Assembly: GCA_965203135.1 (NCBI GenBank) | Contig: CBDBBO010000001.1 | Span: 1,678,071 to 1,742,070, forward strand | Source of the DNA: Dehalococcoidia bacterium | GTDB taxonomy: Bacteria; Chloroflexota; Dehalococcoidia; Lucifugimonadales; CATOSD01 | Direction of reading: 5' to 3' | DNA length: 64,000 nucleotides | Translations under genes and position numbers: made by a program | Shown: positions 1-64,000 of the stretch, piece by piece | Layout of the letters: every line of letters starts with the position of its first letter | Position numbering within the stretch: the stretch's first letter is position 1 | The notes under the pieces: generated by a model | Database searches by the model: none | What the model was told of the DNA's origin: nothing | Seen by the model: the letters and a program-made list of their open reading frames with translations, nothing else

Positions 1-1312
1 CTGGCAGCCGCCGGAGAGCGGGGCAGTGAACCGCTTCGGAATAACCCACTACCAGGTGGAGCGCAACGGGGTGGTGGTGGCGGACGACGTAACGGGAATC
101 ATGTACGTGGACCTGCGGGGCGGCGCCGTGAACCAGGCCTTCCGGGTACGGGCGGTGAACGACCAGGAAGTCCCCGGGCCGTGGTCGCGGCCCATCGGAA
201 CCAGCGGGCCGCTGGAGCGGCCGGGTGAGCTGGCCGCTCCCAACGGACTGACCGCCACGCCGGGCGTCGGTGTGGGCCGCATCGACCTGCGCTGGTTCGC
301 CCCGTCCGCAGACAACAGCCTGCGCTACGTCATCGAGCACGCCACCGACGGCGCCGGCCCCTGGACGACGCTGGCCAGCCGCCACAGCGGCACCACCTAC
401 TCCCACACCGGCGCCATCCTGTTGCCGAGCACCACTCACTACTACCGAGTGGCCACAGTGCGGGGCAATGACATCAGCGCATGGGCCTACGCCCAGGCGA
501 CCACGGAGGCCGTGGACGAGGACGGCGAACCGGCGTGGTTCGACCCGCCCGGCTGGCCGATGAACCTGCGGTTCACCAGGATAGACCGCACCGCGGTGAC
601 CCTGGCCTGGGACCCGCCGGCGGACGACGGCGGCAGCCGGATAACAGGCTACGAGTACCGCGTGTTCGGCCCCTGCGCGTCCGGCGCCGACGCGGTGTGC
701 GACATAGTCGCTCCCACCCGTGTCAGCGGCACCTCGCGGAGCATCTCCGGGCTGAACCGGGAAGGGCCTTACGAGTTCCAGGTGCGCGCGCTGAACGCCG
801 TGGGCGCCGGGGACTGGTCCCAGTCCATCCAGAAGGACGTCGGCCCCGCGACCGCCGGCGGCGGCCGGGTCATCCTCAGCCCCTCCCGGCTGACGGTAGC
901 CGAGGGCGGCGAGGCCACCTACCGGGTGAAGCTGAGCACCAGCCCGACCATGCCGTTGTTCGTGACTTTGCACTGGGACGGGACCGGCGCCGAGAACCTG
1001 GGTGGGGAGTTGCCCTTCCAGCAGTTCAAGATACTGCTGCCCAGCGGCTACGACGCCGCCGGCCTGCCGGAGTGGTGCAGCGGCATCCGCCTCGACTGGG
1101 AGGACGAAGCCTACGCCTGGAACGTGGGCGTGCCCATCACAGTGGTGGCCGCGGAGGACGACGACTCGGACCACGACTCGCTGACCATCCTGCACTCCAT
1201 CTACACGCTGTCGGCGGAGTGCCTGAACAACCCGGCCGATTACGCGCTGGACCCGGTGTACGACGGGATGTTCGGCCTGGCCCTGGAGGTCACCGAGCGG
1301 GACAACGACTAG
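1..1312 (+). CDS. Fibronectin type III repeat protein, 5' end truncated by window edge
   Basis: The frame is open from nt 2, and the GTG at 26 is probably internal. Repeated FN3 signatures are present ('LRWFAPSADNSLRYVIEH', 'LAWDPPADDGGSRITGYEYRV', 'YEFQVRALNAVGAGDWS'). Stop at 1310-1312. Confidence 0.75.
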   Translation, partial: WQPPESGAVNRFGITHYQVERNGVVVADDVTGIMYVDLRGGAVNQAFRVRAVNDQEVPGPWSRPIGTSGPLERPGELAAPNGLTATPGVGVGRIDLRWFAPSADNSLRYVIEHATDGAGPWTTLASRHSGTTYSHTGAILLPSTTHYYRVATVRGNDISAWAYAQATTEAVDEDGEPAWFDPPGWPMNLRFTRIDRTAVTLAWDPPADDGGSRITGYEYRVFGPCASGADAVCDIVAPTRVSGTSRSISGLNREGPYEFQVRALNAVGAGDWSQSIQKDVGPATAGGGRVILSPSRLTVAEGGEATYRVKLSTSPTMPLFVTLHWDGTGAENLGGELPFQQFKILLPSGYDAAGLPEWCSGIRLDWEDEAYAWNVGVPITVVAAEDDDSDHDSLTILHSIYTLSAECLNNPADYALDPVYDGMFGLALEVTERDND

Positions 1313-1469
1313 GGGGGCGAGTGGTCAGTGGCCGGCGGTTAGGGGACGGCGGCCAGTGGCCGTCGCCCGGCCAACCCACTTTGACATCACCCGCACGCGT
1401 GTGCTACGCTTTCCTCAACAAAGGACCGACCTACCACGCCAGTAGTCCCAGGGTCTTTCGATTGTCCCT

Positions 1470-1513
1470 TTCTGCCACCCTGAGCGTAGCCTTCTGCCAC
1501 CCTGAGCGTAGCC
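1470..1513 (+). repeat. Perfect 22-nt tandem duplication (ttctgccaccctgagcgtagcc x2) in an intergenic region
   Basis: Read directly: unit 1 at 1470-1491 and unit 2 at 1492-1513. It is followed by the 'cttcgacaggctcagcatgaca' motif. Related motifs occur at about 12425 and about 31240. Confidence 0.8.
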
Positions 1514-1996
1514 GAAGGGTCTAAGATGCTTCGACAGGCTCAGCATGACAAGGCGAGAAAACGTCGCAGCGGCACGATAACCGAAAGACCCTGCGGTAGT
1601 CCCTTCCGCCTTGATTTGGGGAGAGCCTGCCCTGATTCTGCCGAACAGGTTAGTGCCTACCCCGTGCTTGACACGGGGACTGGGGGGTTAACCGCCCCCG
1701 CGCGCCTGTGTCATCCCCGCGACATTCGCGCCTGTTATCGTGCTCCCAGGCGCCCCCGGCCATGCCCCGCCGGCGCTCCGTCCAGCTACGAAATGTCCCC
1801 AAAAGTCCCCGTTTGACACACATTTCGCCAAGCTCCCGGCAACCTTCCCGGCTACGAATATAGAGTCACGGCGAATTCACATTTCCTTTACAATACTGTG
1901 ATAGCGTTGGGCAGGTGGTCCGTTGACTCGTCGGAAAAATGACTGCTGAAGCGCACCCTTCGGACGGCGGTTTTCGTCAACTCGGGCAGGAGGTGT

Positions 1997-4465
1997 ATGA
2001 GCAGCATCGTGAGAAGGGCGCTGGGCGCACTGAAGAGGCTCCTCCGCTGGCGCACAGTTCTGGTGGCCGTCTTTGTGCTGGTCGCCATCGCCGTGGGCTA
2101 CGGCGCTTACACGCTGCTGGGCGGCTCATCGCAGACCGCGTTGGAGGAGAACCAGCGTGAGCTTCCCGTGCGGATGGGGGTGCTGACCAGAGAGATCTCA
2201 ATCGACGGCAGCATCGTGTTTCCGGAGAAGGAGACGCTGACGTTCGCGTCCCGCGGATTCGTCGATGAAATCCTGGTCAGCGAAGGCGAGGAAGTGAAGG
2301 CGGGCCAAACACTCGCGAGGCTGGACGCCGAGAGCGTTGCCGCGCTGCGCCAGGCCGCCGCCCAGGCGGAGTTGGACCTGCTGAAGGCGCGAGACGACCT
2401 CGCCGCCGCCGAGAATCCGACTTTGCTACTTGCGGAGTCCAGGCAGGCGGTGCTGGACGTCAGGGCGGCGCTGCGGGCAGCACAGCGGGAACTGGACACG
2501 CTGCTCAATCCCCCGGCTCACGCGCTGGCTCAGGCCAGGGCAGCAGAGGTGGATGCGAGGGCAGCGCTGCGGGCAGCACAGCGGGAACTGGACACGCTGC
2601 TCGATCCCCCGGCTCACGCGCTGGCTCAGGCCAGTGCAGAGGTGGTGGACGCTAGGGCCGCCGTTCGTGCGGCCTGGCGGGAACTGGACACGCTGCTGAA
2701 TCCTTCGGATCATACGATCGCTCAGGCCGAGAGCATGGTCGTCGAGGCCGAGGCGGCTCTGCGAGATGCCCGGGAGAGGCTGACCAACGAGCGTGGTGAC
2801 GCCCAAGCCCAGGTTGACGCCGCGCTGGAGGACCTGGACCTCGCCAAGCGTCGCCTGGTGGACGCCAGAGACGACAGCGGCTACCAGGAACACCGAAAGG
2901 CCATCGCCGACGCGGAGCGGAAGTACGCGCAGGCGGTCCGCAAGTGGACGGGCGCCGACCTCACCGAAGATGAGCTTGCCCTGTCTCCGAGTGCCCTGTT
3001 CGAAGCCTGGCGGCTCGATCCCGACGCGGCCTACGAGCGGGGCTACGACCCATTTGCCGGTGGTGAGCCGAGAGACGATCCCGCGACCAGATGGAACGAG
3101 ATCACGGTCTACGCGTGGACGGCGTTTTACCCAGCACCCGACTCGATACGAGCCACGTGCGGCGATTCCGAGCTGCTGCCGGTCGGAGCCGGCGGGGGTG
3201 AACCACTATGCGTTCTGAGGGAGATCAACAGCGCATGGGAGTCCTTGGACGAGGCGAGAGGCAGGCTCAGCAGGGCATTGGTCCAGCACGAGACCGGCAT
3301 CGCGGAGGCAGAGGTGGCCGTGCTCCGGTCTGAGAGGTCTCTAGCTGAGGCGGAGAAGGCGCTGGCGGGCCTCGACGGTGGTCCCAGGGTCAAACTGCTG
3401 CTGGGGCGGCTGGACCTCGCCGAGTCCAACCTGGCGAAAGCGGAGGCGGACCTTGATAAGCTGAGCGCGCCCGACCCCGTCGAGGTGGAGGCCATGCGCG
3501 ATCGGGCGGCCCTTGCCGAGGCGAACCTGGCGCAGGCGGAGGCGGACCTAACCAGGCTGAGCGCGCCCGACCCCGTGGAGGTGGAGGCCAAGCGCGACCG
3601 GGCGGCCCTCGCCGAGGCGAGCCTGGCGCAGGCGGAGTCGGACCTAGCGAGGTTGAGCGCACCCGACCCCGTGGAGGTGGAGACCAGACGCGGCAGGGTG
3701 GCTGTCGCCGAGGCGAGCCTGGCGGAAGCGGAGGTGGACCTGGAGAGGCTGACTGCGCGCCGGGAGCTGGAGGTTACGCTGCGGGAAACCGCGCTGATCG
3801 CGGCGCAGGCGAATCTGGACGGCGCGGTGTCCAGGCTCGAGAACTCGACGCTCAAAGCCCCCTGGGACGGCTACGTGTCCAAGATACTGGTGGAGAAGAA
3901 CGAGGAGATAAGCGCCGCAGACGCGGTGCTCGAGCTGATTGATTACGTCGTCGTCGAGGTGGACGGGCGCGTGGACGAATTCGAGGTGCTCGAGTTGGAG
4001 CGCGGCGCGGTTGCGTCGGTCAGGCTGGACGCGCTGCCCGACCAGATGTTGGAAGGCGTGGTCTCCAACATAAGCACAGATGCCAGCAATGAGCGTGGGT
4101 CGGCGACATTCAATGCCAAGGTGAAGTTTGTATTGCCGGACGGGCTGCGCATCCAGGAGGGTCTCCGCGCGACGGCCAAGGTGTCGCTGGGAGAGGAGCG
4201 CGGCCTGTTGGTTCCAAATCCGGCCATCCGCGGCACATACGACCACCCCGCCGTGCTCGTGGTCGGCGGCGTTGAAGTCGAGGAGCGCGCCGTGGTACTG
4301 GGTAGCACCGACGGCTTCTGGACAGTGGTCAGGGAAGGGCTTGCGGAAGGGGAACTGGTCGCCGTCGAATTGGGTCGTCCGGGGGAGGGAGTCTTTGGGA
4401 CGGAAGTGACCGTTGGGGGACCGCAGCCTGAAGAAGAAGAGACCATTGTTGTCGAGGAGCCGTAG
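1997..4465 (+). CDS. HlyD/MacA-family periplasmic adaptor (membrane fusion protein), unusually long at 822 aa
   Basis: GGAGG lies upstream of the ATG. There is an N-terminal TM helix and very long Ala/Leu/Glu coiled-coil segments. The C-terminal beta-barrel/lipoyl-like region ('LKAPWDGYVSKILVEKNEEI', 'ATAKVSLGEERGLLVPNPAI') is typical of HlyD_D23 adaptors. A MacB-type permease gene lies directly downstream. Confidence 0.85.
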   Translation: MSSIVRRALGALKRLLRWRTVLVAVFVLVAIAVGYGAYTLLGGSSQTALEENQRELPVRMGVLTREISIDGSIVFPEKETLTFASRGFVDEILVSEGEEVKAGQTLARLDAESVAALRQAAAQAELDLLKARDDLAAAENPTLLLAESRQAVLDVRAALRAAQRELDTLLNPPAHALAQARAAEVDARAALRAAQRELDTLLDPPAHALAQASAEVVDARAAVRAAWRELDTLLNPSDHTIAQAESMVVEAEAALRDARERLTNERGDAQAQVDAALEDLDLAKRRLVDARDDSGYQEHRKAIADAERKYAQAVRKWTGADLTEDELALSPSALFEAWRLDPDAAYERGYDPFAGGEPRDDPATRWNEITVYAWTAFYPAPDSIRATCGDSELLPVGAGGGEPLCVLREINSAWESLDEARGRLSRALVQHETGIAEAEVAVLRSERSLAEAEKALAGLDGGPRVKLLLGRLDLAESNLAKAEADLDKLSAPDPVEVEAMRDRAALAEANLAQAEADLTRLSAPDPVEVEAKRDRAALAEASLAQAESDLARLSAPDPVEVETRRGRVAVAEASLAEAEVDLERLTARRELEVTLRETALIAAQANLDGAVSRLENSTLKAPWDGYVSKILVEKNEEISAADAVLELIDYVVVEVDGRVDEFEVLELERGAVASVRLDALPDQMLEGVVSNISTDASNERGSATFNAKVKFVLPDGLRIQEGLRATAKVSLGEERGLLVPNPAIRGTYDHPAVLVVGGVEVEERAVVLGSTDGFWTVVREGLAEGELVAVELGRPGEGVFGTEVTVGGPQPEEEETIVVEEP
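2450..2740 (+). repeat. In-frame tandem repeat, about 3 copies of a roughly 96-nt (32-aa) unit inside the adaptor gene
   Basis: 'gctgcgggcagcacagcgggaactggacacgctgctc' recurs at about 2470 and about 2566, with a diverged copy at about 2659. The peptide unit is 'RAALRAAQRELDTLL(N/D)PPAHALAQA'. Confidence 0.75.
3410..3760 (+). repeat. Second in-frame tandem repeat family, about 3.5 copies of a 96-nt unit
   Basis: '(c/t)tgagcgc(g/a)cccgaccccgt' occurs at 3461, 3557 and 3653, an exact 96-nt period. The peptide unit is 'LSAPDPVEVEAxRDRAALAEAxLAQAEADLxR'. Confidence 0.8.
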
Positions 4466-4489
4466 AGCGCCAGCGAGAGCGAGTTAGCC

Positions 4490-5815
4490 TTGAGCGCCAT
4501 AGACGTCCTGAGAACAGCTTTAGGGTCTGTGAGAAGCAACAAGCTCAGGTCCGTGTTGACGCTGCTGGGCATAATCATCGGCATAACCGCCGTTACGGTG
4601 CTGATGACCATCGGCAGGGGCGTTCAGCGCGGCATCACTGCGCAGATCGAGGCACAGGGGACTAACCTGCTGTTCGTCTCCGCAACGTTCAGGGGGCCGG
4701 ACCTGGCGCCGCCCGCGCGGGAGGGCGGCTCGTTTGGCTACGCCGCCGCGTCCAGCCTACGGCCACTTCCGCTTACGCTGGAGGACGCCTATGCGCTGAT
4801 CGACCCCGTGCTCGCGCCGTCGGTCAAGTCGAGCGTACCGTACAAACACGTCAGCGCCCGGATAGTGCCGGCGGGAGGAGCGCACCCGGGCGGCTGGGTG
4901 GAGACCCAGGCGGCGGGTGTGACGCCGGAGTACGCGCGGATGCGCAACGTAGAAATGGCGCAGGGAGAGTTCATCACGGACGCCCACCTGAGGAATCGCG
5001 CGCTTGTGGCGGTCATAGAAGAGTCGATGGCCGAGCGTCTGTTCACCACCCGGAACCCCGTGGGCCAGCCGATAAGATTCAACGGGCGCCTGTTCACGAT
5101 CATTGGAGTGAGTGAAAGTACGGGAATAAGCTTCTTCGGCGGCGGCGGCGAAGAGGTTCTCATACCCATAACGACGGCGCTGTACCGGTTGGACGAGCCG
5201 TCGCCGTTCGGCGATCCCGGGTCCGTGGACACCATCTACGCGGAGGCTGTCAGCCCGGAAGCGGTGGAGGACGCCAAGGAGGAGATTCGCCTCATACTGC
5301 GGCTGCGGCACCGCCTGACCGGGCAGGACGACTTCGAGATCGACACGCTCCAGGAGCTTATCGAGTCCCTCAACCAGATAATCGCGGTGTTCGTGCTGTT
5401 TCTGGGCACCATAGCCGGTATCTCGCTCCTGGTGGGCGGGATAGGGGTTATGAACATCATGCTGGTCTCGGTTACAGAGAGGACGCGAGAGATAGGCATA
5501 CGCAAGGCGATGGGGGCGAAGCGGCGGGACGTGCTGTTTCAGTTCGTTGCTGAGGCGGTGCTGCTGACGATAGGAGGTGGAGCCATCGGGCTGCTGCTGA
5601 GCCTCTCTCTCACGCCCGCCATCAACCTGCTGGTGAGGTTCATCGTGACGGAGGGGGACCCGAGTTCGACGGCGGCCGCTCCGGGCGTGGGGTTCGACCC
5701 CGGAATCGCGGCGGTGGCGCTGCTGGTGTCGGCGACTATCGGGCTGTGCTCCGGTATCTACCCTGCGCTGCGCGCCTCCAGGATGCACCCTATCGAGGCG
5801 CTGCGGTACGAGTAG
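4490..5815 (+). CDS. ABC transporter permease, MacB/FtsX family (MacB periplasmic domain plus FtsX domain), no ATPase domain
   Basis: TTG start. The N-terminus 'LRTALGSVRSNKLRSVLTLLGIIIGITAV' and C-terminal 'TREIGIRKAMGAKRRDVLFQFVAEAVLL...YPALRASRMHPIEALRYE' are hallmark FtsX/MacB motifs. Confidence 0.88.
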   Translation: MSAIDVLRTALGSVRSNKLRSVLTLLGIIIGITAVTVLMTIGRGVQRGITAQIEAQGTNLLFVSATFRGPDLAPPAREGGSFGYAAASSLRPLPLTLEDAYALIDPVLAPSVKSSVPYKHVSARIVPAGGAHPGGWVETQAAGVTPEYARMRNVEMAQGEFITDAHLRNRALVAVIEESMAERLFTTRNPVGQPIRFNGRLFTIIGVSESTGISFFGGGGEEVLIPITTALYRLDEPSPFGDPGSVDTIYAEAVSPEAVEDAKEEIRLILRLRHRLTGQDDFEIDTLQELIESLNQIIAVFVLFLGTIAGISLLVGGIGVMNIMLVSVTERTREIGIRKAMGAKRRDVLFQFVAEAVLLTIGGGAIGLLLSLSLTPAINLLVRFIVTEGDPSSTAAAPGVGFDPGIAAVALLVSATIGLCSGIYPALRASRMHPIEALRYE

Positions 5816-5845
5816 ACGGGGCAGGCCGTACGCCAACGGCGGCCG

Positions 5846-6226
5846 CTAGACGCCCAGCAGATCGCGAATGTGGTCTCGCAGGGGCATGAAGTAGTTGTCG
5901 CGAATGTCGAGAACATCCGCCTCGGTGAACGTGGAGATGCCGTATCGTGCCTCAAGGCTGATCAGGTACAGTGTAGTGTAGAGCCTTTCAATAGAGCGCA
6001 GTTGGTGAACCCTCGCAACCAATCCTCTGCGTTGAATGTGTGACTCGGGGTGAAGTCCAAGACCCACGTCCAGATAAGCATCAATGTAGTGTAGGCTCGA
6101 ATAGAACAGTCCAGTCACAGCCCAGTCGTGATAATGCTCCTGAGATGATGCCAAGTTCCGCGTTACGCTGTTGCAGAATCGCTCATTTCTTTCGGCTTTG
6201 GTGATGTGAGCCGCTTCACTTGGCAT
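5846..6226 (-). CDS. Hypothetical all-helical protein, tentatively HEPN-like
   Basis: The ORF lies in a lower-GC patch. The start at ATG 6226 overlaps the upstream gene by 11 nt. There is a possible R-x6-H motif ('RGLVARVH'). No firm family recognition. Confidence 0.45.
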   Translation of the reverse strand: MPSEAAHITKAERNERFCNSVTRNLASSQEHYHDWAVTGLFYSSLHYIDAYLDVGLGLHPESHIQRRGLVARVHQLRSIERLYTTLYLISLEARYGISTFTEADVLDIRDNYFMPLRDHIRDLLGV

Positions 6227-6590
6227 CCGGTTTCTTCCAGAGTGACGAACTTCCACTAAACGCGTTCTCGTAATCTACGCTCTCGATATTGATTATCCTG
6301 AAACCCAGAGTCAGGTCTTCTATTCTACGCAGTACATCGCCCTCGATCTCGATTATCGGGGACATAAGCTCGTATTCGCCACGCGGAGCGGTGATTATCG
6401 TCCACACCTCGTGGCAGCCGCCGCGCTGGTAGCACCTGACCTCGTCGACGTAATCGATCTTCTGGACGTGTTTGACAAATATCTCGATCGCTTCGTCAAT
6501 CCCTATCGGGTTTTCAGGTTTCGGAAGCAGGCGGTAGGCGTCGCGCTCGGACTCGTCGTGCTTGTGGTATTTCTTTCGTTCGGTCTGCAT
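6216..6590 (-). CDS. Hypothetical 124-aa protein, first gene of a small two-gene module
   Basis: Only the last 124 codons of track ORF 6216..7289 have normal composition ('MQTERKKYHKHDESERDAYRLL...'). The ATG at 6588-6590 was confirmed in the sequence. The rest of that ORF is Arg/Ala/Pro-rich antisense of the Ldh_2 gene. Confidence 0.5.
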   Translation of the reverse strand: MQTERKKYHKHDESERDAYRLLPKPENPIGIDEAIEIFVKHVQKIDYVDEVRCYQRGGCHEVWTIITAPRGEYELMSPIIEIEGDVLRRIEDLTLGFRIINIESVDYENAFSGSSSLWKKPDAK

Positions 6591-6640
6591 CTGAGAAGAA
6601 CCTCTGCACCACTGATTCCATGTTGGATTCGCCAAGGGGC

Positions 6641-7732
6641 CTACGCGAGGACGAGCCCCGGCACGGCGAGCTCGTTGGTGATGTCTTCGAACCACTCGAC
6701 GACTTCGTTGTGGAGGGGGATGCCGTTGGCGCGGCGGTCCTGCTCCTCCTCGTACTCGGAGAGGCCGGGGAAGAGAACGCGCTCGTGGCCGGGCGCGGGG
6801 GGCGTCTCGCGGAGCGTCTTGAGCATGCGGTCCATGTCGCGCTTGAACTGGTCGACGTCGGTGAAGGCGGCGATGTTGTAGGCCGCGAAGTAGTGCTTGG
6901 AGCCGGTGGTGGCCGGGTCGACCATGGTTGGCGCGACGCCGGAGAGCATGGTGGCGAGCACCTCGGGCATGAGGCCGAACCCGTAGCCCTTGTGCGAGCC
7001 CTGCTCGCGGGTGCCACCGAGCGGTAGATGGTAGTACTCGCCGCGCGGGCGCACCGGCGTTTCCTCCATGATGGGCGTGCCGTCGACGTCGGATATCCAA
7101 CCGGGCAGCAGGTCGGCGCCCACGCGCATGGCGAGGCCCTGCTTGTTGCCGGCGATGGCGGACGTGGCGGCGTCGAACAGCAGCGGCGGCTCGGTGGCGG
7201 CGGGCGCGGCGATGGCGATGGGGTTGGTGCCCAGCCGCGGCTCGGCGGCGAAGGTGGGCAGCACCATCATCCCGCCGGCTGTCATGCACATGCCGACCAT
7301 GTCCTGCTCGGCGGCGAGCATGGCGTGGTGGCCGATGCCGCCGGAGTGGCCGGCGTTGTGCATGGACACGACACCCATGCCGACGACGCGGGCCTTGTCG
7401 ATGGCCATGCGCATGGCTTTGGGGCCCAAAATGACCGCTAGGCCCTTGTCGGCGTCGATGGTGGCGGTGGCGGGCGACTCGCGCAGGATGCGCCAGTTGG
7501 GGCGCGGGTTGAGGTTGCCCTCGTTGTACTGCTGGACGTAGGAGCGCAGCATGTTGGAGACGCCGTGGGTCTCGACGCCGCGCAGGTCGGACATGACGAG
7601 GGTGTTGGCGCCCTCGGCGGCGTCTTCCGGCGAGACGCCCATCTTCTCGAATATGGCGGCGACGGAGAGTCGCAGCGACGGTTCGGTTATGCGTACCTGG
7701 TCTTCCTCGCGGGGCTTGAAGCGTTCGAGCAT
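6641..7732 (-). CDS. Ldh_2 family oxidoreductase (malate/L-lactate/sulfolactate dehydrogenase family 2)
   Basis: 'DLRGVETHGVSNMLRSYV', 'VVSMHNAGHSGGIGHHAM' and 'NPIAIAAPA' are typical of the Ldh_2 family. The start was chosen at MLERF (ATG 7732) rather than the track start at 7849. Confidence 0.85.
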   Translation of the reverse strand: MLERFKPREEDQVRITEPSLRLSVAAIFEKMGVSPEDAAEGANTLVMSDLRGVETHGVSNMLRSYVQQYNEGNLNPRPNWRILRESPATATIDADKGLAVILGPKAMRMAIDKARVVGMGVVSMHNAGHSGGIGHHAMLAAEQDMVGMCMTAGGMMVLPTFAAEPRLGTNPIAIAAPAATEPPLLFDAATSAIAGNKQGLAMRVGADLLPGWISDVDGTPIMEETPVRPRGEYYHLPLGGTREQGSHKGYGFGLMPEVLATMLSGVAPTMVDPATTGSKHYFAAYNIAAFTDVDQFKRDMDRMLKTLRETPPAPGHERVLFPGLSEYEEEQDRRANGIPLHNEVVEWFEDITNELAVPGLVLA

Positions 7733-7870
7733 GCGTCTTCCTCTCGAATCCTGGCTAAGGTCAGGGCCGATAGAGCGAATGGTTTTGGGGAATTGTAGCA
7801 CTTTCACGGCACTGAGATAGCCCTCTATTGCTTGACGCATATATACCATAAAAGATATATTCCATTGACA

Positions 7871-8221
7871 ATGTTGGAAATCATCATATTCAGAACACCA
7901 AGAGGCAGATCTCCAGTCACGCGGTTCATCGACCGGCTACCGCGGCGCTTGAGAACTAGAGTAGCCAAGGACGTTGAGCTGCTAGAGAGGTATGGTCTCG
8001 AGATGGGTATGCCATACATCAAGAAGTTGAGAGGTGCCACAAATATCTGGGAATTGAGAACTAGGCTTGGAAGCGACCAGGTGCGGATACTCTTTGGAGT
8101 ATTGACTGGTCGGCGGGTCGTTCTGTTGCACGGGTTTATGAAGAGGAGCGGACGTCTGCCGCCGAGAGAGATCAGGACTGCGGAACAGAGATTGAGGACC
8201 TATCTTGGGGGTGTCCAATGA
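7871..8221 (+). CDS. Type II toxin, RelE/ParE superfamily (HigB / phage Gp49-like)
   Basis: 'PRGRSPVTRFIDRL...IKKLRGATNIWELRTRLGSDQVRILFGVLTGRRVVLLHGFMKRSGRLPPREI' matches the Gp49/HigB-like pattern. There is a 4-nt ATGA overlap with the downstream HTH gene. The toxin-first order is typical of HigBA. Confidence 0.8.
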   Translation: MLEIIIFRTPRGRSPVTRFIDRLPRRLRTRVAKDVELLERYGLEMGMPYIKKLRGATNIWELRTRLGSDQVRILFGVLTGRRVVLLHGFMKRSGRLPPREIRTAEQRLRTYLGGVQ

Positions 8222-8499
8222 GCATGGGTATTCCATGGAGCGAGTACAGGCAGGAGTTGATGAAGGACCCCGAATTTGTGAAAGAGTATGAGGCTCTCGA
8301 ACCTGAGTACGAGTTGACCAGATTGCTCATTTCGCAGCGGATCAAGCGGGGTCTGACTCAGAAGGAACTGGCCGAGCGCATGAATACCACCCAGTCGGTC
8401 ATCTCCCGGCTGGAGAACGGTTCGGCGAACCCGTCGCTGGCTACGCTCAAACGCCTGGCCGACGCGCTGGATGCGCGCCTGGTCGTCCGGTTCGAATAG
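8218..8499 (+). CDS. XRE-family HTH antitoxin (HigA-like)
   Basis: 'RIKRGLTQKELAERMNTTQSVISRLENGSANPSLATLKRLADAL' is a classical XRE helix-turn-helix. It is translationally coupled to the toxin gene. Confidence 0.85.
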   Translation: MSMGIPWSEYRQELMKDPEFVKEYEALEPEYELTRLLISQRIKRGLTQKELAERMNTTQSVISRLENGSANPSLATLKRLADALDARLVVRFE

Positions 8500-8506
8500 A
8501 CAGGCG

Positions 8507-10177
8507 CTATTGGCCGGTGTAGAGCTCGGTGTCGGGGTGGAAGGCGTACCAGCCGAACCAGTAGGCCTCGTGGGAGGGGACGCGCGGCAGTACGGTCTCC
8601 GGCTCCAGCGGGCGGAACAGCCCGTGCTCGGCTATGTGCCACACGTTGCCGGCGGAGTCGCGCAGTTCCTGGGGCGGCGGACCGTTGGGGTCGCTCACCA
8701 CGTAGCCGTCCGGCACGGTGAACACCTCGTCGCCGCGCTCGTAGGCAGCCGCGCCGAGCGTGGTGGCCGAACCCGATACGAGGACGACGTTTACGCCGCC
8801 GACCTGGTCGTTGACCACGCGCTCGGTCTGCAGCGCATCCAGGGAGTAGGCCTTGCTGACGTCGCCCACACGGACGATGATGACGTAGGCCTTGGTGTCC
8901 AGCCTGTCGTCGCGCTGCCAGATGGGGAACATCGTGAGGGGGGAGGTCCGGTATTCGAAGTAGAACGACTGCGGGTTGTTCTCAGACTGGTACACCTCTG
9001 GCGGATAGATGCCGGTGTTGCGTGTGATAACCGTGGTGTCCGGGTGCTCCTCGCGCCACTCCTGCCAGGTTGTGAGGTTGACGGGGAAGAAATCGAGCTT
9101 GATGCCGCTGTCGGCCAGCTCGCCGATTACCGGCTCACCCAGAAGCTGGCTCCAGATGCTGCGCGTGGTCCTGTCGTACATCAGCTTGTTGCTACGGTAC
9201 AGCAGGCCGGAGGTGCCGAAGGTTGTCGGCTCCCCATCTATCTTCGCGGAATACACGATTCCGGCGCCGCAGAGCGTTCACCACGCCAGGGCGATGGGTT
9301 CGCCTCCCAGCACGTCGTTCACCATCTCGTGCGGGTTGGTGATGCGCAGCGGGTAGGCGCGGTGCTCGCCGTTTATGGACACACCGAAAACCCTGTCGCG
9401 CGCCAGTAGGTAGGGGGCCTCGTCCGCGGGGACCGCTTCGGGATCGCGCAGGTCGGGTATGCCGTCTATGGCGACGCCGCCCCAGGTGACCTCTGTGAGG
9501 TCTATCCGAGAGGTCTCCCCGGAGTCGGCGAGCAGCTCGATGTAGCCCTCGTCTATGAAGGACAGCAGGTTGGCCTTCCAGGCGGCGTAGCCCTCGGGCG
9601 GGCGGTAGCTTTCGCGGTTCGGGCCGTACCACTCCATCCACTTGTCCCACTCCTGCCGATCGAAGTCCTGACCGGTGAGCGAGCGGAGGGTCGACGCGGC
9701 AAGCTCCTGTTTTTCTTCGTCGAAGAAGAAGCGGAGCGACTCGATGAGGACCGGGACCTGGGAGACGTCTCGCTCGCGCAGGATGTCGGCCAGGGCCTGT
9801 TCGGTTTCGGGCTTTTCGAATCCAACCTTCGGAAACACCCTGTACATGGTGGCGGTCGGGTCGTAGTTCGGGTCGGGGGATGCCGGGGGCGCGGGGGTGA
9901 GCGCCGCGCTCGGGGCCGGCGGGGTGGTGGACGCAGCGGGGGCGATGGCGGCGGTGGGTGCGGGCTGCGCCGTGGGCGCCGTCGATCCGCCAAGCGCAGG
10001 CGGGGTTGTGGGCGCGGCTGGCGCGACCGCAGAAGTTGGCGGCGGCGGCGATGCCACAGGCACAGCCGGGATCGTGGGTTGCGGAGGCGCGGCGGTATCG
10101 CCTCCGCAGCCATAGGCCGCCACCGCGATCGCGGCGGCGGCCAGCACGAGGAGCAGACGTATCGGGCGAGGCGTCAA
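8507..10177 (-). CDS. DUF3179-family lipoprotein interrupted by a single in-frame TGA (9278-9280) at the first Cys of its CxxC motif. This is either a selenocysteine candidate or a nonsense pseudogene.
   Basis: Track ORFs 9278..10177 and 8507..9256 are in the same frame. The read-through peptide is '...GGEPIALAW-[TGA]-TLCGAGIVYSAKIDGEPTTFGTSGLLYRSNKLMYDRTTRSIW...'. From memory, DUF3179 proteins carry 'YCPLC...FGVSGLL...MYDRxT'. The N-terminus is a lipoprotein signal ('LAAAAIAVAAYGC') followed by a Pro/Ala/Thr linker. TTG start lies 6 nt after the upstream gene's stop. Confidence 0.7.
9245..9266 (-). promoter_or_regulatory. Candidate bacterial SECIS-like hairpin downstream of the in-frame UGA
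   Basis: The mRNA reads 5'-CGCCGGAAU CGUGU AUUCCGCG-3' and starts 12 nt after the UGA. There is a 6-bp stem (CCGGAA-U / A-UUCCG region) extendable by 2 bp across a bulged C. The 5-nt apical loop contains GU. The fold was done by eye only. Confidence 0.4.
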
Positions 10178-10183
10178 CCGCGC

Positions 10184-11317
10184 CTACTTGAGAAGCTCTT
10201 GGTGGAGCCTCTCGATGACGATGCCGAGCTCTTCCTCACTGAGGTTGAAAGGATCGATCACCAGCGAGTCGGGGTCGCCGACGTTGTGCAGGTAGATGGC
10301 GGGGTCGCCCTCGGTAAGCGAGTTCCAGATATCGTCGCGGCTGCGGCCGTTCCACTCGTCGGTGAGCTGCATCACCGCGTGAGGGATGAGGTAGTTGTAG
10401 GGGTCGTGCTCCACCGAAGCCTGGAGGCCGGGCACCTCGATGAATGCGTCGACCGCCTGCTGGCACATCTGGGTGTAGCGCTCGTTCTCTGCGTCCTCGT
10501 CCTCTTCGACGAAAATCTGCAGGGCGCTGACAAGCCCGATAATCTCTTCCTTGGCCACTTTCATGCCGCGTCCGAAGAACTGGTGCGGGCTGCCGTTGGC
10601 GAAGGCCGCCTCGATGAGGTCGGCGCGTCCGGCGAGGATGCCGGTGCCCTGCGGACCGCGCACGGCCTTGCCGCCGCTGTAGACCACCATGTCGGCGCCC
10701 TCGGCGGTGAACCGGCGCAGGTTGCTGCGGGGCGGGATGAACGAGGCGGCGTCCACGATGACGGGCACGCCTCGGGCGTGGGCAATCTCGCAGACCTGTG
10801 GGAACGGGATGGACCGGCGGGTGACGAACGGGGAGAAGAGGTAGGCCACCGCGGCGGTATTCTCGGTGAACGCGGCCTCGAGCTGCCAGGGCTGGCAGCG
10901 GCGGCCGTCGCCGATCTCCACGAACTTGGCGCCTACGGACAGGTAGCACTGGTCGTAGGGGAATCGGTGGCTCTTGTGGATGATTATCTCGTTCTTCATG
11001 CCGTCGGTGTTGGGCAGTCGGGCCATCTTGGCCGGATCGGAACCCGCGACGACCGCTGCCGCCTGAAGCACGAGGCCGCCGGCGGCGCCGCTGCAGACGA
11101 AGCCGGCCTCAGCGCCGGTGATGTCGGCGAGCACCTGGCCCGCGGCCCTGTTGAGCTCGTCCATGTTGACCATGGCGTTGGACGCGCGGTTCATGGCGTC
11201 CATCACCTCGGGCCGCAGCTTGCTGCCGCCGTAGGCGGTGGTCGAGCCGGAAGCCGAGATTATCGAGTTCACCCCGATGCTGCGATAGAAGTCTGGAGAC
11301 TCGCCGCTCCAAGTCAT
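10184..11317 (-). CDS. SelA-like (COG1921-type) PLP-dependent enzyme, short form (377 aa)
   Basis: 'VVYSGGKAVRGPQGTGILAG' resembles the SelA PLP-lysine motif (SGDKLLGGPQAG). A short SelA-like/DgaE-like architecture is plausible. Its stop lies 6 nt upstream of the DUF3179 gene start. Confidence 0.75.
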   Translation of the reverse strand: MTWSGESPDFYRSIGVNSIISASGSTTAYGGSKLRPEVMDAMNRASNAMVNMDELNRAAGQVLADITGAEAGFVCSGAAGGLVLQAAAVVAGSDPAKMARLPNTDGMKNEIIIHKSHRFPYDQCYLSVGAKFVEIGDGRRCQPWQLEAAFTENTAAVAYLFSPFVTRRSIPFPQVCEIAHARGVPVIVDAASFIPPRSNLRRFTAEGADMVVYSGGKAVRGPQGTGILAGRADLIEAAFANGSPHQFFGRGMKVAKEEIIGLVSALQIFVEEDEDAENERYTQMCQQAVDAFIEVPGLQASVEHDPYNYLIPHAVMQLTDEWNGRSRDDIWNSLTEGDPAIYLHNVGDPDSLVIDPFNLSEEELGIVIERLHQELLK

Positions 11318-11390
11318 ATGATGACCCCCTGATTGTGTTTGCTGATTTTACTTGGGCAGGCCGGCTGCTCTTGCGGCACCCCCATCCTAA

Positions 11391-11413
11391 CCTTCCCCCA
11401 TCAAGGGGGAAGG
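11391..11413. terminator. Palindromic hairpin (ccttccccc-atcaa-gggggaagg), member of a dispersed hairpin family; likely terminator of the dienelactone hydrolase gene
   Basis: A perfect 9-bp stem lies 11 nt beyond the stop at 11424-11426. Related hairpins occur at 21426, 47838 and 59350. Confidence 0.55.
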
Positions 11414-11423
11414 GACAAGGGAG

Positions 11424-12185
11424 CTAGCCGCTGAGGTGGCGGCCCAGGAAGTCCCAGATCTTGTTCCAGCCGTCCACGGCTTGATCTATACGGTATGCGC
11501 CGCGGTCGTGGTAGAAGAAGCCGTGGCCCGCGCCCTCGTACATGTGGAACTCGTAGTCCTTGCCGTGGTCCTTGAGGGCCTGCTCGTGCTGGTCGACCTG
11601 GGCCGGAGTGGGGCTCATGTCGTCGGCGCCGAACAGTCCCAGCAGGGGGCAGGAGAGGTCCGCGGTGTAGTCGATTGGCGCTACGGGCTGGGCGGGAGAG
11701 AGCTGCTCCTGCGACATGACCACGTTGCCGCCCCAGCACTCGATTGCGGCGTCGAACGTGGTGGTGCGGCATGCGGCCAGGAACACGTGGCGTCCGCCGG
11801 AGCAGGTGCCGAACACGCCCACCTTGCCGTTGCTGTAGGGCAGGGAGCGGATGTAGTCGGCGGCGGCGGCGACGTCGCCCACGACCTGGTCGTCCGGCGC
11901 GCCACCCTCGGCGCGCACCTTGGCCGCGACATCGTCGGGAGTGCCGTGGCCGGAGCGGTGGTAGAGGTCCGGGGAGATGGCGAGGTAGCCGTGGTGGGCG
12001 TAGCGGCGGGCGAACTCGCGGTATAGCTCGTCCCAGCCCGGCAGGTGGTGGATGAGCACCACAGCGGGGAACGGGCCGGCGCCGAGCGGCCTGGCGAAGT
12101 AGGTGTTGATGGCGTCGCCGCCGTGTCCGTTGATGGAGATGGTCTCAGCGATCATCCCTTCGTACATGTCGGTGGTGTAGGTCAC
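11424..12185 (-). CDS. Dienelactone hydrolase family protein
   Basis: 'GPFPAVVLIHHLPGWDELYREFARRYAHHGYLAISPDLY', 'VGVFGTCSGG' (nucleophile elbow with Cys) and 'YEGAGHGFF' are typical DLH motifs. Confidence 0.9.
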   Translation of the reverse strand: MTYTTDMYEGMIAETISINGHGGDAINTYFARPLGAGPFPAVVLIHHLPGWDELYREFARRYAHHGYLAISPDLYHRSGHGTPDDVAAKVRAEGGAPDDQVVGDVAAAADYIRSLPYSNGKVGVFGTCSGGRHVFLAACRTTTFDAAIECWGGNVVMSQEQLSPAQPVAPIDYTADLSCPLLGLFGADDMSPTPAQVDQHEQALKDHGKDYEFHMYEGAGHGFFYHDRGAYRIDQAVDGWNKIWDFLGRHLSG

Positions 12186-12289
12186 GTTTGCCTCCTGGAT
12201 TCGATGTGAGCTCAGGCGCGTTCGCGCCCGTGTTGAGCTAGTGGCGAGTGTAGCAATTTTGGCGTGTGAGCGTCAAATTGAGGGGGTAC

Positions 12290-12726
12290 GAAAAAATCTG
12301 CTCGATTCTGCTACATTCCGCTCATTCCGTAGCTGGGCGGCCCGATGTTTCTGTCACTTTCTGTGAGCCAGGTTGTTAAGGTTCGTCACGCGCATTGCGC
12401 AGGATGTGGCAGAACGCGACCCGTTCGACAAGCTCAAGGCAGGCTCCGGCCCTATTCCGCGACTGGCGGTGATGGAGTCTATGGGATGGATAGTAGCACG
12501 TGCGTGCTATAGAATCAAGAGGGTGGTTCAGGGCTGCGGGAGGGGGTCGGTCACTCGCGTGGGCGACGGTAGTACGAATGTGCATATATTGCAATCAATA
12601 AGGTTGGCGAAAATGCGGTTTTGGGGCGGATTTGTGGGGAGAAATGGCACACGAATGGGAACCGGTGGGACGTGGATGAGAATGGGTGTGGCGTTTGGGT
12701 TACGCGGTTGGGGTGCGATGGGACAG
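12290..12726 (-). repeat. Left copy of a roughly 450-500 bp imperfect inverted repeat (partner at 31031-31530), carrying a promoter-like TTGATT-N17-TACTAT on the minus strand
   Basis: The reverse complement aligns collinearly with 31031-31530. Shared perfect blocks include 'cgcgtaacccaaacgccacac' (21 nt), 'caccctcttgattctatag' (19 nt), 'gtcgcgttctgc' and 'ccgcccagctacgg'. The alignment was done by eye. Confidence 0.65.
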
Positions 12727-12971
12727 CGGTCTTGAGCCTTCAGATGTGAAGGCACACTTGTTTTGGGGCGAGGAGTCAGTATGTGATAGCCCTGCCCGTG
12801 TTAGGCCCTATTGGTGCTATGTTGCTACAGTTTGGAATATGTTAATCTGGTGGCCGCAAAGTGGTCATGTATGCACTTCCAGTCTAATTCATAACTGTAG
12901 TGCTGACATAGGAAAGCAAAGTTATGAATAGGGTACCTGTGGATAGAGAAGAGGTGTGGTAAGGGGCGCCA

Positions 12972-13997
12972 ATGGATCAAGAACGGGCGAAAAGGACCGT
13001 CGGCTGCTTGTTCAGTGGGATGGGAGGATTCGCCTCTGGGCTTGCAAAGTCGGGCTTTGAGATCAGTTGGGCTACCGACAACGACAAGTACGCCTGCGCG
13101 ACATTCCGACACCGATTCCCAGACGTAAACTTGGTCGAGAAAGATGTTCGCAGTCTGTCTGTGTTTGGCGACAGCCTAACTGCGGTTGATGTGCTGACCG
13201 CCGGATTCCCCTGCCAAAGTTTCTCTCAAGCAGGTACGCGACGAGGCCTAGATGACCCACGTGGCAGACTATTTTATGAGATACCGCGTCTCCTGTCAGA
13301 GTACGAACCGGAAGCGCGGCCTCCTCTGGTAATCTTGGAGAATGTGCCGCACCTACTTTATGGAGCAGGAAAGGCTTGGTTCGATAGCGTCCGCCGTGCA
13401 ATTCGGCGTGCGGGGTATTGGTTCAGGGAGCAGTCGTGCTGGACGGTAAACGTGAAAGACGCAACAAGTCTTCCCCAAGACCGAGAACGACTGTTTTTGG
13501 TCGCCGCATCGCGCGCACACTTCAGCTTCAACCCCTTCACTCCTCCCTCTTTGGCCGACACTGGAAACGGGCATCTAAGGGCCCTCAGCGAATTTGTTGA
13601 CCGCACCAAGCCAGGGGCCCCAGAGGCATACTTGCCCAAGGACAACCGCTATTACAAGATGATCGACCGAGAGATGGCATCTGGGGAGTCAGTTTCAAAT
13701 ATATTCCAGTTGAGGCGGTCATACGTCCGTGAAAAGAAAAATGGGTTGTGTCCAACGCTTACTGCCAACATGGGCATTGGAGGACACAATGTGCCATTTG
13801 TGCGAGACTCTTGGGGAATTCGCCGGCTCAGCGTAGAAGAGGTGGCTCGACTACAAGGATTCGACGAGACGGAGTCGCTCTTCCCTGACATGCCGGCGGC
13901 AGAGAAGTATCGACTCTTAGGTAACGCGGTGTGTGTCCACCTAGCTCGTCTAGTGGGGCAGGCCTGCGCAGATATTCTTGACGGGCAAACAGCATGA
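12972..13997 (+). CDS. dcm: DNA (cytosine-5)-methyltransferase
   Basis: Canonical C5-MTase motifs are present. These are I 'FSGMGGF', IV 'GFPCQSFS', VI 'ILENVPHLL', VIII 'QDRERLFLV', IX 'RRLSVEEVARLQGF' and X 'GNAVCV'. Confidence 0.93.
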   Translation: MDQERAKRTVGCLFSGMGGFASGLAKSGFEISWATDNDKYACATFRHRFPDVNLVEKDVRSLSVFGDSLTAVDVLTAGFPCQSFSQAGTRRGLDDPRGRLFYEIPRLLSEYEPEARPPLVILENVPHLLYGAGKAWFDSVRRAIRRAGYWFREQSCWTVNVKDATSLPQDRERLFLVAASRAHFSFNPFTPPSLADTGNGHLRALSEFVDRTKPGAPEAYLPKDNRYYKMIDREMASGESVSNIFQLRRSYVREKKNGLCPTLTANMGIGGHNVPFVRDSWGIRRLSVEEVARLQGFDETESLFPDMPAAEKYRLLGNAVCVHLARLVGQACADILDGQTA

Positions 13998-15949
13998 CTT
14001 CAGACAATTCCGGCATCGGCTGGAACTTTCCACCCACCAATGGAGGGCGCGTCGACGGCTTTAACGATCCCGGTATCGCGCACTTTAGCGGTTCTCCGTA
14101 CTCTAGCCTCGCTCGAGAGACAATACAGAACTCGCTAGATGCGAGAGATAGATATGATCAGCCCGTGCATGTGTCTTTTGAAATGGTCGAGTTGCCGCCG
14201 GCCGACATGGGGCGAGCCGAACTTTCCCTCGCTATAGACGCTAGTCGCGGAGAGGTAGAGCCTGATGACCCTGCGCAACCTGAGCTAATCCGTGCTCAAG
14301 AAGTGCTCGCAAGGGAGAGGGTTCCGTTCTTACGTGTATCGGACCGGAATACGACCGGATTACGAGATAAGCAATGGCGGACTCTGGTCAAAATGCAGGG
14401 CGCGAGCTTTAAGGCAGACCTTGAAGGTGCGGGAGGCTCCTTTGGCATAGGCAAATACGCACCATTTGCCGTATCGACACTCCGCACAGTGTTCTATTGG
14501 ACTTGTTTTAGGGAGAACGGCAGGAATGTCGAACGGTTCCAGGGCAAGTGCGTTCTTATGTCGCACCATCAAGCAGGTACAGAAGTTCAGGGTACCGGGT
14601 TCTTCGGTCTGAGGGACGGCTGTGTCGAAATGACGACCTCCATTCCCGAGTGCTTCCGGCTGACTACGCAAGATTCGCTTCCTATACACGGCACGAGTCT
14701 CGCCATCGCTGGCTTCATGGAAGCCCAGGATTGGCGCAGACGGGTTGCCTCAAGTGTAATCGAGAACTTCTTCTATGCTATTGACCGGGGTCAACTTACG
14801 GTACTCATTGAGCCTGGTGACAAAGACGGAGACTTGTTTGAAATTGATGACGCTACCCTAGGTGATTGCTTCGCGACACTGCTGGACGACAACTCAGACT
14901 CCGAGGAAGACCAGGCTGAAGGGGGAACATCACTTAGTCAGGCTAGAGCGTTCTGGGAGATTTCAGACGCCGATGTGGTCCCAATCGAGAAACAGGACCA
15001 AGACCTCGGACACTGCCGGCTATGGATTCGTGTTCAAGATGGCCTCCCGAGCAGAGTAGGGTTTGTAAGGCGGACAGGCATGCTTGTCACGACGCAACAA
15101 CGCAACTTGATTCGCTTCCCAGGGTTTCGGGACTTCGCGGCTCTGTGCGTCTTTGAGGACCCTGCCGGCAACGAACTCTTGCGACGAATGGAGAACCCAA
15201 GACATGATCAATTCGAGCCGGACCGACTGCCGGAAGCAGATAGACAGCGAGGCAGACGGGCTCTGAAACGAATTACAGATTGGATACGGAGTGAAGTGCG
15301 AAAGTTAGCAGGTCCGCCTGAGGGTGGCAGATCCACAGTGCTGTCGGAGCTAGCTGTCTACCTGCCAGACTTGCAGCCTGATGAACCGTTTGAAGATGCT
15401 GGCAGCGAGAACGGAGGCACGGGGGAACCGGGTTTTGGGGAACGTGTCACCCTTGCACTTAAGCCCGTTCGTCGACCTACTCCGCCTACTTTACCCGCTA
15501 GCGAAGAATCGAACGAGGACGGAGACAGCCCCGGGGACGACGTAGGCAATGCTGGCGGGGGAGGTACTGGTGAAGGGGAAGGTGGAGGGGGCACAGACGG
15601 TACTGGTGAAGGGGAAGGTGAAGGCGGTACAGGGAGCCGTGGCGGCCGTCGAGCCAGAGTGAGAGGGATTCCCATATCTGGAGTCCGCATTTTGTCGATA
15701 CCTGGCCAAGAGAACTGCTACCAATTGAGCTTTCGCTCCAGCACCGGCGGTGAGGCGAGTCTTGAATTAGAAGAAGCCGGAGACTCGACTACTATCCGGC
15801 GCGACGACATCCGGCCTGTTGCTGAAGGTGTCTCCCTTGGGTGTGTACCACTGTTGGAAGGTCAGAGAACAACGATAGACATCACCGCCGACAGACCTAT
15901 CGGAGAAAGGGCGTGGCGTCTACGCGCCGTAGCCAACGACGGCGACTAA
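13994..15949 (+). CDS. GHKL-superfamily ATPase-like protein (paraMORC/MutL-like head) with a large uncharacterised C-terminal region and a Gly/Glu-rich linker
   Basis: ATGA overlap with dcm. N-box 'RETIQNSLDA', G1-like 'VSDRNTTGL' and G2 box 'GGSFGIGKYAPF' are present. The remaining roughly 450 aa are unassignable by eye. Confidence 0.7.
   Translation: MTSDNSGIGWNFPPTNGGRVDGFNDPGIAHFSGSPYSSLARETIQNSLDARDRYDQPVHVSFEMVELPPADMGRAELSLAIDASRGEVEPDDPAQPELIRAQEVLARERVPFLRVSDRNTTGLRDKQWRTLVKMQGASFKADLEGAGGSFGIGKYAPFAVSTLRTVFYWTCFRENGRNVERFQGKCVLMSHHQAGTEVQGTGFFGLRDGCVEMTTSIPECFRLTTQDSLPIHGTSLAIAGFMEAQDWRRRVASSVIENFFYAIDRGQLTVLIEPGDKDGDLFEIDDATLGDCFATLLDDNSDSEEDQAEGGTSLSQARAFWEISDADVVPIEKQDQDLGHCRLWIRVQDGLPSRVGFVRRTGMLVTTQQRNLIRFPGFRDFAALCVFEDPAGNELLRRMENPRHDQFEPDRLPEADRQRGRRALKRITDWIRSEVRKLAGPPEGGRSTVLSELAVYLPDLQPDEPFEDAGSENGGTGEPGFGERVTLALKPVRRPTPPTLPASEESNEDGDSPGDDVGNAGGGGTGEGEGGGGTDGTGEGEGEGGTGSRGGRRARVRGIPISGVRILSIPGQENCYQLSFRSSTGGEASLELEEAGDSTTIRRDDIRPVAEGVSLGCVPLLEGQRTTIDITADRPIGERAWRLRAVANDGD
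15563..15620 (+). repeat. In-frame 22-nt perfect repeat at a 36-nt period encoding the G/E-rich linker
   Basis: 'ggtactggtgaaggggaaggtg' occurs at 15563-15584 and 15599-15620. The peptide is 'GTGEGEGGGGTDGTGEGEGEGGTG'. Confidence 0.85.
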
Positions 15950-15951
15950 CC

Positions 15952-16809
15952 ATGAGGTTTGATCCAGGAAAGGCTTGGCCCCATCCCGTGCTCCGTCCGC
16001 CAACTTATGGAGACGATTATCCGCGTGCGGAGTTTGAGGTTGAAATAGAAGTTGAGCGTATCCAAGGCAGCACATCCGTAGACGTCACAGCAGAGTTTGA
16101 GCTCAGCGACCAAGACCTGCTCGGTCTCGTTGTGGATGGAGCGGCTCAGTATGTCTTGCTAATCAAGGCGTCAAGAACCCACTTCCGAGAGATGATCTCT
16201 GCGGAAGAACCGCTCATTGAGAGGATCTTTTCGGGAGGGGACTTGTCTGGTCGTGTGGAGTTCGCGCCCTTTCTGATATGCACAAAGGATCTGACCGACT
16301 TTCGTGCTGAAGGGTGGCACTCAGATTTCACAGGGCGGACATTTAACATATCCGCTGGCTCAGTGCTGGCAGAGGATGTGCCGAAGGACTATTGGGTCGA
16401 CACGGCTGATGAGGCGCCCCTCGGTTCGATCTTTGGGCACAAGTTCCGGCCGGACGTGCCCAACGGGCGCTGGGAACTTGAGCTGGCGGAAGAGCGGGTC
16501 TGGATCGTGATGTCCAAATCGGATTCGGAGTTGTACGCGGAGGCGCGAGAGCGGGCTAGACGTAGTCCTGAAGGTCAGAATTTGATGAATGGCCTGTACT
16601 TGCCTGCTCTGATTGCAGTACTGAACGAAGTGGACAGGAACATCGGAGACTACAGTGACTACCGATGGTTCGCGTCGCTTGACCATCGCCTACAGACGGT
16701 TGATTGCAAGGAGTTGGGGGTCTCGGACGCCAATCGTGTGGTCGATGCTCAAAGAGTCCTCGACATGCCCTTCACCAAGATGCCCATGATTGCAGAAGCA
16801 GGGACTTAG
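15952..16809 (+). CDS. Hypothetical protein (285 aa), no recognisable family
   Basis: The ATG at 15952 lies 2 nt after the upstream stop and has normal amino-acid composition. The track ORF start at 15841 overlaps the upstream gene and was rejected. I could not find a clean PD-(D/E)xK, HNH or P-loop motif. Confidence 0.7.
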   Translation: MRFDPGKAWPHPVLRPPTYGDDYPRAEFEVEIEVERIQGSTSVDVTAEFELSDQDLLGLVVDGAAQYVLLIKASRTHFREMISAEEPLIERIFSGGDLSGRVEFAPFLICTKDLTDFRAEGWHSDFTGRTFNISAGSVLAEDVPKDYWVDTADEAPLGSIFGHKFRPDVPNGRWELELAEERVWIVMSKSDSELYAEARERARRSPEGQNLMNGLYLPALIAVLNEVDRNIGDYSDYRWFASLDHRLQTVDCKELGVSDANRVVDAQRVLDMPFTKMPMIAEAGT

Positions 16810-16814
16810 GACGT

Positions 16815-17576
16815 ATGCCCAACCTGAGGTATTACACGTCTGCGGTCGTTGAGGACCTTCGAACAAGAGTCGCGGAGCACCTTGACTGGTACTATGCACC
16901 AGAGGGCAGTCCTTTTTCTGTTGCGCCTGTAGGAGGCGTAAGGGAATCGAGCATAACAGCCCCTAAGCTCGCTGGGCTCTTGGCTGTGAACGAAGAGCGC
17001 CCATTTGCCACTGACGTCGAAAACGCACTCGCAGTGTATGAGGCTCTATCCGCATTGACGCCGCACCAAGCCTCAATAGAGCGGATGTGGGTGTATCTGT
17101 GCCACCACGATTGCCCTCAGTACGTCGCCGCGCGTTGGCTGAACCGACGGCCAGAGTCGGATGAGGACGCAGTTCGCGAGGTTCGGAATCACTTTTTTGC
17201 GGTCGGCAATCGAGCGCTCATACGGGATAATGCGGTCTCAAGGCTTTGGTGGCTCGGAAAAATCGCCTATGACGTTGATCCTAACGCCCCGCGTGAGTTT
17301 CTGACGATTCTCCTCCACCGGCAGGATGTGCGTTCTGCTTTAATTGAGCGTCCGTCAGTGTCGACGAATCGGCGAGTGTTGCGCGGAATATATGAGGTAA
17401 TGGCGGAGTACTGGTCAGACGGCGGAGCACTGTTCACTCGGGAGATTTTTCGGTCGTGGATGATCGCTTTGAACCGTCGCGGCGGAGTAATTCTCTTAGA
17501 CGCACTCCCCGAAGACGCGTTGAGACAGCTATTGCGTGAAGAGGCGCGTGTGGCTATAGAAGAGTATTCGGCTTAG
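16815..17576 (+). CDS. Hypothetical protein (253 aa), no recognisable family
   Basis: The ATG at 16815 lies 5 nt after the upstream stop. The protein is helical-looking ('ERMWVYLCHHDCPQYVAARWLNRR', 'AVSRLWWLGKIAY'). No catalytic motif was recognised. Confidence 0.7.
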   Translation: MPNLRYYTSAVVEDLRTRVAEHLDWYYAPEGSPFSVAPVGGVRESSITAPKLAGLLAVNEERPFATDVENALAVYEALSALTPHQASIERMWVYLCHHDCPQYVAARWLNRRPESDEDAVREVRNHFFAVGNRALIRDNAVSRLWWLGKIAYDVDPNAPREFLTILLHRQDVRSALIERPSVSTNRRVLRGIYEVMAEYWSDGGALFTREIFRSWMIALNRRGGVILLDALPEDALRQLLREEARVAIEEYSA

Positions 17577-17590
17577 ATTAGTAGGCTGCA

Positions 17591-18043
17591 TTGACTGATA
17601 ACCTGAGTCCTGAAGACCGTTCATGGTGCATGTCGCGGATACGCTCTCGCGATATGAAACCAGAGTTGGCCGTCCGCTCGATGGTACATCGACTTGGATA
17701 TAGGTTCCGCCTGCATAGGCGCGATTTGCCCGGTTCACCCGACTTGGTGCTGCCACGCCATGGGGCGGTGATTTTCGTCAATGGTTGTTTCTGGCACTGG
17801 CACCCCGATCCTGACTGTCCGATCGCAGGGTTGCCAAAATCGAATCTGGACTACTGGGAACCAAAGTTGACTCGAACCCGGATCAGAGACCAAGAACATA
17901 CAGACAATCTTGAGGCAGATGGGTGGAGGGTATTGGTAGTTTGGGAATGTCAGTTGAGGAGCCCTGTTGCAGCCCTTGAGATGATAGCCGAGTTCCTCGA
18001 GGCTACAGACGCCAAGATTCTCAGGCCTGTAGCAGTACGGTGA
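17591..18043 (+). CDS. vsr: Very-short-patch repair endonuclease
   Basis: 'SPEDRSWCMSRIRSRDMKPELAVRSMVHRLGYRFRLHRRDLPGSPDLVLPRHGAVIFVNGCFWHWH' is the canonical Vsr pattern. TTG start lies 14 nt after the upstream stop. Confidence 0.92.
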   Translation: MTDNLSPEDRSWCMSRIRSRDMKPELAVRSMVHRLGYRFRLHRRDLPGSPDLVLPRHGAVIFVNGCFWHWHPDPDCPIAGLPKSNLDYWEPKLTRTRIRDQEHTDNLEADGWRVLVVWECQLRSPVAALEMIAEFLEATDAKILRPVAVR

Positions 18044-18165
18044 CCGCTCTCGGCAAGAACCCCTTCGACCCTAGATAAGCTGCTCGCGTTGACACCGTGC
18101 GGAGTGCCGCCTTACACTCGCGGCATCTTGCGGCGGTGTTTGCCGCTGCCCAGGAGGCTACCGAT

Positions 18166-19218
18166 ATGGCCAGTGAAATGACCGGATTGGCGCAGACGGT
18201 TACCGGCCCCGTAGACCCCAGTGAGCTTGGCGTTACGCTTACGCATGAGCATCTGCTGGTGGACGGCACGCACATGTCCGAGCCCCCGGAGGAGGCGAGC
18301 GCGAGGGAGTTTTACAACCGGCCGCTGTCCATGGAGATCATGGGGTACATCCGGCACCACGGGATGCTCAATGTCAACAACGGTCACGTGAACAGCGTGG
18401 AGACGGCCATCGACGAGACGATGCTGTACAAGCAGTACGGCGGCGACACCATCGTGGACGCCACGAGCCTGGGCATAGGCCGCGATCCGGTCGGGCTGGC
18501 GCGCATATCGCGGGCCACGGGGGTGAACGTCATCATGGGCGGCTCGCACTACGTGGACCAGGCGCACCCGGAGGACATGGACGAACGCTCGGAGGACGAA
18601 ATCTTCGGGAAGATCGTCGAGGACGTGATGGTGGGCGTGGACGGCACCGGCATCAAGTGCGGCATCATCGGCGAGGTGGGCTGCACGTGGCCGCTCACGG
18701 ACAACGAACGCAAGGTGCTGAGGGCGTCGGCTCGCGCCCAGCAGGCCACCGGAGCGCCCATCCTGATTCACCCCGGACGTGACGAGGTGGCGCCGCTGGA
18801 GATAGTCGAGGTGCTGAGCGAGGCGGGGGCTGACCTGGGCAACACAATCGTCGGCCACCTGGACCGCACCATCTTCGAGCGGCGGACGCTGAAGATGCTG
18901 GCCGAGAGCGGATGCTACATGGAATGGGACCTGTTCGGGCAGGAGCAGTCGTACTATTCGGCCAACACGAACATCGACATGCCGAGCGACGCCAAGCGGA
19001 TGGACGATATCGCGTGGATAAGCTCGGAGGGCTACGGCGACAAGATAGTGGTGGCGCACGACATCTGCCAGAACCACCGGCTGGTGAAGTACGGCGGCCA
19101 CGGCTACTTCTACATCCTGAACCACATAGTGCCCCGGATGAGGGACCGCGGTTTTTCCGGCGAGGCTATCGACAAGATACTCGTCGACAATCCGAAGGAG
19201 GCGCTGGCTTTCCGGTAG
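18166..19218 (+). CDS. Phosphotriesterase-related (PTER/PHP family) amidohydrolase-fold metal hydrolase
   Basis: 'GVTLTHEHLLVD' is present with later His/Asp ligand motifs ('ILIHPGR', 'VVAHDI'). CAGGAGG lies 8 nt upstream of ATG 18166. Confidence 0.88.
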   Translation: MASEMTGLAQTVTGPVDPSELGVTLTHEHLLVDGTHMSEPPEEASAREFYNRPLSMEIMGYIRHHGMLNVNNGHVNSVETAIDETMLYKQYGGDTIVDATSLGIGRDPVGLARISRATGVNVIMGGSHYVDQAHPEDMDERSEDEIFGKIVEDVMVGVDGTGIKCGIIGEVGCTWPLTDNERKVLRASARAQQATGAPILIHPGRDEVAPLEIVEVLSEAGADLGNTIVGHLDRTIFERRTLKMLAESGCYMEWDLFGQEQSYYSANTNIDMPSDAKRMDDIAWISSEGYGDKIVVAHDICQNHRLVKYGGHGYFYILNHIVPRMRDRGFSGEAIDKILVDNPKEALAFR

Positions 19219-19233
19219 GGTTGCGGCTTGGGC

Positions 19234-19677
19234 CTAGCGCCGTCCCAGGACCATGCGCAGCAGCGGGTTGATCACCATGGTGAAGGCGATGAACACCGCC
19301 ATGACCGCGCCGCCCGCCGAGAGCGCGTCCGCCCAGATGCGGTCGTCCGGGAGAGCGGCGTTGGCCGACAGCAGGCTGAGCACGAACGACACCCAGACGA
19401 AGAAGCCGAGCGCGGGCACGAACGGCACGGCCTTGTTCAGCGCCCAGCTTCGGAGCGGCGGTAGTATCGAGGCCGCCGCCAGCGCGAGGGACGACGCCAG
19501 CAGGAAGCTGACGATGGCGACGTAGACGGCGTCCAGCACGTCCGGGATGGTGTGGCCGAAGGGTAGCTGAATCGCGCCGCCGGACAGCCTCCACGACTGG
19601 GCCAGCAGCAGCGCGCCGCCGAGGGCGACCACGCTGTTTCCGGCGAGCCAGTCTTTCTTCAAATCGGATTGGTTCAT
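19234..19677 (-). CDS. Hypothetical integral membrane protein (about 4 TM helices)
   Basis: Hydrophobic segments are seen throughout. It is convergent with the PTER gene. No family was recognised. Confidence 0.6.
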   Translation of the reverse strand: MNQSDLKKDWLAGNSVVALGGALLLAQSWRLSGGAIQLPFGHTIPDVLDAVYVAIVSFLLASSLALAAASILPPLRSWALNKAVPFVPALGFFVWVSFVLSLLSANAALPDDRIWADALSAGGAVMAVFIAFTMVINPLLRMVLGRR

Positions 19678-19971
19678 GGCGATCCTCGACAGGCGTTCGC
19701 CCGTAGTGTGGGCAGGCTACCATGCGGCCTGTGCAGGGGCGTAGGCTAACGGGGGCGTGGTACTCGGGGCTTTCACCCTGACCCATTCGGCAGGCTCAGG
19801 GCAGGCACACTAGATTCCTCGGCTACGCTCGGAATGGCAGAGGTGGGAGGGGGAAGGGAACAAACGGCTTGTTTCCCATGCGGGCCGGGCTGTTGTACAC
19901 TACGCCGCAGCCGTTGCGTTGGCCCTGTTTTGTATTTGGACAGTATTCGTAGCACCCGACGAGGCGGAGCG

Positions 19972-21402
19972 ATGGACTTCGACGCATACGACCTCGACCC
20001 CACCATATATGACGAGATGTTCCTGCCCGGCGGCGAGCCGCGCGAGCACGTCCGGCTTCTCCACGACGAGATGCTGGAACTCACCGCCGAGGACCTGGAG
20101 AGCATCCAGGAGAGGGTTACCCGCTCGTTCTCCACCGAGGGCATTACGTTCACGGTGTACGGAGACGACGAGGCGGACGAGCGGATCATCCCAATCGACT
20201 GCGTTCCGCGCGTGCTTTCGGGCGAGGAGTGGAACGGCCTGGAGGCCGGGCTGACCCAGCGGCTCAAGGCGCTCAATATGTTCCTGGAGGACGCCTACGG
20301 CCCGGCGCGCATAATCGAGGACGGCGTGATTCCGGTGGACGTGGTGAGGGGCTGTCCCCAGTACCGCCTGGAGATGCGCGGGTTCTCCGCGCCCCATGGC
20401 ACGTGGGTCGCCATCTGCGGCACCGACATCGTGCGCACCAACGACGGCTTCATGGTGCTGGAGGACAACCTGCGCGTGCCGTCCGGGGTGTCCTACATGC
20501 TGGCGAACCGCAAGGCCGCCAAGGCGAGCCTGCGCAGACTGTACCGCAACTCCCGCGTGCGCGACGTGGAGCACTACGGCCGGATGCTGGTGGAGACGCT
20601 GCGGGAGCTCGCACCGCGTGGGCAGTCCGATCCTTCCATCGCGCTGCTGACGCCGGGCGTGTACAACTCCGCCTTCTACGAGCACATGTTCCTGGCCCAC
20701 GAGCTGGGCGCGGAGCTGGTGGAGGGCCGCGACCTGCTGGTGAACGACGGGTTCGTTTACATGCGCACCACTTCCGGTCTGAGGCGGGTGGACGTGATAT
20801 ACCGCCGCGTGGACGACGACTTCATCGACCCGCTGGTGTTCCGTCCCGACTCGCTGCTGGGCGTGCCGGGGCTGATGCACGCCTACAAGCAGGGCAACGT
20901 GACACTGGTGAACGCGCCGGGCACGGGCGTGGCCGACGACAAGAGCGTGTACGCCTACGTGCCCGACATGATCCGCTACTACCTGTCCGAGGAGCCGCTG
21001 CTGGCCAGCGTGGAGACTTACCTGTGCCGGCGGCCGGAGGACCTGGAGTACACGCTGGACAACCTGGCGAACCTGGTGGTCAAGCGCGTGGGCGAGTCGG
21101 GCGGCTACGGGATGCTGATAGGCCCCCACGCCACGCCCGAGGAGCGGGATGAGTACGCGAAGGGGGTACGGGCGGACCCGGCGGACTTCATTTCGCAGCC
21201 GGTGCTGTCGCTGTCGCGCTCGCCGTGCGTCATCGACGGCCAGTTCGAGCCGCGCCACGTGGACCTGCGCCCGTTCGTGCTGCACGGACGGGAGACGCGC
21301 ATAGTGCCGGGCGCGTTCTGCCGGGTCGCGCTGCGCAGGGGCAGCCTGGTGGTGAACTCCAGCCAGGGCGGCGGCGGCAAGGACCTGTGGGTGCTGGAGT
21401 AG
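19972..21402 (+). CDS. Circularly permuted type-2 ATP-grasp protein (DUF404/DUF407)
   Basis: 'YDEMF...PREH...', 'ITFTVYGDDEADERIIPIDCVPRVL', 'VLEDNLRVPSGVSYMLANR' and 'VNAPGTGVADDKSVYAYVP' are characteristic. The start is at MDFDAY (ATG 19972) with an upstream GAGGCGGAG. Confidence 0.88.
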   Translation: MDFDAYDLDPTIYDEMFLPGGEPREHVRLLHDEMLELTAEDLESIQERVTRSFSTEGITFTVYGDDEADERIIPIDCVPRVLSGEEWNGLEAGLTQRLKALNMFLEDAYGPARIIEDGVIPVDVVRGCPQYRLEMRGFSAPHGTWVAICGTDIVRTNDGFMVLEDNLRVPSGVSYMLANRKAAKASLRRLYRNSRVRDVEHYGRMLVETLRELAPRGQSDPSIALLTPGVYNSAFYEHMFLAHELGAELVEGRDLLVNDGFVYMRTTSGLRRVDVIYRRVDDDFIDPLVFRPDSLLGVPGLMHAYKQGNVTLVNAPGTGVADDKSVYAYVPDMIRYYLSEEPLLASVETYLCRRPEDLEYTLDNLANLVVKRVGESGGYGMLIGPHATPEERDEYAKGVRADPADFISQPVLSLSRSPCVIDGQFEPRHVDLRPFVLHGRETRIVPGAFCRVALRRGSLVVNSSQGGGGKDLWVLE

Positions 21403-21425
21403 GGATTCTTTCGCCCTCACCCTAA

Positions 21426-21446
21426 CCCTCTCCCTGAGGGAGAGGG
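21426..21446. terminator. Palindromic hairpin (ccctctccc-tga-gggagaggg), dispersed hairpin family
   Basis: A perfect 9-bp stem lies 24 nt after the ATP-grasp stop. It is preceded by 'cctcaccctaacc', as in the 11391 copy. Confidence 0.55.
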
Positions 21447-21563
21447 GACTTTAGAGAAGGCCCGTCTATGCGTTGCCGTTGCCGCGGGGTATGCGCTAAA
21501 ATGCCAACGTGCGGCGTTTGCCGCAAGACCGGGTTTCCAGCCCGTGACGACGGAGGTTCCACA

Positions 21564-22967
21564 GTGCCGAACGACAACATTGCTCTCACCGCTCACCTCA
21601 TGCGCCGCGCGGGGTTCGGCGCGACTCGTGGCGAGCTCGAACGGCTGGACGCGATTGGCTATGAGGCCGTGGTCGAACAGCTACTTCACCCCGAAGACGC
21701 CCCCGACGTCGACGAGGACGTGCTGAGGCGCTACTACCCCGAACTGACGTATCCCGACTCGCTGCCCATCTGGGTGGGCCGCTGGATGTACCGCATGATA
21801 AACAGCCAGCGTCCGCTGGAGGAGAAAATCGCGCTCTTCTGGCATCACGTGTTCGCCACCGCCTGGTACAAGGGCGAGCACACGCCCAGCAACATCAAGC
21901 AGATCGACTGGTTCCGGGAACTGGGTCTATCCAACGTCCGCACCATTCTGGTGGAATTGTCCAGGGATCCGTCGATGAACTACTGGCTGGACAACTGCGA
22001 GAACCACAGCACGCAGCCCAACGAGAACTGGGGCCGCGAACTGCTTGAGTTGTTCTCGATGGGGGTGGGCAACTACACCGAGGACGACATCAAAAACGCC
22101 GCCCGCGCGTTCACGGGCTGGACGTTCACGCAGCCGATACCGCTGTATCCCTACGGCCACCACGACACCGAGTTCGTGTACCTGGAGCAGGACCACGACG
22201 ACGGTGAGAAGGAGTTCCTGGGCGAGGTGGGCCACTTCGATGGCGAGGACATCATCGCCATCATCGTGAAGCAGCCCGCCACCGCGCGCTTCATCTCGCG
22301 GCACCTGTACAACTTCTTCGTCGCTGACGAGCCGCAGGTGCCGGCTTGGGAGTTGGAGCCGCCGCAGGACCCGGAGGCGATAGACGCGCTGGTGGACGCC
22401 TACTTCGAGTCCGACGGCGACATGCGGGTGATACTGCGGACGCTGTTCAACTCCGACTTCTTCAAGAACGCGCGCTCCGCAAAGGTGAAGAGTCCCGCGG
22501 AGTTGGTCGCGGGCACCATCAAGCTGGCGGGCACGCACACGTTCCCCGAGCTTGGGCTGACGCAGGTGGGCGGCGCGCCGGGGCTGATGGGCCAGGAGCT
22601 TATGAACCCGCCGACGGTGGAGGGCTGGCACACCGGCAAGGAGTGGATAGACGGCGGCACGCTCAACCAGCGCGTGAACTTCGCGGTCAACCAGATCGGC
22701 GACGCGTCCAAGCCGGGCGTCCGGGACATCATCGACAGGCTGGCCGCCGAGGGCGGGCCGATTGCGCCGGAGTTGTTCGTCGAGCGGTGCCTCGACCTGG
22801 CCGGTCCGGTCGACGCGGGCGAGGAGACCCGCGCCGGCCTGCTCAACTTCGCGAGCAAGGGCGGCGACCTGCGGTTCGACAGCGACGAGGAGCGGGAGGT
22901 CAGCGAAGCCCGAATCGCGCGGATGCTGCAACTGATCGTCGCGACGCGGGAGTACCAGTTCGCTTAG
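21564..22967 (+). CDS. DUF1800 domain-containing protein
   Basis: 'LTAHLMRRAGFGATRGELE', 'LALFWHHVFAT' and 'NENWGRELLELFSMGVGNYTEDDI' are typical DUF1800 motifs. The start was chosen at GTG 21564, which is 7 nt after GGAGG, and remains uncertain. Confidence 0.85.
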   Translation: MPNDNIALTAHLMRRAGFGATRGELERLDAIGYEAVVEQLLHPEDAPDVDEDVLRRYYPELTYPDSLPIWVGRWMYRMINSQRPLEEKIALFWHHVFATAWYKGEHTPSNIKQIDWFRELGLSNVRTILVELSRDPSMNYWLDNCENHSTQPNENWGRELLELFSMGVGNYTEDDIKNAARAFTGWTFTQPIPLYPYGHHDTEFVYLEQDHDDGEKEFLGEVGHFDGEDIIAIIVKQPATARFISRHLYNFFVADEPQVPAWELEPPQDPEAIDALVDAYFESDGDMRVILRTLFNSDFFKNARSAKVKSPAELVAGTIKLAGTHTFPELGLTQVGGAPGLMGQELMNPPTVEGWHTGKEWIDGGTLNQRVNFAVNQIGDASKPGVRDIIDRLAAEGGPIAPELFVERCLDLAGPVDAGEETRAGLLNFASKGGDLRFDSDEEREVSEARIARMLQLIVATREYQFA

Positions 22968-23069
22968 GGGGATTATCCACGAAGGGCACGAATAAGTGGT
23001 CAGATCAAAGACGCGACAAACGCGCTCTTGTTCAGTCTTGATAAGAAGTAGGGTAGAGACGACACGAAA

Positions 23070-23897
23070 ATGCCCCAAAGTTACACACTGCACGAAGATT
23101 ACCTGCCCTGTGGGGTTTGTGGCGTAGACATATCTGACCAACCCCGCGGAGATAAGCGCTGCCGCGCCTGCGCACGGATGTATCCATTTGTCTGTCTAGA
23201 GTGCGGTGCAAACACGTCACAATTGACTCCGTGGTGGAATCGGTCAAATCGGTTAAAGCTGTCCCCCAGCGATCTGGAATACGAGGAGGTTATGCTGCAA
23301 AGCCCTATGTACTGTCCTATGTACTGTCCTGAGTGTGCCCAAAAGAACCCACACTTCTGTCTTTACTGCGGAGCAGACATGTCTGGCGAACACCGAGAAT
23401 TTGTGCGCTGTAGCGGATGCAGCCGTAGCCGCGTGGCAATGCCCAAGTTCGTTCAAGGGAGATCCATCCGATCCGGTAGCTTTTGTACAGCCTGTGGAAA
23501 ACGCCTTCCCTATTCGCGGAGAGCCAGTGTGGACTGTCTAGAATGTGAGCAGAAACGGGAGAGCCAGCCAGCCCCCCGCTTTTGCTTACTCTGTGACGCG
23601 GACATAGCGTACCTACACGATGACACTAGGCACTGCCCCCAGTGCGACGGTAAGCGTCGGGAAGACGCTGTAGACAAGTGGCACGAGTGGGTGGACGGGT
23701 GGCATGACGTCAGTATAGAAGTGGATGTGGCATATTATAAAATACTGAGATCCTGCATAATCGAAGGCTGTACGCCGTGGTTCGACCCGAGCCACGAGGA
23801 AGAGGCAGGGCACAGGCCAATGGATGAGATTGAAATGGCGAAAGCAACAAAGGAAATACTTGAGCTTGTGAAAGTAAGAAATGCAGCCCAAGCCTAG
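23070..23897 (+). CDS. Cys-rich multi-zinc-ribbon protein (about 10 CxxC pairs), orphan
   Basis: Repeated 'C-x2-C ... C-x2-C' knuckles are present (CGVC/CRAC, CLEC, CPEC/CLYC, CSGC, CTAC, CLEC, CLLC, CPQC). The gene is visibly AT-richer and sits between DUF1800 and DUF1501 genes, which are normally adjacent. Confidence 0.65.
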   Translation: MPQSYTLHEDYLPCGVCGVDISDQPRGDKRCRACARMYPFVCLECGANTSQLTPWWNRSNRLKLSPSDLEYEEVMLQSPMYCPMYCPECAQKNPHFCLYCGADMSGEHREFVRCSGCSRSRVAMPKFVQGRSIRSGSFCTACGKRLPYSRRASVDCLECEQKRESQPAPRFCLLCDADIAYLHDDTRHCPQCDGKRREDAVDKWHEWVDGWHDVSIEVDVAYYKILRSCIIEGCTPWFDPSHEEEAGHRPMDEIEMAKATKEILELVKVRNAAQA

Positions 23898-23952
23898 ACT
23901 CTGACCTGGTGGCGGCGTAGACATCTCGCATAGGAATGGAGGTCCATCCGAT

Positions 23953-25089
23953 ATGGTAGCCATCAAGAAGCCCCCGGTGCTGGTGATAGTGCAGCTTACG
24001 GGCGGCAACGACTTCATGAATACGCTCATCCCCTACACCAACCCGGTGTACCACGACAACCGGCCGCTGGTGGGCATCCCGCAGGAGCAGGTCATACCCA
24101 TCGACGACACGCTGGGCTTTCACCCGAACTTCGGTCCGGTGAAGGAGCTTTACGACCAGGGGAAGGTCGCCATAGTGCAGGGCATCGGCTACCCCAACTC
24201 CAGCCGCTCGCACTTCCGGGGCATGGACATCATGCACACGTGCGAGCCGGAACGCGTGGCCACGGAGGGTTGGGTTGGCAAGACGATACGCGAGCTTGAC
24301 CCGAACGGCGACAACGTGCTGACGGGCATCAACTTCGGCGTGGGGCTGCCGCGCGCCATGGCGGTGCCCGGGGTGCCGGTGACGTCGGTGAGCGACCTGG
24401 ACAACTACGGGCTGATGACGGGCATATCGGACGTGGACCAGCGCGACCAGGCGCTGCAGATATTCAAGGACATGTACGGTCCGGCCATAGGCACGGGGCC
24501 GGTGATGGAGTACCTGGCGCAGACCGGAAATGACGTGCTGAAGGGCGCGGACAGGCTGAAGGAGGCGCCCGCGGCCTACTCGTCCAACGTGGAGTACGCG
24601 GCCACGCCAATCGCGCGCGCGCTGCGCGACGTGGCGCGTGTGCATTTGGCGGGCCTGGGGACGCGCATCTTCTACACGAGCCAGGGCGGCTACGACACCC
24701 ACGCCAACGAGGTGCCCACGCACCCCAAGCTGGTGGACGAGCTTTCGCGCGCGATAATGGACTTCTTCCAGGACCTGCGCGAGCACGACGCCTCGGAAGA
24801 GGTGGTGATGTACGTGTTCACCGAGTTCGGGCGGCGCATCTACGACAACGGAAGCGGCACGGACCACGGGTCCGGCGGCGGCGCGTTCATCATCGGCGAA
24901 CGGGTCGAGGGCGGCCTGTACGCGGAGTATCCGTCGCTGGAGCCGGACAAGTGGCTGAACGGCGAGGACCTGGCGCACACCATCGACTTCCGCGGCATCT
25001 ACGGCACGCTGCTGGAGCAGTGGCTGGGAGTCGAGGCGGCGCCGATAGTGGGCGGCCAGTTCGAGCAGGTGAATCCGTTCGCCAACTAA
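23953..25089 (+). CDS. DUF1501 domain-containing protein (sulfatase-like fold)
   Basis: 'LTGGNDFMNTLIPY', 'QGGYDTHANE' and 'GSGTDHGSGG' are hallmark DUF1501 motifs. Confidence 0.88.
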   Translation: MVAIKKPPVLVIVQLTGGNDFMNTLIPYTNPVYHDNRPLVGIPQEQVIPIDDTLGFHPNFGPVKELYDQGKVAIVQGIGYPNSSRSHFRGMDIMHTCEPERVATEGWVGKTIRELDPNGDNVLTGINFGVGLPRAMAVPGVPVTSVSDLDNYGLMTGISDVDQRDQALQIFKDMYGPAIGTGPVMEYLAQTGNDVLKGADRLKEAPAAYSSNVEYAATPIARALRDVARVHLAGLGTRIFYTSQGGYDTHANEVPTHPKLVDELSRAIMDFFQDLREHDASEEVVMYVFTEFGRRIYDNGSGTDHGSGGGAFIIGERVEGGLYAEYPSLEPDKWLNGEDLAHTIDFRGIYGTLLEQWLGVEAAPIVGGQFEQVNPFAN

Positions 25090-25100
25090 AGGGGGTTCCC

Positions 25101-26114
25101 ATGGGCAGACCATACGCTTTGCTGAGATCGGGATTTCCGTACCACATGACGCTGGGGATGCGGCGCGTGACCTCCAACGCCGTGGACGTGGCGCTGGGTG
25201 ACGGCGGCATCGTGTACGTGCTGTGCCGCGGCGGGCTGGGCACGGAGATACGGGTCATCAACTTCGACGACGAGAACCTGGGCACCATTGGCGGCGCGGG
25301 CGGGGGCGAGGGCCAGTTCACCTGGCCGGCGTGCCTGATACGGGACGCGGAGGAGAACCTGTACGTGTCCGACGAGGCGCTGCACCGCGTATCGGTGTTC
25401 AGCAAGGAGCGCGAGTTCCTGGCAAGCTGGGGCGAGCACGGCAGCGGAGAGGGACAGCTCGACAGGCCGTCGGGCATCGCGTTCGACGCCGACGAGAACG
25501 TGTACGTGTCGGATACGCTGAACCACCGCGTGCAGAAGTTCACCAAGGAGGGCGAGTACCTGGGCGGTTGGGGTAGCCGGGGCAGTGGCGAGGGCGAGTT
25601 CGACATGCCGTGGGGCATCACGGTGGACGAGCTGGGAGACGTGTACGTGGCGGACTGGCGCAACGACCGGGTGCAGAAGTTCTCGGCGGACGGTGAGTTC
25701 CTGGCGGTGTTCGGCGAGTCCGGCTGCGGCGACGGCCAGTTCAGCCGGCCGTCGGGCGTGTGCGTGGACGCGGATGGGGACGTGTACGTGGCGGACTGGG
25801 GGAACGACCGGGTGCAGCTCTTCAACGAGCACGGCCAGTACGTGGAGAAGTTCATCGGCGACGCCAGCCTGTCCAAGTCCGGCTTGCAGTACGTGCTGTC
25901 CAACCAGATAACGCTGAGGCTGCGGGACATGAGCCGGCTGGAGGCGGGTCGGCGACTGCGCGGTCCGATCAGCGTGCGGGTGGACGACGAGGGGCGGCTG
26001 TACATCCCGGACTTTGGTTCGCACCGGGTCCAGATCTACAAGAAAGAGGCGTACCCGCTCACCGAGAGCCAGATAGCGCCGCTGCCGCGCAACCCGATGT
26101 TGTTGACGACGTAG
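25101..26114 (+). CDS. NHL-repeat beta-propeller protein
   Basis: There are five to six repeats of 'G-x-G-x-G-(Q/E)-(F/L)-x-x-P-x-G-(I/V)-x-V-D-x-x-G-x-(V/L)-Y-V-(A/S)-D-x-x-N-(D/H)-R-V-Q-x-F'. The ATG at 25101 lies after GGGGG. Confidence 0.88.
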   Translation: MGRPYALLRSGFPYHMTLGMRRVTSNAVDVALGDGGIVYVLCRGGLGTEIRVINFDDENLGTIGGAGGGEGQFTWPACLIRDAEENLYVSDEALHRVSVFSKEREFLASWGEHGSGEGQLDRPSGIAFDADENVYVSDTLNHRVQKFTKEGEYLGGWGSRGSGEGEFDMPWGITVDELGDVYVADWRNDRVQKFSADGEFLAVFGESGCGDGQFSRPSGVCVDADGDVYVADWGNDRVQLFNEHGQYVEKFIGDASLSKSGLQYVLSNQITLRLRDMSRLEAGRRLRGPISVRVDDEGRLYIPDFGSHRVQIYKKEAYPLTESQIAPLPRNPMLLTT

Positions 26115-26212
26115 GGGGTTGGCAGACGGCACTTCTGTAGCGGGCGGGTTTGATACCCGTCCGTTGTTGCGTCAAATGAAACGGACTGGCTAGTCGATTA
26201 GGTGAGACGGGA

Positions 26213-29200
26213 ATGTCCAAGCGTAGCAGGCGCAAGAAACAGCGACGCAAGGAAAAGCGGCGCAATGCTCCAGAGGTGCGGCTCGAAAGGGAGCCGTCGG
26301 TGAATTCGGGGCCACAGGCTTCGACCTCGCCGATTGGGAACGTCCGACGGCCGATTTTGAACCCATGGGGCTCGCCAGTGAGGTCTCAACCCAGTTCGAC
26401 CGAGAAGACCCAACGGAAGGACTGGACTCCCATGCGGCACGCCAGCGCGGACTTGGCCTACACCGACCGGAAAGGCCCGACGGAAGAACTGGACCCGATA
26501 CCGCCAACCATTGAGGACTCGACTCAGACTGAATGGGCAGGACCGTCAGGCCCGATCGGCGTATACATCGACGAGGAACGGCGAGGGACACTCAGCGCCT
26601 ACCGCAGCCAACCGAACCTTGTAGACGAACACGCCAATCACGAGCAAGACACGGCCCGGGGCGGCTACGCTTATCGGCAGCTGTTCGAGTTGGTGCAGAA
26701 TAGCGCCGACGCCCTGGCTGATTTGGACGGCGGGCGCATCGAATTGCGCCTGACCTCCGACTATCTCTACTGCGCCGATGATGGACGGGCCATCGACTCG
26801 GACGGCGTGAGAGCCCTCATGTTTTCCCACCTGTCTCCCAAGCGCGGAACAGCGGAAATCGGGAGATTTGGGCTAGGATTCAAGTCTGTCCCTGGCGTCA
26901 CCGATTCCCCCGAGTTTTTCAGCCGCTCCGGTTCATTCCGGTTCGACGTCGAAAGAGCGCGGGAAGAGATACGACGTGTCGCCCCTGACGCCGAGCGCTA
27001 CCCAGCGCTGCGGCTGCCTGTTGCTATCGACCCACTGCCGGAGATGGAGGCCGACACAGTTCTACGCGATTTGGCCGATTGGGCTACCAACATCGTGCGC
27101 CTGCCGCTCAAGCCAGGGGCCAGGGAGTCCCTGTTGCAGCAGGCCAAGGACTTCCCGCCGGAGTTTCTGCTGTTCGTCGAGCACGTGTCGGAACTGAACA
27201 TCCAAGCCGATAGCGATGCCCAGCGCTCCATCAGGCTGAGGCGCCTAGGCGACTTCCGTAAGCCCGCTAACGGTGATCAGCGACCTTCTATGAAAGTGGC
27301 AGTGCCGAAGCTGATCCGCGAAAGCGATTTCCATGTGCTCGCGGACGGTGATAAGGAAGCTCAGTGGATGGTCGTTAGTACCGTTCACAAGCTTTCCGAG
27401 GACGCTAGGGCCGACAGCCGAAGCCTCGATGACGCCACGGAAGTAGAGATCAAGTGGGCGGCCCCTGTAGAAAGGTTGAATGAGCCTGGCCGCTTCTGGG
27501 CATTCTTTCCCACGCAGACTTCGAGCTTGCTCGCCGGCATACTTAACGCGCCGTGGAAGACAAACGAGGACCGGCAGAACCTGCTGCCTGGGGTCTACAA
27601 CGACGAGCTGATTGACGCGGCGGCGGCAATGGTGGCCAAAGCTGTGCCACGGTTGTCCAACAAGAGCGTACCCGCTCGCCATCTTGACGCACTGCCTCGT
27701 CGAGAAGAAGCCGGTGACAGTGAACACAGCAAGAGACTTCGGGATCAACTGCAGGCGAACCTGCGTGGTGTGAGAATCGTTCCAGACCAGTTGGGCATAC
27801 TCCACAGGCCCACCGAGCTCATGTACGCTCCGACCGAAATCACTGACCCGAGACGGGGGGCTGCACGTGCGCTCGGGAGGTGGGGCGAGTACGAGGGCCG
27901 ACCCAAGAACTGGGCGCACCACAGCGCGCTCACTCGTAACAGGTTAGCGGCCATCAGATCGGTCATGCCAAACAGGGTTGTTCGTAGTTCCTACGGAGGG
28001 GTGACGTTTACGACTCAGCATGGTCCCGTGAAACTCGAGGTGGCAACGGTGGATGAGTGGCTGCAAGCGTTGGTAGACGATGCGGATATCCCGGAGAGGC
28101 ATCTCGAGAGATCGGCCACCGCGATCCAGACTGCGGCGCTGATACCAGAAGCGATCCGGCAGGGCAATAGCCTCGGTCGAATAGTGCTTACGACTAGGGG
28201 TAGCTGGGTCGAACCTGATCCCGAATCCGTGTTTCTCGGCGGCGGGTTTGGCGGCGGCTCAGCCACGGTGGTGCATCCGCAACTGGAGGCCGATCCGGAA
28301 ACACTGAGCGCGCTGAAGGCGCTCGGCATAGGGCCCGCTTCAGCGGAGACTGAGCTCAGTGCTGCGGCCGATAAACTGCTGGTTTACAGACCGTACTACA
28401 GGGGAACGCCGCCAGATGGCGACTGGCTCAGTTTCTGGCGTCTTGCACGGAACGTTGAGCATGACACCGCTTATGAGATCATTCAAGCCCATGAGCACTG
28501 GCAGAGTTCGCTGCGTGTTCGCACAATCGCAGAGGTGTGGCGCTCCCTGAACCATGCCTTGCTACCCGGACCAATCATTCCGGCAGACGGTAGTGGCGAT
28601 CCCGACATGGCAATAGACATACGCTTTCACGAGGCGGATCTTTCCTTGCTGAGGCAGCTTGGTGCGGTGGACACGCCCTCTGCGGGGCGCGAACTGTCAC
28701 TGGAGCATATGTGGAGATTTCGTGGGAAGTGCAGAAGCACTTTCATTAGATCCGCAGAGAGTGAAGTAGGGCATTCACCGCGTGACCATATGCTCAACTT
28801 TGAGATTCTCGCTACCACAAGCGGTCCTTTGGATGTGTTAGAGCTTCTTTCCGAATACCAGAACGCGGAGTACACGTGGCGTCTCCTCAGCTTGCGCGAC
28901 ACCTACTCACAGTGGACGATGCGTCATGACACCCGAGACATTTACCCGCCCATGGATTTCGATTCGCCAGCACTGGAAGTGCTTCGGGAACACGGGCGGA
29001 TCGTTACGGATGAGGGCATTCGACCGCTCTCTGACGGGCTGGGCAATCCACCAAAAGACATTGCAGTGTTGCGCAAGCTGCTTTCGCACCCTCAAGCCGA
29101 CAGAATTAGAGAAGCCTTCGGACTGCCGGACGACGAGGAGTTACCGGTCGAGCCGCTTGACGAGGACGCGCCCATACCGCTGCTCGACGAGTGGCCAGGT

Positions 29201-31021
29201 CTCAAGCCTCACATCACGGTACAGCAAGGCAGTCTCGATTTGGTTCGCTGTGACGGGTTTCGCACATTTGGCGGGGTTGAACCGGAATGTGTCCTGAGGG
29301 GCGGTATCGTGTACGTGGTTCGCCAATACGAGGAGGAGCGTGAGCTTCGGTCTGTGCTGCGGGAGATAGGCGTCAGTCTCAGAGAGAGCGAGATTAGACG
29401 GGTGCTCCTGGGTATCACTCCAGAAGACATACAGAAGGCACGGGCCAAGGTCAGGAACTGTGACACCGACGAGGAACGTCTTCTGGGGGCAGTGGGTGAA
29501 CGAGCATTGAGGCGTGGGTTGCCGTCGGGGCTTCTCGCGATACTCGAAGAAGAGAGCCTCGGAGCGCTTCCGGGTGTTGAGGTTGCGAAAGCCGCTATCG
29601 CCACGTATCACACCGGCGCGCTGCGAGAGTACCGCTACGCGATAGAGCACCTGGATCCTCCACGCCAGTGGGCAGGGCGATCCAGCGCAATCCAGTTCGT
29701 GCGCTCTCTCGGCTTCAGCGATGAGTGGGCCGGCGAATCAAACTCTCGGCAAGAGCCGTTCCTGGAAGTCGACGGCCCTCTCTCGCTTCCCAAACTCCAT
29801 CCATACCAGCGTGTCGTCGTTGACAACACGAGAAGCCTGCTGCGCTCCGGCGGCGCACTCGGAGAACGACGAGGTATGATAAGCATGCCCACAGGCTCGG
29901 GCAAGACTCGCGTCGCGGTGCAAGCGATCGTCGAGGCTATGCGGAAGGACGGGTTCAAGGGCGGAGTCATCTGGGTTGCCGACCGCCGGGAACTCTGTGA
30001 TCAGGCGGTGGAGGCTTGGAGGGAGGTATGGGCAAGCGAGGGCACTGAGAAGGCGCGGCTTCGAATCTCGAGGATGTGGGGAGGTCAGGCTAGACCGCGG
30101 CCAGACGCCGATATGCATGTTATTGTCGCGACGATTCAGACGCTTTACGCCAAGACCATGTCTCCGGGGAACGATTACGACTTTCTAGCAGACTTCAAGC
30201 TGCTTGTGTTTGACGAAGCCCACCGGTCAATATCGGCTTCATCTACCTCCGTAATGGAAGAATTGGGGCTGACACGGTGGCGAAGGGAGCATGAACCACT
30301 ACTCATCGGCCTGACCGCGACGCCGTACAGGGGGCGCGACGAAGATGAGACACGGCGGCTCGTGAATCGCTATGGACGGAACCGGCTGGACTCCGGTGCG
30401 TTCAAAAGCGACCGCCCGGAGGACGTGATATCGGAACTGCAATCCATGCGGGTGCTTGCGCGAGCCGACCACGACCTCATTGAGGGCGGCAAGTTTACAA
30501 TGTCTCCAGACGAGCTGAAGCAATCACTGGATACTCCTTGGTTGCCCCAAAGCGTCGAGAGCCGGATCGCCGGCAATGCCGAGCGGACCCGGCGCATCAT
30601 CAGAGCATACCATGAGCACATCGGCTCAGACTGGCCTGCCTTGGTGTTCGCGACGTCCGTAGAACACTCGCAGACGGTTGCTGCCTTGCTCACTCGCGAT
30701 GGAATCAGGGCCCGCGCCGTAAGCGCGAACACCGAAGCTTCAGTTCGTAGGCGAATCGTGGAAGAGTTTCGGGCGGGTGAAATCGACGCGCTGGTGAACT
30801 ACGGCATTTTCCGTGAGGGCTTCGACGCGCCGAGGACCAGGGCAATAGTTGTGGCTCGTCCGGTCTACAGCCCCAACCTGTACTTCCAGATGATTGGCAG
30901 GGGACTGAGGGGTGTGAAGAATGGTGGCAACGATAGGTGTCTCATCCTCAACGTGAGAGACAACATCGCCAACTACCGGCGCAGTCTGGCGTTTTCCGAA
31001 CTGGACTGGCTGTGGGACTGA
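26213..31021 (+). CDS. Giant (1602 aa) fusion protein: basic N-tail, sacsin-like GHKL ATPase domain, about 900 aa of unassigned sequence, and a C-terminal SF2 (DEAH, ResIII-like) helicase
   Basis: GHKL motifs are 'QLFELVQNSADALAD' (N box), 'CADDGRAID' and 'GRFGLGFKSV' (G2). Helicase motifs are 'LHPYQ', I 'SMPTGSGKT', II 'LLVFDEAHRS', III 'GLTATPYRG', V 'FREGFDAP' and VI 'QMIGRGLRG'. It is a single uninterrupted ORF with lower GC than its flanks by eye. Confidence 0.8.
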   Translation: MSKRSRRKKQRRKEKRRNAPEVRLEREPSVNSGPQASTSPIGNVRRPILNPWGSPVRSQPSSTEKTQRKDWTPMRHASADLAYTDRKGPTEELDPIPPTIEDSTQTEWAGPSGPIGVYIDEERRGTLSAYRSQPNLVDEHANHEQDTARGGYAYRQLFELVQNSADALADLDGGRIELRLTSDYLYCADDGRAIDSDGVRALMFSHLSPKRGTAEIGRFGLGFKSVPGVTDSPEFFSRSGSFRFDVERAREEIRRVAPDAERYPALRLPVAIDPLPEMEADTVLRDLADWATNIVRLPLKPGARESLLQQAKDFPPEFLLFVEHVSELNIQADSDAQRSIRLRRLGDFRKPANGDQRPSMKVAVPKLIRESDFHVLADGDKEAQWMVVSTVHKLSEDARADSRSLDDATEVEIKWAAPVERLNEPGRFWAFFPTQTSSLLAGILNAPWKTNEDRQNLLPGVYNDELIDAAAAMVAKAVPRLSNKSVPARHLDALPRREEAGDSEHSKRLRDQLQANLRGVRIVPDQLGILHRPTELMYAPTEITDPRRGAARALGRWGEYEGRPKNWAHHSALTRNRLAAIRSVMPNRVVRSSYGGVTFTTQHGPVKLEVATVDEWLQALVDDADIPERHLERSATAIQTAALIPEAIRQGNSLGRIVLTTRGSWVEPDPESVFLGGGFGGGSATVVHPQLEADPETLSALKALGIGPASAETELSAAADKLLVYRPYYRGTPPDGDWLSFWRLARNVEHDTAYEIIQAHEHWQSSLRVRTIAEVWRSLNHALLPGPIIPADGSGDPDMAIDIRFHEADLSLLRQLGAVDTPSAGRELSLEHMWRFRGKCRSTFIRSAESEVGHSPRDHMLNFEILATTSGPLDVLELLSEYQNAEYTWRLLSLRDTYSQWTMRHDTRDIYPPMDFDSPALEVLREHGRIVTDEGIRPLSDGLGNPPKDIAVLRKLLSHPQADRIREAFGLPDDEELPVEPLDEDAPIPLLDEWPGLKPHITVQQGSLDLVRCDGFRTFGGVEPECVLRGGIVYVVRQYEEERELRSVLREIGVSLRESEIRRVLLGITPEDIQKARAKVRNCDTDEERLLGAVGERALRRGLPSGLLAILEEESLGALPGVEVAKAAIATYHTGALREYRYAIEHLDPPRQWAGRSSAIQFVRSLGFSDEWAGESNSRQEPFLEVDGPLSLPKLHPYQRVVVDNTRSLLRSGGALGERRGMISMPTGSGKTRVAVQAIVEAMRKDGFKGGVIWVADRRELCDQAVEAWREVWASEGTEKARLRISRMWGGQARPRPDADMHVIVATIQTLYAKTMSPGNDYDFLADFKLLVFDEAHRSISASSTSVMEELGLTRWRREHEPLLIGLTATPYRGRDEDETRRLVNRYGRNRLDSGAFKSDRPEDVISELQSMRVLARADHDLIEGGKFTMSPDELKQSLDTPWLPQSVESRIAGNAERTRRIIRAYHEHIGSDWPALVFATSVEHSQTVAALLTRDGIRARAVSANTEASVRRRIVEEFRAGEIDALVNYGIFREGFDAPRTRAIVVARPVYSPNLYFQMIGRGLRGVKNGGNDRCLILNVRDNIANYRRSLAFSELDWLWD

Positions 31022-31030
31022 CCAAAACCC

Positions 31031-31530
31031 CTGTCCCAAAGCATCCCCAATCGCGTAACCCAAACGCCACACACTTGCTCTTCCACAGGCCCACTGCCGC
31101 CACCCATTTGCGCTACTCTGCCACACAAATTCCCGCTTTCAGGCCCACTCCCACCACATTATGTCAAGTGGCCCTGCCTCGCGCCGACAAGTCGGCGGAT
31201 TCACCCTGGCGTAGCGGCGAGTCTCCGACCCTTCCGTTCCGAGCGTAGCCGAGTAATCTGGGGCGTTTACCCGCGCCTATGACCCTGAACAACACCCTCT
31301 TGATTCTATAGTACGTGCGTGCTATTTTCTACTTGGCAGGCGCTGTGACCGCCCGTTGGCGGCATGGGAAAGCCAGAATCCGGCCCGGCACCACCGTCGC
31401 GTTCTGCGACATTATGGCGTCCTGCCAGTGACAGACCCTGACTCCGGTGTACTGCGCGAATGACAAGAGAATCGAACCGCCCAGCTACGGGATGCATCAA
31501 AATGCATCAGAATGCAACGAATTTTCGTAA
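31031..31530 (+). repeat. Right copy of the imperfect inverted repeat (partner at 12290-12726), carrying a promoter-like TTGATT-N17-TATTTT facing the amt gene
   Basis: It is collinear with the reverse complement of 12290-12726 (see that feature). It begins about 10 nt after the giant gene's stop. Confidence 0.65.
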
Positions 31531-31776
31531 AGCCACGCCCAAAGGCTCAATCGCAGATCGGATTCCTTCAATCCTGACCCTCTCTTCTGTCCGGAGGGGG
31601 GGAATGAAGAGGTCCTGCCATCTTCGGGGCGGCGTTGCGATTGATTTAGCTTTCCCTTATACTTGGCTCGGATTCCCCGCCAAGCCCTGCACGGCGCGGC
31701 TCGCGGTTCTCCGGTGGGCCGCCCCTCCCGGGTCTTTTGCGCGGTCATCCCCCAACCCAGGATTCGAGGTGAGGCT

Positions 31777-33222
31777 TTGAACGTCCCCGGCATTTCGCGA
31801 CACTTCCACTCTACCCTGTTCACCGACCTCTTGCGTCCTGGCAATCGTCGTTTTCGGGCGCTTGCCATCGTCGCCGTCGCGCTTGGCGCGGTGGGGTTGT
31901 TCGCGGCAAGGCCCGCCATCGCCAACGCCGCGACGGACGCCGAGACCGCGTTCGTCCTAAACACATTCGCCTTCCTTGTGTGGGGCGCGCTGGTGATGTG
32001 GATGTGCGCCGGCTTCACCATGCTCGAAGCGGGCTCGGTGCGTACCAAGAACGCGGCGATGATCTGCCTGAAGAACATCGGCCTGTACTCCATTGCGGGG
32101 CTGGCCTACTTCGTCATCGGCTACAACCTGATGTACGGCGATCTGATCGGCGGCTTCATCGGCGAATTCAAGCTGTTCTACGGCTCGACGGCGGGTGAGG
32201 TCACGCTGGTTGGAGCAGAGGGGGCCGCGGCCGCCGCCGCTGCCGCGGAGGTGGTCGGCGAACAGGACTACGCGACGATGTCCGACTGGTTCTTCCAGAT
32301 GGTGTTCGTGGCGACGACGGCGTCCATCATATCGGGCGCGATCGCAGAGCGCGTCAAGCTGTGGAGCTTCTTTATCTTCACACTCATTCTCACCGCGTTT
32401 CTGTACCCCGTGGTGGGCGCATGGACGTGGGGCGGCGGCTGGCTGAACGAGATGGGGTTCCAGGATTTCGCGGGCTCGACCATAGTGCACAGCACCGGCG
32501 GGTGGGCGGCGCTGGCCGGCATCATCGTCGCCGGTCCGCGGCTGGGCAGGTTCCGCCGGGACGGCAGCGTCCGCGCGAGGCCGCCCTCCAACGTGCTGGT
32601 GGTGACGCTCGGCGTGTTCATTCTCTGGTTCGGGTGGTTCGGATTCAACGGCGGCTCGGTGCTGAAGCTGGGAGACGCCGCCAGCGCGGTGAACATGGCC
32701 AACGTGCTGGTGAACACCAACCTGGCCGCCGCGGCGGGGGTGATAACGGCCATTGCGATTTCGAGGCCGATATTCGGGCGCATTGACCTGTTCGCCGGGT
32801 TGAACGGCGCACTCGCGGGCCTGGTCGCGATAACCGCCGGCCCCGACTTTACGGACCACTACTGGGCAATTATCATCGGCGCGATCGGCTCTGTCATCTG
32901 CACGCTTGGAATCAAGCTGCTCGAGGTGGTGAAGCTCGACGACGTGGTGGGGGCGATACCCGCGCACCTGTTCGCGGGCGTCTGGGGCACGCTGGCCGTG
33001 AGCATCGCGGCCGGCGGCGATCTGCTCGTGCAGTTGGTAGGAGTTCTCGCCATCGGAGCGCTGGTATTCGTCGTGTCGTACGCCGTGTGGCAGGTGCTGC
33101 ACTGGACGCTGAGCGTGCGCGTAACGGCCGACGTGGAGCGTCTTGGCCAGGACAGCGCGGAGCTTGGCATGGAGAGCTACCCCGAGTTCGTGCTGATGCC
33201 CGAAGAGGACGACGAGGAGTAG
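31777..33222 (+). CDS. amt: Ammonium transporter (Amt family)
   Basis: 'CAGFTMLEAGSVRTKN', 'FAGSTIVHSTGGWAALAGIIVAGPRLGRF', 'WFGWFGFNGGS' and 'DDVVGAIPAHLFAGVWGTLAV' are canonical Amt motifs. The start is uncertain. TTG 31777 follows GAGGTGAGG, and the track start at 31663 gives an implausible Arg-rich leader. Confidence 0.9.
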   Translation: MNVPGISRHFHSTLFTDLLRPGNRRFRALAIVAVALGAVGLFAARPAIANAATDAETAFVLNTFAFLVWGALVMWMCAGFTMLEAGSVRTKNAAMICLKNIGLYSIAGLAYFVIGYNLMYGDLIGGFIGEFKLFYGSTAGEVTLVGAEGAAAAAAAAEVVGEQDYATMSDWFFQMVFVATTASIISGAIAERVKLWSFFIFTLILTAFLYPVVGAWTWGGGWLNEMGFQDFAGSTIVHSTGGWAALAGIIVAGPRLGRFRRDGSVRARPPSNVLVVTLGVFILWFGWFGFNGGSVLKLGDAASAVNMANVLVNTNLAAAAGVITAIAISRPIFGRIDLFAGLNGALAGLVAITAGPDFTDHYWAIIIGAIGSVICTLGIKLLEVVKLDDVVGAIPAHLFAGVWGTLAVSIAAGGDLLVQLVGVLAIGALVFVVSYAVWQVLHWTLSVRVTADVERLGQDSAELGMESYPEFVLMPEEDDEE

Positions 33223-33228
33223 CGGCGG

Positions 33229-34197
33229 ATGCTGTCCCGCAGCGCCCAGGGACTCTACTGGCTGGGCCGCTACCTGGAGCGGGCGGAGCACCTGTGCCGC
33301 CTGCTCCAGCTCCAGACCGAGGCGCTCGTGGACAGGCCCATCCAGGAGATTTATCACGGCTGGCGCCGGATATACCGCTGCATCGGAGCCCAGCCGACGG
33401 TCGGCCTGTTCGATCCGGGGGCAGATGACAACTACACCCTGGCCGACTCGTACACGCTGGCCGACGAGTTGACGTTCGAGCGCTCGAATCCCGCGTCGGT
33501 GTGGAGTTGCTTCGCGCTGGGCCGGGAGAACGCCCGGCAGATGCGGCACTGCATCAGCGCGGAGATGTGGACGTCGCTGAACGTCCCATACCTGCGGCTG
33601 CGGGAGATGTCGATCCAGAATATATGGGCGACCTCGCCGGAGAGCTTCTACGCGCAGACCGCCGCGGACGTCAACACCTTCAATGGCGTCGCCGGAGCGA
33701 CGATGTATCGCGACGAGGGCTGGCGCTTTCTGCAGCTCGGGCAGTTCGTCGAACGCTCGCAACTCACGGCTTCGCTGCTGCTGGCTCAGATGGGCATAGA
33801 CGCCCCTGAGCTGGAAGACACCTACGCCGGCTGGAACGGCCTGCTGCGGATTTACCATGCCTCCGAGATTTACGCGAGCAACTACGGTGTGGAGGTGCAG
33901 CCCGGCCAGGTTCTGGACCTGCTCGCCACAGACCCGCAACTGCCAAACTCGCTATGCCGTTCCATCGACAAGGTGTCGGAGGAGATTGGTCACCTGGCGG
34001 CCGGTCCCGACCAGGCGTCCAACGGCGCCGCGCGGCGCCTGACGGGTCGTGCGCGGGCCATGGTCCACTACGATTGGGCCGACGTGGACGACCATCGGGG
34101 TCTGCTGGAGCGCGTGCGGGGATTCTGCCGCGATCTGCACGGCCTGGTGGTTACCGCCTACTTCGACTATCCCATAGGGGATTGGCCCGCGCGCTGA
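33229..34197 (+). CDS. Alpha-E domain protein (DUF403)
   Basis: 'MLSRSAQGLYWLGRYLERAEHLCRLL' and 'YRDEGWRFLQLGQFVERSQ' are characteristic of the alpha-E family. Confidence 0.85.
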   Translation: MLSRSAQGLYWLGRYLERAEHLCRLLQLQTEALVDRPIQEIYHGWRRIYRCIGAQPTVGLFDPGADDNYTLADSYTLADELTFERSNPASVWSCFALGRENARQMRHCISAEMWTSLNVPYLRLREMSIQNIWATSPESFYAQTAADVNTFNGVAGATMYRDEGWRFLQLGQFVERSQLTASLLLAQMGIDAPELEDTYAGWNGLLRIYHASEIYASNYGVEVQPGQVLDLLATDPQLPNSLCRSIDKVSEEIGHLAAGPDQASNGAARRLTGRARAMVHYDWADVDDHRGLLERVRGFCRDLHGLVVTAYFDYPIGDWPAR

Positions 34198-34219
34198 CCA
34201 GGCGGGACGGTGTGCGTAA

Positions 34220-34816
34220 GTGAAGACCGCCTCGCAAATAGTCCTGGCGCTGGCCGCCGTCCTGGCTTTGGCCGGAGGCGTGTTCCTGGCTGTGAGAAGC
34301 CTGCCCCAAGACGACCAACCGGTCAGGATAGTGCTGCCCGACGAGTCCGAGACCGCTGAGGTCAAGGTGTACGTTACCGGCGCGGTGAACGCCCCGGGGG
34401 TGTACACGCTGTTCGAGGGCGCACGGCTGGCCGACGCCGTCGAGGCGGCCGGAGGCGGAACGGACCGGGCCGACATGCAGGCCGTCAACCTTGCCCTGCG
34501 CGTGAAGGACGAGGACTACTGGCACATTCCGGAGCTGCGCGATGACGCCGTGACGTCCGAGCCCGTGCCGCGGGCCGGCGCCTCCGGACAGGCCGCGCCG
34601 GACCCACATTCGCGGCCCGGGGCCAAGCTGGACATCAACTCCGCGCAGGTCGACGCGCTGATGGCACTGCCCGGCATCGGCGAGGTCCGGGCAAATGCGA
34701 TAGTGCGCCACAGGGAGCAGTACGGCGACTACGCGAGCGTCGACGACCTGCTGGGCGTGCCGGGTATAGGCCCCGCTACGCTGAACGCCGTGCGGGACCT
34801 GGTGGAGGTGCGATGA
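34220..34816 (+). CDS. comEA: ComEA-family DNA-binding protein (SLBB plus tandem helix-hairpin-helix)
   Basis: 'VYVTGAVNAPGVYTLFEGARLADAVEAAGG' (SLBB) and 'LDINSAQVDALMALPGIGEVRANAIVRHREQYGDYASVDDLLGVPGIGPATL' (HhH) are present. GTG start. Confidence 0.85.
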   Translation: MKTASQIVLALAAVLALAGGVFLAVRSLPQDDQPVRIVLPDESETAEVKVYVTGAVNAPGVYTLFEGARLADAVEAAGGGTDRADMQAVNLALRVKDEDYWHIPELRDDAVTSEPVPRAGASGQAAPDPHSRPGAKLDINSAQVDALMALPGIGEVRANAIVRHREQYGDYASVDDLLGVPGIGPATLNAVRDLVEVR

Positions 34817-34850
34817 CGTGAGGGAATGACGATGAGTCACGGAACGAGCC

Positions 34851-36029
34851 ATGCTGCCTGACGTTATAACGGACTCCCACCTGTACAGCGCGCTGGCGGT
34901 GGTCGCCGTCTTCGTGGTGCTGCAGGTCGGCGCGCTGATCGCCAATCTCGTGCTCAAGGCGCTCATCCGGCGCGCGGAAGGACGGGCGCCAGGCGGATAC
35001 GCCGCGCAGGTGCTCTCCTCGATTCGCGGGCCGGTGGTGCTGGGGATGGTGGCGCTGGGGTTCTTCGCCGCGACCTTCGTGGTCGATCAGCTCGAACTGC
35101 CTCCGTTCACCGCGCTGGAGGGACTGACGACGTGGGTCACCAACTTCTGGCTCGTGGCGACCATATTGATGGTGACCTACGCCGCGGCCAAGGTAGTCGA
35201 GGTGGCGATAACGTGGTACGGCCACAACGTGATGAGCCGTACCGAGACCAACCTGGACGACAGGCTACTGGGGCCGCTGAGGCGTGTTGTTCCCTGGATC
35301 ATCTACGTGGTCGGGCTACTCGTTGCGCTGGACAGCATCGGCGTGTCCATAAGTCCACTGCTCGCCGGCCTGGGCATAGCCGGCCTGGCGGTCGCGTTGG
35401 CCATTCAGCCGACGTTGAACAATTTCCTCTCCGGCACGTACATAGTCGCGGAGGACATTTTCGAGGAGGGAGACTTCATCGAGTTGGAGAGCGGCTTTTC
35501 GGGCTTTGTGATAGACGTGGGTTGGCGTAGCACGAAGCTGCGCAGCTTCATGAACAACTTCGTGGTCATCCCGAACGCCAAGCTCGTGGACAGCATCATC
35601 ACGAACCTCAACCGGCCCCAGCCTCCGGTGAACGTGATCGTCTACTGCGGCGTGAGCTACGATGAGGACCTGGATGAGGTGGAGCGCATAGCCACAGAGG
35701 CGTCGGCGCATGTAATCCAAGAGTCCGAGCACGCCATCAAGACTGAGGCGCCCTTCTTCGGATTCGAGACGTTCGGAGAATCGAACGTCGTATTCTGGGT
35801 GTTCGTGCAGGCCACGGACCGCCTGGGCAGCTTCGTGTTGCAGCACGAGATCGTAAAGGGCCTGCACGCGCGATTCAGGCGTGAGGGCATAGTCATCAAC
35901 TACCCGGTGCGCAAGCTGGTATACTCGCCCGACGGCGCGGACCTTCCGCCGCGTGCGGCCTGGGCCGCCCGGGAGGCGGCGCGAGCCAGGGAGGAAGCGG
36001 GGCGGCCGCGACCGGAAAGCGAGGCGTAG
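34851..36029 (+). CDS. Mechanosensitive ion channel family protein (MscS-like)
   Basis: 'LLAGLGIAGLAVALAIQPTLNNFLSGTYIVAEDIFEEGDFIEL...GFVIDVGWRSTKLRSFMNNFVVIPNAKL' is the MscS TM3/beta-domain signature. Confidence 0.88.
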   Translation: MLPDVITDSHLYSALAVVAVFVVLQVGALIANLVLKALIRRAEGRAPGGYAAQVLSSIRGPVVLGMVALGFFAATFVVDQLELPPFTALEGLTTWVTNFWLVATILMVTYAAAKVVEVAITWYGHNVMSRTETNLDDRLLGPLRRVVPWIIYVVGLLVALDSIGVSISPLLAGLGIAGLAVALAIQPTLNNFLSGTYIVAEDIFEEGDFIELESGFSGFVIDVGWRSTKLRSFMNNFVVIPNAKLVDSIITNLNRPQPPVNVIVYCGVSYDEDLDEVERIATEASAHVIQESEHAIKTEAPFFGFETFGESNVVFWVFVQATDRLGSFVLQHEIVKGLHARFRREGIVINYPVRKLVYSPDGADLPPRAAWAAREAARAREEAGRPRPESEA

Positions 36030-36034
36030 CTGAC

Positions 36035-37266
36035 GTGGGCCAGGTGCTGTTCGACAACTGTACGCTGCTGGACACGCCTACGGGGCAGATGCTCGAGGGG
36101 CGTCGGGTCCTCGTGGTGGACGACCGGGTGGAGGAGGTGTCGGACTCGCCGATTTCGGCGCCCAATGCCAGGCGCATAGACGTTGGCGGCAGGACGCTGA
36201 TGCCCGGCATGATAGACGCGCACGTGCACTGCACCGCGGCGACCATGAACCTGGCGAACATGGCTTACATGCCCGCGACGCTAATGGCGCACGAGGCGGC
36301 CGCGATTCTGCGCGGCATGCTGGCGCGGGGATTCACCACGATACGTGACGCGGCGGGCGCGGACCGGGGCCTTGCGGCAGCCGTGGACAAGGGACTGGTG
36401 CACGGCCCGCGCATATATTACGCGGGTCGGGCGCTGAGCCAGACAGGGGGACACGGAGACCTCGCGTCCATCCCGGACGAGCCGGAGCTGTGCGCCTGCT
36501 CGATCAAGTCCACCTGGATGGCGCACGTGGTGGATGGAGTGGACGGGGTTCGCAGGGCCGCGCGCGAGGAGCTGCGCCGGGGGGCGCACGCCATCAAGAT
36601 CATGGCGTCGGGGGGCGTGGCCTCGCCGACAGACCCAGTCAGGAACACGCAGTACTCGCGCGAGGAGCTACGCGCCATCGTGGAGGAGACCGAGGCGTTC
36701 CACACCTACGCCTTCGCGCACGCTTACAGCGCGGAGGCCATCACCCGCGCGATCGAGGCGGGGGTGCGCACTATCGAGCACGGCAATCTCATCGACGACG
36801 ACGCGGCGCGACTGATGGCGCAGCGCGGCGCGTTCATCGTGCCCACGCTGGTCACGTACCACACCATCAGTGAGTTCGGCCCTCTTTTGGCTTCCCGGAG
36901 GTCAGCCTGCGCAAGACCGACGAGGTGCTGGACATAGGTCTGGCCTCTCTGGAGATATGCAAGCGTGCGGGCGTGAGCATGGGGTTCGGCACCGACCTCC
37001 TGGGCGAGATGCACCCGCACCAGTCGCGGGAGTTCCTGATACGCTCGGAGGTGTTCAGTCCCTGGGAGATCATCCGGGACGCGACCGTCACCAACGCCCG
37101 CATCCTGCGCATGGAGGGGCAGCTCGGCGTGGTGGCGCCCGGCGCGCTCGCCGACGTGCTGATCGTCGACGGCGACCCCACGCGCGATCTGGGCGTGCTC
37201 CAGGGCCAGGGGGAGCACATACCCTTCGTGATGAAGGCGGGCGAGATCCTCATCGACAGGCTGTAG
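36035..37266 (+). pseudogene. Amidohydrolase-family metal hydrolase with a frameshift near 36878-36890 (real pseudogene or assembly error)
   Basis: The N-terminal part (36035..36870) contains 'LMPGMIDAHVHC' and 'KIMASGGV'. The protein continues in the -1 frame as '...FGFPEVSLRKTDEVLDIGLASLEICKRAGVSMGFGTDLLG...VDGDP' to 37266. The break lies at a C/T homopolymer patch 'ggccctcttttgg'. Confidence 0.75.
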
Positions 37267-37298
37267 ACGAGCCAGTAAGGGCTTAGCAAGGAGGACCC

Positions 37299-38672
37299 AT
37301 GGTCCAGGTCAAAGGTATGCAGGCCGCCGTCAGCCTGATGCACGGCGGATTCAGCGGCCCCAATCGCGCAGCGGAGGAGGCGCTGGACATGGCGCCGGAC
37401 TTCCTGGCCGCGGACGCGGGCAGCACGGACGCCGGGCCGGCGTTCTTGGGCGGTGAGCGCGGCATGACGCACCGCGGCGGCATCAAGGCATCGATGGAGT
37501 ACATACTGCCGCAGGCCGTGGGGCGCAGCATACCCTTCATCATCGGCTCGGCGGGACTGGGCGGCAACCGGACGACGGTGGCCCATTTCCGCGAGATCAT
37601 CGAAGAGGTGGCGCGTGAGAAGGGTCTGAACTTCCGGCTGGCGGTCATCAATTCCGAGCAGGACAAGGACTACCTTCGAGAGAGGCTGCGCGCCGGCAAA
37701 ATCAAACCGCTGGCGCCGTCCGAGCCGCTGACCGAGGACGCGATAGACCGGGCGACGCACGTGGTGGGCATGATGGGCACGGAGCCTGTCGAGGAGGCGA
37801 TCAGGCGGGGCGCCGACGTGGTGCTGTGCGGGCGGATAAGTGACTCGGCCATGTTCGCGGCGGTGCCGATCATGCGGGGCGTGCCGCCGGAGCAGGCGTG
37901 GCACATGGCCAAGGTGATCGACCACTCCGGCACCAACATCGAGCCGACCAGGGGCGTGAGCACTCACGTAATCGGCATCGCGTCCGACGATCACTTCATC
38001 ATCAAGGCCACCGACCCGAACGGCAGGGTGAGCGCGCACAGGGCCGCGCACGCGACCACCTACGAGAACAACAGCCCCAACTACCTGCTGGAGCCGCCGG
38101 GTATGCTCGACATCTCCGACTCCCAGTACGAGCAGTTGGATCCGCGCACCATCAAGGTGACCGGCAGCCGGTTCGTGGAGCGACCCTACACCATCAAGCT
38201 GGAGGGCGCGGAGCGAATCGGATACCGCACCATCACGCTGGGCGGCACGCGCGACCCCGTGCTCATAAGTGTGCTGGACGAGTTCCTGGAGATCTGCAAG
38301 CGGCGCACAATCGACCACGCCTCTGCGCAGGGCATAGGCGAGGACGACTTCAAGCTGCTGTTCCGCGTGTACGGGCGCAACGAGGTGATGCGCGAGTGGG
38401 ACCCTGAACAGGACTTCGTGCCCAAGGAGGTCGGCATCGTGGCCGACTGCGTGGCCGAGACCCAGGAGACGGCGAACGCGATAATGAACATGTGCCACGC
38501 CCAGCTTCTGCACTACAACTACCCGGGCCGAATCCACACGACGGGCAATTTCGCGTTCCCCTACTCGCCCTCCGACATCGAGTGCGGTCCGGTCTTCAGG
38601 TTCAGCGTGTGGCATCTGCTGGAGCCGGACGACCCGTTGGAGTGCTGCGAAATCGAGATTGTGGACCTATAG
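37299..38672 (+). CDS. AtuA-family (DUF1446) protein
   Basis: Length and motifs ('FLAADAGSTDAGPAFLG', 'VVLCGRISDSAMF') fit the family. It is followed by its usual DUF4387 partner. Confidence 0.78.
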   Translation: MVQVKGMQAAVSLMHGGFSGPNRAAEEALDMAPDFLAADAGSTDAGPAFLGGERGMTHRGGIKASMEYILPQAVGRSIPFIIGSAGLGGNRTTVAHFREIIEEVAREKGLNFRLAVINSEQDKDYLRERLRAGKIKPLAPSEPLTEDAIDRATHVVGMMGTEPVEEAIRRGADVVLCGRISDSAMFAAVPIMRGVPPEQAWHMAKVIDHSGTNIEPTRGVSTHVIGIASDDHFIIKATDPNGRVSAHRAAHATTYENNSPNYLLEPPGMLDISDSQYEQLDPRTIKVTGSRFVERPYTIKLEGAERIGYRTITLGGTRDPVLISVLDEFLEICKRRTIDHASAQGIGEDDFKLLFRVYGRNEVMREWDPEQDFVPKEVGIVADCVAETQETANAIMNMCHAQLLHYNYPGRIHTTGNFAFPYSPSDIECGPVFRFSVWHLLEPDDPLECCEIEIVDL

Positions 38673-38684
38673 GAGGCTGAGCGC

Positions 38685-39002
38685 ATGGCAAAGCTCAAGG
38701 ACCTCGCGTACGTCATCCGAAGCAAGAACGCCGGGCCGTTCGAGGTCACGCTCGACATACTGTTCGAGAACGAGACGATATACCGGCGCGTCCGCGACAC
38801 GGGCGCGATAGACGTAGGGCTGTTCGCGCGGCTGTACGGCATACCGGAGTCGCAGTGCAACTTCATCGCGTTCGACAAGGGGTGGTCGTTCAAGTGCACG
38901 CTTGTGCGGCCGATAGCGGCGGGCGAGTTCGAGGACATGGACGTCTACGGCTGCCAGCAGTACGCGGGCCTGCTCGAGGTGGAAGTGCCGCTGGAGGAGT
39001 AG
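38685..39002 (+). CDS. DUF4387 domain protein (AtuA partner)
   Basis: 'LAYVIRSKNAGPFEVTLDILFENETIYRRV' is a typical DUF4387 N-terminus. It is adjacent to the AtuA-like gene. Confidence 0.75.
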   Translation: MAKLKDLAYVIRSKNAGPFEVTLDILFENETIYRRVRDTGAIDVGLFARLYGIPESQCNFIAFDKGWSFKCTLVRPIAAGEFEDMDVYGCQQYAGLLEVEVPLEE

Positions 39003-39006
39003 GCGG

Positions 39007-40416
39007 TTGCGAGGCGGCAGCGTGCCTGCCACGATCGTCAACGACGTCCACTCGCGACTGAACGAGACGGCGGTCTCCGAGGTCGTGCGGCCCCGGTCCG
39101 TTGCCGATGTGCGGGACGCGGTGCGGCGGGTGCGGGACAGGCGCGGCCGGCTGGCGATTGCCGGCGGCCGACACTCCATGGGTGGGCAGCAGTTTCTGAG
39201 CGGAGGGACGCTGCTCGACGTGCGCTCGATGAATCGGGTGCTGGGCCTGGACTCCGAGCGCGGTATCGTGGACGTGGAGGCGGGCGCGCTGTGGTCGGAC
39301 CTGGTGCCGGAATTGCGCGCGATGCAATCCCGCGACGGGCCGGGCTGGAGCACCGTGCAGAAGCAGACGGGCGCGGACCGCCTGAGCCTGGGCGGGGCGC
39401 TCGCCGCGAACGGCCATGGGCGCGGCCTGACCTTTCGGCCCATCGTGCAGGACGTGGAGTCGTTCACGCTCGTCGACTGCGACGGGGAATTGCGGGAGTG
39501 CAGCCGGTCGGAGAACTCCGAGTTGTTCCGGGCGGCCATTGGGGGATACGGGCTGTTCGGCGTCATCACATCGGTGCGGCTGCGGCTTCAGCCGCGGCAC
39601 CGGCTGGAGCGTGTGGTCGAGGTCTTCGACGTGGAAGGGCTGCCCGACGCCTTTCGCTCGCGCATCGACGAGGGGTTCACCTACGGGGACTTCCAGTACA
39701 TGACGGACGAGTCGTCCGCGGACTTCCTGCGCAAGGGTGTCTTTTCGTGCTACCGACCCACCGATGCGGCGCGCGCGAGCGACGCCGGGTCGAAAGTGGC
39801 ACTCTCCGACGAGGACTGGACGAAACTCATCCACCTGGCCCACGTCGATAAGGCGAGGGCTTTCGAGGAGTACGCCGGTTTCTACATGGCCACGAGCGGC
39901 CAGACATACGACAGCGACGACTTCCAGATGAGCACGTACATCGACGGCTACCACGCCGTCCTAGACGCCGCGACCGGCTCCGCGAGTCCCGGCTCGGAGA
40001 CTATCACGGAACTGTACGTGCCCCCTGAGGCGCTCGTCGGCTTCATGGGTGCCGCCAGGCAGGTGCTGCTGGCCCATGGCTCGAACGTCATATACGGCAC
40101 TATCCGTATCATCGAGCCCGACGAAGAAACGCTGCTGGCCTGGGCCTCGCGCCGGTATGCGTGCATCGTCTTCAACCTGCACGTCGAACACACGCCGCGC
40201 GGCGTAGAGGGCGTGGCGAACGCGCTGAGGGGCTTGATCGATGTCGCGCTGTCGTTCGGCGGGAGCTACTTCCTGACCTACAACCGCTTCGCCAGCAGGG
40301 ACCAGCTTCTGCGTGCGTATCCTACGTTCCCCCAGTTCGTCGGTGAGAAGCGCAGAAGCGACCCGGAAGGCGTGTTTTCCAGCGACTGGTTCGAGCACTA
40401 CGTCGATGCCGTCTGA
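39007..40416 (+). CDS. FAD-binding oxidoreductase (FAD_binding_4 / PCMH type)
   Basis: 'VRPRSVADVRDAVRRVRDRRGRLAIAGGRHSMGGQQF' and 'GGYGLFGVITSVRLRL' are present. The start is uncertain (TTG 39007 or GTG 39022). Confidence 0.8.
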   Translation: MRGGSVPATIVNDVHSRLNETAVSEVVRPRSVADVRDAVRRVRDRRGRLAIAGGRHSMGGQQFLSGGTLLDVRSMNRVLGLDSERGIVDVEAGALWSDLVPELRAMQSRDGPGWSTVQKQTGADRLSLGGALAANGHGRGLTFRPIVQDVESFTLVDCDGELRECSRSENSELFRAAIGGYGLFGVITSVRLRLQPRHRLERVVEVFDVEGLPDAFRSRIDEGFTYGDFQYMTDESSADFLRKGVFSCYRPTDAARASDAGSKVALSDEDWTKLIHLAHVDKARAFEEYAGFYMATSGQTYDSDDFQMSTYIDGYHAVLDAATGSASPGSETITELYVPPEALVGFMGAARQVLLAHGSNVIYGTIRIIEPDEETLLAWASRRYACIVFNLHVEHTPRGVEGVANALRGLIDVALSFGGSYFLTYNRFASRDQLLRAYPTFPQFVGEKRRSDPEGVFSSDWFEHYVDAV

Positions 40417-42855
40417 ATGAGGCTGCCCCTGCTGTCCGCGGCTTTCGCTGCGGGCGTACTGATCGGGGCGCGCTGGGATGCCGCTCCGGCAGCGCTGGTC
40501 CTGTTCGCGCTCGCGGCGGTGCTGGCGACCGCGCTGCTCGCCTCCGCCCGCCGATCCGTTCTGCCCGGACTGGTGGCGCTCGCGCTGGTCGTGGGCGCGC
40601 TGCGGGCCGATGCCGCCGCTCCGGCCGCCGCCGACGCACTCACGCCGTACCAGGGCGCGGGCACACTGCTGGTGCGCGGCACGGTGGAGAGCGCGCCGGA
40701 GCCGGCGGGGGCGCACACCCGCCTGAGGTTTCGCGTCGACGGCGTGGACGGCGGCGGCTGGGCGGCGGTCGACGCGGCCGCGCTGGTTACGCTGCGCGAG
40801 TCTCAACGCATCGTGGAACTGCGGGACAGGCCCTACTTCCGGTACGGCGACAGGCTGCTGCTGGAAGGCGAACTGGAGGCGCCCCAGCCGTTCGAGGACT
40901 TCGACTATCCCGCCTACCTGGCGCGGCAGGGTATTCGCACCGTCATGCTCTTCCCTCGCGCGGAGCTGATTGGAGAGGGGGAAGGCTCGCCGTTCTACCG
41001 GGCGCTCCACGCCGTGCGCTGGCGGCTGGCGCGCTCGCTCGCGGCATCCGTCCCCGAGCCGCAGGCCGCCATGGGGCAGGCGCTGCTGTTGGGAATGCGC
41101 GACGGGCTGCCGGACGACCTCGTGGAGGATTTCCGCGCGACCGGGACGGCCCACGTGCTGGCCATATCGGGGCTGCACGTGGGAGTTCTGCTCGGCATCG
41201 GAATGTCGGCGGCGGCGTGGCTGTTCGGACGCCGCCACCGGCTATACTTGGTGGCGCCGTTCGCGCTGGTGTGGATGTACGCGCTGCTGGCCGGAGGGTC
41301 GCCCTCGGTGATAAGGGCGGCCACCATGGGCAGCGTGTTCCTGGCCGCGCGTGTGCTGGGCCGGCCCGGCACGGTGATGCCGGCGCTGGGACTTGCAGCG
41401 GCGGTGATGGTCGCGCTCAGCCCCGGCGTTCTCTGGAGTGTCTCGTTCCAGCTCAGCTTTGCCGCCGTGGCCGGAATCGCGCTGCTCAGGCCGCGGCTGG
41501 GGGAGTGGACGCTGGGTGGGCGGGACGAGCGAGGCGAGTCCGGCGGGGCGCTGGCGTGGCTCGCGGACGCGGTGGCCGTGTCGGTCGCTGCCACGCTCGC
41601 CACGCTGCCGCTCATCGCATTCTACTTCGAGCGCGTGTCGCTGGTGGGCATACTGGCGACGCCGCTGGTGCTTCCGGCGCTGCCGCTGGCGCTGGTGCTG
41701 TACGCGATGACTGCCGCGGTGGGGCTGGTCGTGGCGCTGCCCGCGCAGGTCGTGGGATTGCTGTCGTGGGTCGTCGGCGGCTACGTCTCCCTGGTGGTGG
41801 GACTGTTCGCGCGGCTGCCCGCGGCCTCGGTGGAGGTGGGCCGCGTCGCGCCCTACCTGGTGTGGGGTTACTACGGCGTGTTGACGCTGCTCGTCTCGCG
41901 TCGCGCGCTCGGACGGACGCTTGGGCACCTGGCGGGGTGGTTGCGCGCCGTTGCCGCGACCGTGCCCGGCGGCATGAGTCCCCTCGGCGGCGTGCGCGTG
42001 CCGTGGTGGGTTAGCGGACTCGCGCTGTCGGTCGCCGCGCTGGTGTGGGCACTGGTGCTGCTGCGGCCCGGCGACGGGCTGGAGGTGGTGTTTCTGGACG
42101 TGGGACAGGGCGACGCGGCGTTCATCTCCACGCCGGCCGGTCGCCAGATTGTGGTGGACGGCGGACCGGGCCGGCTGGACATGGTGCGCTTTCTGGGCGA
42201 GCACATGCCGCCGGGCGACCGGACGCTGGACCTTGTGGTGCTGACGCACCCGCACGCCGACCACCTGACCGGCCTGCTGGAGACGATGGAGCGGTACGAG
42301 GTCGGCGCGGTGCTGGAGCGTCGGGTCGACTACGATGGCCCAGGTTACGCCGCGTGGCGGGAACTGGTGGAGGCGGAGGGCGCGCTGGTGGTGGATGCGG
42401 TCCCCGGCCAGCGAATCGAGATGGGCGACGGCGCGGTCGTGCAGGTGCTGGGGCCGCCGTCGCGACTGCTGGTCGGCACCGAGTCCGACGTGGACAACGC
42501 CTCGGTGGTGGTGAGGATAGGCTACGGGGAGGTTAGCTTTCTGCTAACGGGCGACATGTTCAGAGAGGCCGAGGCTGCGTTAGTGTCCAGCGGCCAGCAC
42601 GTGCAGAGCGACGTCCTGAAGGTGGGCCACCACGGGAGCCGCACCTCGTCGTCGTGGGCGTTCCTGGACGCGGTGCGGCCCGCCGTGGCGGTCATCTCGG
42701 CCGGCGCGGACAATCAGTTCGGGCACCCTCACCCGGAGACGCTGGGGGCGCTGGGCCGCCACGTCGGCCCCGGCATGGTGCTGACGACGTTCGAGCGCGG
42801 AGACGTGCGGTTCGTGACGGACGGGGAGGAGCTGTACGTGTCGACGGAGCGGTGA
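40417..42855 (+). CDS. comEC: ComEC/Rec2 DNA internalisation protein with a C-terminal metallo-beta-lactamase domain
   Basis: A polytopic competence domain is present ('FRATGTAHVLAISGLHVG', 'SFQLSFAAVAGI'). The MBL motifs are 'VVFLDVGQGDA', 'LVVLTHPHADH' and 'LKVGHHGS'. Confidence 0.9.
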   Translation: MRLPLLSAAFAAGVLIGARWDAAPAALVLFALAAVLATALLASARRSVLPGLVALALVVGALRADAAAPAAADALTPYQGAGTLLVRGTVESAPEPAGAHTRLRFRVDGVDGGGWAAVDAAALVTLRESQRIVELRDRPYFRYGDRLLLEGELEAPQPFEDFDYPAYLARQGIRTVMLFPRAELIGEGEGSPFYRALHAVRWRLARSLAASVPEPQAAMGQALLLGMRDGLPDDLVEDFRATGTAHVLAISGLHVGVLLGIGMSAAAWLFGRRHRLYLVAPFALVWMYALLAGGSPSVIRAATMGSVFLAARVLGRPGTVMPALGLAAAVMVALSPGVLWSVSFQLSFAAVAGIALLRPRLGEWTLGGRDERGESGGALAWLADAVAVSVAATLATLPLIAFYFERVSLVGILATPLVLPALPLALVLYAMTAAVGLVVALPAQVVGLLSWVVGGYVSLVVGLFARLPAASVEVGRVAPYLVWGYYGVLTLLVSRRALGRTLGHLAGWLRAVAATVPGGMSPLGGVRVPWWVSGLALSVAALVWALVLLRPGDGLEVVFLDVGQGDAAFISTPAGRQIVVDGGPGRLDMVRFLGEHMPPGDRTLDLVVLTHPHADHLTGLLETMERYEVGAVLERRVDYDGPGYAAWRELVEAEGALVVDAVPGQRIEMGDGAVVQVLGPPSRLLVGTESDVDNASVVVRIGYGEVSFLLTGDMFREAEAALVSSGQHVQSDVLKVGHHGSRTSSSWAFLDAVRPAVAVISAGADNQFGHPHPETLGALGRHVGPGMVLTTFERGDVRFVTDGEELYVSTER

Positions 42856-42942
42856 TGGGGGTGTGGGGTGACAGGCGCATTGATGTATTTCTGTATTTGC
42901 GCTATTCTGGCTCCAGGCAATCTAAAGGAGAGGGGATCACCT

Positions 42943-43221
42943 ATGAAGGCGCAGAAGAAGCGACTTACCCTGGATCTCGACGCACCGGTGCAACGGCGGT
43001 TGAAAGCGGTGGCCGCGCTCAAAGGCGTAAGCATGAGGTTGTACTGCCAGGCGGCGATAGAACAGGAGTTGGCTAAGGACGAGACGAGTGGCCTGCTCTC
43101 GGGCAGGTTCTCGTTCGCGAAGTTGGAGGCGAGTCGAAACGAGATCGTCGGGGATAGAGAATTCAAGGGAGACTCGGTCGAGTTCATTCGACAAGCCCGT
43201 GAGTCCAGACGCATACTGTGA
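42943..43221 (+). CDS. Ribbon-helix-helix (CopG/VapB-like) antitoxin
   Basis: 'KKRLTLDLDAPVQRRLKAVAALKGVSMRLYCQAAIEQEL' is an RHH pattern. AAGGAGAGGGG lies upstream of ATG 42943. There is a 4-nt overlap with the PIN gene. Confidence 0.72.
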   Translation: MKAQKKRLTLDLDAPVQRRLKAVAALKGVSMRLYCQAAIEQELAKDETSGLLSGRFSFAKLEASRNEIVGDREFKGDSVEFIRQARESRRIL

Positions 43222-43661
43222 ACGGCTGTGTTGTGGTGGACGCGAGCGTTGTCGTGAAGTGGCTTGTAAGAGAAGAGCGCTCTGATGAAGCTCGAGAGAT
43301 GGCCCGCTCGTGGCAAGGCGAGGGGGTTCGCATAGCCGCGCCCTGCTACATGCCGGTGGAAGTGACCAACGCACTTCACAGACGAGTCGTCGGGAATGAA
43401 ATGAGCGTAGAGGAGGCGGTCGCTCTTGTCAGTGCGCTATTGGCGTCCGGGATAGAACTGCACGACTCACCTGACGTTCATAGCAGGGCCCTTGAATTGG
43501 CAAGTCTGCTGAGACAGGGTGCGGCCTACGACGTCCACTACCTGGCTCTTGCGGAATCTCTAGGTTGTGAACTCTGGACCGCCGACGAGCGGTTCTACCG
43601 CGCGGTAACCGCGGCCGCTCGCGCCGTGCGCTGGATTGGAGAACGGGCCACGCCCGGTTAG
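43218..43661 (+). CDS. vapC: PIN-domain toxin (VapC family)
   Basis: 'VVVDASVVVKW' contains the first acidic residue, with further conserved acidic positions ('...AYDVHYLALAESLGCELWTADERF'). GTG start overlaps the antitoxin stop. Confidence 0.85.
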   Translation: MNGCVVVDASVVVKWLVREERSDEAREMARSWQGEGVRIAAPCYMPVEVTNALHRRVVGNEMSVEEAVALVSALLASGIELHDSPDVHSRALELASLLRQGAAYDVHYLALAESLGCELWTADERFYRAVTAAARAVRWIGERATPG

Positions 43662-43750
43662 CGCCGCGCCTTGACGCATCTCGCAAGCGCCCTGTAATCT
43701 TCAGGGTATTCGCACGTGTTCTGACAATCGTCCTGAGGAGGGCTCCCGCG

Positions 43751-44536
43751 ATGCCGCGCTTGGCCGCAAACCTGTCCATGCTGTTCACCGAGGTCGACTT
43801 TCTGGACCGCTTTGAGGCCGCCGCGAGCGCGGGCTTTCGGGGCGTCGAGTTCCAGTCGCCCTACGAGTACGACAAGAACGACATCGCCGACAGGCTGCGC
43901 GAGCACGGGCTGACGCTCGCGCTCCACAACATGCCCGCCGGCGACTGGAACGCTGGGGACAGGGGCATCGCCTGCCTGCCGGACCGGGTGGACGAGTTCC
44001 GGGAGAGCGTGGCGCTGGCCGCCGAGTACGCCTCCACGCTGGGATGCGAGCGCGTGAACTGCCTGGCGGGCATAGCGCCGCCCGACGCGCCGGAAGAGGC
44101 GCTCCGCGAGACGTTCGTGGCGAACCTGCGCTTCGCAGCCGAAAGGATGGCCGAGGTCGGGGTGCTGGTGATCACCGAGCCTATCAACAACGCCGTCGAC
44201 ATACCGGGATTCTTCCTCAACTACTCGGCGCAGGCGCGCTCCATAATCGAGGAGGTCGGCTCCGACAATCTCGCTCTCCAGCACGACGTCTACCACATGC
44301 AGATCATGGAGGGCGACCTGGCGCGGGGCATCCAGGCGAACCTGGACATCATCCGCCACGTTCAGATAGCGGACAACCCCGGTCGAAACGAGCCGGGCAC
44401 CGGCGAGATCAACTACCCGTTCATTCTCAGCCTGCTCGACGAGGTGGGCTACGCCGGCTGGGTAGGCTGCGAGTACCGGCCACTGGCCTCGACGAGCGAG
44501 GGCCTGGGCTGGGCCGCGCCGTATCTCGGGAAGTAG
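43751..44536 (+). CDS. hyi: Hydroxypyruvate isomerase family protein (xylose-isomerase-like TIM barrel)
   Basis: 'LAANLSMLFTEVDFLDRFEAAASAGFRGVEF', 'HNMPAGDW' and 'HVQIADNPGRNEPGTGEINY' are characteristic. Confidence 0.88.
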   Translation: MPRLAANLSMLFTEVDFLDRFEAAASAGFRGVEFQSPYEYDKNDIADRLREHGLTLALHNMPAGDWNAGDRGIACLPDRVDEFRESVALAAEYASTLGCERVNCLAGIAPPDAPEEALRETFVANLRFAAERMAEVGVLVITEPINNAVDIPGFFLNYSAQARSIIEEVGSDNLALQHDVYHMQIMEGDLARGIQANLDIIRHVQIADNPGRNEPGTGEINYPFILSLLDEVGYAGWVGCEYRPLASTSEGLGWAAPYLGK

Positions 44537-44590
44537 CCGGTTTCCCAACAGGGGAGCAGTGGACATAGCGCAGACCGACAGGAGCGTCGA

Positions 44591-46978
44591 ATGGCAACAC
44601 AGGTGACTCAGGAGGCTCCAGCCGACATTATCGAGCGCGACCGCGCGCTCACCGAGATACAGGACAAGGTGTTGTGGCTGGCCATGCAGATGGTCTACCA
44701 CGCCAACGAGGTGCGACCAAGCCCGGACGAGGGCAAGGTGGGCGGCCACCAGGCGTCCAGTTCGTCCATCGTGACGCTGATGACCTCGCTCTTCTTCGAC
44801 TTTATGAGCGCGGGCGACAGGATTTCGGTAAAGCCCCACGCCTCGCCGGTGTTTCACGCGATCCAGTACCTGCTGGGCAACCTGGACCGCGAGCACCTGA
44901 CGCAACTGCGGGCCTTCCACGGCCTGCAGGCGTACCCCAGCCGCACCAAGGACCCGGACCCGGTCGACTTTTCCACCGGCTCGGTGGGTCTTGGGGCCGT
45001 CGCCCCCAACTTCGCCGCGCTGACGCACGAGTACGCCCAGACGCGGATGCACGTGGTGGATCTGCACAAGGTGCGCTACATCAGCGTGGTGGGCGACGCG
45101 GAGCTGGACGAGGGATCGGTGTGGGAGGCGATCGCCGAGCCGGCGATGCACGATCTGTCCCACGTGCTGTGGGTGGTGGACCTGAACCGGCAGAGCCTGG
45201 ACAGGGTCATCCCCGGCATACGCGTGCGCGCCTGGCGGGATATGTTTGCCGCCAACGGCTGGAACGTGGTGGACGCCAAGTACGGCAGCCGGCTGGAATC
45301 GGCGTACCAGGAGCCGAACGGCGAGCTGCTGCGCGTGTGCATAGACGAGATGCCCAACGAGCTTTACCAGCGGCTGCTGCGCCTGTCGCCGAGGGCGCTG
45401 CGGGAATGGCTTCCCCAGTCGAGCCGCTACCCCAAGGACATGAGCCGGTTCCTGGGTCGCTGGAGCGACCGCGAGCTGCGCGAGCTGTTCCACAACCTGG
45501 GAGGCCACGACTTTTCCACGCTGCGCGAGGCGTTCTCCAAGGCGGATGTCGATAGCGGACCCAACGTCGTATTCGCCTATACGCTCAAGGGCTGGAGGCT
45601 CCCCTCGGTGGGCGATCCGCAGAACCACACGGTCACACTGTCGAACCTGCAAATGGAACAGCTACGCCAGGAGCTGGGCATCGGCGAGGCGGAGATATGG
45701 GACGGGCTGGAGCCGAACAGCCCGGGCGGCAGGCTGTGCGCCGAAACGAGGATCCGCCTCGAGCCGCCGAAGCGCCGCCGCGCGACCACGGCGCCCTCGC
45801 CCATTCCACCCGACTTCGAGCGGCCCCACCGCGGCAACATCTCCACGCAGCAGATATTCGGGTTGATTCTTACGGACATCGCCAGGAACCTGCCAGAGGT
45901 CTCGGAGCGCATCGTCACCGTAAGCCCCGACGTGGCAAGCTCGACCAACCTCGGCGGTTGGATCAACAAGGCCGGCGTGTGGGCGCGCGGTGATTCCGGA
46001 CCGCTGCCGGAGGAGGGCATTCTGCGGGCGCTCAAGTGGGAGGAGTTGCCACACGGCCAGCACATAGAGCTGGGCATATCCGAAAACAACCTGTTCATGA
46101 TGCTGGGTCAGTTGGGACTCGCCTACGAGATGGACGGCGAGATGCTGTACCCGATAGGCACGCTCTACGACCCGTTCGTGAGGCGGGGTCTCGACGCGTT
46201 CGTGTACAGCGTCTACTCCGGCGCAAAGTTCATCGCCGTTGGCACTCCCTCCGGAATAACTCTCGCTCCGGAGGGCGGCGCGCACCAGTCGCTGATAACG
46301 CCGTCGATAGGCGTGGAGATGCCGGAGGTCGCCTTCTACGAGCCTTGCTTCGGCCAGGAGCTGGAGTGGATTATGCTCGACGCGCTAGAGAACGTGCGCA
46401 CGCGCCGGAACTCCACCTACCTCCGGCTAACGAGCAAGCGGGTCGACCAGAGCCTGTTCACCGTGCCCGCAGAACACACGCCCGCGCGCGAGCGGCTGCG
46501 CAAGCAAGTTCTCGGCGGCGCGCACCGGCTGCTGGACAGGAGCGGCGCGCCAGATTACCGGCCGGACGAGAACGTCGTACACCTGGTGGCCTGCGGCGCG
46601 ATGGTGCCGGAGGCTGTGAAGGCGAGCGAGCTCCTGCTGGAAGAGGGTGTGTACGCGAACGTCGTAAGCGTGACAGGTCCCGGGCCGCTGTACCGGCGCT
46701 ACCAGGAGGCCGTGCGAGCGGAGATGCAGTCCGGCCCCGACAGGTCGACGTTCATGGCCGACGTGGTGCCGCTGGCGGAGCGCGCAGCGCCCCTGGTCAC
46801 GGTTGTGGACGCTCACCCCCACTCGCTGGCGTGGCTCGGCGGTGCGATCAACACGAGGTCGCTGCCGCTGGGAGTCAGCGGCTTCGGGCAGTCGGGCAGC
46901 CGCGCCGAGTTGTACAAAGAGTACGAGATCGATGTAGACAGCATCATGTCGGCGGCTTACACTTGCCTGGGCGTGTAG
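44591..46978 (+). CDS. Transketolase-superfamily ThDP enzyme, homodimeric pyruvate dehydrogenase E1 (AceE)-like
   Basis: 'GGHQASSSSIVTLMTSLFF', 'ISVVGDAELDEGSVWEA' (the GDG-like ThDP motif) and the C-terminal 'GVSGFGQSGSRAELYKEY' are present. At 795 aa it is shorter than E. coli AceE. Confidence 0.78.
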   Translation: MATQVTQEAPADIIERDRALTEIQDKVLWLAMQMVYHANEVRPSPDEGKVGGHQASSSSIVTLMTSLFFDFMSAGDRISVKPHASPVFHAIQYLLGNLDREHLTQLRAFHGLQAYPSRTKDPDPVDFSTGSVGLGAVAPNFAALTHEYAQTRMHVVDLHKVRYISVVGDAELDEGSVWEAIAEPAMHDLSHVLWVVDLNRQSLDRVIPGIRVRAWRDMFAANGWNVVDAKYGSRLESAYQEPNGELLRVCIDEMPNELYQRLLRLSPRALREWLPQSSRYPKDMSRFLGRWSDRELRELFHNLGGHDFSTLREAFSKADVDSGPNVVFAYTLKGWRLPSVGDPQNHTVTLSNLQMEQLRQELGIGEAEIWDGLEPNSPGGRLCAETRIRLEPPKRRRATTAPSPIPPDFERPHRGNISTQQIFGLILTDIARNLPEVSERIVTVSPDVASSTNLGGWINKAGVWARGDSGPLPEEGILRALKWEELPHGQHIELGISENNLFMMLGQLGLAYEMDGEMLYPIGTLYDPFVRRGLDAFVYSVYSGAKFIAVGTPSGITLAPEGGAHQSLITPSIGVEMPEVAFYEPCFGQELEWIMLDALENVRTRRNSTYLRLTSKRVDQSLFTVPAEHTPARERLRKQVLGGAHRLLDRSGAPDYRPDENVVHLVACGAMVPEAVKASELLLEEGVYANVVSVTGPGPLYRRYQEAVRAEMQSGPDRSTFMADVVPLAERAAPLVTVVDAHPHSLAWLGGAINTRSLPLGVSGFGQSGSRAELYKEYEIDVDSIMSAAYTCLGV

Positions 46979-47000
46979 CGCAGCGCCGCAGCTCACATCA

Positions 47001-47813
47001 ATGCACGGAGGAACACAGACGCCAATGGTAGACAACAAGACCGCGCCCGCCGGGCGCAAGCAATCTGTCGCAGCCGTCAGCCGGCTCGCGCGCACTGCGG
47101 CCTGGGCCGCTGGTCTGCTGCTCGCGCTGGTCGCGGCCGTCGCCTGCTCGGCTGAGGCCGAGCCAACGCCCACGTCGCAACCGCCGCCAGCGCCCGCCGC
47201 GGCCACGGCGCCACCACCACAGCCAACGGAGGCCTCGATGACCCAAAAGCAGTACGACTCCCCGCCCGCCATGGCGATAGACACGTCCAAGAGCTACACC
47301 GCCACCATCGAGTTGGAGAAGGGCGGCGAAATAGTAATCGAACTCTACGCCGACAAGGCGCCCATGACGGTCAACAACTTCGTGTTCCTGGCGCGCGAGG
47401 GCTACTACGACGGCGTGACGTTCCACCGCGTCATTCCCGGCTTTATGGCCCAGACGGGCGACCCGACGGGGACCGGTATGGGCGGCCCGGGCTACCGTTT
47501 CGACGACGAGTTTCACCCCGATCTGCGCCACGACTCGCCGGGCATCGTGTCCATGGCCAACGCCGGCATACAAAGCGGGCGCGGCACCAACGGCAGCCAG
47601 ATATTCCTGACCTTCGTGGCGACACCTACCCTGGACGGCCTCAACCCCGACGGCTCCGAGAAAAACTGCGCGGATCGAATGGTGTCCTGCCACTCGGTGT
47701 TCGGCAAGGTGGTGGAGGGCATGGACGTGCTGCTGGGAATCTCAGAGCGCGACCCGCAGACGGCAAGGACTCCCGGCGACGCGATGAAGACCATCACCAT
47801 CAGCGAGCAGTAG
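47001..47813 (+). CDS. Cyclophilin-type peptidyl-prolyl isomerase, probable lipoprotein
   Basis: 'NNFVFLAREGYYDGVTFHRVIPGFMAQTGDPTGTGMGGPGYRFDDEF' is the cyclophilin core. The N-terminal 'LLLALVAAVAC' is lipobox-like. Confidence 0.9.
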   Translation: MHGGTQTPMVDNKTAPAGRKQSVAAVSRLARTAAWAAGLLLALVAAVACSAEAEPTPTSQPPPAPAAATAPPPQPTEASMTQKQYDSPPAMAIDTSKSYTATIELEKGGEIVIELYADKAPMTVNNFVFLAREGYYDGVTFHRVIPGFMAQTGDPTGTGMGGPGYRFDDEFHPDLRHDSPGIVSMANAGIQSGRGTNGSQIFLTFVATPTLDGLNPDGSEKNCADRMVSCHSVFGKVVEGMDVLLGISERDPQTARTPGDAMKTITISEQ

Positions 47814-47837
47814 AAGGTCTGGCCAGGGCTCAGTAGT

Positions 47838-47863
47838 CCCTTCCCCCATCGATGGGGGAAGGG
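47838..47863. terminator. Palindromic hairpin (cccttccccca-tcga-tgggggaaggg), dispersed hairpin family
   Basis: A perfect 11-bp stem lies between two convergent genes (PPIase and the small membrane ORF). Confidence 0.55.
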
Positions 47864-47884
47864 AAGGATGGAGGCGGCGTCCCG

Positions 47885-48103
47885 CTACGCGCCGCCGCGG
47901 CTTTGCCGCGCGCGCGTGGCCCAGTAGGCGATGCCTATACCCACGGGAATGGCCAGAATCACCATGCCCAGCAGCAGGGCTATCGCGGCTGGCCCCAAGC
48001 CAACCATCGCGTCTATCTGGTGGCTCATCCACTCGAACATGGACTCGAACAGGGCGGGATCGCCCGGCTCCGAGTGGTGAAGGGGGATCGACAGCGGCGG
48101 CAT
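47885..48103 (-). CDS. Hypothetical small membrane protein (72 aa)
   Basis: It has a single C-terminal TM helix ('GPAAIALLLGMVILAIPVGIGIAYW'). It starts 10 nt downstream of the MFS gene's stop. No homology was recognised. Confidence 0.4.
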   Translation of the reverse strand: MPPLSIPLHHSEPGDPALFESMFEWMSHQIDAMVGLGPAAIALLLGMVILAIPVGIGIAYWATRARQSRGGA

Positions 48104-48113
48104 GGGTCCGCCG

Positions 48114-49520
48114 TCAGCCGCCGGCCGCGGTAGGCAGAGGCTGTTGTGTGGCCGCCGTCTGGAATTTGGCCGAGTACTTCTTTTCCCGGACGCTGAACGC
48201 CGCGATGGTCGCGCCGATGAGCATGATGCCTGCTATGGCGAAGGGCACGGTGTACGAGCCGAACACGTCGTACAGCGCGCCGCCCAGGTAGATGCTCACC
48301 GCTCCGCCTATCTGGTGCGCGAACGTGGAGGTTCCGCCGAGCGTGCCCATGGTTCGGAGGCCGTAGATGTCGGCGGTGAGCGACGACGTGAGAGCTGCCG
48401 ACGCTATCCACGAGAATCCGGCGACGACGGCGAAGAACCAGATGCCCCACGCGCCGGGAAGCGTGAGAAGCGCCACGTAGGCCACGCCGCGACCCGCGTA
48501 GATGAAGGCCAGCACGTTTTTGCGGCCTACCTTGTCCGAAATCCAGCCCGCCGCGAGCACACCGGCGATGTTGAGCGCGCTCATCACGCCGAACGCCACC
48601 GCCGCGACGCGGGCGTCGACGCCCCGCTCCACCGCGAACGGTATGTAGTGCGCGGAAATGATTGCCGTGGTCATGCCACAAACGAAGTAGGCGCCGGTCA
48701 GCTGCCAGATGGGGGCCGACTTGAGCGCATCCCGCCAGTAGTCCACCTCCAGCGGACCCCTCCGCGTCCCACCACGTCCGTCCGCGCCCGCACCCTCACC
48801 AGGCGCCGGGCCGCCGTCCTGCTGCTCACCCATATCGCTGGGGTCGTTCCTTACCAGCATCCAGGCCAGGGGCAGCGCCAAGAATACGACGAACACGCCC
48901 AAAACGGTCCAGGTCGTGCGCCAACCAACGGACTCGATCATGAACGCTGCGAACGGCACAAGCAGCAGCGAACCAGCGGACGCGCCCGCCGTGCTTATGC
49001 TGATGGCGAGGCCGCGCTTGCGCGAGAACCACCTGGCGAGGACTGCGTGGATGGTCACGAGCGACGCGCCGCCGGACGCGACCGAGATTACGAACCCGTA
49101 GACGATCACCAGGAACCAGAACCGGTCCAGCACGAAGAGTCCGAACACGGAAATGTCGTTGACCAGGCTCAGCACCATGGTGCATCCGCCCACCACCAAG
49201 AGGCTGACGGAGATTACGGTGCGGCCACCGAAGCGGTCGTATATCCTGCCGATGAAGGGCTGGCTTACGCCGTTGCACAGCCAGCCGATGGCGATGGCGA
49301 GCGAAATGGTGCCCCTGTCCCACTCCAGCTCGTCGCCCATGGGGATGACGAACGTGCCGAATCCGTTGCGCGCGCCGGTGACCATGAACATGGCGAAGAA
49401 GGTCGCGGCCAGCACGAACCAGCCGTAGAAGATGCCGTTTCTGCGCACGGACTCCGCCAACACGCCCTCCGATACGCGACCAATACTCCGCCGAGAGGTG
49501 AATTCAGGCGAGTCTAACAC
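48114..49520 (-). CDS. MFS transporter (oxalate/formate antiporter-like)
   Basis: It has 12 TM-like hydrophobic segments. 'GRIYDRFGGR' and 'SDKVGRKN' are MFS loop 2-3 and 8-9 motifs. Confidence 0.85.
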   Translation of the reverse strand: MLDSPEFTSRRSIGRVSEGVLAESVRRNGIFYGWFVLAATFFAMFMVTGARNGFGTFVIPMGDELEWDRGTISLAIAIGWLCNGVSQPFIGRIYDRFGGRTVISVSLLVVGGCTMVLSLVNDISVFGLFVLDRFWFLVIVYGFVISVASGGASLVTIHAVLARWFSRKRGLAISISTAGASAGSLLLVPFAAFMIESVGWRTTWTVLGVFVVFLALPLAWMLVRNDPSDMGEQQDGGPAPGEGAGADGRGGTRRGPLEVDYWRDALKSAPIWQLTGAYFVCGMTTAIISAHYIPFAVERGVDARVAAVAFGVMSALNIAGVLAAGWISDKVGRKNVLAFIYAGRGVAYVALLTLPGAWGIWFFAVVAGFSWIASAALTSSLTADIYGLRTMGTLGGTSTFAHQIGGAVSIYLGGALYDVFGSYTVPFAIAGIMLIGATIAAFSVREKKYSAKFQTAATQQPLPTAAGG

Positions 49521-49573
49521 CGAGTGCGGCCAATGGCAACGCGATTGGCGCGCGCCAGCGCCGAACTCGGCGC

Positions 49574-50155
49574 CTATGCGCCCTGGTTAGTGAGTAGCCT
49601 GAAGATGACTATCCGCAGTGCGAATTCGCCGACGAGCCAGCCGACGGCGGCCGGGATGATCGCCTTCGCCCAGCCCTCGCCCTGGATTTCTCGCACGGCC
49701 ACGATGGCCGCCAGCAGCATCCAGCCCATGGTGACGAACAGGTATATGAACGAGACGACCTCGGGAAGGCCAAGCGAAATGGGGAGGCCGGTGAAGACCA
49801 GCATCACGCCGGGCGCGTGCGCGAGGCCGATGCCTCTTTGCAGCATCCGGCTGCTCGCCTGGGCGCCCAGCAGGACGGAGACGCCGAATGCGGTGTATGA
49901 CCAGACTATCCAGCCGATGATGGTGGTGCTGGCGGGAATGAGCACGGCCAGCCACCGCGGTCCCCCGCCGTCCACCGGCAGCGTGTTCTGCACGCCGATG
50001 CCGAAGGCCAGCGCGACGATCAGCACCACGCCCAGCGCGCGCATCATGTGCTCGGGGGCCTCGGTCAGCCCCCTGTAGACGGCGCCGTCCAGCACCGCCG
50101 CCCGTATGGCGGCAACGGCGAATCCGGGGCGATCTTCGTCCGATCGGTCTGCCAT
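49574..50155 (-). CDS. Yip1-domain membrane protein
   Basis: The N-terminal cytosolic segment followed by 5 TM helices has typical Yip1-family layout. Recognition is moderate. Confidence 0.65.
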   Translation of the reverse strand: MADRSDEDRPGFAVAAIRAAVLDGAVYRGLTEAPEHMMRALGVVLIVALAFGIGVQNTLPVDGGGPRWLAVLIPASTTIIGWIVWSYTAFGVSVLLGAQASSRMLQRGIGLAHAPGVMLVFTGLPISLGLPEVVSFIYLFVTMGWMLLAAIVAVREIQGEGWAKAIIPAAVGWLVGEFALRIVIFRLLTNQGA

Positions 50156-50217
50156 CAGCGGCTAATCCAGGTCAGATCTGAGCAAAGGTCGTGTAGAGTG
50201 CGCGCATAGAGCTTTGT

Positions 50218-50448
50218 TCACGGAAATTTGTCCAGATCCTGCCCGGACCGATACATGAAGTATGACCCCAACAGAGTGAATGTGCCCCCGACGGCAATGA
50301 ACCAGGCGCTGCCGGTCACGAAGGACGCGAACCACCCATCGAAATCCCAATACGGCGAACGTAAAGCGATGTACCAGCAGCTCGCTCCAACGACGAGCCG
50401 CCGAATCCTCATTCCTCTGAACGTCGGGTTACTCCAGACAACCGCCAT
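50218..50448 (-). CDS. Hypothetical small membrane protein (start uncertain)
   Basis: This is the 3' part of track ORF 50218..50700 with plausible composition ('WFASFVTGSAWFIAVGGTFTLLGSYF'). It lies in an AT-richer patch. Confidence 0.3.
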   Translation of the reverse strand: MAVVWSNPTFRGMRIRRLVVGASCWYIALRSPYWDFDGWFASFVTGSAWFIAVGGTFTLLGSYFMYRSGQDLDKFP

Positions 50449-50509
50449 GAGGATGAGGTGTCCAAGGCCGGACAGTATCAGCCAGACGTCAGTACGGTGT
50501 TGGCGTCCA

Positions 50510-50935
50510 CTACCGTTGGGGCTCGTTTGCGCTGGGCGGCGGCTCGTTGAATTCTCGCCCTTCGCTTTCGGCTCTCTCCTTGCGTTGCAGCCAGGCCTCC
50601 CACAGCCTTTGATTCTCTTCTTTGCCCTCTTCCCTGCCCTCTTCTCTGCCCCTCTCCATTGCTCTCTCCAGCATCTTCCTGGCAAGTACCACGACCGCAA
50701 TTCCTCCTTCCACTATTGCGACGGTAATCGCCGCGCTCGCCACCCCAACATAGCTCGTGCCGACAATGGTAGCGTACACGCTGTCGGCGACGTCATCATC
50801 CACTCGTACCGCGCTCTGATACCATATCACGAACACCGTTCCCGCAATCATCAGAGTCAGATATATTGCGCCGTATACCGACTCCAATTGGGGGAACATC
50901 GACTCGGCCACACGGCTGCGAAGCCTGGTGTTCAC
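50510..50935 (-). CDS. Hypothetical membrane protein with a charged C-terminal tail
   Basis: It has two or three TM helices followed by 'ERGREEGREEGKEENQRLWEAWLQRKERAESEGREFNEPPP'. It lies in an AT-richer patch immediately downstream of leuC. Confidence 0.5.
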   Translation of the reverse strand: MNTRLRSRVAESMFPQLESVYGAIYLTLMIAGTVFVIWYQSAVRVDDDVADSVYATIVGTSYVGVASAAITVAIVEGGIAVVVLARKMLERAMERGREEGREEGKEENQRLWEAWLQRKERAESEGREFNEPPPSANEPQR

Positions 50936-50963
50936 TTGTGGTTCCCCCGATCTCCAGGAGAAT

Positions 50964-52364
50964 CTACCACTCCCGTACGTCGACGAAGTGGCCCGCGATC
51001 GCCGCGGCGGCCGCCATCGCGGGGCTGACCAGGTGCGTGCGTCCGCCCTTGCCCTGCCGGCCCTCGAAGTTGCGGTTGGACGTGGACGCGCAGCGCTCGC
51101 CCGGCTGGAGTATGTCGGGGTTCATGCCCAGGCACATCGAGCAGCCCGCGACGCGCCAGTCGAAGCCGGCGTCCGTGAAGATGGCGTCCAAGCCCTCGTC
51201 TTCGGCCTGCTTCTTTATCGCCGCCGATCCCGGCACCACCATCGCGTACACGCTGTCGCTCACCTTGCGGCCCTTCGCGATCTCGGCCGCGACGCGCAGG
51301 TCCTCGATGCGGGAGTTGGTGCACGAGCCTATGAACACGCGGTCCAGCGAGATGTTCTGTATGGGCGTGTCCGGCTCGAGGTCCATGTACTCCAGCGCGC
51401 GCGCCGCCGACCTCTGCTCCGCCTCGTCGTCGAACGAGTTGGGGTCGGGCACGCGGCCGGAAACCGGCGCTACCATGCCGGGGTTGGTGCCCCAGCTCAC
51501 GTGCGGCTCGAGCGTAGCGCCGTCGATTTCCACGACCTTGTCGTAGACGGCGCCCTCGTCGGTGGCGAGGTTGCGCCACTGCTCGACGGCGGCCTCGAAG
51601 TCATCGCCCTGCGGCGCCTGCGGCCTTCCGCGCACGTACTCGAACGTGGTGTCGTCGGGCGCGACCATGCCGGCGCGTCCGCCGCCCTCGATTGACATGT
51701 TGCAGACGGTCATCCGGCCCTCCATCGACAGCGAGCGTATCGCCTCGCCGGTGTACTCGATGACGTGGCCGGTCGCGCCCGCGACGCCGATTTCGCCGAT
51801 GATGCCCAGTATCACGTCCTTGGCGGTGACGCCGGTCTGGAGCGCGCCGTCGACGCGCACCTCCATGGTCTTGGGCTTGAACTGCCGCAGCGTCTGCGTG
51901 GCCAGCACGTGCTCCACCTCGCTCGTGCCGATGCCGATGGCGAACGCGCCGAACGCGCCGTGCGTGGAGGTGTGGCTGTCGCCGCACACGATCACCTTGC
52001 CCGGCTGGGTGTAGCCCTGCTCCGGCCCGATTACGTGGACTATGCCCTGCAGCGGGCTGAACCTGTCGTAGAGCGTTACGCCGAACTCCTCGCAGTTCTT
52101 CGACAGCGCGTCGAGCTGCTGCTTGGCTATGGGGTCGGTGATGGGCAGCGCCAGGTCCCAGGTGGGCGTGTTGTGGTCGGCGGTGGCTACGGTCAGGTCG
52201 GTGCGGCGTACACCGCGGCCCGCCATGCGGAGGCCGTCGAACGCCTGGGGCGACGTGACCTCGTGCACCAGGTGCAGGTCCACGTACAGGATTGTGGGCT
52301 GTCCGGGCTCGTCGTGGACGACGTGGCTGTCCCAGATCTTCTCGAACATAGTCTTCGGGGCCAT
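50964..52364 (-). CDS. leuC: 3-isopropylmalate dehydratase large subunit
   Basis: '[11 protein letters not shown]...[17 protein letters not shown]', '[15 protein letters not shown]' and '[11 protein letters not shown]' are the aconitase-family Fe-S ligand motifs. Confidence 0.95.
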
Positions 52365-52398
52365 CTCTTCTCCTTTGGCTTTGAGAGTGATTGGGCGG

Positions 52399-53301
52399 TC
52401 AGCGTATCTCTATGCTGGACGCGCCCGCGTCGATTTCCAGGTCTACTCGGTTGGCGGACGTTTCGAAGTCGCGGGACTGGTACACGTCGCCCGTCCTGGG
52501 AAAGCGCGCCTCGTCGATGTCCAGGTCGGATAGACCCACGTCGGCATCGATTCTGGCGCCGACGTGGTCGGGGATGATGACGACGATGCTGGCGGCTCCC
52601 ACGTCTATGTTTATGTTCACGTGCCCGGCGTCCACCGGCGCCAGGATCTCGATGTCCGCCGCGCCGCCGTCGACCGAGACGACGCTGACGTTCATGTCAC
52701 GGAGGTCCAGATACAGGTCGGACGCGCCCGCGTCCACGTCGATGGATGCCCTGGGCAGCGTCGACAGCCTTACGTCCCAGCGGCGATCGCCGTCGCCGAA
52801 GAAGTCGAGGCTGAATCCATCCGTCGAGAGGCCGATCTCCGCGTGGCCTCCGGAGCGTGTGATGGAAGTCTGCCCCTCCGAAACGCCAAAGCTCCTCAGT
52901 TCTCCCTCGACGAGGCTGGTCGAGCCCGCGGGCAGCGAGCCGACCCAGAGAGTGCCTACGCCGATGTCTATGTCTACGTTGGCGGTCTCCGCGTCCAACA
53001 GCGGTTCGTCAAGCGAATGGACGGACTCGACGCCGAAATCGGACTGGAAGTAGAAGGCGAACAGCACCAGGGCCAGCACTGCTATCGCAATCGCTGTAAG
53101 CGCGCCTGAAAGCCATGTCATGCGGCCGCCGAAGGCAATGTTGATGCCCAGTACGATGATGAGTGCCGGCCACCACCGCCAGATATCGCCCCAGAGGTGC
53201 CAGGGAAGGACGCCGGTCGTCTGGAGCAGCAGCACGACTCCCAGCGCGATGAGGAGGACAGCGAACAGCGGAAAGCCCCGCCTCCGCGCCTCGCTAGCCA
53301 T
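52399..53301 (-). CDS. Membrane protein with a LiaI/LiaF-like TM region and a DUF4097 ('toastrack')-like beta-repeat domain
   Basis: The N-terminal TM pair is '[18 protein letters not shown]...[11 protein letters not shown]'. The C-terminal repetitive '[14 protein letters not shown]...[10 protein letters not shown]...[10 protein letters not shown]' pattern is typical of toastrack domains. Confidence 0.68.
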
Positions 53302-53752
53302 CGTCCCTTCCGGCCATGCGACTGGCGAGGATGGCGACCCCGACCGCGATGATGACCACGGGCCAGAAGATGTCCCACCGCCACCAGAACAGCGCTCCCA
53401 GGCTGTTCAGAAGGAACAGAACGCCCATGGCTATGAGGACGCCTCCTAAGAGGGTGCGGCCCCGGCCCCACCGTGATCTTGCAGGCGTCGCGTCATACTC
53501 CGGGTCGCTCGATTCGGCGCTCACCTCGGCGTTGGGGGTGGGTGCGTGCTGGGGCAAAGCGTGCTTTGGCATGATGATCGCGAGAATCAGGTAGGCGATC
53601 AGGGCGATTCCCGCAGACGCGAATGTCAGCACCACCCAGGCTATCCGGACCAGCGTAGGGTCGACGTCGAAGTACTCGGCCATTCCGCCGGCGACGCCGA
53701 ACAGCATGGATTCGTTTGTGCTTCTGTGGAGCCTCTTGGGTTCGACGTTCAT
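53294..53752 (-). CDS. PspC domain-containing protein
   Basis: 'RLHRSTNESMLFGVAGGMAEYFDVDPTLVRIAWVVL' is the canonical PspC domain. There is an 8-nt overlap with the downstream gene. Confidence 0.85.
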   Translation of the reverse strand: MNVEPKRLHRSTNESMLFGVAGGMAEYFDVDPTLVRIAWVVLTFASAGIALIAYLILAIIMPKHALPQHAPTPNAEVSAESSDPEYDATPARSRWGRGRTLLGGVLIAMGVLFLLNSLGALFWWRWDIFWPVVIIAVGVAILASRMAGRDDG

Positions 53753-53769
53753 GGCGACACCCCCAGCGG

Positions 53770-54474
53770 TCAGTCGTCTATCTTCAGGCTGCCCATCACC
53801 ACCTGGCCAGTTATGATCAGGTCGGGCGCGCCGTCTTTGCTCTCCTGGTTGGAACGTTCGTCCTTTGCCTCGCCCATCACGGTCGTGTTCTCCAGCCGCA
53901 CGCTCCAGTCCCGGGGTACTCTGAGTCTGGCTTCACCCATCACTACGGTCACCTCCAGTGTGGCAGGCCGTTCCTCGACCGCCGAGTCCCGAAGGTCCAC
54001 GTGCGACGAGCCCATGACCGTCGTGGCCTGGCCGCCCCTGAAGTCGCCCGAGATTACGTTCTCCCTGTTGGAACTGAAGATGTTGAAGGCGTCGACTTGG
54101 CCGCCCTCCGCCGTGAACCGGCTTGTCTCGGGCGATCCGACCGTCTCGGGCTGCGGACGCCTCCCGGGGCCACGGCCCAGAATTATGGCGACGCCTGCCG
54201 CGATGAGCACGACCGGCCAGAAGATGGCTCCGTCCACACCAAGCCAACTCAGCTGGACGATCAGGGCTATGGTGATTATCAGCACGGGCCAGAACACGCG
54301 CCGGAAGCCGTTGGCAACGAGCCGCCACAGGCCGAACAGGATGAAAAGCGAAGGAGCCCATCGCACAACGTTGTCGAAAGCGGTGACTCCGGTGTTCTGC
54401 AGAAGGAGCAGCACGCCCACGGCTACTATCAGCAGCCCTATGACTATCCGGCTGGAATTCCTGCTTCCGTTCAT
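53770..54474 (-). CDS. LiaF-like cell-envelope stress protein (DUF2154-type C-terminus)
   Basis: An N-terminal LiaI/LiaF TM region is followed by C-terminal 'TTVMGSSHVDLRD...LEVTVVMGEARLRVP...ENTTVMGE' repeats, as in LiaF. Confidence 0.72.
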   Translation of the reverse strand: MNGSRNSSRIVIGLLIVAVGVLLLLQNTGVTAFDNVVRWAPSLFILFGLWRLVANGFRRVFWPVLIITIALIVQLSWLGVDGAIFWPVVLIAAGVAIILGRGPGRRPQPETVGSPETSRFTAEGGQVDAFNIFSSNRENVISGDFRGGQATTVMGSSHVDLRDSAVEERPATLEVTVVMGEARLRVPRDWSVRLENTTVMGEAKDERSNQESKDGAPDLIITGQVVMGSLKIDD

Positions 54475-54558
54475 GTGGACATCGACCTTTGAGTTGCGCG
54501 GTCGCGCCTGTAAGACGGCGGAGCGCGCATAAGGCGCCCCGCCGTCCGGTAATCCGGC

Positions 54559-56112
54559 CTACGAGGTGGGCACGTCGAAGGTCGGGCGCGTGTCCTGCGT
54601 CGCCAGCAGCCGGTTGAGGGCGTTCATGTACGCCTTGGCGCTGGCCACGATGATGTCGGTGTCCGAGCCGCGGCCCACGTAGGTTTTCTCGTCTTTCTCG
54701 ATGCGTATGGTCACGTCGCCGAGCGCGTCGATGCCCTCCGTCACGGCGTCCACCCTGTACTCGGTCAGCCTGTTGGGCACGTTCACCAGGCGGTTGATCG
54801 CCTTGTACACGGCGTCCACGGGGCCGGTGCCCGTCGCGGCGTCCGTGACCTCACGGTCGTCCGGGTCTCGCAGCGTGACTGTGGCAGTCGGCACCTCGTG
54901 ATTGCCGCACGACACCTGGATGTGCTCCAGACTGAACACGGAGGGAATGTCGGTGGTGCGGCGCTGGCTCGACATGAGCGCGCTCAGGTCCGCGTCGGTG
55001 ACCTCCGGCTTGCGGTCGGCGAGGCTCTTGAACGCCTCGAACGCCTCGTTCAGCTCGTCCTGCTCCAGGTTGTAGCCCAGCTCGCTCAGCCGCGCCCTCA
55101 GGCCGGCCCTACCGCTCAGCTTGCCGAGCACCAGCTCGTTGCTGGGCCAGCCGATGGACTGCGGGTCCATGATCTCGAACGTGGTGCGCTCCTTCAGCAC
55201 GCCGTCCTGGTGGATGCCGGAGGCGTGGCGGAAGGCGTTTGCGCCCACCACGGCCTTGTTTGGCTGCACCATGAAGCCGGTGATGTCGCTCACCAGCTTG
55301 CTGGTGCGGTATATCTGGCGGGTGTCGATTCCGGTCTCGACGCCGTAGTGGTCCTTGCGCGTCTCCAGCGCCATGATGACCTCTTCGAGCGCGGCGTTGC
55401 CCGCCCGCTCGCCGAGGCCGTTGATGCAGCCCTCGACCTGCCGGGCGCCCTCGGCCACGGCGGCGAGGCTGTTGCCCGACGCCTGGCCCAGGTCGTTGTG
55501 GCAGTGCACGCTCAGCACGGCCTTGTCGATGTTGGGCACGTTCTCCTTGATGAGCCGGATGCGCTCGCGGAACTCCCAGGGCATGACGTAGCCCACCGTG
55601 TCCGGGATGTTGATGGTGGTGGCGCCCGCGTCGATGGCGGCCTCCAGCATCCTGTACAGGTACTCGATGTCCGTGCGCGTGGCGTCCATCGGAGAGAACT
55701 CCACGTCGTCGCAGTAGCTCTTGGCGCGCTCGACCGAGGCGATGGCCATTTCCATGACCTCTTCCGGGTTGCGGCGGAGCTGGTGCATGATCTGCACGTC
55801 CGAGCTCGAGATGAAGACATGGATGCGCGGCCTATCGGCATCCTTGATCGCCTCCCATGCGGCGTCGACGTCCGGCAGCACGCAGCGGGCGAGCGAGGCG
55901 ATGACGGGTCTGCGCACCTCGCGCGCGATGGTCTGCACCGCCTCGAAGTCTCCGGGCGAGCTGGCGGCGAATCCGGCCTCGATCACGTCCACGCCCAGCC
56001 TGTCGAGCTGCCTGGCGATCTCCAGCTTCTCCTGGGTGGTCAGGCCGATGCCCGCGGACTGCTCGCCGTCCCTCAGCGTGGTATCGAAGATTATTACTCG
56101 GTCATCCGACAT
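54559..56112 (-). CDS. leuA: 2-isopropylmalate synthase
   Basis: '[19 protein letters not shown]', '[20 protein letters not shown]' and a C-terminal LeuA dimerisation/regulatory domain are present. The start is at MSDDRV (ATG 56112), not the track start at 56316. Confidence 0.95.
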
Positions 56113-56279
56113 TGTGTGTCTCCTGTGTGGGTCTGAAATTCGTAGGTCGGCTTCGGGTGTGATGGCGCCGCCTATCGAAGGGCAACGCAGTCCGCCGAGC
56201 CGAGCCTCGCCAGGACCCGGCCTGTGCGGCGAACTACGTGTGGTGTCTCCTTGTGGTTCATGTCGTCGTCTGTCCTTTG

Positions 56280-56480
56280 CTACTTCAAAAGCAACGCTAC
56301 GATCAGCGTTACCCACATAGTTATGATGACTCCAAGTGTCACAACCATGTTCCGGTTTACAACCGAGCGGAGTTCCCTTATGTCTTGCTTGGTGTCGCTA
56401 ACTTCGCGGACGAGCGACTCCACGACGGCTTCGATTCTTGCTAGTCGTTCGCCTTCCGGAGCCTGCTGAGTTGTAGTCAT
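56280..56480 (-). CDS. Small tail-anchored protein (66 aa), paralog of 56538..56774
   Basis: '[38 protein letters not shown]' forms a coiled coil, followed by a C-terminal TM '[20 protein letters not shown]'. The N-terminal about 40 aa are clearly homologous to the neighbouring 78-aa ORF. Confidence 0.55.
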
Positions 56481-56537
56481 TGTTCACTTCTCCAAGTCCA
56501 GAAACGGCGACATAGACTGCGCGGTCTGAATGTACAG

Positions 56538-56774
56538 CTAAGCCTTGAGTATGAGCGTAACGATTAGGCCAATCAATGAGGGCGCCAATATCCCAATCAG
56601 TGTTGCCAGCATCCAAAGAAAGTAGGTGCGCACCTTGCTGTCGAGATCGCGAATGGCGGTTCGGATGTCCCTGACATCCGCCTTTAGGTCTCCCACTTCG
56701 CGCACGAGGTAGTCGACGGTGGCTTCCAGTCTTGCCAGCCTTTCGCCTTCTGGAACTTCTTGAACTGTGGTCAC
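56538..56774 (-). CDS. Small tail-anchored protein (78 aa), XhlA-like architecture (tentative)
   Basis: '[48 protein letters not shown]' is followed by the C-terminal TM 'FLWMLATLIGILAPSLIGLIVTLIL'. There is a 4-nt overlap with the upstream Mrr-like gene. Confidence 0.6.
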   Translation of the reverse strand: MTTVQEVPEGERLARLEATVDYLVREVGDLKADVRDIRTAIRDLDSKVRTYFLWMLATLIGILAPSLIGLIVTLILKA

Positions 56775-57583
56775 TGTTTGTTCTCCAAGTCACCGAAGAA
56801 GTCTTCGTCCACTTCCTGCGTAACGACCGGAACGACCTTTACACCCAGACTAAGCCGTATCATCTCTTCTACTAGGTCGCTGCCGTCGATCAGCGTAATC
56901 GGCGCCTGCCTCTCTTCGACCCAGCCCTTTGCTGCCGGAGTGTAGCTTGACGTGGTGACGAGCACTCCTCTGTCGAATCTACCAGTCATACTACCCGACA
57001 GCCGTTGAACAGGCTCGATGCCCACGCTGTTCGAGGCTGCATATCGCTTCGCCTGAAACGCAACCTTTACACTAATGAATGGGATCTCGCATTGTCCGTC
57101 GATACCGCCGTCGTTTGTACGGCCCGTCACCGTTACGTTCTCAAGACCCTTGGCCCTGAAAAACTCGCCTACCAGCGCCTCGAAATCGCTAGGCGTGAGG
57201 TTCATTATGCGCTCGCGCAACTTTGCCGAGAAGTCGCCTTCCGAGTCATCGACTGTTTCAGGGCCAGAGATAGGCAACTGGGATTCTTCAGTGGGTCTCT
57301 TTGCATCTTCAAACTTCTGACGAAAAGAGGCTAGTGCTTCTCCTCTCGCTATAACATTGTCCCAGCCATTGCTGCTACGGCCCTTCACATCTCTTGCCCA
57401 CCCAGAAGGAGTGCCAAATGCCTTGCCACTCTCGTCCATGATTGAACCGTCAGACTGAAGACGCGCTCTTTGAGTCCCCCCGACGTGCACGGGTGGCACA
57501 CATATCAACTCCTCACCAACAGATAGAAGTCCAGCTTCAATCAGGTCCTTCATTTTTGCTTTGTGGATTGCCTTTCGTGGCAT
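56771..57583 (-). CDS. Mrr-like restriction endonuclease (Mrr_cat PD-(D/E)xK domain) with an N-terminal RAMA/DUF4357-like domain (tentative)
   Basis: The C-terminal 'LTPSDFEALVGEFFRAKGLENVTVTGRTNDGGIDGQCE...VAFQAKRY...VLVTTSSYTPAA' is the Mrr_cat pattern (D...D-x-Q-x-K). The N-terminal '...ARLQSDGSIMDESGKAFGTPSGWARDVKGRSSNGWDNV' resembles RAMA-type domains. Confidence 0.82.
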   Translation of the reverse strand: MPRKAIHKAKMKDLIEAGLLSVGEELICVPPVHVGGTQRARLQSDGSIMDESGKAFGTPSGWARDVKGRSSNGWDNVIARGEALASFRQKFEDAKRPTEESQLPISGPETVDDSEGDFSAKLRERIMNLTPSDFEALVGEFFRAKGLENVTVTGRTNDGGIDGQCEIPFISVKVAFQAKRYAASNSVGIEPVQRLSGSMTGRFDRGVLVTTSSYTPAAKGWVEERQAPITLIDGSDLVEEMIRLSLGVKVVPVVTQEVDEDFFGDLENKQ

Positions 57584-57610
57584 GGTTCAAACGCTTTCCG
57601 TACGGTCGTC

Positions 57611-57793
57611 CTAGTCTGGATCAGAACTAGAACCTATCGTATCTCGCAATCCGCTGTGTGTCTCTTCCACAGGATGATTGTCGTCTTGGGCGCGCAACTC
57701 GGCGCGCATTTTCGCCGTCATCTCAGCAATCCGCCGCTTATCCTCGAGCGAGAAGCTCTTCGTGAGTTCACTAAACTTGCGGTGTCCGCTCAT
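57611..57793 (-). CDS. Hypothetical 60-aa protein (antitoxin-like helical peptide?)
   Basis: The ORF overlaps the end of the DUF2283 gene by 23 nt. 'FSELTKSFSLEDKRRIAEMTAKMRAEL' resembles segments of small antitoxin/HTH partners. Evidence is weak. Confidence 0.35.
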   Translation of the reverse strand: MSGHRKFSELTKSFSLEDKRRIAEMTAKMRAELRAQDDNHPVEETHSGLRDTIGSSSDPD

Positions 57794-58022
57794 GGATGAA
57801 TCCTGTATCGAGCTCAGCGCCAGCCAGTTCCACGTCCAGCCAGCCCTCGATGTCTGAAAGGCCCTCGACCATGAAGCCTATCACCTTGCCGTTTTCGTCG
57901 TACCTCGCCTGAACGTTGTCGCCGCCGGGTAGCGCGTCGTAGTAACCCGCCTTGGACTCGAAGTGGACGAAGAGCATGTCAGCATCCCCAAGATAAGAGA
58001 TTCTCACGTTTCTCTTTCCCAT
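57771..58022 (-). CDS. DUF2283 domain-containing protein
   Basis: 'VRISYLGDADMLFVHFES...ARYDENGKVIGFMVEGLS' fits the DUF2283 pattern (xxYDxEADxLYI...G.I.GIEI). The start was chosen at ATG 58022. Confidence 0.68.
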   Translation of the reverse strand: MGKRNVRISYLGDADMLFVHFESKAGYYDALPGGDNVQARYDENGKVIGFMVEGLSDIEGWLDVELAGAELDTGFIHERTPQV

Positions 58023-58053
58023 TCCACTCCCTTCCCGGTGAACCACTCCTTAG

Positions 58054-58317
58054 TCAATATAGAATCTTGAACAGAAAGGCGGAATCCAGACTTTGCCCAG
58101 AGCCTACCTTGTCCAGGCACTCTACTTGTGCCCGCTCTCGAAACTTCTGAGTCTCAAGCACTTGGCCGACGTCGATAGCAGCATCGCCATATGTCAGTCC
58201 CAAAACGCAACGCACATTTCCTATACGGAAACAGATCCACGCTCTTCCCTCACGCCGAGACTTCTCAACTTGTTCGCACAGGTAGGTCCGAATCTGATAT
58301 GCACTCCCTTGTGGCAT
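58054..58317 (-). CDS. Hypothetical 87-aa protein
   Basis: The ORF is of normal composition in the AT-richer islet, and starts 10 nt after the ilvC stop. No family was recognised. Confidence 0.45.
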   Translation of the reverse strand: MPQGSAYQIRTYLCEQVEKSRREGRAWICFRIGNVRCVLGLTYGDAAIDVGQVLETQKFRERAQVECLDKVGSGQSLDSAFLFKILY

Positions 58318-58327
58318 TTCGTTGCCC

Positions 58328-59326
58328 CTAGTCCGCGTCCTTGAGGAAGCTCATCATGCCGCGCAGGTCTTCGCCCACCTGCTCGATCTGGTGCTCGGCG
58401 TTCTCGCGGCGCAGCCGGTCGAAGCGCGGGCGGCCCTCGTCGTTCTCGGCGATCCATTCGCGGGCGAAGCTGCCGTCCTGGATGCGGGCCAGCACCTCGC
58501 GCATGTTGTCCTTCACCCGCTCGTCCACCACCACTGGGCCGCGGGTGTAGTCGCCGTACTCGGCGGTGTCGCTGACCGAGTAGCGCATGTAGCCCATGCC
58601 GCCCTGGTAGAGCAGGTCCACGATGAGCTTGAGTTCGTGCATGCACTCGAAGTAGGCGGACTCCGGCTGGTAGCCCGCCTCGACCAGCGTCTCGTACGCC
58701 GCTTTGACGAGCGCCGTGACGCCGCCGCACAGCACGGCTTGTTCGCCGAACAGGTCCGTCTCGGTCTCCTCTTTGAACGTGGTGTCGAGCACGCCCGCCC
58801 GCGTGCAGCCGATGCCGCGTGCGTAGGCCAGGCTCAGGCCGTGGGCGTTTCCGGTAGCGTCCTGGTGTACGGCCAACAAGCCGGGCACGCCGGAGCCCCT
58901 GGTGAACACCTCTCTCATGCGGTGGCCCGGCGCCTTGGGCGCGACCATGGAGACGTCTATGCTGTCGGCGGGCTTGATGGTGTCGTAGTGGATGTTGAAG
59001 CCGTGGGCGAACATCAGCGTCTGCCCCGGCAGCAGGTGGGGCGCGACGGACTCGCGGTACACCTCGGCCTGCAGGTGGTCGGGGATCAGCATCATCACGA
59101 TGTCGGAGTCGCGGGCCACGTCGGCGACAAGCCCCACCTCCAGGCCGTCCTCCTCCGCCTTGGCGATGCTGCGGCTGCCCTCGTACAGCCCCACCTTGAC
59201 GCTGACGCCGCTGTCATCCAGGTTCAGCGCGTGGGCGTGACCCTGGCTGCCGTACCCGATTATGCCGACCGTCTTGCCGTCCAGCAGGGACATGTCGGCG
59301 TCGTTTTCGTAGTACATCTTTACCAT
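58328..59326 (-). CDS. ilvC: Ketol-acid reductoisomerase (class I)
   Basis: '[22 protein letters not shown]', '[11 protein letters not shown]' and '[17 protein letters not shown]' are canonical IlvC motifs. Confidence 0.95.
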
Positions 59327-59349
59327 TGTTGTTTCACCTTCACCTCAAT

Positions 59350-59370
59350 CCTCTCCCATCGAGGGAGAGG
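59350..59370. repeat. Palindromic hairpin (cctctccc-atcga-gggagagg) between ilvN and ilvC, dispersed hairpin family
   Basis: It has an 8-bp perfect stem. It lies inside the operon, between the ilvN stop at 59390 and the ilvC start at 59326. Confidence 0.5.
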
Positions 59371-59389
59371 AGGCCTTCTGGGAACTGCG

Positions 59390-59956
59390 TTACACACTAC
59401 CCGTTTCCAGGGGCTTGCGTGCTCTTGCCTGGGCCCCGTTACGCTGCGCGGTCGGGACGCTCATGCCGCGAGCCAACGCGATCTTGCCGGTGCGCATCAC
59501 CTCCAGGACGCCGAAGGCGCTTAGCAGGTGTTGCAGCGAGTCTATCTTGTCCTCGTCCCCGGTCACCTCGATTATGAGCGAGTCCGGCGCCAGGTCCACG
59601 ATGTGCGCGCGGAAGATGTCCGCGATCTGCATGATCTCCCCGCGCGTCTGGAAGTTGGAGCGCACCCGTATCAGGCCCAGCTCCCGCGTCACCGTGTTCT
59701 CGTCGGACATGTCGGTGACCTTGACGACGTCGATGAGCTTGTGCAGGTGCTTGGTGACCTGCTCCACCACGGCCTGGTCGCCCTCGACCACGAACGTCAT
59801 GCGGGAGAGTTCGGGCAACTCGCTCTGCCCCACCGCCAGGCTGGAGATGTTGAAGCCGCGCCTCCGGAACATGCTCGACACGCGGTTGAGCACGCCCGGC
59901 CTGTCGTTGACCAGCGCGGTGATGGTGTGTCTGGACATGGAATCGGTCATCGTCAT
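59390..59956 (-). CDS. ilvN: Acetolactate synthase small (regulatory) subunit
   Basis: 'HTITALVNDRPGVLNRVSSMFRRRGFNISSLAVGQSE' is the ACT domain, followed by an ALS_ss_C domain. The ATGA overlap with the ilvB stop was confirmed at 59953-59956. The track ORF extension to 60478 is antisense-like noise. Confidence 0.93.
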   Translation of the reverse strand: MTMTDSMSRHTITALVNDRPGVLNRVSSMFRRRGFNISSLAVGQSELPELSRMTFVVEGDQAVVEQVTKHLHKLIDVVKVTDMSDENTVTRELGLIRVRSNFQTRGEIMQIADIFRAHIVDLAPDSLIIEVTGDEDKIDSLQHLLSAFGVLEVMRTGKIALARGMSVPTAQRNGAQARARKPLETGSV

Positions 59957-61647
59957 CGGTTCACCCTCTGGAGCGTGGGCTCTTCCATAAGCTGCTCGAC
60001 GGTGGTGCCCGCCGGAATCATCGGGTACACGTTGTCTTCCTGCTCGACGACGAAGTCCACCACGGCGGGGCCGTCGTAGCTCATCGCCTCCTCGATGGCC
60101 GGTCTGACCTGGAGCTTGTCGGTCACTCTCAATCCCAGCATTCCGAATGCGTCGGCCAGCTTCACGAAATCCGGGTTGTGGGTGTACTTGGTGGCCACGT
60201 AGCTCTTCTCGTAGAAGAGTTGCTGCCACTGCCGCACCATTCCCAGGCAGTTGTTGTTCATGATGGCGAACTTCACGGGTATGCGGTTCTCCACCAGGGT
60301 GGCGAGTTCGGCCATCGTCATCTGGAAGCCGCCGTCGCCCGCGACGGACCACACCACCTTGTCGGGGCGGCCCACCTGCGCGCCCATCGCGCCGGGCACC
60401 TCGTAGCCCATCGCGCCGGAGCCGCAGGACGAGATGAGCGAGCTGCGGTGCTTGAACGGGTAGTGCTGCGCTGCCCACATCTGGTGCTGGCCCACGCCGG
60501 TCACTATCAGCGCCTCGCCGTCCGTGGCCTCGGCGATCTGCTGGATGATGTAGCGGATCTGCAGCGCCTGGGCGTCGTTGGGGTCCACCAGCGGATGCTC
60601 GCGCTTGAGCTGGTCGATGCGGCCCAGCCAGTCTAGGTGCGAGCCCTGCTCGACCTGGCGGGTCAGCGCCGCCAGCGTCAGCCGCAGGTCGCCCACAATC
60701 GGCAGGTCGGCGGGCACGTTCTTGCCTATCTCCGACGGGTCGATGTCCACGTGTATCTTCTTGGAGTTGAGCGCGAACAGCGCGGGGTTGCCCGTGATGC
60801 GGTCGTCGAAACGCATGCCCAGCGCTATCAGCAGGTCGGCCTCTTCGATGGCGAGGCTCGCGTAGGCCATGCCGTGCATCCCCGGCCAGCCGGAGTAGAG
60901 CACGTGGCTGGTGGGGAAGCAGCTCACGCCCATGAGCGTGGTGATGACGGGTATCTGCGTCTTCTCGGCGAACTCGCGCAGCTCATCGTAGGCGTGCGAC
61001 AGGATCACGCCGTGTCCGGCGATAATGACGGGACGCTTCGCCTCCTTGATGAGCTTCGCGGCCCTTCTTACCTGCCCGGAGTGGGGGGCCAGATTGGGCT
61101 TGTAGCTCTCCATTTCGGGCGTGTCGGGGTAGACGAACTCGCCCTCCTCCGTGAACACGTCCTTGGGTATGTCGACGAGCACAGGCCCCGGCCTGCCGGT
61201 GGAGGCGATGTAGAAGGCCTCGCGAATCACCGACGGTATCTCTTCCGCGGTCATCACCAGGTAGTTGTGCTTGGTGATGGGCAGGGTTATGCCGGTGATG
61301 TCGGTTTCCTGGAAGGCGTCGCTGCCGATAGCCGCGCGCCCCACCTGTCCGGTGATGGCGACCATCGGGATCGAGTCCATCTGCGCGGTGGCGATGCCGG
61401 TCACCAGGTTGGTTGCGCCGGGGCCGGACGTGGCCCAGCACACGCCGGGGCGTCCGGTGGCGCGGGCGTATCCGTCGGCGGCGTGCGCGGCGCCCTGCTC
61501 GTGGCGCACCAGGATGTGGCGCAGGCCCGGAAACTCGGGCAGCGTCTGGTATAGGGGAAGGATGGCTCCGCCCGGGAGGCCGAAGATCGTGTCCACGCCC
61601 TCTCGCAGCAGGCTTTCGCAAACCATCTGTCCGCCATTCATCTTCAT
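59953..61647 (-). CDS. ilvB: Acetolactate synthase large subunit, biosynthetic type
   Basis: 'GGQMVCESLLREGVDTIFGLPGGAILPLY', 'GATNLVTGIATAQMDSIPMV' and 'GDGGFQMTMAELAT' (ThDP motif) are present. GGAGG lies upstream of ATG 61647. Confidence 0.95.
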   Translation of the reverse strand: MKMNGGQMVCESLLREGVDTIFGLPGGAILPLYQTLPEFPGLRHILVRHEQGAAHAADGYARATGRPGVCWATSGPGATNLVTGIATAQMDSIPMVAITGQVGRAAIGSDAFQETDITGITLPITKHNYLVMTAEEIPSVIREAFYIASTGRPGPVLVDIPKDVFTEEGEFVYPDTPEMESYKPNLAPHSGQVRRAAKLIKEAKRPVIIAGHGVILSHAYDELREFAEKTQIPVITTLMGVSCFPTSHVLYSGWPGMHGMAYASLAIEEADLLIALGMRFDDRITGNPALFALNSKKIHVDIDPSEIGKNVPADLPIVGDLRLTLAALTRQVEQGSHLDWLGRIDQLKREHPLVDPNDAQALQIRYIIQQIAEATDGEALIVTGVGQHQMWAAQHYPFKHRSSLISSCGSGAMGYEVPGAMGAQVGRPDKVVWSVAGDGGFQMTMAELATLVENRIPVKFAIMNNNCLGMVRQWQQLFYEKSYVATKYTHNPDFVKLADAFGMLGLRVTDKLQVRPAIEEAMSYDGPAVVDFVVEQEDNVYPMIPAGTTVEQLMEEPTLQRVNR

Positions 61648-62050
61648 TATGTAGCTAACCTCCGTGGGCTTCGAGGGTGGCGCTTGGAGTCGTATACAAA
61701 AAAACCCGCCCCTGCGCAAAGGGACGGGATTGCTAATCTCGTGGTACCACCCAATTTACCCCGGCGGGCGCTACCTGACAGGCGCGCTACGCGGGGCCAC
61801 TTGTGGGCTGTATAACGGCGGCCAACCGCCCGACCCTAAGCGGAGAGGAGGGGCTAAATTACCAAGCGCGCAGAGCGCGTGATATGAACGCTAGAGCTCT
61901 GCAACGTCTGGACTCCTCTGTGCTTCAGGCCGGGTGCTCCGGGGCGAGTTCTCGAAGGTCCTGGCGCCGGCTCACACCACCGCCGGCTCTCTGGGGCCGG
62001 TATCTCCGGTACTACTCCCCTTCGACGCATCTGACTGTATTTCAGTTAGG
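61648..62050 (-). promoter_or_regulatory. T-box riboswitch leader upstream of ilvB, probable Leu (CUC) specifier
   Basis: Read on the minus strand, the T-box sequence is 'AAAUUGGGUGGUACCACGAG' (61738-61757). The F-box-like element is 'GCCGUUA'. Stem I elements are 'GGAGUAGUACC', 'CCAGAGAGCCGG' and 'GGUGGUGUGA'. The specifier-loop context 'GAGAA-CUC-G' places CUC at 61946-61948. Confidence 0.8.
61698..61728 (-). terminator. Intrinsic terminator of the T-box leader
   Basis: On the minus strand it reads CCCGUCCC-UUUGCGCA-GGGGCGGG followed by U7. It lies immediately 3' of the T-box sequence. Confidence 0.8.
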
Positions 62051-62056
62051 AGTAGG

Positions 62057-62085
62057 ATGGTAACAAACAGGGCAGTTGTTGTCAA
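62057..62085 (-). promoter_or_regulatory. Sigma-70-like promoter for the T-box/ilv transcript
   Basis: On the minus strand, TTGACA (62080-62085) is followed by 17 nt and then TACCAT (62057-62062). Confidence 0.55.
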
Positions 62086-62601
62086 ATTGCGCGGCCCGGC
62101 GCCGACAGTCCGGGGGAAGCTGCGAGTGGGTGTCCGGCTTGGCCCGCATCGCCGCCGAAACTGGTGCAAGATAGTATCGCTTTTGGACAAGATTCGGTCT
62201 AGAATAGTGGCCCATCGTTTTCGACTCGCATTCAGAGTCCCGGACCTAAGCTAGGAGTTGCCTCCAAAGCGTCCCTTCAGGGGACGGCCGTACTCGAACC
62301 GCCGCCTTCCGCGGCGTCCGTCTTCAGTTTCGGTTTCTGCCTTGGCCGCCTCCCGGCGGCCCCGACAGCCCGGTTGCAGGTAGAAGTGACAGGCCCAACT
62401 CAAGAACTCCAGGACTCCGGCTCCCCCACCCGGCTCGCCGCTTCCCATGCGCCGTCCGAGACCGCGTCCGCGCCCGGGCCAGTGACCGGCGCCCCGGCCG
62501 CCGCGCCGCCGGAAGTCCCGGCCACCCGTCGGCCGGCGCGAGGTGTAGGCTCCACGCTGCGCTCCATCCGGGACTCCGGCTCCCGCATCCCGCGGCCGCA
62601 C

Positions 62602-63861
62602 ATGCCCCGGCCGCACGTGCCGCGCATCCGGCCGTCCAGCATTCGCGCGCGGGTGCACACCTTCGAGTCGTTCAAGTACCGCAACTACCGGCTCATGTGG
62701 GGAGCCACCGCCTTCTCCAGCGGCGCCTTCTGGTTGCAGCAGGTCATCATCGGTTGGATCGCCTACGAACTCACGAGGTCGCCGTTCCTCACCACCGTCG
62801 CCATGGGCCTGGACGCGCTGCCGATTCTCATTGTCGGCCCGTTGGGAGGACTGCTCGCGGACTCATGGGACAGGCGAAAGCTGCTGGCGGGTATGCTGGC
62901 CTACCAGTGCGCGGCCACGGCAGTGTTCGGTGTGGTGGTCATGTTGGGGATGCTGGAGACGTGGCACATATTCGCCTACATTCTGGCCATGGGGCTCGCC
63001 TTCGTCATCCTGGACCCGACGCGCATGACTATCATAGCGAGCTCGGTGCCCGCCAACAGCATTGTGAACGCCTTTGCCCTGAACTCGCTCGGGTTCAGCG
63101 TCATGCGGCTGGCCGCGCCGGCGGTGGGCGGTGGCGTGCTGGCGCTGTGGGGCGCATGGCCGGCGCTGATGCTGGAGGCTACGTTACATCTCGTCGCCGT
63201 CGGGTTCGCCCTGGGGCTCAGGCTCCCCGTCGTGGAGCAGGTGCCGCTGCGCTTCCGCTCCGGGTTCGCGCGCATCGCCGAGGGCGCGCGCTACGTCAAG
63301 GGCGAGCCGGTGATCCTGGGCATATGCCTGATGGGCGTGCTCATGCCGCTCCTGGGGTTCACGTTCGTCAACGGACTGATGCCCGTCTACGCGGCGGAGG
63401 TGTTCTTCGTGGACTCGGTGGGCCTGGGTCTGCTGATGGCGTCTATTGGGGCGGGCTCGACGCTTGGGACTCTGGTGCTGGCGTCTTTCACGACCATAGG
63501 CAGCCGGGGGCGGCTTCTGGTGCTGGCGGTGTTCCTGACCGGCGTCACGATGATGTTATTTTCTCGGACGCCGACCATGCACACGGCCATACCGCTGTTG
63601 ATGCTGGTGAGCGCGTTCACGATGCTGTTCTTCTCTACCGCGAGCGCCACCATCCAGAGCCTGGCGCCGGAGAAGTTCCGTGGCAGGGTGGCGTCGATCT
63701 ACGCGCTCACGTTCGGGACGCTGCCCGTGGGCAGCCTGCTTGCGGGGGCGCTGGCGCAGCAACTGGGCGCGCCGATGGCAACGCTGGTGGCGGGGGCGTT
63801 CATGCTGGCGGCGCTGCTGGTGCTGGGGGTGCTGTTCCGGTCGCTGTGGCGGCTGCGGTAG
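62602..63861 (+). CDS. MFS transporter (MFS_3/EntS-like layout)
   Basis: 'FESFKYRNYRLMWGATAFSSGAFWLQQV' is a typical N-terminus, followed by 12 TM-like segments. The start is uncertain. ATG 62602 was chosen, and the track start at 62374 adds a Pro/Arg/Ala-rich extension. Confidence 0.8.
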   Translation: MPRPHVPRIRPSSIRARVHTFESFKYRNYRLMWGATAFSSGAFWLQQVIIGWIAYELTRSPFLTTVAMGLDALPILIVGPLGGLLADSWDRRKLLAGMLAYQCAATAVFGVVVMLGMLETWHIFAYILAMGLAFVILDPTRMTIIASSVPANSIVNAFALNSLGFSVMRLAAPAVGGGVLALWGAWPALMLEATLHLVAVGFALGLRLPVVEQVPLRFRSGFARIAEGARYVKGEPVILGICLMGVLMPLLGFTFVNGLMPVYAAEVFFVDSVGLGLLMASIGAGSTLGTLVLASFTTIGSRGRLLVLAVFLTGVTMMLFSRTPTMHTAIPLLMLVSAFTMLFFSTASATIQSLAPEKFRGRVASIYALTFGTLPVGSLLAGALAQQLGAPMATLVAGAFMLAALLVLGVLFRSLWRLR

Positions 63862-63879
63862 GTAGGCTACACTAGTCGC

Positions 63880-64000
63880 TCACAGCTTGCGCAGTATCTC
63901 GTCCGCTACGTGCTCGCGGCCCTGGGGCACCAGCACGCGGAAGGGCACGCGCTCGCCCCAGGTGGTGATGTCGCCCTCCGGCAGGATCTTGGTGGGCAGG
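63880..64000 (-). CDS. 3' end of an unidentified gene (partial at window edge)
   Basis: The minus frame is open to the window end. The peptide '...LPTKILPEGDITTWGERVPFRVLVPQGREHVADEILRKL*' has normal composition, with a TGA stop at 63880-63882. Confidence 0.4.
   Translation of the reverse strand, partial: LPTKILPEGDITTWGERVPFRVLVPQGREHVADEILRKL

Follow-up and report, generated by a model that had tools for sequence, protein, structure and literature searches.

The window, i.e. the whole 64-kb stretch of DNA that was analysed, comes from a marine Dehalococcoidia bacterium and carries on its minus strand a DUF3179 gene with an in-frame TGA which, judging from the comparison of homologous sequences, is almost certainly a genuine selenocysteine (Sec) codon. 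The two ORFs reported by the first-pass annotation, 9278..10177(-) and 8507..9256(-), do lie in one frame with the TGA at 9278–9280 as their sole intervening stop, and the read-through peptide that it had given was recovered as ...GGEPIALAW-[TGA]-TLCGAGIVYSAKIDGEPTTFGTSGLLYRSNKLMYDRTT. We hold it very probable that the gene codes for one 556-residue polypeptide in which this UGA is decoded as Sec, the hairpin that follows acting as SECIS element. The first-pass annotation had left the choice between a UxxC selenoprotein form of DUF3179 and a pseudogene or base-call error; the Cys at the equivalent column of homologs, the TGA in 75/80 genomes, the shared hairpin and purifying selection support the former. 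The gene and its predicted recoding signals are organized as follows:

8507–10177, minus strand: complete predicted selenoprotein gene of 556 codons, with a TTG start, Sec at codon 300 and a TAG stop.
9278–9280, minus strand: predicted selenocysteine codon TGA, residue 300 and position 1 of the U-T-L-C motif, in a column where TGA alternates with TGC and full-length homologs have Cys.
9269–9271, minus strand: codon TGC of Cys303, second residue of the UxxC motif; Cys in 75/75 sequences (TGC in 97%, TGT in the remainder).
9254–9256, minus strand: codon GTG of Val307 within the hairpin loop, a false start codon from which gene callers report a 249-aa C-terminal ORF.
9245–9266, minus strand: SECIS-like hairpin CGCCGGAAU/CGUGU/AUUCCGCG, at mRNA positions 15–36 counted from the U of UGA, with an 11-nt spacer to the stem.
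9247–9252 and 9258–9263, minus strand: 6-bp stem of the hairpin core, with the loop CGUGU at 9253–9257.

Elsewhere in the window TGA is an ordinary stop, as had been claimed. It ends 12 of the 37 genes with Pfam support, including the ilvB-like gene at 59953–61719, and there is therefore no genome-wide recoding. In a scan of all TGA-separated in-frame ORF pairs of the window only two TGAs, those at 9278–9280 and 40414, were flanked by a coding GC3 signature on either side. The latter was rejected as a second selenoprotein candidate: it is a plain stop with an ATG directly after it.

The codon at the Sec column alternates between TGA (75/80) and TGC (5/80) when the best match of each species-level genome is taken, nearly all of these genomes being labelled Dehalococcoidia. 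The Sec form, rather than the Cys form, is the norm in this clade. Full-length relatives (~540 aa, 59% identity) share the same domain architecture and read LAY-C-T-L-C-G at this place; both states that the first-pass annotation had proposed to look for in the column, Cys and TGA, do occur among homologs. The conserved C-P-L-C type motif that it had named is right as to a CxxC at this exact column and wrong as to the sequence, which is C-T-L-C in the clade. Family-wide, CxxC is present in 87 of ~106 informative DUF3179 representatives, with the variants CTLC (75), CPLC (6) and CSLC (3). The close homologs (81–92% and 67% identity) are all called as 249-aa ORFs and have the same in-frame TGA at their loci, and four orthologous loci (L001–L004) are divided into the same two ORFs in public annotation. 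A start with M/V-Y-S/D at the false-start position is seen in at least 12 family representatives. The TGA form is also found in the complete genome of the closest relative, OZ242014.1, whose ortholog is 94% identical, and the exact TGA-plus-hairpin pattern occurs on at least 100 metagenome contigs, many of them marine.

The coding regions upstream and downstream of the TGA are both under purifying selection, with NG86 dN/dS of 0.04–0.34 in nearly all comparisons at dS from 0.2 to >2. The message is translated past the TGA. At codons +1 to +4 the residues T, L, C and G are the same throughout 75 sequences and are encoded by 4, 4, 2 and 4 different synonymous codons, respectively; because these four codons vary only synonymously and are placed ahead of any possible restart codon, they must be translated. 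Codons +6 to +10 (GGA ATC GTG TAT TCC), which form the hairpin core and include the non-preferred GGA and TAT, are almost invariant at synonymous sites. Their mean codon entropy is 0.14 bits vs 1.15 ± 0.50 elsewhere, the lowest of any 5-codon window in 161 codons. The hairpin is thus constrained at the RNA level.

The hairpin itself stands as first described, with its CGUGU loop, G/U in the apical loop and a SECIS-compatible distance from the UGA, the spacer being 11 nt. An alternative pairing of the window version bulges C18 (9263) and extends the lower stem. For the window sequence the pairing probabilities of the core are 0.86–0.99 and the hairpin is worth -7.7 kcal/mol. A 71-nt fold showed no stability beyond that of shuffled sequence (z = 0.75), and the single-sequence fold was therefore dropped as evidence and comparative data were used instead. 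The sharing of the hairpin by TGA-bearing homologs, which the first-pass annotation had put forward as a check, is complete: it is kept in 75/75 TGA forms and is missing from the TGC forms, in which +6 to +10 read GGC ATC GCC TAC AGC. The 6-bp core stem is paired in ~99% of cells, the sole changes in core or loop being A-U to G-U, G-C to G-U, one C-G to U-A double change and C to A at loop position 1. The next pair outward (17–35) alternates between C-G (10) and G-C (8), and in slid-partner controls pairing falls from 80% to 15–52%. Since the hairpin hardly varies, only one sequence shows true compensatory covariation in the core. Orthologs can be searched for with the pattern TGA-N14-GGAATCGTGTATTCC.

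The product is probably an extracytoplasmic lipoprotein composed of a signal peptide, a linker, a helical domain and a DUF3179 domain, as read from the following features:

10106–10177, minus strand: probable signal peptide ending at a lipoprotein-type Cys24, MTPRPIRLLLVLAAAAIAVAAYG-C-GG, recognized by sequence inspection.
9866–10105, minus strand: Pro/Ala/Thr-rich low-complexity linker, residues ~25–104; in the Cys homolog P0009 the corresponding part is modelled with pLDDT <50.
9473–9865, minus strand: all-helical N-terminal domain, residues ~105–235; the AF2 model of P0009 has helices at 86–210 with pLDDT >90.
8528–9466, minus strand: DUF3179 domain (PF11376), residues 238–550, spanning the TGA; 259 bits vs a cutoff of 27.
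9329–9331, minus strand: codon CAC of His283, 16 residues N-terminal of Sec, in the family-wide [D/N]-x-H-x16-C-x-x-C pattern.

In the window protein the h-region is followed by A-Y-G-C, whose Tyr at -2 is a non-canonical lipobox residue; the N-terminus of homologs is hydrophobic in all cases and then reads A/G-C-G-S. The N-terminal helical domain matched no Pfam family. When Cys is put in place of U, a single unbroken PF11376 match results, in which residues 238–550 align to positions 2–292 of the 292 of the profile (E = 8e-77); this match and the GC3 signature make the configuration as a whole, unlike the hairpin taken alone, more than a chance event. The conserved C-x-x-C (U/C-x-x-C/T) motif ahead of the F-G-T-S-G block is present in the window protein, and His is found at exactly the spacing of His283 in 85 of the 88 motif-bearing DUF3179 representatives.

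Decoding of the UGA would follow the standard bacterial route. The hairpin 11 nt downstream (6–8 bp stem, CGUGU loop) would recruit SelB-GTP-Sec-tRNA(Sec) to the ribosome, and Sec would be inserted at the UGA in place of termination. Sec300, which stands for the first Cys of CxxC (U-T-L-C), is most likely the reactive residue. Its role may be a redox one, as selenylsulfide/selenol, or it may bind a metal jointly with Cys303 and with His283, whose spacing is invariant. The tryptic peptide predicted to span residue 300 is ITNPHEMVNDVLGGEPIALAW-U-TLCGAGIVYSAK.

The reading of the TGA as a TGC or TGT that was mutated or misread, in a nonsense pseudogene or through a base-call or assembly error, has virtually no chance of being correct. 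Errors or pseudogenes do occur in this assembly, since an amidohydrolase at 36035–37266 of the same window looks frameshifted with its junction at a T-run. The TGA of the DUF3179 gene, however, recurs in 75/80 independent species-level genomes and on the metagenome contigs, there are zero further stops or frameshifts across 161 aligned codons in 75 sequences, and with dS reaching >1 the dN/dS ratio stays well under 1 upstream as well as downstream; the purifying selection on both halves therefore excludes a pseudogene and a sequencing error. The TGA forms are 55–94% identical to each other and are therefore not one clonal contaminant sequence. Real termination at the TGA, which would split the gene in a 299-aa N-terminal lipoprotein and a 249-aa protein starting from GTG 9256, is how gene callers annotate every gene-called relative examined, and this GTG follows the TGA after 21 nt (24 nt when counted from start to start). 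Such a split is nevertheless highly improbable: the codons between TGA and GTG vary only synonymously and keep T-L-C-G, the cut would pass through a beta module of a domain that is compact and, in the model of the Cys homolog, forms one unit with pLDDT >90, and it would leave a C-terminal piece devoid of signal peptide. Furthermore, the GTG is found in the loop of the conserved hairpin, no ribosome-binding site is seen upstream of it and the TGC forms are uninterrupted.

A hairpin-stimulated, site-specific read-through of the UGA would also account for translation past it if a standard amino acid (Cys, Trp or Gly) were inserted, and sequence analysis does not fix the identity of the inserted residue. 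In line with this, no Sec machinery was found in the window and in 1.06 Mb of related loci: ARAGORN detected no tRNA-Sec in the 64 kb or in 184 related loci (1.06 Mb), the only Rfam match in the window was a T-box, and tblastn with E. coli SelA, SelB and SelD identified no selA, selB or selD in the same sequences. Two SelD matches of the tblastn search were rejected, their ORFs being read as ThiL-like (L082) and HypE/AIRS-like (L024), while the SelA matches correspond to the DgaE-like gene neighbouring the DUF3179 gene. Insertion of a standard residue is still quite improbable when set against the alternation of Cys and UGA at a CxxC and a hairpin at SECIS spacing with a G/U loop, the hallmark by which bacterial Sec genes are defined. 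Elsewhere in the window TGA serves as an efficient stop, DUF3179 is already catalogued as a selenoprotein family, and Dehalococcoidia include Sec-decoding, selenoprotein-rich members. Dehalogenimonas, a member of this class, possesses selC and selB as well as genes for Sec synthesis, and BSepDB lists Dehalococcoidia MAGs with 46–49 selenoproteins. Nothing relevant on an alternative UGA-recoding system in Dehalococcoidia is found in Mukai et al. 2017. Sec is accordingly favoured as the residue at position 300, and its insertion would depend on SelB.

The neighbouring gene at 10184–11317, upstream of the predicted selenoprotein gene, resembles SelA in that it is a PLP enzyme of fold type I and matches PF03841 weakly (E = 1.6e-10). 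It differs from SelA in its length of 377 aa and in having no SelA N-terminal domain. Its identification as SelA was rejected, with a TIGR00474 score of 40.7 bits vs a cutoff of 267.9 and 226.6 bits for TIGR01437 (DgaE/selA_rel); judged by these profile scores, it is a DgaE-family lyase. It adjoins the Sec gene in only ~11/75 Sec loci and no functional link is therefore proposed for it.

A tentative and rather unlikely view of the domain is that DUF3179 consists of two tandem Rieske/NirD-like beta modules, the first with a remodelled cluster-binding site, [D/N]-x-H-x16-(U/C)-x-x-C, in which Sec would serve a mononuclear metal site as ligand or redox partner. The spacing of [D/N]-x-H-x16-C-x-x-C is that of the Rieske box (CxH-x15-17-CxxH), and Rieske-fold chains (3c0d_C, 2qpz, 2jo6, 4aiv, 7vju and 7c8z) recur among weak Foldseek matches. 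One of them, 3c0d_C, has a target-normalised TM of 0.52 and an rmsd of 3.2 Å over 86 columns; no PDB match reached E <0.1 in Foldseek. The hhalign comparison to a 5-sequence Rieske alignment was negative (probability 1.8%), a PDB sequence-profile search gave only a chance match to papillomavirus E2, and Pfam searches of sub-domains with E up to 10 yielded nothing new. Unlike in Rieske proteins, two of the four ligands are swapped in DUF3179 (Cys to Asp/Asn and His to Cys). The Rieske relation is a weak lead and not a membership. If it were true, the site would be a selenium-containing type without characterised counterpart, and almost all species of the clade would have it as a fixed feature.

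An immediate consequence concerns annotation, since all gene-called related records examined present the gene and its orthologs as two separate ORFs. The TGA-N14 pattern would allow correction of ~75 further species-level Dehalococcoidia genomes, in which these ORFs would become selenoproteins. In an abundant marine lineage, with close relatives on many marine metagenome contigs, an uncharacterised secreted protein would occur by default in its selenium form. This default points to an unstudied selenium-dependent extracytoplasmic function, redox or metal-related. The knowledge of Sec decoding itself is unchanged, and Dehalococcoidia MAGs were already known to be rich in selenoproteins. The general interest is modest because the selenoprotein status of DUF3179 is already in the literature.

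Whether DUF3179 had been catalogued as a selenoprotein family, a question that the first-pass annotation had raised, can be answered positively. The family is listed as predicted selenoproteins with the motif UxxC/T in two reviews (PMC9312934, 2022; PMC13188914, 2026), which both credit Zhang & Gladyshev 2007 (PMC1976440) and the metagenome of the Olavius algarvensis symbiont. Database examples are MBW1804167.1 and MDJ0986319.1, and the literature searched contained no experimental evidence that a DUF3179 protein carries Se. The window protein is like the catalogued ones in its Pfam family, in its Sec placed first in U-x-x-C, in its Cys homologs and in the SECIS-like hairpin found downstream. 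It differs from them in its host, a member of the Dehalococcoidia (Chloroflexota) vs the deltaproteobacterial symbiont of the first report, in the probable lipoprotein signal, the linker and the helical domain that the clade adds at the N-terminus, and in that the Sec form is the rule in the clade (75/80 genomes). E. coli fdhF is the classical case of bacterial SECIS and SelB-dependent recoding. Like the fdhF SECIS, the hairpin described here is separated from the UGA by 11 nt, ends in a short apical loop with G-U, may have a bulged nucleotide in its stem (in the window version), and is located inside the coding sequence, whose synonymous sites are therefore constrained. It departs from fdhF in its shorter stem (6–8 bp), its 5-nt loop (CGUGU) and its extreme conservation across species.

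The gene coding the DUF3179 (PF11376) protein is read on the minus strand from a TTG start at 10177 to a TAG at 8507–8509. Its sole internal stop is the TGA at 9278–9280 (codon 300), which confirms the first-pass annotation of two ORFs in a single frame parted by this TGA alone. The flanking peptide is ...NPHEMVNDVLGGEPIALAW-[TGA]-TLCGAGIVYSAKIDGEPTTFGTSGLLYRSNK..., and the proposed read-through is borne out: reading TGA as Cys gives a 556-residue product with a single uninterrupted full-length PF11376 match (residues 238–550 against profile positions 2–292 of 292; 259 bits, E = 8e-77). This unbroken match spans the TGA, which therefore lies mid-domain and not between two genes. Every PF11376/DUF3179 family trait that can be examined in a sequence is present in the window gene. 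TGA terminates 12 of the 37 Pfam-supported genes of the window and is therefore a normal stop in this organism, as initially remarked. No further TGA between two coding-looking segments is found in the window, except for a trivial TGA-then-ATG at 40414.

Scanning a single genome for each species yielded 80 homologous loci, nearly all from MAGs labelled Dehalococcoidia (Chloroflexota), the best of them (OZ242014.1) with 94% identity. The codon at the TGA column is TGA in 75 of these genomes and TGC in five. In the protein search the eight closest clusters (81–92% identity) and one at 67% are all 249-residue proteins, which correspond to the exact carboxyl-terminal fragment beginning at the GTG after the TGA; four loci of such relatives carry the same DUF3179 ORF pair with an in-frame TGA between. 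Remoter relatives (~59% identity, ~540 aa) are built alike (Cys-bearing signal peptide, linker, helical domain, DUF3179 domain), are uninterrupted and read LAY-C-T-L-C-G at this column, where either Cys or TGA had been anticipated in homologs. Motifs counted family-wide on representatives at 50% identity are CxxC in 87 (CTLC 75, CPLC 6) and CxxT or CxxS in a few. At least 12 family representatives start with M/V-Y-S/D right after the motif position, the signature of more TGA forms whose start was wrongly placed at this GTG. The exact TGA-plus-hairpin pattern occurs in at least 100 metagenome contigs, many of them marine by their record names.

In some homologous loci the Sec form has a second DUF3179 paralog no more than 2 kb away, with a C-V-L-C motif in L048 (~1433), L053 (~1506) and L069 (~1537) and a degenerate D-V-Q-T motif in L026 (~4915). 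Paralogs with Sec, with Cys and without the motif thus occur side by side in some Dehalococcoidia genomes. One TGA-form locus (L022, JAPOVR010000002.1) is labelled 'Actinomycetes bacterium' while every other one is Dehalococcoidia or Chloroflexota; its contig probably belongs to a mis-binned or mis-classified MAG.

The hairpin reported downstream of the TGA is found at mRNA positions 15–36, counted from the U of UGA (window 9266–9245), and begins 11 nt after UGA. In the window sequence its core pair probabilities are 0.86–0.99 and it contributes -7.7 kcal/mol; over the entire hairpin region, folding is no more stable than in shuffled sequence (z = 0.75). Codons +6 to +10 downstream of the TGA (GGA ATC GTG TAT TCC) are the five-codon window of lowest mean codon entropy, 0.14 bits compared to 1.15 ± 0.50 bits at other conserved degenerate codons, and carry GGA and TAT whereas the rest of the gene prefers GGC and TAC. 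Their 15 nt compose a 5-bp GGAAU/AUUCC stem and a CGUGU loop. The hairpin is kept among TGA homologs: its 6-bp core is paired in ~99% of cells (61 distinct sequences), and changes in core or loop are confined to G-U replacing A-U or G-C, a single double change from C-G to U-A, and A instead of C at the first loop position. One pair further out, 10 sequences have C-G and 8 have G-C, an alternation that goes with covariation of Thr/Ser and Gly/Ala codons. When the 3' partners are slid as a control, pairing falls from 80% to 15–52%. In the five TGC forms this stretch reads GGC ATC GCC TAC AGC and the hairpin is missing. Across these alignments the RNA-level constraint is seen to go together with TGA.

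A TGA at this position could also mark a nonsense pseudogene, a sequencing error or a genuinely split gene. Nei-Gojobori dN/dS of the window gene versus twelve orthologs is 0.04–0.34 over the 60 codons upstream of the TGA and similar over the 100 codons downstream in all comparisons but one, at dS from 0.2 to above 2, indicating purifying selection on both sides. No extra stop or indel is present in 75 distinct sequences over 161 codons. Codons +1 to +4 (Thr, Leu, Cys, Gly), which come ahead of any possible restart codon, vary among 4, 4, 2 and 4 synonymous codons with no replacement in 75 sequences, a pattern that argues for translated sequence and not for an untranslated intergenic spacer. 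Selection, synonymous codons and RNA constraint are three independent lines indicating that the TGA is decoded; taken together, they exclude each of the three alternatives.

Decoding of the TGA as Sec has further support in its context, which combines Cys/UGA alternation at CxxC position 1, a hairpin 11 nt on, G-U in a short apical loop and continued in-frame coding. These four elements are the defining signature of bacterial Sec genes that rely on SelB and Sec-tRNA(Sec), of which E. coli fdhF is the paradigm, and residue 300 is therefore concluded to be selenocysteine. SelB and Sec-tRNA(Sec) would decode UGA at this residue; that the decoded codon yields Sec in particular is inferred. The gene is very probably a functional Sec-decoding gene; alternation, hairpin and selection on both sides support the original reading of a UxxC selenoprotein form of DUF3179. 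At the level of the class there is support from the literature: selenoproteins, selB, selC and genes for Sec synthesis are all present in Dehalogenimonas (PMC4918011), and in BSepDB Dehalococcoidia MAGs with 46–49 selenoproteins rank among the richest bacteria (PMC13326102). No selA, selB, selD or tRNA-Sec is found within the 64-kb window or in 1.06 Mb of related loci, where tblastn matches to E. coli SelD look ThiL-like and HypE/AIRS-like from their ORF sequences. The neighbouring gene and other features of the window are the following:

10184–11317, minus: DgaE/selA_rel PLP enzyme (TIGR01437, 227 bits), ending 6 nt upstream of the selenoprotein gene's TTG start
61717–62034, minus: T-box leader (Rfam RF00230, 110 bits, full model)
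58328–59326, minus: KARI, downstream of the ilvB-like gene
54559–56316, minus: LeuA-like gene, downstream of the ilvB-like gene
50964–52364, minus: aconitase-family (LeuC-like) gene, downstream of the ilvB-like gene
36035–37266, plus: Amidohydro_1 in two frames (profile 1–205 in 36035–36937; profile 230–343 in 36925–37266)
12972–17576, plus: low-GC island between DLH and PTE genes (GC 0.55 versus ~0.65)
26213–31021, plus: 1602-aa ORF with a ResIII/DEAD/SNF2 helicase at its carboxyl terminus (residues ~1190–1570)
56771–57583, minus: Mrr_cat + RAMA restriction-endonuclease-like gene in a second low-GC patch (0.548), between leuA-like and ilvC
7832–8221, plus: Gp49/HigB-like toxin, overlapping the HTH_3 gene
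8218–8499, plus: HTH_3 antitoxin-like gene, overlapping the toxin gene
19834–21402, 33229–34197, 21468–22967 and 23953–25089, plus: ATP-grasp, Alpha-E and DUF1800/DUF1501 genes, conserved uncharacterised systems

The PLP enzyme has a weak SelA Pfam match but scores only 41 bits with selA TIGR00474, against a cutoff of 268. A DgaE-family neighbour adjoins the gene in only ~11 of the 75 loci of Sec type, and in no locus of Cys type (five loci). Its profile matches mark it as a name trap, mistakable for Sec synthase, and not as Sec machinery.

The T-box leader is immediately upstream of an ilvB-like TPP enzyme (59953–61719) and, with the KARI, LeuA-like and LeuC-like genes, looks like a T-box-controlled branched-chain amino-acid cluster of a Chloroflexota genome. 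The Amidohydro_1 frames join near a CTTTTG run (~36885), and the split marks either a pseudogene with a frameshift or a homopolymer error in the assembly. The low-GC island codes a C5 cytosine DNA methylase, a DUF6339 protein and two ORFs of 651 and 322 aa that match neither Pfam nor NCBIfam. Different genes occupy its position in the related loci L001 and L003; it is therefore a variable hotspot, probably defence-related. The ~1190 amino-terminal residues of the 1602-aa ORF are without family assignment and its GC is slightly lower (0.59–0.61). The toxin/antitoxin-like pair faces the 3' end of the selenoprotein gene in convergent orientation, and L002 and L003 have an HTH gene at the same place. 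The circularly permuted ATP-grasp and Alpha-E domain genes are 12 kb apart on the plus strand, which also carries the DUF1800/DUF1501 pair.

In the confident AlphaFold2 model of P0009, a full-length Cys homolog (mean pLDDT 84.6; > 90 outside signal peptide and linker), a helical domain precedes the DUF3179 domain, which is all-beta and contains two similar beta modules. In the window protein these two modules show weak mutual similarity (BLASTP E = 0.008). Foldseek of this model against the PDB gives nothing significant; Rieske-fold chains recur among the weak matches (3c0d_C, 2qpz, 2jo6, 4aiv, 7vju, 7c8z), 3c0d_C with TM 0.52 normalised by target and rmsd 3.2 Å over 86 columns. A His is found exactly 16 residues ahead of the first Cys in 85 of 88 diverse representatives, defining [D/N]-x-H-x16-C-x-x-C (Asn281, His283, Sec300 and Cys303 in the window protein), the same spacing as in the CxH...CxxH boxes of Rieske proteins. 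The Sec is probably in a reactive loop site, where it would either pair with Cys303 as a redox selenol/selenylsulfide or join His283 in binding a metal. A location outside the cytoplasm is predicted from inspection of the amino terminus alone (MTPRPIRLLLVLAAAAIAVAAYG-C), whose -2 Tyr is a non-canonical lipobox residue.

Two reviews (PMC9312934, PMC13188914) already count DUF3179 among the prokaryotic selenoprotein families and give its motif as UxxC/T, each citing the computational prediction of Zhang & Gladyshev 2007 from the Olavius symbiont metagenome; no experimental work or functional study of DUF3179 was found in the literature searched. By its sequence, the window gene adds one more member to this catalogued family. 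The new points are modest: in this Dehalococcoidia clade Sec forms are the norm (75/80 species), the SECIS core is essentially invariant, a false GTG start is situated in the SECIS loop, because of which the gene is systematically mis-annotated as two ORFs, and a His at Rieske-like spacing is conserved family-wide.

Follow-up and report, generated by a model that had tools for sequence, protein, structure and literature searches.

The window, i.e., the whole 64,000-nucleotide stretch of Dehalococcoidia DNA that was analysed, carries two related sequences that are described here as the left and right copies, or arms, of an element, E. The left copy has its 3' end toward the DLH gene (11424-12185, minus strand) and its 5' end toward a dcm island. 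The right copy has its 3' end toward amt (31663-33222, plus strand), and begins one base past the stop codon (31021) of a giant helicase gene. The left arm stops 217 bp short of dcm (12972). The inner ends thus do lie where they were originally placed, at the dcm island and at the giant gene, with gaps of 217 bp and 0 bp, respectively. The principal features, in order, are as follows.

12247-12276, minus strand: native DLH promoter, TTGACG-18-TACACT, between E and DLH (promoter scan); conserved in the E-less relative L028
12259-12755, minus strand: left copy of E (nhmmer, 24-copy profile, E-value 3.5e-97, profile positions 20-570)
12490-18088: left promoter core plus left accessory slot, as one variable unit, GC 0.54-0.58
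12972-13997, 13994-17576 and 17591-18043: cargo of the left slot, i.e., dcm, PDC-M33A/B/C and vsr, respectively (Pfam and PADLOC)
26115-31021, plus strand: cargo of the right slot, with the giant gene at 26213-31021, TmtA-like N-terminus plus ResIII/DEAD helicase (Pfam, PADLOC)
31022-31555, plus strand: right copy of E (nhmmer, 24-copy profile, E-value 1.3e-123, profile positions 50-568)
31635-31663, plus strand: native amt promoter, TTGCGA-17-TATACT, between E and amt (promoter scan); conserved in the E-less relative L024

That the arms form an imperfect inverted repeat, as the original prediction held, is borne out by formal alignment. Two collinear blocks are seen with local alignment: the reverse complement of 12293-12533 matches 31283-31525 with 64% identity over 246 nt (E-value 1e-19), and that of 12630-12734 matches 31023-31130 with 75% identity over 110 nt (E-value 2e-14). 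The arm-versus-arm Smith-Waterman score is 84, as compared with 21.8 +/- 2.3, maximum 33, for 200 shuffles, i.e., the identity is well beyond chance level. A separate repeat search recovered the same inverted matches (I1, I2 and I7), and all of the sequence blocks originally quoted were located. The longest exact runs common to both arms are of 21 nt (GTGTGGCGTTTGGGTTACGCG, 12686-12706) and 19 nt.

E is found in additional places. An exact search for a shared 20-mer returned 23 loci, including 11 in OZ242014.1, which is a related Dehalococcoidia chromosome of 3.3 Mb, and 4 plus 7 in two other Dehalococcoidia MAGs. A family profile built from 24 copies describes a non-coding element of 0.5-0.6 kb, and searches with that profile recover full-length copies at E-values of 1e-75 to 1e-164, representing about 17 distinct loci. 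In the window the two arms are the sole full-length copies. As copies were located via a single invariant 20-mer, this sample may favour those which are well conserved. One 20-mer match, in Anaerovoracaceae (L014), was rejected, as nothing is common there beyond the 20-mer itself and approximately one chance match is expected in 1.2e12 positions. The 20-mer was not found in IMG/VR viral contigs, neither the promoter block nor the 20-mer had a match in JGI metagenomes, and blastn with the right arm gave no match in PLSDB plasmids or INPHARED phages. As judged from this distribution, E is a lineage-restricted, dispersed intergenic repeat of the mobile-promoter kind, one belonging to a small group of uncultured Dehalococcoidia. 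The family is newly recognised; its kind, that is, mobile promoter or dispersed intergenic repeat, is already known. The first of three possibilities originally offered, a dispersed, promoter-bearing intergenic element, is the one that is supported: the family has multiple copies, these are found before unrelated genes, and every copy keeps its promoter hexamers. Nor is it a ubiquitous short REP lacking a link to islands.

Read toward the neighbouring gene, E consists of an upstream module, a variable middle, a conserved core, and a tail. The upstream module is C-rich, with YTCCCA iterated at approximately 21-bp spacing and with an invariant 21-mer. The middle accommodates REP and IS insertions. 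The core, CTCTTGATT-N17-(TGC)TAnnnT, is strictly conserved, and is overlapped both by a palindrome that is conserved across copies as TAGCACG-N2-CGTGCTA and by an opposite-strand TnGAnA-N17-TAGAAT site. The tail is conserved as well, is about 215 nt in length, and terminates in GCAGATTTTTCG. The corresponding sites within the window are these.

12490-12518, minus strand: predicted outward promoter of the left copy; -35 TTGATT at 12518-12513, 17-nt spacer, TGC, -10 TACTAT at 12495-12490
31300-31328, plus strand: predicted outward promoter of the right copy; -35 TTGATT, 17-nt spacer, TGC, -10 TATTTT
12494-12509: operator-like palindrome, TAGCACG-TG-CGTGCTA, in the promoter spacer of the left copy
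31309-31324: palindrome, TAGTACG-TG-CGTGCTA, in the promoter spacer of the right copy
12487-12515, plus strand: inward promoter-like site of the left copy, TGGATA-17-TAGAAT, overlapping the outward one (promoter scan)
31303-31331, minus strand: inward promoter-like site of the right copy, TAGAAA-17-TAGAAT, overlapping the outward one (promoter scan)
12686-12706, minus strand: invariant 21-mer, GTGTGGCGTTTGGGTTACGCG, in the upstream module of the left copy, inside the YTCCCA array of approximately 21-bp spacing
31051-31071, plus strand: invariant 21-mer in the upstream module of the right copy, identical to that of the left

The outward, promoter-like TTGATT-N17 that had been described for each arm is thus present, on the left toward DLH and on the right toward amt. 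TTGATT (once TTAATT) serves as the -35 in 23 of 23 intact copies, all of which also have a spacer of exactly 17 nt and a TGC ahead of the -10; within the latter, T1, A2 and T6 are kept and positions 3-5 vary. This pattern, with its functional-type TAnnnT -10, suggests that the core is under selection and that it is a promoter. The reverse -10, in turn, is TAGAAT, TATAAT or TAAAAT in all copies. The outward and inward sites are equally conserved, and conservation alone therefore does not establish the outward direction. The window copies are atypical in that [CT]TCCCA occurs once in each versus 3-5 times in typical copies, and on that count their iteron arrays are weak.

E paralogues are conserved in blocks rather than uniformly, and the likeness of each arm to other family members equals the likeness between the arms. 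The right copy is orthologous to the L010 copy of OZ242014.1, with 80-100% identity per 50-nt bin. Orthologous right copies are approximately 89% identical, versus 76-85% for fourfold-degenerate sites of the neighbouring amt and Alpha-E, suggesting mild constraint on the right copy. The left copy is a mosaic, with positions 301-450 74-94% identical to paralogues versus 38-48% identical to its positional orthologue, L002. By this pattern of identities the left window copy arose through recombination between paralogous variants, the breakpoint lying near 12342.

Two further candidates were looked for and rejected. A hidden small gene or type I toxin in E was one, as no ORF is conserved in frame across 22 copies, i.e., upon clustering of ORFs of at least 18 aa over those copies none kept both frame and length. 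The other was a tRNA or tmRNA serving as integration target, with none found within the window.

E is located immediately upstream of a core gene's native promoter, and is directed at that gene. The high-GC3 downstream gene is co-oriented with E at 14 of 15 evaluable independent loci (two-sided binomial p about 0.001), the exception, L008/L023, having the 3' end of E toward the end of a convergent gene. No functional relationship links the genes downstream of E, which include DLH, amt, MFS, PspA, rhodanese, DapF, Lhr-type helicase, radical SAM, alpha/beta hydrolase and GGT, among others. The DLH and amt promoters lie between E and the start codon and are older than E, and E consequently should be dispensable for basal expression. 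DLH and amt, furthermore, are divergently transcribed, which by itself is enough to set their two E copies in inverted orientation. As read from this placement, the inverted geometry of the arms is incidental.

The E family probably represents a portable promoter cassette that is found upstream of unrelated genes, with the inverted pair within the window being two independent copies. Such a cassette would be protein-bound. That is, a hypothetical dimeric regulator would bind the spacer palindrome and thereby gate a sigma-70-type promoter, and a second, or indeed the same, hypothetical protein would bind the iterated upstream motifs. With the cassette copied before many unrelated genes, those genes would share an extra regulatory input. 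E in this case would be a natural example of one operator-type promoter cassette before more than a dozen unrelated genes, and promoter reuse would be a route to the building of regulons.

The closest described category is that of putative mobile promoters (PMPs; Matus-Garcia, Nijveen, van Passel), which are homologous non-coding DNAs found upstream of non-paralogous genes, within or between genomes, with mobilisation route unknown and with most lacking an Rfam match (PMC3575422). They were defined on 100-nt windows, mostly as pairs, given an identity of 80% or more across 50 nt or longer (PMC3575422). E fits that definition, as 12292-12420 of the window is 90-93% identical to the L006, L007, L011 and L019 copies, which are upstream of unrelated genes. 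The PMP window (-150 to -50), however, would catch only the 3' end of E at some loci, as most of E is more than 150 nt from the start codon. Unlike PMPs, E also is a 0.5-0.6-kb family of at least 11 copies per genome and with defined modules. Its two strands carry promoters that overlap, an operator-like palindrome is present, and to one side lies a low-GC island.

A rival to the portable-promoter reading, one that we consider doubtful though well worth weighing, is that E is a selfish, non-autonomous, MITE-like element, with the promoter-like core and motifs being transposase or host-factor sites that have no regulatory role. E is indeed dispersed, non-coding, under 0.7 kb in length, and polymorphic for presence versus absence between close relatives. 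Its consensus ends also form an imperfect terminal inverted repeat, CCGAAAATCGTGTCTCAA versus rc CCGAAAAATCTGCTCAA, matching at approximately 16/17 positions with three indels. Neither window copy shows more than a weak form of that match, and in many members of the family E continues for 75 nt past the 5' terminal repeat. The subterminal motifs, as iterated at about 21 bp, are reminiscent of transposase-binding arrays. No target-site duplication is seen, however, at the three loci for which E-less alleles are available (NHL/amt, DLH/PTE and miaA/dapF), nor is there a clean empty site, with miaA/dapF minus E instead having 85 nt of other sequence. Across some 250 kb of loci, no transposase sharing the ends of E was detected, and the inserts splitting E in L006 and L018 have only E parts in common, i.e., they do not represent an autonomous form. 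The IS elements found inside E (L006, L018 and L033) are passengers that are unrelated to it, and those of L006 and L018 are also unrelated to one another. Recent transposition, moreover, would give uniform similarity rather than the blockwise conservation that is seen among paralogues, and neither the orientation of E toward its downstream gene at 14 of 15 loci nor variation in the -10 that is exactly that of a functional TAnnnT favours this interpretation. Of the original description as MITE- or REP-like, REP-like thus fails on size, and MITE-like is borne out in part, E being short, non-coding, multi-copy and dispersed, but having terminal inverted repeats that are imperfect at best and no target-site duplication at the three loci compared.

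Correia elements (CREE, of Neisseria) and ERIC, which are promoter-carrying MITEs, are likewise dispersed intergenic repeats that can supply outward promoters to their neighbours. Correia elements measure about 100-155 bp, number in the hundreds, and show a TA target duplication together with clear terminal inverted repeats. E resembles these in being dispersed, intergenic and promoter-bearing, but has about four times their length and no more than tens of copies, and its terminal repeats are imperfect, without target duplication at the three loci with empty alleles. REPs are 20-40-nt palindromes which are mobilised by RAYT transposases. E and REPs/REPINs both are intergenic and multi-copy, but E is not palindromic overall.

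What is found beside E gives rise to a further set of interpretations. The same genome, GCA_964386475.1, can lack E at NHL/amt (L024) while having it at miaA/dapF (L030), and miaA/dapF is empty in L029, L034 and L035, has E in L009, L031 and L032, and in L030 and L033 has cargo in addition to E. Across 13 independent loci, GC over 2 kb is 0.658 to the 3' side of E but 0.595 to its 5' side (Wilcoxon p = 0.010). Among the cargo found 5' of E are dcm/PDC-M33/vsr, a TmtA-like helicase, a GHKL ATPase plus helicase, methyltransferase, ParB_N, Smr plus HTH, and IS fragments. It is partly shown, by composition and gene content, that the promoter-distal edge of E gathers foreign, low-GC, mostly defence DNA, and, as by the mosaic left copy, that E copies recombine with one another.

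E therefore could be viewed, in what we take to be an unlikely alternative to the portable promoter, as a landing pad for defence cassettes or an anchor for their recombination, with its distal, iteron edge either recruiting insertion or providing portable homology, thereby creating defence hot spots upstream of core genes. Consistent with this, low-GC cargo is found on the 5' side of E at 9 of 13 independent loci and at none between E and its gene, and that cargo is mostly of defence type. For NHL/amt and miaA/dapF combined, 4 of 6 E-bearing alleles have cargo, versus 0 of 8 E-less ones (Fisher p about 0.015, uncorrected for phylogeny), a test of two loci only, since close homologues of the alpha/beta hydrolase locus are on contigs that are too short and that locus was left out. 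The island of approximately 950 bp in L030, moreover, is exactly at the E 5' boundary, where in L009 and L031 E is cargo-free, and the recombinant origin of the left window copy, with its breakpoint, points in the same direction. The junctions, however, are ragged, with islands meeting E at a CCAAAA motif in four copies and 75 nt further out elsewhere. IS and other DNA have also inserted mid-E, neither an integrase nor att-like direct repeats were found, island genes are in mixed orientation relative to E, and the DLH/PTE slot of L028 has cargo but no E. Tolerance could suffice as an explanation, that is, with insertions harmless distal to E but harmful if between E and the gene's promoter.

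There is a combined version of these ideas, which we view as rather improbable, whereby E would be a portable docking module, i.e., a protein-bound iteron array plus a regulated, bidirectional promoter that had been copied before many core genes, with a distal edge that captures or exchanges defence cassettes. Either targeted insertion or recombination among E copies would be the means. Were this so, then one non-coding repeat would seed the defence-island hot spots of this Dehalococcoidia lineage and might transcribe into them as well. Integron platforms (attI plus Pc) are comparable in that both are conserved, non-coding promoter platforms beside variable accessory, often defence, genes. Unlike with integrons, neither an intI gene nor attC-like sites were found with E copies, the cargo lacks a common recombination site and its genes face both ways, each genome has many such platforms, and junctions are ragged. 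With core-gene-flanked defence-island hot spots, the defence systems found in one intergenic slot differ from strain to strain. E slots are alike in their variable cargo, with the distinction that many of them share one repeat at the edge nearest the downstream promoter. The link between E and defence islands is the part worth following: if it holds genome-wide, then E would provide a sequence marker for Dehalococcoidia defence hot spots along with a testable model for their origin.

Quite improbable is that E is a family of non-coding RNA genes, encoding either an sRNA of about 215 nt (outward) or a G-rich RNA of about 250 nt (inward). E does have its own conserved promoter in either direction, conserved blocks are found downstream of both promoters, a T-run closes the outward unit, and there are hairpins at the inward end (12736-12753 in the window; CCGGCT...AGCCGG in other copies). 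As against this, Rfam 15 gave no match at gathering score in the window, and at E-values of up to 10 both arms had chance-level matches only. RNAalifold, as applied to both strands of the transcribed tail and the upstream module, returned consensus energies between -0.5 and -9.7 kcal/mol, i.e., almost no shared structure. Upon folding of the 3' ends of E neither a canonical terminator, such as might precede the T-run, nor compensatory changes were seen, and a CCGCCC...GGGCGG hairpin varies by mismatches rather than by compensation, with the right window copy having lost it.

The remaining possibilities as originally offered involve the 18-kb segment between the arms. Five relatives (L024, L025, L026, L027 and L028) keep DLH and PTE-147aa-CP_ATPgrasp-DUF1800-DUF1501-NHL-amt-AlphaE in window order and orientation, and the E profile has no match in these even at E-values of up to 10. 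With five relatives sharing gene order but having no E, the segment consists of core synteny plus two independent accessory slots. Relative to E-less relatives, the left slot is 12279-18088, with L028 aligning to 12278 and resuming at 18089. This DLH/PTE slot is occupied in the window by dcm/PDC-M33/vsr, in OZ242014.1 by P-loop genes, and in L028 by HTH/DUF6932; the left slot of L002 has other cargo. The right slot cargo is missing from 5 of 5 E-less relatives, with L024 having 96 bp in place of 26115-31619. OZ242014.1 has both arms at orthologous sites but with inner-side DNA that differs from that of the window, and the orientation of the segment is that of the window in 6 of 6 related genomes, OZ242014.1 included. 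As the arms are two of at least 11 dispersed copies per genome, the 18-kb stretch is, on the genomes compared, neither a mobile nor an invertible unit. Arms and intervening DNA have not been gained or lost together among the five relatives, as would be the case for a composite transposon or an island bounded by inverted repeats, nor does one orientation in six genomes, with no dedicated invertase, describe an invertible segment.

It thus is very improbable that a single integrated element of 19 kb has the arms as its terminal repeats, or that the arms are the substrate for the segment's inversion, as despite their being inverted, with accessory genes at both inner edges, the 9 kb of mid-segment genes, PTE to NHL, are armless core synteny in five relatives, the two cargo blocks vary independently, no relative examined has the segment flipped, identity between the arms is 64-75% with exact matches of at most 21 nt, and no recombinase domain or gene, nor transposase gene, is present in 12.7-31.0 kb. 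The attractive picture of a 19-kb mobile or invertible defence island is thereby removed, with two accessory slots in conserved synteny found instead.

Motif-level fragments had been described too for 1376-1860, upstream of an HlyD-like gene. Searching 800 bp there with the profile yields three collinear but low-scoring matches (E-values 0.003-0.26), which correspond to the promoter/palindrome, a REP-like stretch, and CCAGCTACGAAATG. The matches alone are not significant, but given their correct order and orientation they may point to an E-like remnant, as follows.

1345-1800, plus strand: possible 3' half of an E-like element, in very degenerate form, co-oriented with the HlyD-like gene and upstream of it

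Two of the fragments quoted for that region, 'gagcgtagcc' and 'ttcgacaggctcag', belong not to E but to a separate, small REP-like repeat, which is present as well at 19778-19849 and 31223-31278. The latter, a small insert of the CTCGGCTACGCTCGGAA type which is not related to E, is located in the variable middle of the right copy, and matches 19792-19849 (78%) and 1493-1523. The window genome, that is, has its own small REP-like hairpins, which are found in E as passengers.

The inverted repeats of the window, i.e., a left and a right arm bracketing an 18-kb segment, are two copies of a non-coding repeat, here termed E. A profile constructed from 24 copies of E matches the window only at these two places:

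12259-12755, minus strand: left E copy
31022-31555, plus strand: right E copy

Searching with this profile finds full-length E (0.5-0.6 kb) in every locus, with copies spread over approximately 17 distinct loci. A 20-mer common to both arms occurs, scanning one genome per species, at 23 loci: 11 in OZ242014.1, which is a 3.3-Mb Dehalococcoidia MAG chromosome approximately 92% identical to the window genome, and 4 plus 7 in two further Dehalococcoidia MAGs. One of the 23 is an unrelated match, sharing nothing beyond the 20-mer. E is seen as well in more close relatives (loci L030-L033, from ENA assemblies) and was not found in IMG/VR, JGI metagenomes, PLSDB or INPHARED. The first option of the original prediction, a dispersed promoter-bearing intergenic element, thus is borne out by a multi-locus family.

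Collinearity of the arms holds up too: once reverse-complemented, the left stretch gives two significant local alignment blocks with the right, i.e., 12293-12533 with 31283-31525 (64%, 246 nt, E-value 1e-19) and 12630-12734 with 31023-31130 (75%, 110 nt, E-value 2e-14). Similarity is above chance (local alignment score 84 vs 21.8 +/- 2.3 for shuffles), and a repeat finder recovers the same two arms. Conservation between arms is patchy, with near-identical blocks of 12-21 nt (longest exact match, 21 nt) set between indels and unalignable stretches. In OZ242014.1, L002 is orthologous to the left locus and L010 to the right. The right arm matches L010 as a straightforward orthologue, and the left arm is a mosaic, with positions 301-450 matching paralogues at 74-94% and the positional orthologue at 38-48%, and with a switch point at approximately 12342. 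Arm-arm similarity is not higher than that between an arm and other E members, and the inverted-repeat geometry of the two copies is incidental.

The arms had been viewed also as possible ends of one larger integrated element. In relatives' contigs with close amt homologues, gene order is DLH-(slot)-PTE-147-aa gene-CP_ATPgrasp-DUF1800-DUF1501-NHL-amt-Alpha-E, oriented as in the window, where a ‘slot’ is a variable accessory-gene position between core genes. The NHL-amt gap in these contigs is only 96-344 bp, and they show no E-profile match at E-value <= 10. Versus the closest relative (L024, 93-95% identity), 26115-31619 is extra in the window, comprising the TmtA-like giant helicase gene along with the right E. 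Window 12279-18088, which contains the left E, dcm, PDC-M33A/B/C and vsr, corresponds in relative L028 to 1.3 kb with two small genes. OZ242014.1 possesses both E copies with different neighbours: an IS1595-like fragment occupies the giant gene's position, and three other genes that of the dcm island. Given this synteny and these differing contents, the two arms therefore mark separate accessory slots, independent of one another, that flank a conserved core block. That independence, together with the core block's presence in relatives without E, contradicts their being ends of a single element. A third suggestion, that the arms are a substrate for inversion, fails as no relative was seen with the segment inverted and no recombinase gene was found within the 18 kb.

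Other positions vary as well. A third slot, without E, lies between the 147-aa gene and CP_ATPgrasp, where relative L025 has a 3.9-kb island (459-4391) with GmrSD_N and an N6/N4 methyltransferase, and where the window (19762-19960) has just a 200-bp spacer crowded with REP-like repeats. Window 22996-23937 (approximately 940 bp, GC 0.53), with a double-zinc-ribbon gene at 23070-23897, is another small insertion; L025-L028 do not have it, and in them DUF1501 comes directly after DUF1800. Window 39006-40416 is missing from L024 and L025, probably through deletion in some relatives; L026-L028 have a FAD_binding_4 gene there. CP_ATPgrasp and Alpha-E genes are usual neighbours. In the window (19834-21402 and 33229-34197) and in all relatives, they are set apart by DUF1800, DUF1501, NHL and amt.

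Read toward the neighbouring gene, E begins with an optional 5' extension (a GTATC-N4-6-GATAC palindrome plus a CCGGCT...AGCCGG hairpin), which both window copies lack. There follows a C-rich upstream module of approximately 190 nt with an invariant CCGCGTAACCCAAACGCCACAC; counted from the latter, [CT]TCCCA motifs fall at -8, +24, +45, +66 and +84, a spacing of approximately two helical turns. Small REP-like hairpins can sit in the variable middle (in the right arm, at 31223-31278), as can IS elements and other DNA; loci L006 and L018 have mutually unrelated 1.3-1.4 kb inserts there. The core is CTCTTGATT-CTAYAGCACGNNCGTGC-TAnnnT, and the tail of approximately 215 nt has blocks GTCGCGTTCTGC and GCCCAGCTACGGAATG and terminal GCAGATTTTTCG.

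The core's predicted outward promoter, i.e., as pointing toward DLH (left arm) or amt (right arm), has a TTGATT -35 (TTAATT once), a 17-nt spacer and TGC directly 5' of the -10 in 23/23 intact copies; also fixed throughout are the T, A and final T of the -10, with its three middle bases variable. A functional sigma-70 extended -10 promoter would be expected to show this pattern. Within the spacer, the palindrome TAGCACG-N2-CGTGCTA is positioned like a putative repressor operator. Covering the same bases is an opposite-strand promoter-like site, with -35 TnGAnA and, in every copy, a -10 of TAGAAT, TATAAT or TAAAAT, and it is this site that a consensus promoter scanner chooses in both arms. Promoters are predicted, that is, both ways, and either direction may fire.

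Of 15 evaluable independent loci, all but L008/L023 (14 of 15) have a co-directional, high-GC3 gene 37-343 bp past the 3' end of E. These genes are unrelated: dienelactone hydrolase, ammonium transporter, MFS transporter, PspA, rhodanese, DapF, Lhr-type helicase, radical-SAM, alpha/beta hydrolase, gamma-glutamyltransferase and ThDP enzyme. Native promoters lie between E and the start codon:

DLH, after left E: TTGACG-18-TACACT
amt, after right E: TTGCGA-17-TATACT

As both are retained, and conserved also in relatives without E, E therefore supplements rather than replaces the native control region. Orthologous right copies are approximately 89% identical vs 76-85% at fourfold-degenerate sites of neighbouring genes, which argues modestly against free drift of E.

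Because no ORF is maintained from copy to copy, no Rfam family corresponds to E, and hardly any RNA structure is shared on either strand, the conserved blocks look like DNA-level, putative protein-binding sites rather than RNA. The one recurrent hairpin varies by mismatch, not compensation, and the right arm has lost it. E counts as a putative mobile promoter under the operational definition of PMC3575422, and behaves like Correia elements, which are promoter-carrying dispersed repeats. E, however, is approximately four times longer and has far fewer copies, and its MITE hallmarks, as far as tested, are incomplete. Nor is it a REP; the REP-like hairpins that this genome does have lie inside E. 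E is here placed among the dispersed promoter-bearing repeats, as a new member restricted to its lineage.

Gain and loss are evident in GCA_964386475.1, which lacks E at NHL|amt (L024) and has it at miaA|dapF (L030). Across relatives, the miaA|dapF spacer is as follows:

L029, L034, L035: empty
L009, L031: E alone
L032: E at contig end
L030: E plus a 950-bp island exactly at the E 5' edge
L033: IS plus a degenerate 3' half of E

The L032 contig (position 1) breaks exactly inside the 5' extension of E, as short-read assemblies would be expected to do at a repeated or variable junction. At miaA|dapF no target-site duplication can be seen, and 85 nt of other sequence occupy the empty allele, so simple cut-and-paste transposition gains no support here.

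Mean GC of 2-kb flanks is 0.595 on the 5' side of E vs 0.658 on the 3' side (13 independent loci; Wilcoxon p = 0.010), and 5'-side genes are largely defence-type. E may have a real docking or recombination role, and may seed defence-island hot spots; the DLH|PTE slot carries cargo also in a genome without E. Alternatively, the asymmetry may reflect tolerance only, because an insertion separating E from the promoter of its gene would do harm. Among window cargo, PDC-M33, a PADLOC candidate defence system, is matched by three genes (13994-17576) between dcm and vsr (A 4e-99, B 6e-41, C 2e-43), with Pfam matching only DUF6339, in the third. The 1602-aa protein at 26213-31021 joins a TmtA-like (Tiamat) N-terminal region (PADLOC 4e-50, residues 118-545; in Pfam, only a weak sacsin-type match) to a C-terminal ResIII/DEAD/Helicase_C module.

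Separate from E is a small REP-like family, of GAGCGTAGCC/GGCTACGCTC and GCCTGCCCTGAGCCTGCCGAA types, dispersed between genes as well as within copies of E:

1482-1523, 1625-1653, 8439-8448, 12418-12444, 19778-19849, 31223-31278: small REP-like repeats

The mosaic fragments at 1376-1860, first likened to the arms, mostly belong to this family. The window's only Rfam family match is as follows:

61717-62034, minus strand: T-box leader (RF00230, 110 bits vs gathering score 93)

In-frame tandem coding repeats occur at 2429-2716, 3407-3758 and 25265-25845, including two arrays of 96-nt units within an 822-aa gene (1997-4465) and a 141-nt-unit array corresponding to NHL repeats.

Follow-up and report, generated by a model that had tools for sequence, protein, structure and literature searches.

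An ATPase–helicase fusion with an apparently swappable N-terminus as a candidate nucleic-acid sensor in a putative mobile conflict family

The stretch of DNA analysed here (64,000 nucleotides, hereafter the window) carries on its forward strand a gene that spans positions 26213..31021 and consists of a single ORF without interruption (1602 codons followed by TGA), with full-length homologs at 55–72% identity. A Shine-Dalgarno-like AGGTGAG sits 6 nt 5' of the ATG at 26213, and the first 17 residues (26213..26263, + strand) form a conserved basic peptide, MSKRSRRKKQRRKEKRR, whose best 16-residue window holds 12 K/R. A previous reading of the same DNA, made from the sequence only, had described both the uninterrupted ORF and its Lys/Arg-rich beginning, and both descriptions hold. 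The public prediction P0001 places the start at M74 instead, an annotation that is probably wrong: the true start is predicted to be M1, and the basic tail is not regarded as an over-extension, because the same basic motif also opens the protein of the syntenic ortholog L083 (MSKRNRRKKQKRKRNR) and, in the form M[AS]KR[KR][KR]RN[RQ]K.., the proteins of most of the other 16 loci with a basic tail. An exact look-up of the window protein in the contig index returned no record. As had been noticed, the gene is AT-richer than its neighbours (GC of 0.598 versus 0.657 and 0.659 in the flanks; GC3 of 0.67 versus 0.85–0.91).

The basic peptide is followed by a Pro/Ser/Thr-rich, little conserved linker (26264..26533, + strand, residues 18–107), as recognized by its composition and by the onset of conservation at W108. 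This linker, which is probably disordered, is partly homologous to that of one relative, L001, whose copy has a stop codon within the linker.

Residues 108–545 (26534..27847, + strand) constitute a GHKL ATPase module, comprising a Bergerat-fold core (residues ~155–241) and a subsequent alpha/beta region that holds an invariant NAPWKTNEDRQNLL motif at residues 445–458. The three motifs from which the sequence-only reading had deduced a sacsin-type GHKL head were located at residues 159–167 (ELVQNSADA), 189–195 (DDGRAID) and 217–226 (GRFGLGFKSV). GHKL superfamily motifs I (ExxxNxxD), II (DxGxG-like) and III (GxxGxG) are all present and conserved; indeed, E159, N163, D166, D189, G191, G217, G220 and G222 are invariant among 41 homologs. 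The assignment to the sacsin type is supported in part: the NCBIfam model of the sacsin ATP-binding domain, NF047352, scored 62.2 bits, above its cut-off of 50, and the PDB sequence matches include sacsin (5v44–5v47; E 0.005), but the Pfam SACS model PF25794 scored 24.9 bits, below its cut-off of 32.8. A Foldseek search with the AF2 model of the module (pLDDT 71, pTM 0.74) retrieved the N-domains of GRP94/Hsp90 (probability 1.00, E 7e-4) and topo VI-B, and also matched the N plus M domains of full-length Hsp90. Judged from this model, the Bergerat fold is recovered at the structure level as well. With its intact-looking catalytic motifs, the module is predicted to bind and hydrolyze ATP.

The same region is related to a known defence protein. 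Residues 118–545 align with positions 12–421 of a 1538-position PADLOC profile of TmtA, the protein of the anti-phage system Tiamat (E 3.9e-50), and the matches to the other TmtA profiles are likewise confined to the N-terminal part. These alignments show that the GHKL module and the N-terminal part of TmtA have a common origin. A full Tiamat identity was rejected since the profile is matched at positions 12–421 only. Tiamat, the mechanism of which is uncharacterised (PMC12926258), has been placed among the systems with a PD-(D/E)XK structure (bioRxiv 10.1101/2024.10.26.620412), and related plasmid proteins are annotated as DUF3883. Pfam returned no match to a PD-(D/E)XK or DUF3883-type C-terminal region in the window protein, whose C-terminus is made of ResIII and Helicase_C.

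Between the two motors lies a family-specific central region of mixed alpha/beta character (27848..29791, + strand, residues 546–1193). These 650 residues gave neither a Pfam match nor a PDB sequence match, and hhalign on segments revealed no internal repeats. The structure prediction and Foldseek search proposed by the sequence-only reading were run: the AF2 model has a mean pLDDT of 76.7, the best E-values were 0.39 against the PDB and 0.15 against BFVD, so that no fold could be assigned, and no hidden nuclease or sensor domain was recognized. The stretch said to be devoid of placeable motifs is therefore shorter than the 900 residues proposed: the description applies to residues ~546–1193, whereas residues ~240–545 belong to the part homologous to the N-terminus of TmtA. 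Even among relatives at 33–40% identity, the conserved part reaches residue ~945, and in a protein encoded by an Arthrobacter plasmid it reaches residue ~932. The invariant polar residues of the region include H569, D796, H806, H905, H959, C1013, D1086, H1133 and E1139.

The C-terminal part (29792..31018, + strand, residues 1194–1602) is an SF2 helicase/translocase core, as initially proposed. Motifs I (PTGSGKT, 29888-29908, residues 1226–1232), II (DEAH, 30212-30223, residues 1334–1337), III (TATP, 30314-30325, residues 1368–1371) and VI (QMIGRGLRG, 30887-30913, residues 1559–1567) were located, all on the + strand, and their residues are invariant among the 41 homologs. Both lobes are recognized above the Pfam gathering thresholds (ResIII, 3.5e-27, 95.8 bits; DEAD, 1.4e-16, 61.1 bits; Helicase_C, 3.4e-12, 47 bits). 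The nearest solved structures are RadD, the 953-aa helicase 7clg, Hef and XPB; the best NCBIfam helicase match, the RadD model NF053632, reached 109.6 bits versus a cut-off of 720. PADLOC models for PbeA, mREase_IV, DpdF and REase_I gave partial matches to the helicase part. No nuclease domain was detected anywhere in the window protein, and the epithet 'nucleic-acid-targeting' used in the sequence-only reading is to that extent not borne out.

The notion that this architecture is rare or unique had to be abandoned. Related proteins form more than 500 clusters at 50% identity, most of them of about 1,500 aa (512 representatives at E<=1e-30); more than 120 clusters are homologous over the full length at 55–72% identity, and the same architecture was found in all six sampled relatives of 33–40% identity. 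A census yielded 382 stretches among 185,579 species genomes. The databases hold no informative name for the family beyond 'superfamily II DNA or RNA helicase', and no model of PADLOC-DB v2.0.0 (2023) covers the full-length protein, although a newer catalogue might list the family. Likewise, we found no described BrnT, GHKL or sacsin–helicase system in the literature.

The way the gene is distributed is suggestive of mobility. L083, a related Dehalococcoidia genome, carries the gene at the corresponding chromosomal position, evidence of a degree of vertical stability; even there, the protein is only 71% identical, compared to 75–97% for the flanking proteins (84–97% for 9 of the 11). The surroundings of the closest copy (83% nucleotide identity) are unrelated, and the match extends no further than the gene borders. 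Identity between phyla (0.53–0.61) is barely under that within phyla (0.60–0.72), with several nearest neighbours crossing phyla, and the neighbourhoods of 80 related loci differ across phyla. Disrupted copies were observed in L070, L038 and L001, and also among cluster members. As judged from these comparisons, the family appears to spread horizontally and to behave as a mobile conflict gene. Carriage by phages or prophages is unsupported, as no relatives were found among IMG/VR viral contigs; plasmids gave remote relatives only (<=40% identity), a single one of which extends over more than 28% of the query. The neighbourhood survey suggested earlier revealed no housekeeping synteny, yet the gene is surrounded mainly by ordinary metabolic genes and not by dense defence islands, a minority of the neighbours matching PADLOC defence models. 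Apart from the upstream toxins described below, no conserved partner was found in the 80 loci, the widely common clusters being shadow ORFs inside the gene. None of the bioinformatic observations that were to disqualify a defence candidate was made: synteny with housekeeping genes was not seen, the gene was found in 382 stretches only, and no described system corresponds to the full-length protein.

Comparison of the 80 relatives revealed that the extreme N-terminus is variable. In 30 of them, the big protein opens with a BrnA-like motif (DFSxGxRGxFYRP), and a BrnT gene lies directly upstream in 28 of these 30 loci, in most cases with a 4-nt overlap between the two genes. The identity of BrnT is supported by PF04365 (E 4e-24) and by the PDB toxin 7vd7 (E 1.6e-15). 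The BrnA-like motif resembles canonical BrnA in L054, a short and weak similarity (best E 0.003, small database), and neither this peptide nor the basic tail is matched by Pfam or NCBIfam; no separate BrnA gene was found beside the BrnT-linked copies. In five other relatives, the N-terminus carries the N-terminal half of an HI1420 antidote (profile scans matched HI1420 positions 2–54 in two of the five loci, the other three being alike by eye or regex), and in all five the cognate RelE/ParE toxin gene, of the HI1419 type (TIGR02683, E 8.6e-38), is separated from the big gene downstream by 9 nt. In these sister clades, the N-terminal antitoxin fragment, whether BrnA-like or of the HI1420 kind, is devoid of the antitoxin's DNA-binding domain, and a separate antitoxin gene is absent. 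One further relative has a fused HTH and ImmA/IrrE peptidase. Altogether, a linked toxin gene precedes the big gene in 33 of the 80 relatives. Where the N-terminus is short or unclassified, 28 of 30 loci have no linked toxin, the exceptions being L002 (an HI1420-type locus) and L028 (a toxin remnant).

In the clade of the window protein, the basic tail takes the place of these antitoxin-like fragments. None of the 16 other basic-tail loci has a directly linked toxin gene, and a conserved upstream DNA element was found in these loci among close relatives only. In the window itself, the gene upstream encodes an NHL-repeat protein, no ORF for BrnT or a RelE-like protein is present within 1.5 kb, and the protein contains no antitoxin motif. 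The extreme N-terminus is, as far as these alignments tell, a swappable module of which the basic peptide is the clade-specific form; this is a new finding. The description of the protein as a stand-alone single polypeptide is thus valid for the window but not family-wide, since roughly 40% of the relatives sampled consist of two genes, one of them for an RNase toxin.

We consider that there is an even chance that the window protein, a member of a two-motor family of ~1,500-aa proteins, is the product of a mobile conflict gene and acts as an ATP-driven sensor of nucleic acid with control over an N-terminal effector. Its earlier designation as a defence or genome-surveillance candidate gains support from the TmtA homology, the toxin-linked relatives, the foreign composition, the fast divergence, the varied contexts and the disrupted copies. 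Precedents are provided by GHKL ATPases that work with SF2 helicases in restriction–modification (R-M)-type systems (Iyer, Abhiman and Aravind 2008, PMC2292703) and by the BrnT-like toxins found upstream of CoCoNuT systems (PMC11090510). The large protein would be an ATP-dependent sensor or switch for nucleic acid: the helicase would load onto nucleic acid that is foreign or aberrant and translocate along it, the GHKL module would dimerise or clamp in an ATP-dependent manner, and the motor action would alter the behaviour of the N-terminal module. In the toxin-linked clades, the tethered RNase would be freed, or its neutralisation ended, and the active RNase would shut down translation (abortive infection). 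In the window clade, the tether would be replaced by the conserved Lys/Arg-rich peptide, with no linked toxin; most likely, this peptide would bind nucleic acid or recruit an unlinked partner, and both motors would act directly on the target. The toxin-linked mechanism may not transfer to the window protein, in which neither an effector domain nor a toxin partner was found, and an activity concealed in the 650 central residues might alter this view.

A more specific version of this model, which we put forward tentatively and hold to be somewhat doubtful, is a new class of 'sensor-antitoxin' immunity in which the GHKL-plus-helicase part replaces the DNA-binding domain of an antitoxin, retains an RNase toxin through a short N-terminal tether of antitoxin origin, and frees this toxin only once both motors encounter foreign nucleic acid. 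The N-terminus would be a plug-in effector slot, occupied by a toxin tether, an ImmA/IrrE peptidase or, in the window, a basic peptide, and the whole would have spread horizontally through the MAGs of many phyla, several of these MAGs bearing sponge-derived names.

The protein could instead be a nuclease-less R-M-like or Type IV-like component, i.e. a fused MORC/paraMORC GHKL and SF2 helicase that loops or translocates DNA between recognition and cleavage sites and whose nuclease or methyltransferase is unlinked. The similarity of the helicase to those of Type I/III/IV restriction systems fits this explanation. A Dcm...Vsr locus (12972-18043) is also present 8.2 kb upstream of the gene, which accounts for the earlier statement that two GHKL loci lie 8 kb apart. 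The second locus does exist, but the GHKL motifs of its 651-aa protein are recognized by eye only, without any Pfam match, and this protein resembles neither the HATPase_c_3 protein of an operon on the Arthrobacter plasmid p2MP nor any PDB chain. A functional link between the two loci is unsupported: the syntenic L083 has no Dcm/Vsr island but transposases and a GmrSD-like gene at that position. As already stated in the sequence-only reading, no methyltransferase adjoins the gene in the window; neither a methyltransferase nor a nuclease recurs beside it in the 80 related loci, and the recurring partners are RNase toxins, not DNases. We therefore regard the R-M-like explanation as unlikely. The inverted repeat (arms at 12298-12738 and 31021-31502, ~70–74% alike) contains no tRNA or known RNA. 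Its right copy had been placed 10 nt beyond the gene, and this arm does begin within 2–24 nt of the stop codon; however, neither the syntenic relative nor any other locus has the arms, which are hence not part of the mobile unit of the gene.

The toxin linkage might alternatively be an addiction device and nothing else: the big gene would be hard to lose because its loss frees the toxin, the toxin would not be an immune effector, and the linkage would consequently say little about the function of the ATPase–helicase. The architecture is indeed that of a type II toxin–antitoxin pair with the DNA-binding domain of the antitoxin replaced, and many clades, including that of the window, have no toxin at all. 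By contrast, the same N-terminal position has independently received toxins of two unrelated families as well as an ImmA/IrrE peptidase, which is more in keeping with a regulated effector slot than with simple stabilisation, and disrupted copies nonetheless occur. This explanation is, in our opinion, distinctly improbable.

Still less probable is a housekeeping role in DNA repair or recombination, with the protein acting as a RadD-like helicase to which a chaperone-type ATPase has been added. It would agree with RadD being the top helicase match in both NCBIfam and the PDB, with the conserved chromosomal position in the related Dehalococcoidia genome and with the mainly metabolic nature of the adjoining genes. 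But the score obtained with the RadD model is far from its cut-off, the gene is restricted to 382 stretches among the species genomes surveyed, it has a foreign composition and diverges faster than its flanks, its contexts differ while its cross-phylum similarity is high, pseudogenised copies are frequent, and some relatives are coupled to toxins. Finally, we give hardly any credence to a host-interaction factor of a sponge symbiont, i.e. a eukaryote-like sacsin-type protein whose basic tail, NLS-like in composition, would act as a nuclear-localisation-type signal in host cells: although the 80 best relatives come from MAGs, including at least six in sponge-named taxa (Poriferihabitaceae, Spongiisociaceae, Spongiisocius, Poriferisodalis) with one Poriferihabitaceae record reported from a sponge metagenome (PMC12859430), and although sponges encode numerous sacsin-like proteins (PMC3710099), neither a secretion signal nor a linkage to a secretion system was seen, the tail is interchangeable with bacterial antitoxin fragments paired with bacterial toxins, sacsin-type GHKL modules are common in bacteria (e.g. 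in plasmid-borne DUF3883 proteins of soil and clinical bacteria), and the habitat bias may reflect the origin of the query.

If the sensor model is correct, prokaryotic conflict systems would gain a widespread, unnamed two-motor family tied to Tiamat. The exchangeable N-terminus makes the model directly accessible to experiment: for the toxin-linked relatives, it predicts neutralisation of the toxin through the first ~40 residues, and its release upon ATP-dependent sensing, which bears on the use of GHKL ATPases and helicases as immunity switches. As the family is found mainly in uncultured MAGs of many phyla, including several sponge-named taxa, it also points to defence repertoires that are poorly catalogued in these organisms.

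The window protein can be compared with four kinds of known systems. It shares with RadD, XPB, Hef and SauUSI-type SF2 translocases the core motifs, and its best sequence matches are found among them, but it falls far under their family cut-offs and these proteins lack an N-terminal GHKL module. Like the MORC/paraMORC-SF2 R-M systems, it appears to be laterally mobile and joins a GHKL ATPase functionally to a Rad25/ResIII-type SF2 helicase, and a homolog of its GHKL and central regions belongs to an operon of this kind on the Arthrobacter plasmid p2MP; unlike them, it fuses both motors in one chain, its GHKL module resembles the sacsin/Hsp90 type and not MORC (HATPase_c_3 is not detected in it by Pfam), and no methyltransferase, Vsr or nuclease recurs beside the family. 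With TmtA, the protein of a single-gene system, it has in common a homologous N-terminal sacsin-like GHKL module and the organization as a big single polypeptide. The match covers no more than roughly the first quarter of the TmtA profile, however, and where Tiamat is associated with PD-(D/E)XK, the window family has a unique 650-aa region and an SF2 helicase. Lastly, the window copy departs from type II toxin–antitoxin pairs in having neither toxin nor antitoxin motif, whereas its relatives are organized like BrnT/BrnA, HI1419/HI1420 and the BrnT-like toxins that occur upstream of CoCoNuT systems (PMC11090510): the toxin gene comes first, the partner overlaps it or follows a few nt on, and the antitoxin motif sits at the N-terminus of the partner. 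What distinguishes these relatives from BrnT/BrnA and HI1419/HI1420 is that the RHH/HTH DNA-binding domain is replaced by a two-motor protein of ~1,470 aa.

The gene at 26213-31021 (+) encodes 1602 residues without interruption, and every motif quoted for this single ORF in the sequence-only reading was located in its translation (+): a Lys/Arg-rich basic peptide (residues 1-17), the GHKL motifs (residues 159-167, 189-195 and 217-226) and the helicase motifs (residues 1226-1232, 1334-1337, 1368-1371 and 1559-1567). NCBIfam and Pfam profiles backed both enzymatic ends. The public prediction P0001, an identical protein of 1529 aa, begins at M74 (26432). Because the basic N-terminal motif is conserved in orthologs, the predicted true start is M1 at 26213, not M74, and the basic peptide is most probably real: the syntenic ortholog (in L083) opens with MSKRNRRKKQKRKRNR, and of the 16 other loci with a basic tail, most begin with a motif of the type M[AS]KR[KR][KR]RN[RQ]K. 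The closest relative (L001) has a homologous N-terminal extension, but an in-frame stop codon interrupts it (L001 10072-10141).

As judged from profiles and conservation, the predicted product contains two motors whose catalytic motifs are intact. Among 41 full-length homologs, conservation begins at W108, and the GHKL catalytic Glu/Asn/Asp and glycine motifs are invariant. The GHKL module (residues 108-545, +), recognised by profiles, an AF2 model (pLDDT 71, pTM 0.74) and Foldseek, scored 62.2 bits against the NCBIfam sacsin ATP-binding domain (cut-off 50), and a profile of the region matched PDB sequences of sacsin and of Hsp90 N-domains. The model itself matched GRP94/Hsp90 N-domains with probability 1.00, full-length Hsp90 across 430-480 alignment columns, and also topoisomerase VI-B. 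The SF2 core (residues 1194-1602, +), defined by Pfam and PDB comparison, exceeded the Pfam gathering threshold for each of ResIII, DEAD and Helicase_C; it is closest to RadD, 7clg (a 953-aa putative helicase), Hef and XPB, although its score lies far under the RadD equivalog cut-off.

The central region (residues 546-1193, +) contains no recognised domain. It is well conserved and confidently folded in parts (mean pLDDT 76.7), with no match in Pfam or among PDB sequences and no internal repeats when these were looked for. The hidden nuclease or sensor that the sequence-only reading had thought worth seeking there did not emerge from Foldseek, which matched nothing (best E 0.39 in PDB and 0.15 in BFVD). 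The same reading's 900 or so residues devoid of placeable motifs thus hold for 546-1193, but not for the part up to 545, which is homologous to TmtA, a protein of the Tiamat anti-phage system.

Many proteins share this GHKL-helicase architecture. At 55-72% identity there are over 120 clusters, nearly all spanning 92-96% of the query, and an exhaustive search with residues 104-1195 returned 512 representative clusters (E<=1e-30). Among them is a more distant tier (33-40% identity), in which six of six sampled members (about 1,550-1,830 aa) combine sacsin-GHKL, ResIII and Helicase_C. No informative name was found among family members in the source databases. Scanning 185,579 species genomes gave 382 related stretches, the best 80 of which, a sample that leans towards the query's relatives, are MAGs without exception; they are assigned to Dehalococcoidia, Caldilineaceae, Acidobacteriota, Binatia, Alpha- and Gammaproteobacteria, Acidimicrobiia, Spirochaetia, Gemmatimonadota, Rhodothermales and Opitutales.

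The key new finding is that the N-terminus of these proteins is swappable and matched to an upstream toxin. The sole recurrent neighbour in the 80 loci was a small same-strand gene directly upstream. Thirty loci have a BrnA-like motif at the N-terminus, and in 28 of them BrnT lies upstream, with a typical overlap of 4 nt (PF04365, E 4e-24; PDB toxin 7vd7, E 1.6e-15). The BrnT-linked proteins open with MKxEYDFSKGERGRFYRP..., and no separate BrnA gene was found next to them. The canonical BrnA of another locus (L054) has a matching motif, LDWSDARRGVFYRPVKQ, immediately before its ribbon-helix-helix part; compared with all N-termini, its top 12 matches were of the BrnT-linked type, with weak scores (best E 0.003). 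Five loci, L002 being counted here, carry the N-terminal half of the HI1420 antidote, with an HI1419-type RelE/ParE toxin 9 nt upstream in 5/5, one toxin gene being truncated by an IS element. In L002 and L012 this toxin matched TIGR02683 above cut-off (E 8.6e-38), and in the other three it matched the L002 toxin by phmmer. Roughly the first 55 residues of the L002 and L008 proteins match positions 2-54 of the 89 in the HI1420 antidote model (E 3e-10; PF21716, E 7.5e-5); L012, L019 and L022 show the same pattern, as judged by eye or regex.

Two unrelated toxin families, each with a cognate antitoxin fragment lacking the DNA-binding domain, have thus been joined to one position of the protein, and this gene arrangement firmly supports a predicted toxin coupling in the relatives. 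A putative fourth type of N-terminal module occurs in P0030, a 1920-aa relative (L082 1366-7128), where a weakly matched HTH is combined with an M78 peptidase of the ImmA/IrrE type (PF06114, E 3e-9; HELAH motif). The conserved basic peptide was found without a linked toxin in 16 loci and the window; BrnT was seen near just one of the basic-tail loci, as part of an independent canonical BrnT/BrnA pair (L054 8631-9189), about 550-800 nt upstream. Another 28 loci have a short or unclassified N-terminus and no upstream toxin, a count that leaves out L028, where a short RelE-like remnant is present.

Genome comparisons also indicate that the gene behaves as a mobile, fast-turning-over gene. Its composition is foreign to its surroundings, the AT-richness noted earlier being borne out (GC 0.598 vs 0.657 and 0.659 in the flanks; GC3 0.67 vs 0.85-0.91). 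No synteny is common to the 80 loci, and the closest copy (83% nucleotide identity) sits in an unrelated context, the likeness stopping at the gene borders. The L083 copy is 72% identical and in perfect synteny with window 19.8-40.4 kb; there, the protein is 71% identical vs 75-97% for flanking proteins (84-97% in 9/11), so that its evolution is much faster than that of the surrounding genes, unless a divergent allele has replaced the original. The gap in mean identity between phyla (0.53-0.61) and within phyla (0.60-0.72) is small, and several nearest neighbours form cross-phylum pairs at about 0.67-0.73. Besides the nonsense codon in the closest relative, a copy split into 545 and 971 aa (L070), another truncated to 1019 aa (L038), a third lacking part of its N-terminus (L045) and frequent split pairs on one contig among cluster members suggest that copies often decay. 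Viral contigs yielded no relative, and plasmids only remote ones.

The gene's upstream neighbour in the window encodes an NHL-repeat protein, and its downstream neighbour an ammonium transporter. Across the 80 loci, the two nearest genes on each side are chiefly metabolic or transport genes and do not form dense defence islands; a minority are defence genes (Type I and III methyltransferases, a Type II REase, and DpdF-, PsyrT- and PDC-type proteins).

The inverted repeat reported close to the gene end is present: its right arm (31021-31502) begins straight after the stop codon and pairs imperfectly (~480 nt, 70-74% identity) with 12298-12738, enclosing 18.3 kb in which both GHKL loci lie. A further ~40 nt of the right arm recur immediately upstream of the CP_ATPgrasp gene (partial copy 19812-19849). 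The arms contain no tRNA and no Rfam family, the only Rfam match in the window being a T-box leader (RF00230, 110 bits, 61717-62034, -), and the repeat is absent from L083 and all other loci. Circularly permuted ATP-grasp and Alpha-E genes usually adjoin; here (19834-21402 and 33229-34197) they are 11.8 kb apart, separated by DUF1800, DUF1501, NHL, the GHKL-helicase gene and Amt. Since L083 shows the same separation, the interruption predates the split of the two genomes. DUF1800 and DUF1501 are neighbours in L083, and the 53% GC gene between them in the window (23070-23897, a 275-aa double-zinc-ribbon protein) was therefore probably inserted recently. Upstream of CP_ATPgrasp, L083 (1-4100) carries DDE transposases and GmrSD_N (Type IV restriction-like), and the window (12-19.8 kb) a Dcm/Vsr island and a phosphotriesterase, which suggests a hotspot at this position where defence genes vary. 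The low-GC (about 55%) island (12972-18043) comprises five genes. They encode a Dcm C5-methyltransferase (PF00145), a protein of 651 aa that has GHKL-like motifs (ETIQNSLDA, GGSFGIGKYA) but matched neither Pfam nor PDB, an unmatched protein of 322 aa, DUF6339 and a Vsr endonuclease. The island resembles Dcm/Vsr-linked paraMORC-type neighbourhoods (PMC2292703).

From sequence comparison, we infer a defence-type function. The protein would be a nucleic-acid-sensing switch whose N-terminus governs the effector; in toxin-linked clades, sensing would liberate the RNase and lead to abortive infection, and the basic peptide of the window copy could act by nucleic-acid binding or by recruitment of a partner. 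Comparative genomics has established that GHKL ATPases and SF2 helicases cooperate in R-M-type systems (PMC2292703). The strongest rival is an R-M-like component, whose nuclease and methylase partners would be unlinked. No nuclease domain was detected in any part of the window protein and, as previously claimed, no partner methyltransferase occurs among the gene's neighbours in the window. The toxins might also be mere addiction devices. A symbiosis effector is only remotely conceivable; several of the best 80 stretches were assigned to sponge-named taxa, and one such family has been recorded in a sponge metagenome (PMC12859430). Distribution, composition, divergence rate and toxin coupling all contradict a housekeeping role like that of RadD.

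Whether the architecture belongs to a described system had been left to be settled; PADLOC-DB v2.0.0 (2023) holds no full-length model of the family, and the literature searched no description of it. The components and general logic of the proposed defence function, namely conflict systems that combine GHKL ATPases with helicases, and defence coupled to toxins, are already known, and BrnT-like toxins upstream of CoCoNuT systems provide a precedent for the toxin coupling (PMC11090510). Profile comparison firmly places the GHKL module as a predicted homolog of TmtA, a validated anti-phage protein: residues 118-545 matched the PADLOC TmtA profiles (E 3.9e-50) over positions 12-421 of 1538 only, so that the likeness concerns the N-terminal part of TmtA and leaves the rest of its profile unmatched. 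No earlier description appears to exist of the fusion, of its family-specific core or of the plug-in N-terminus derived from antitoxins.
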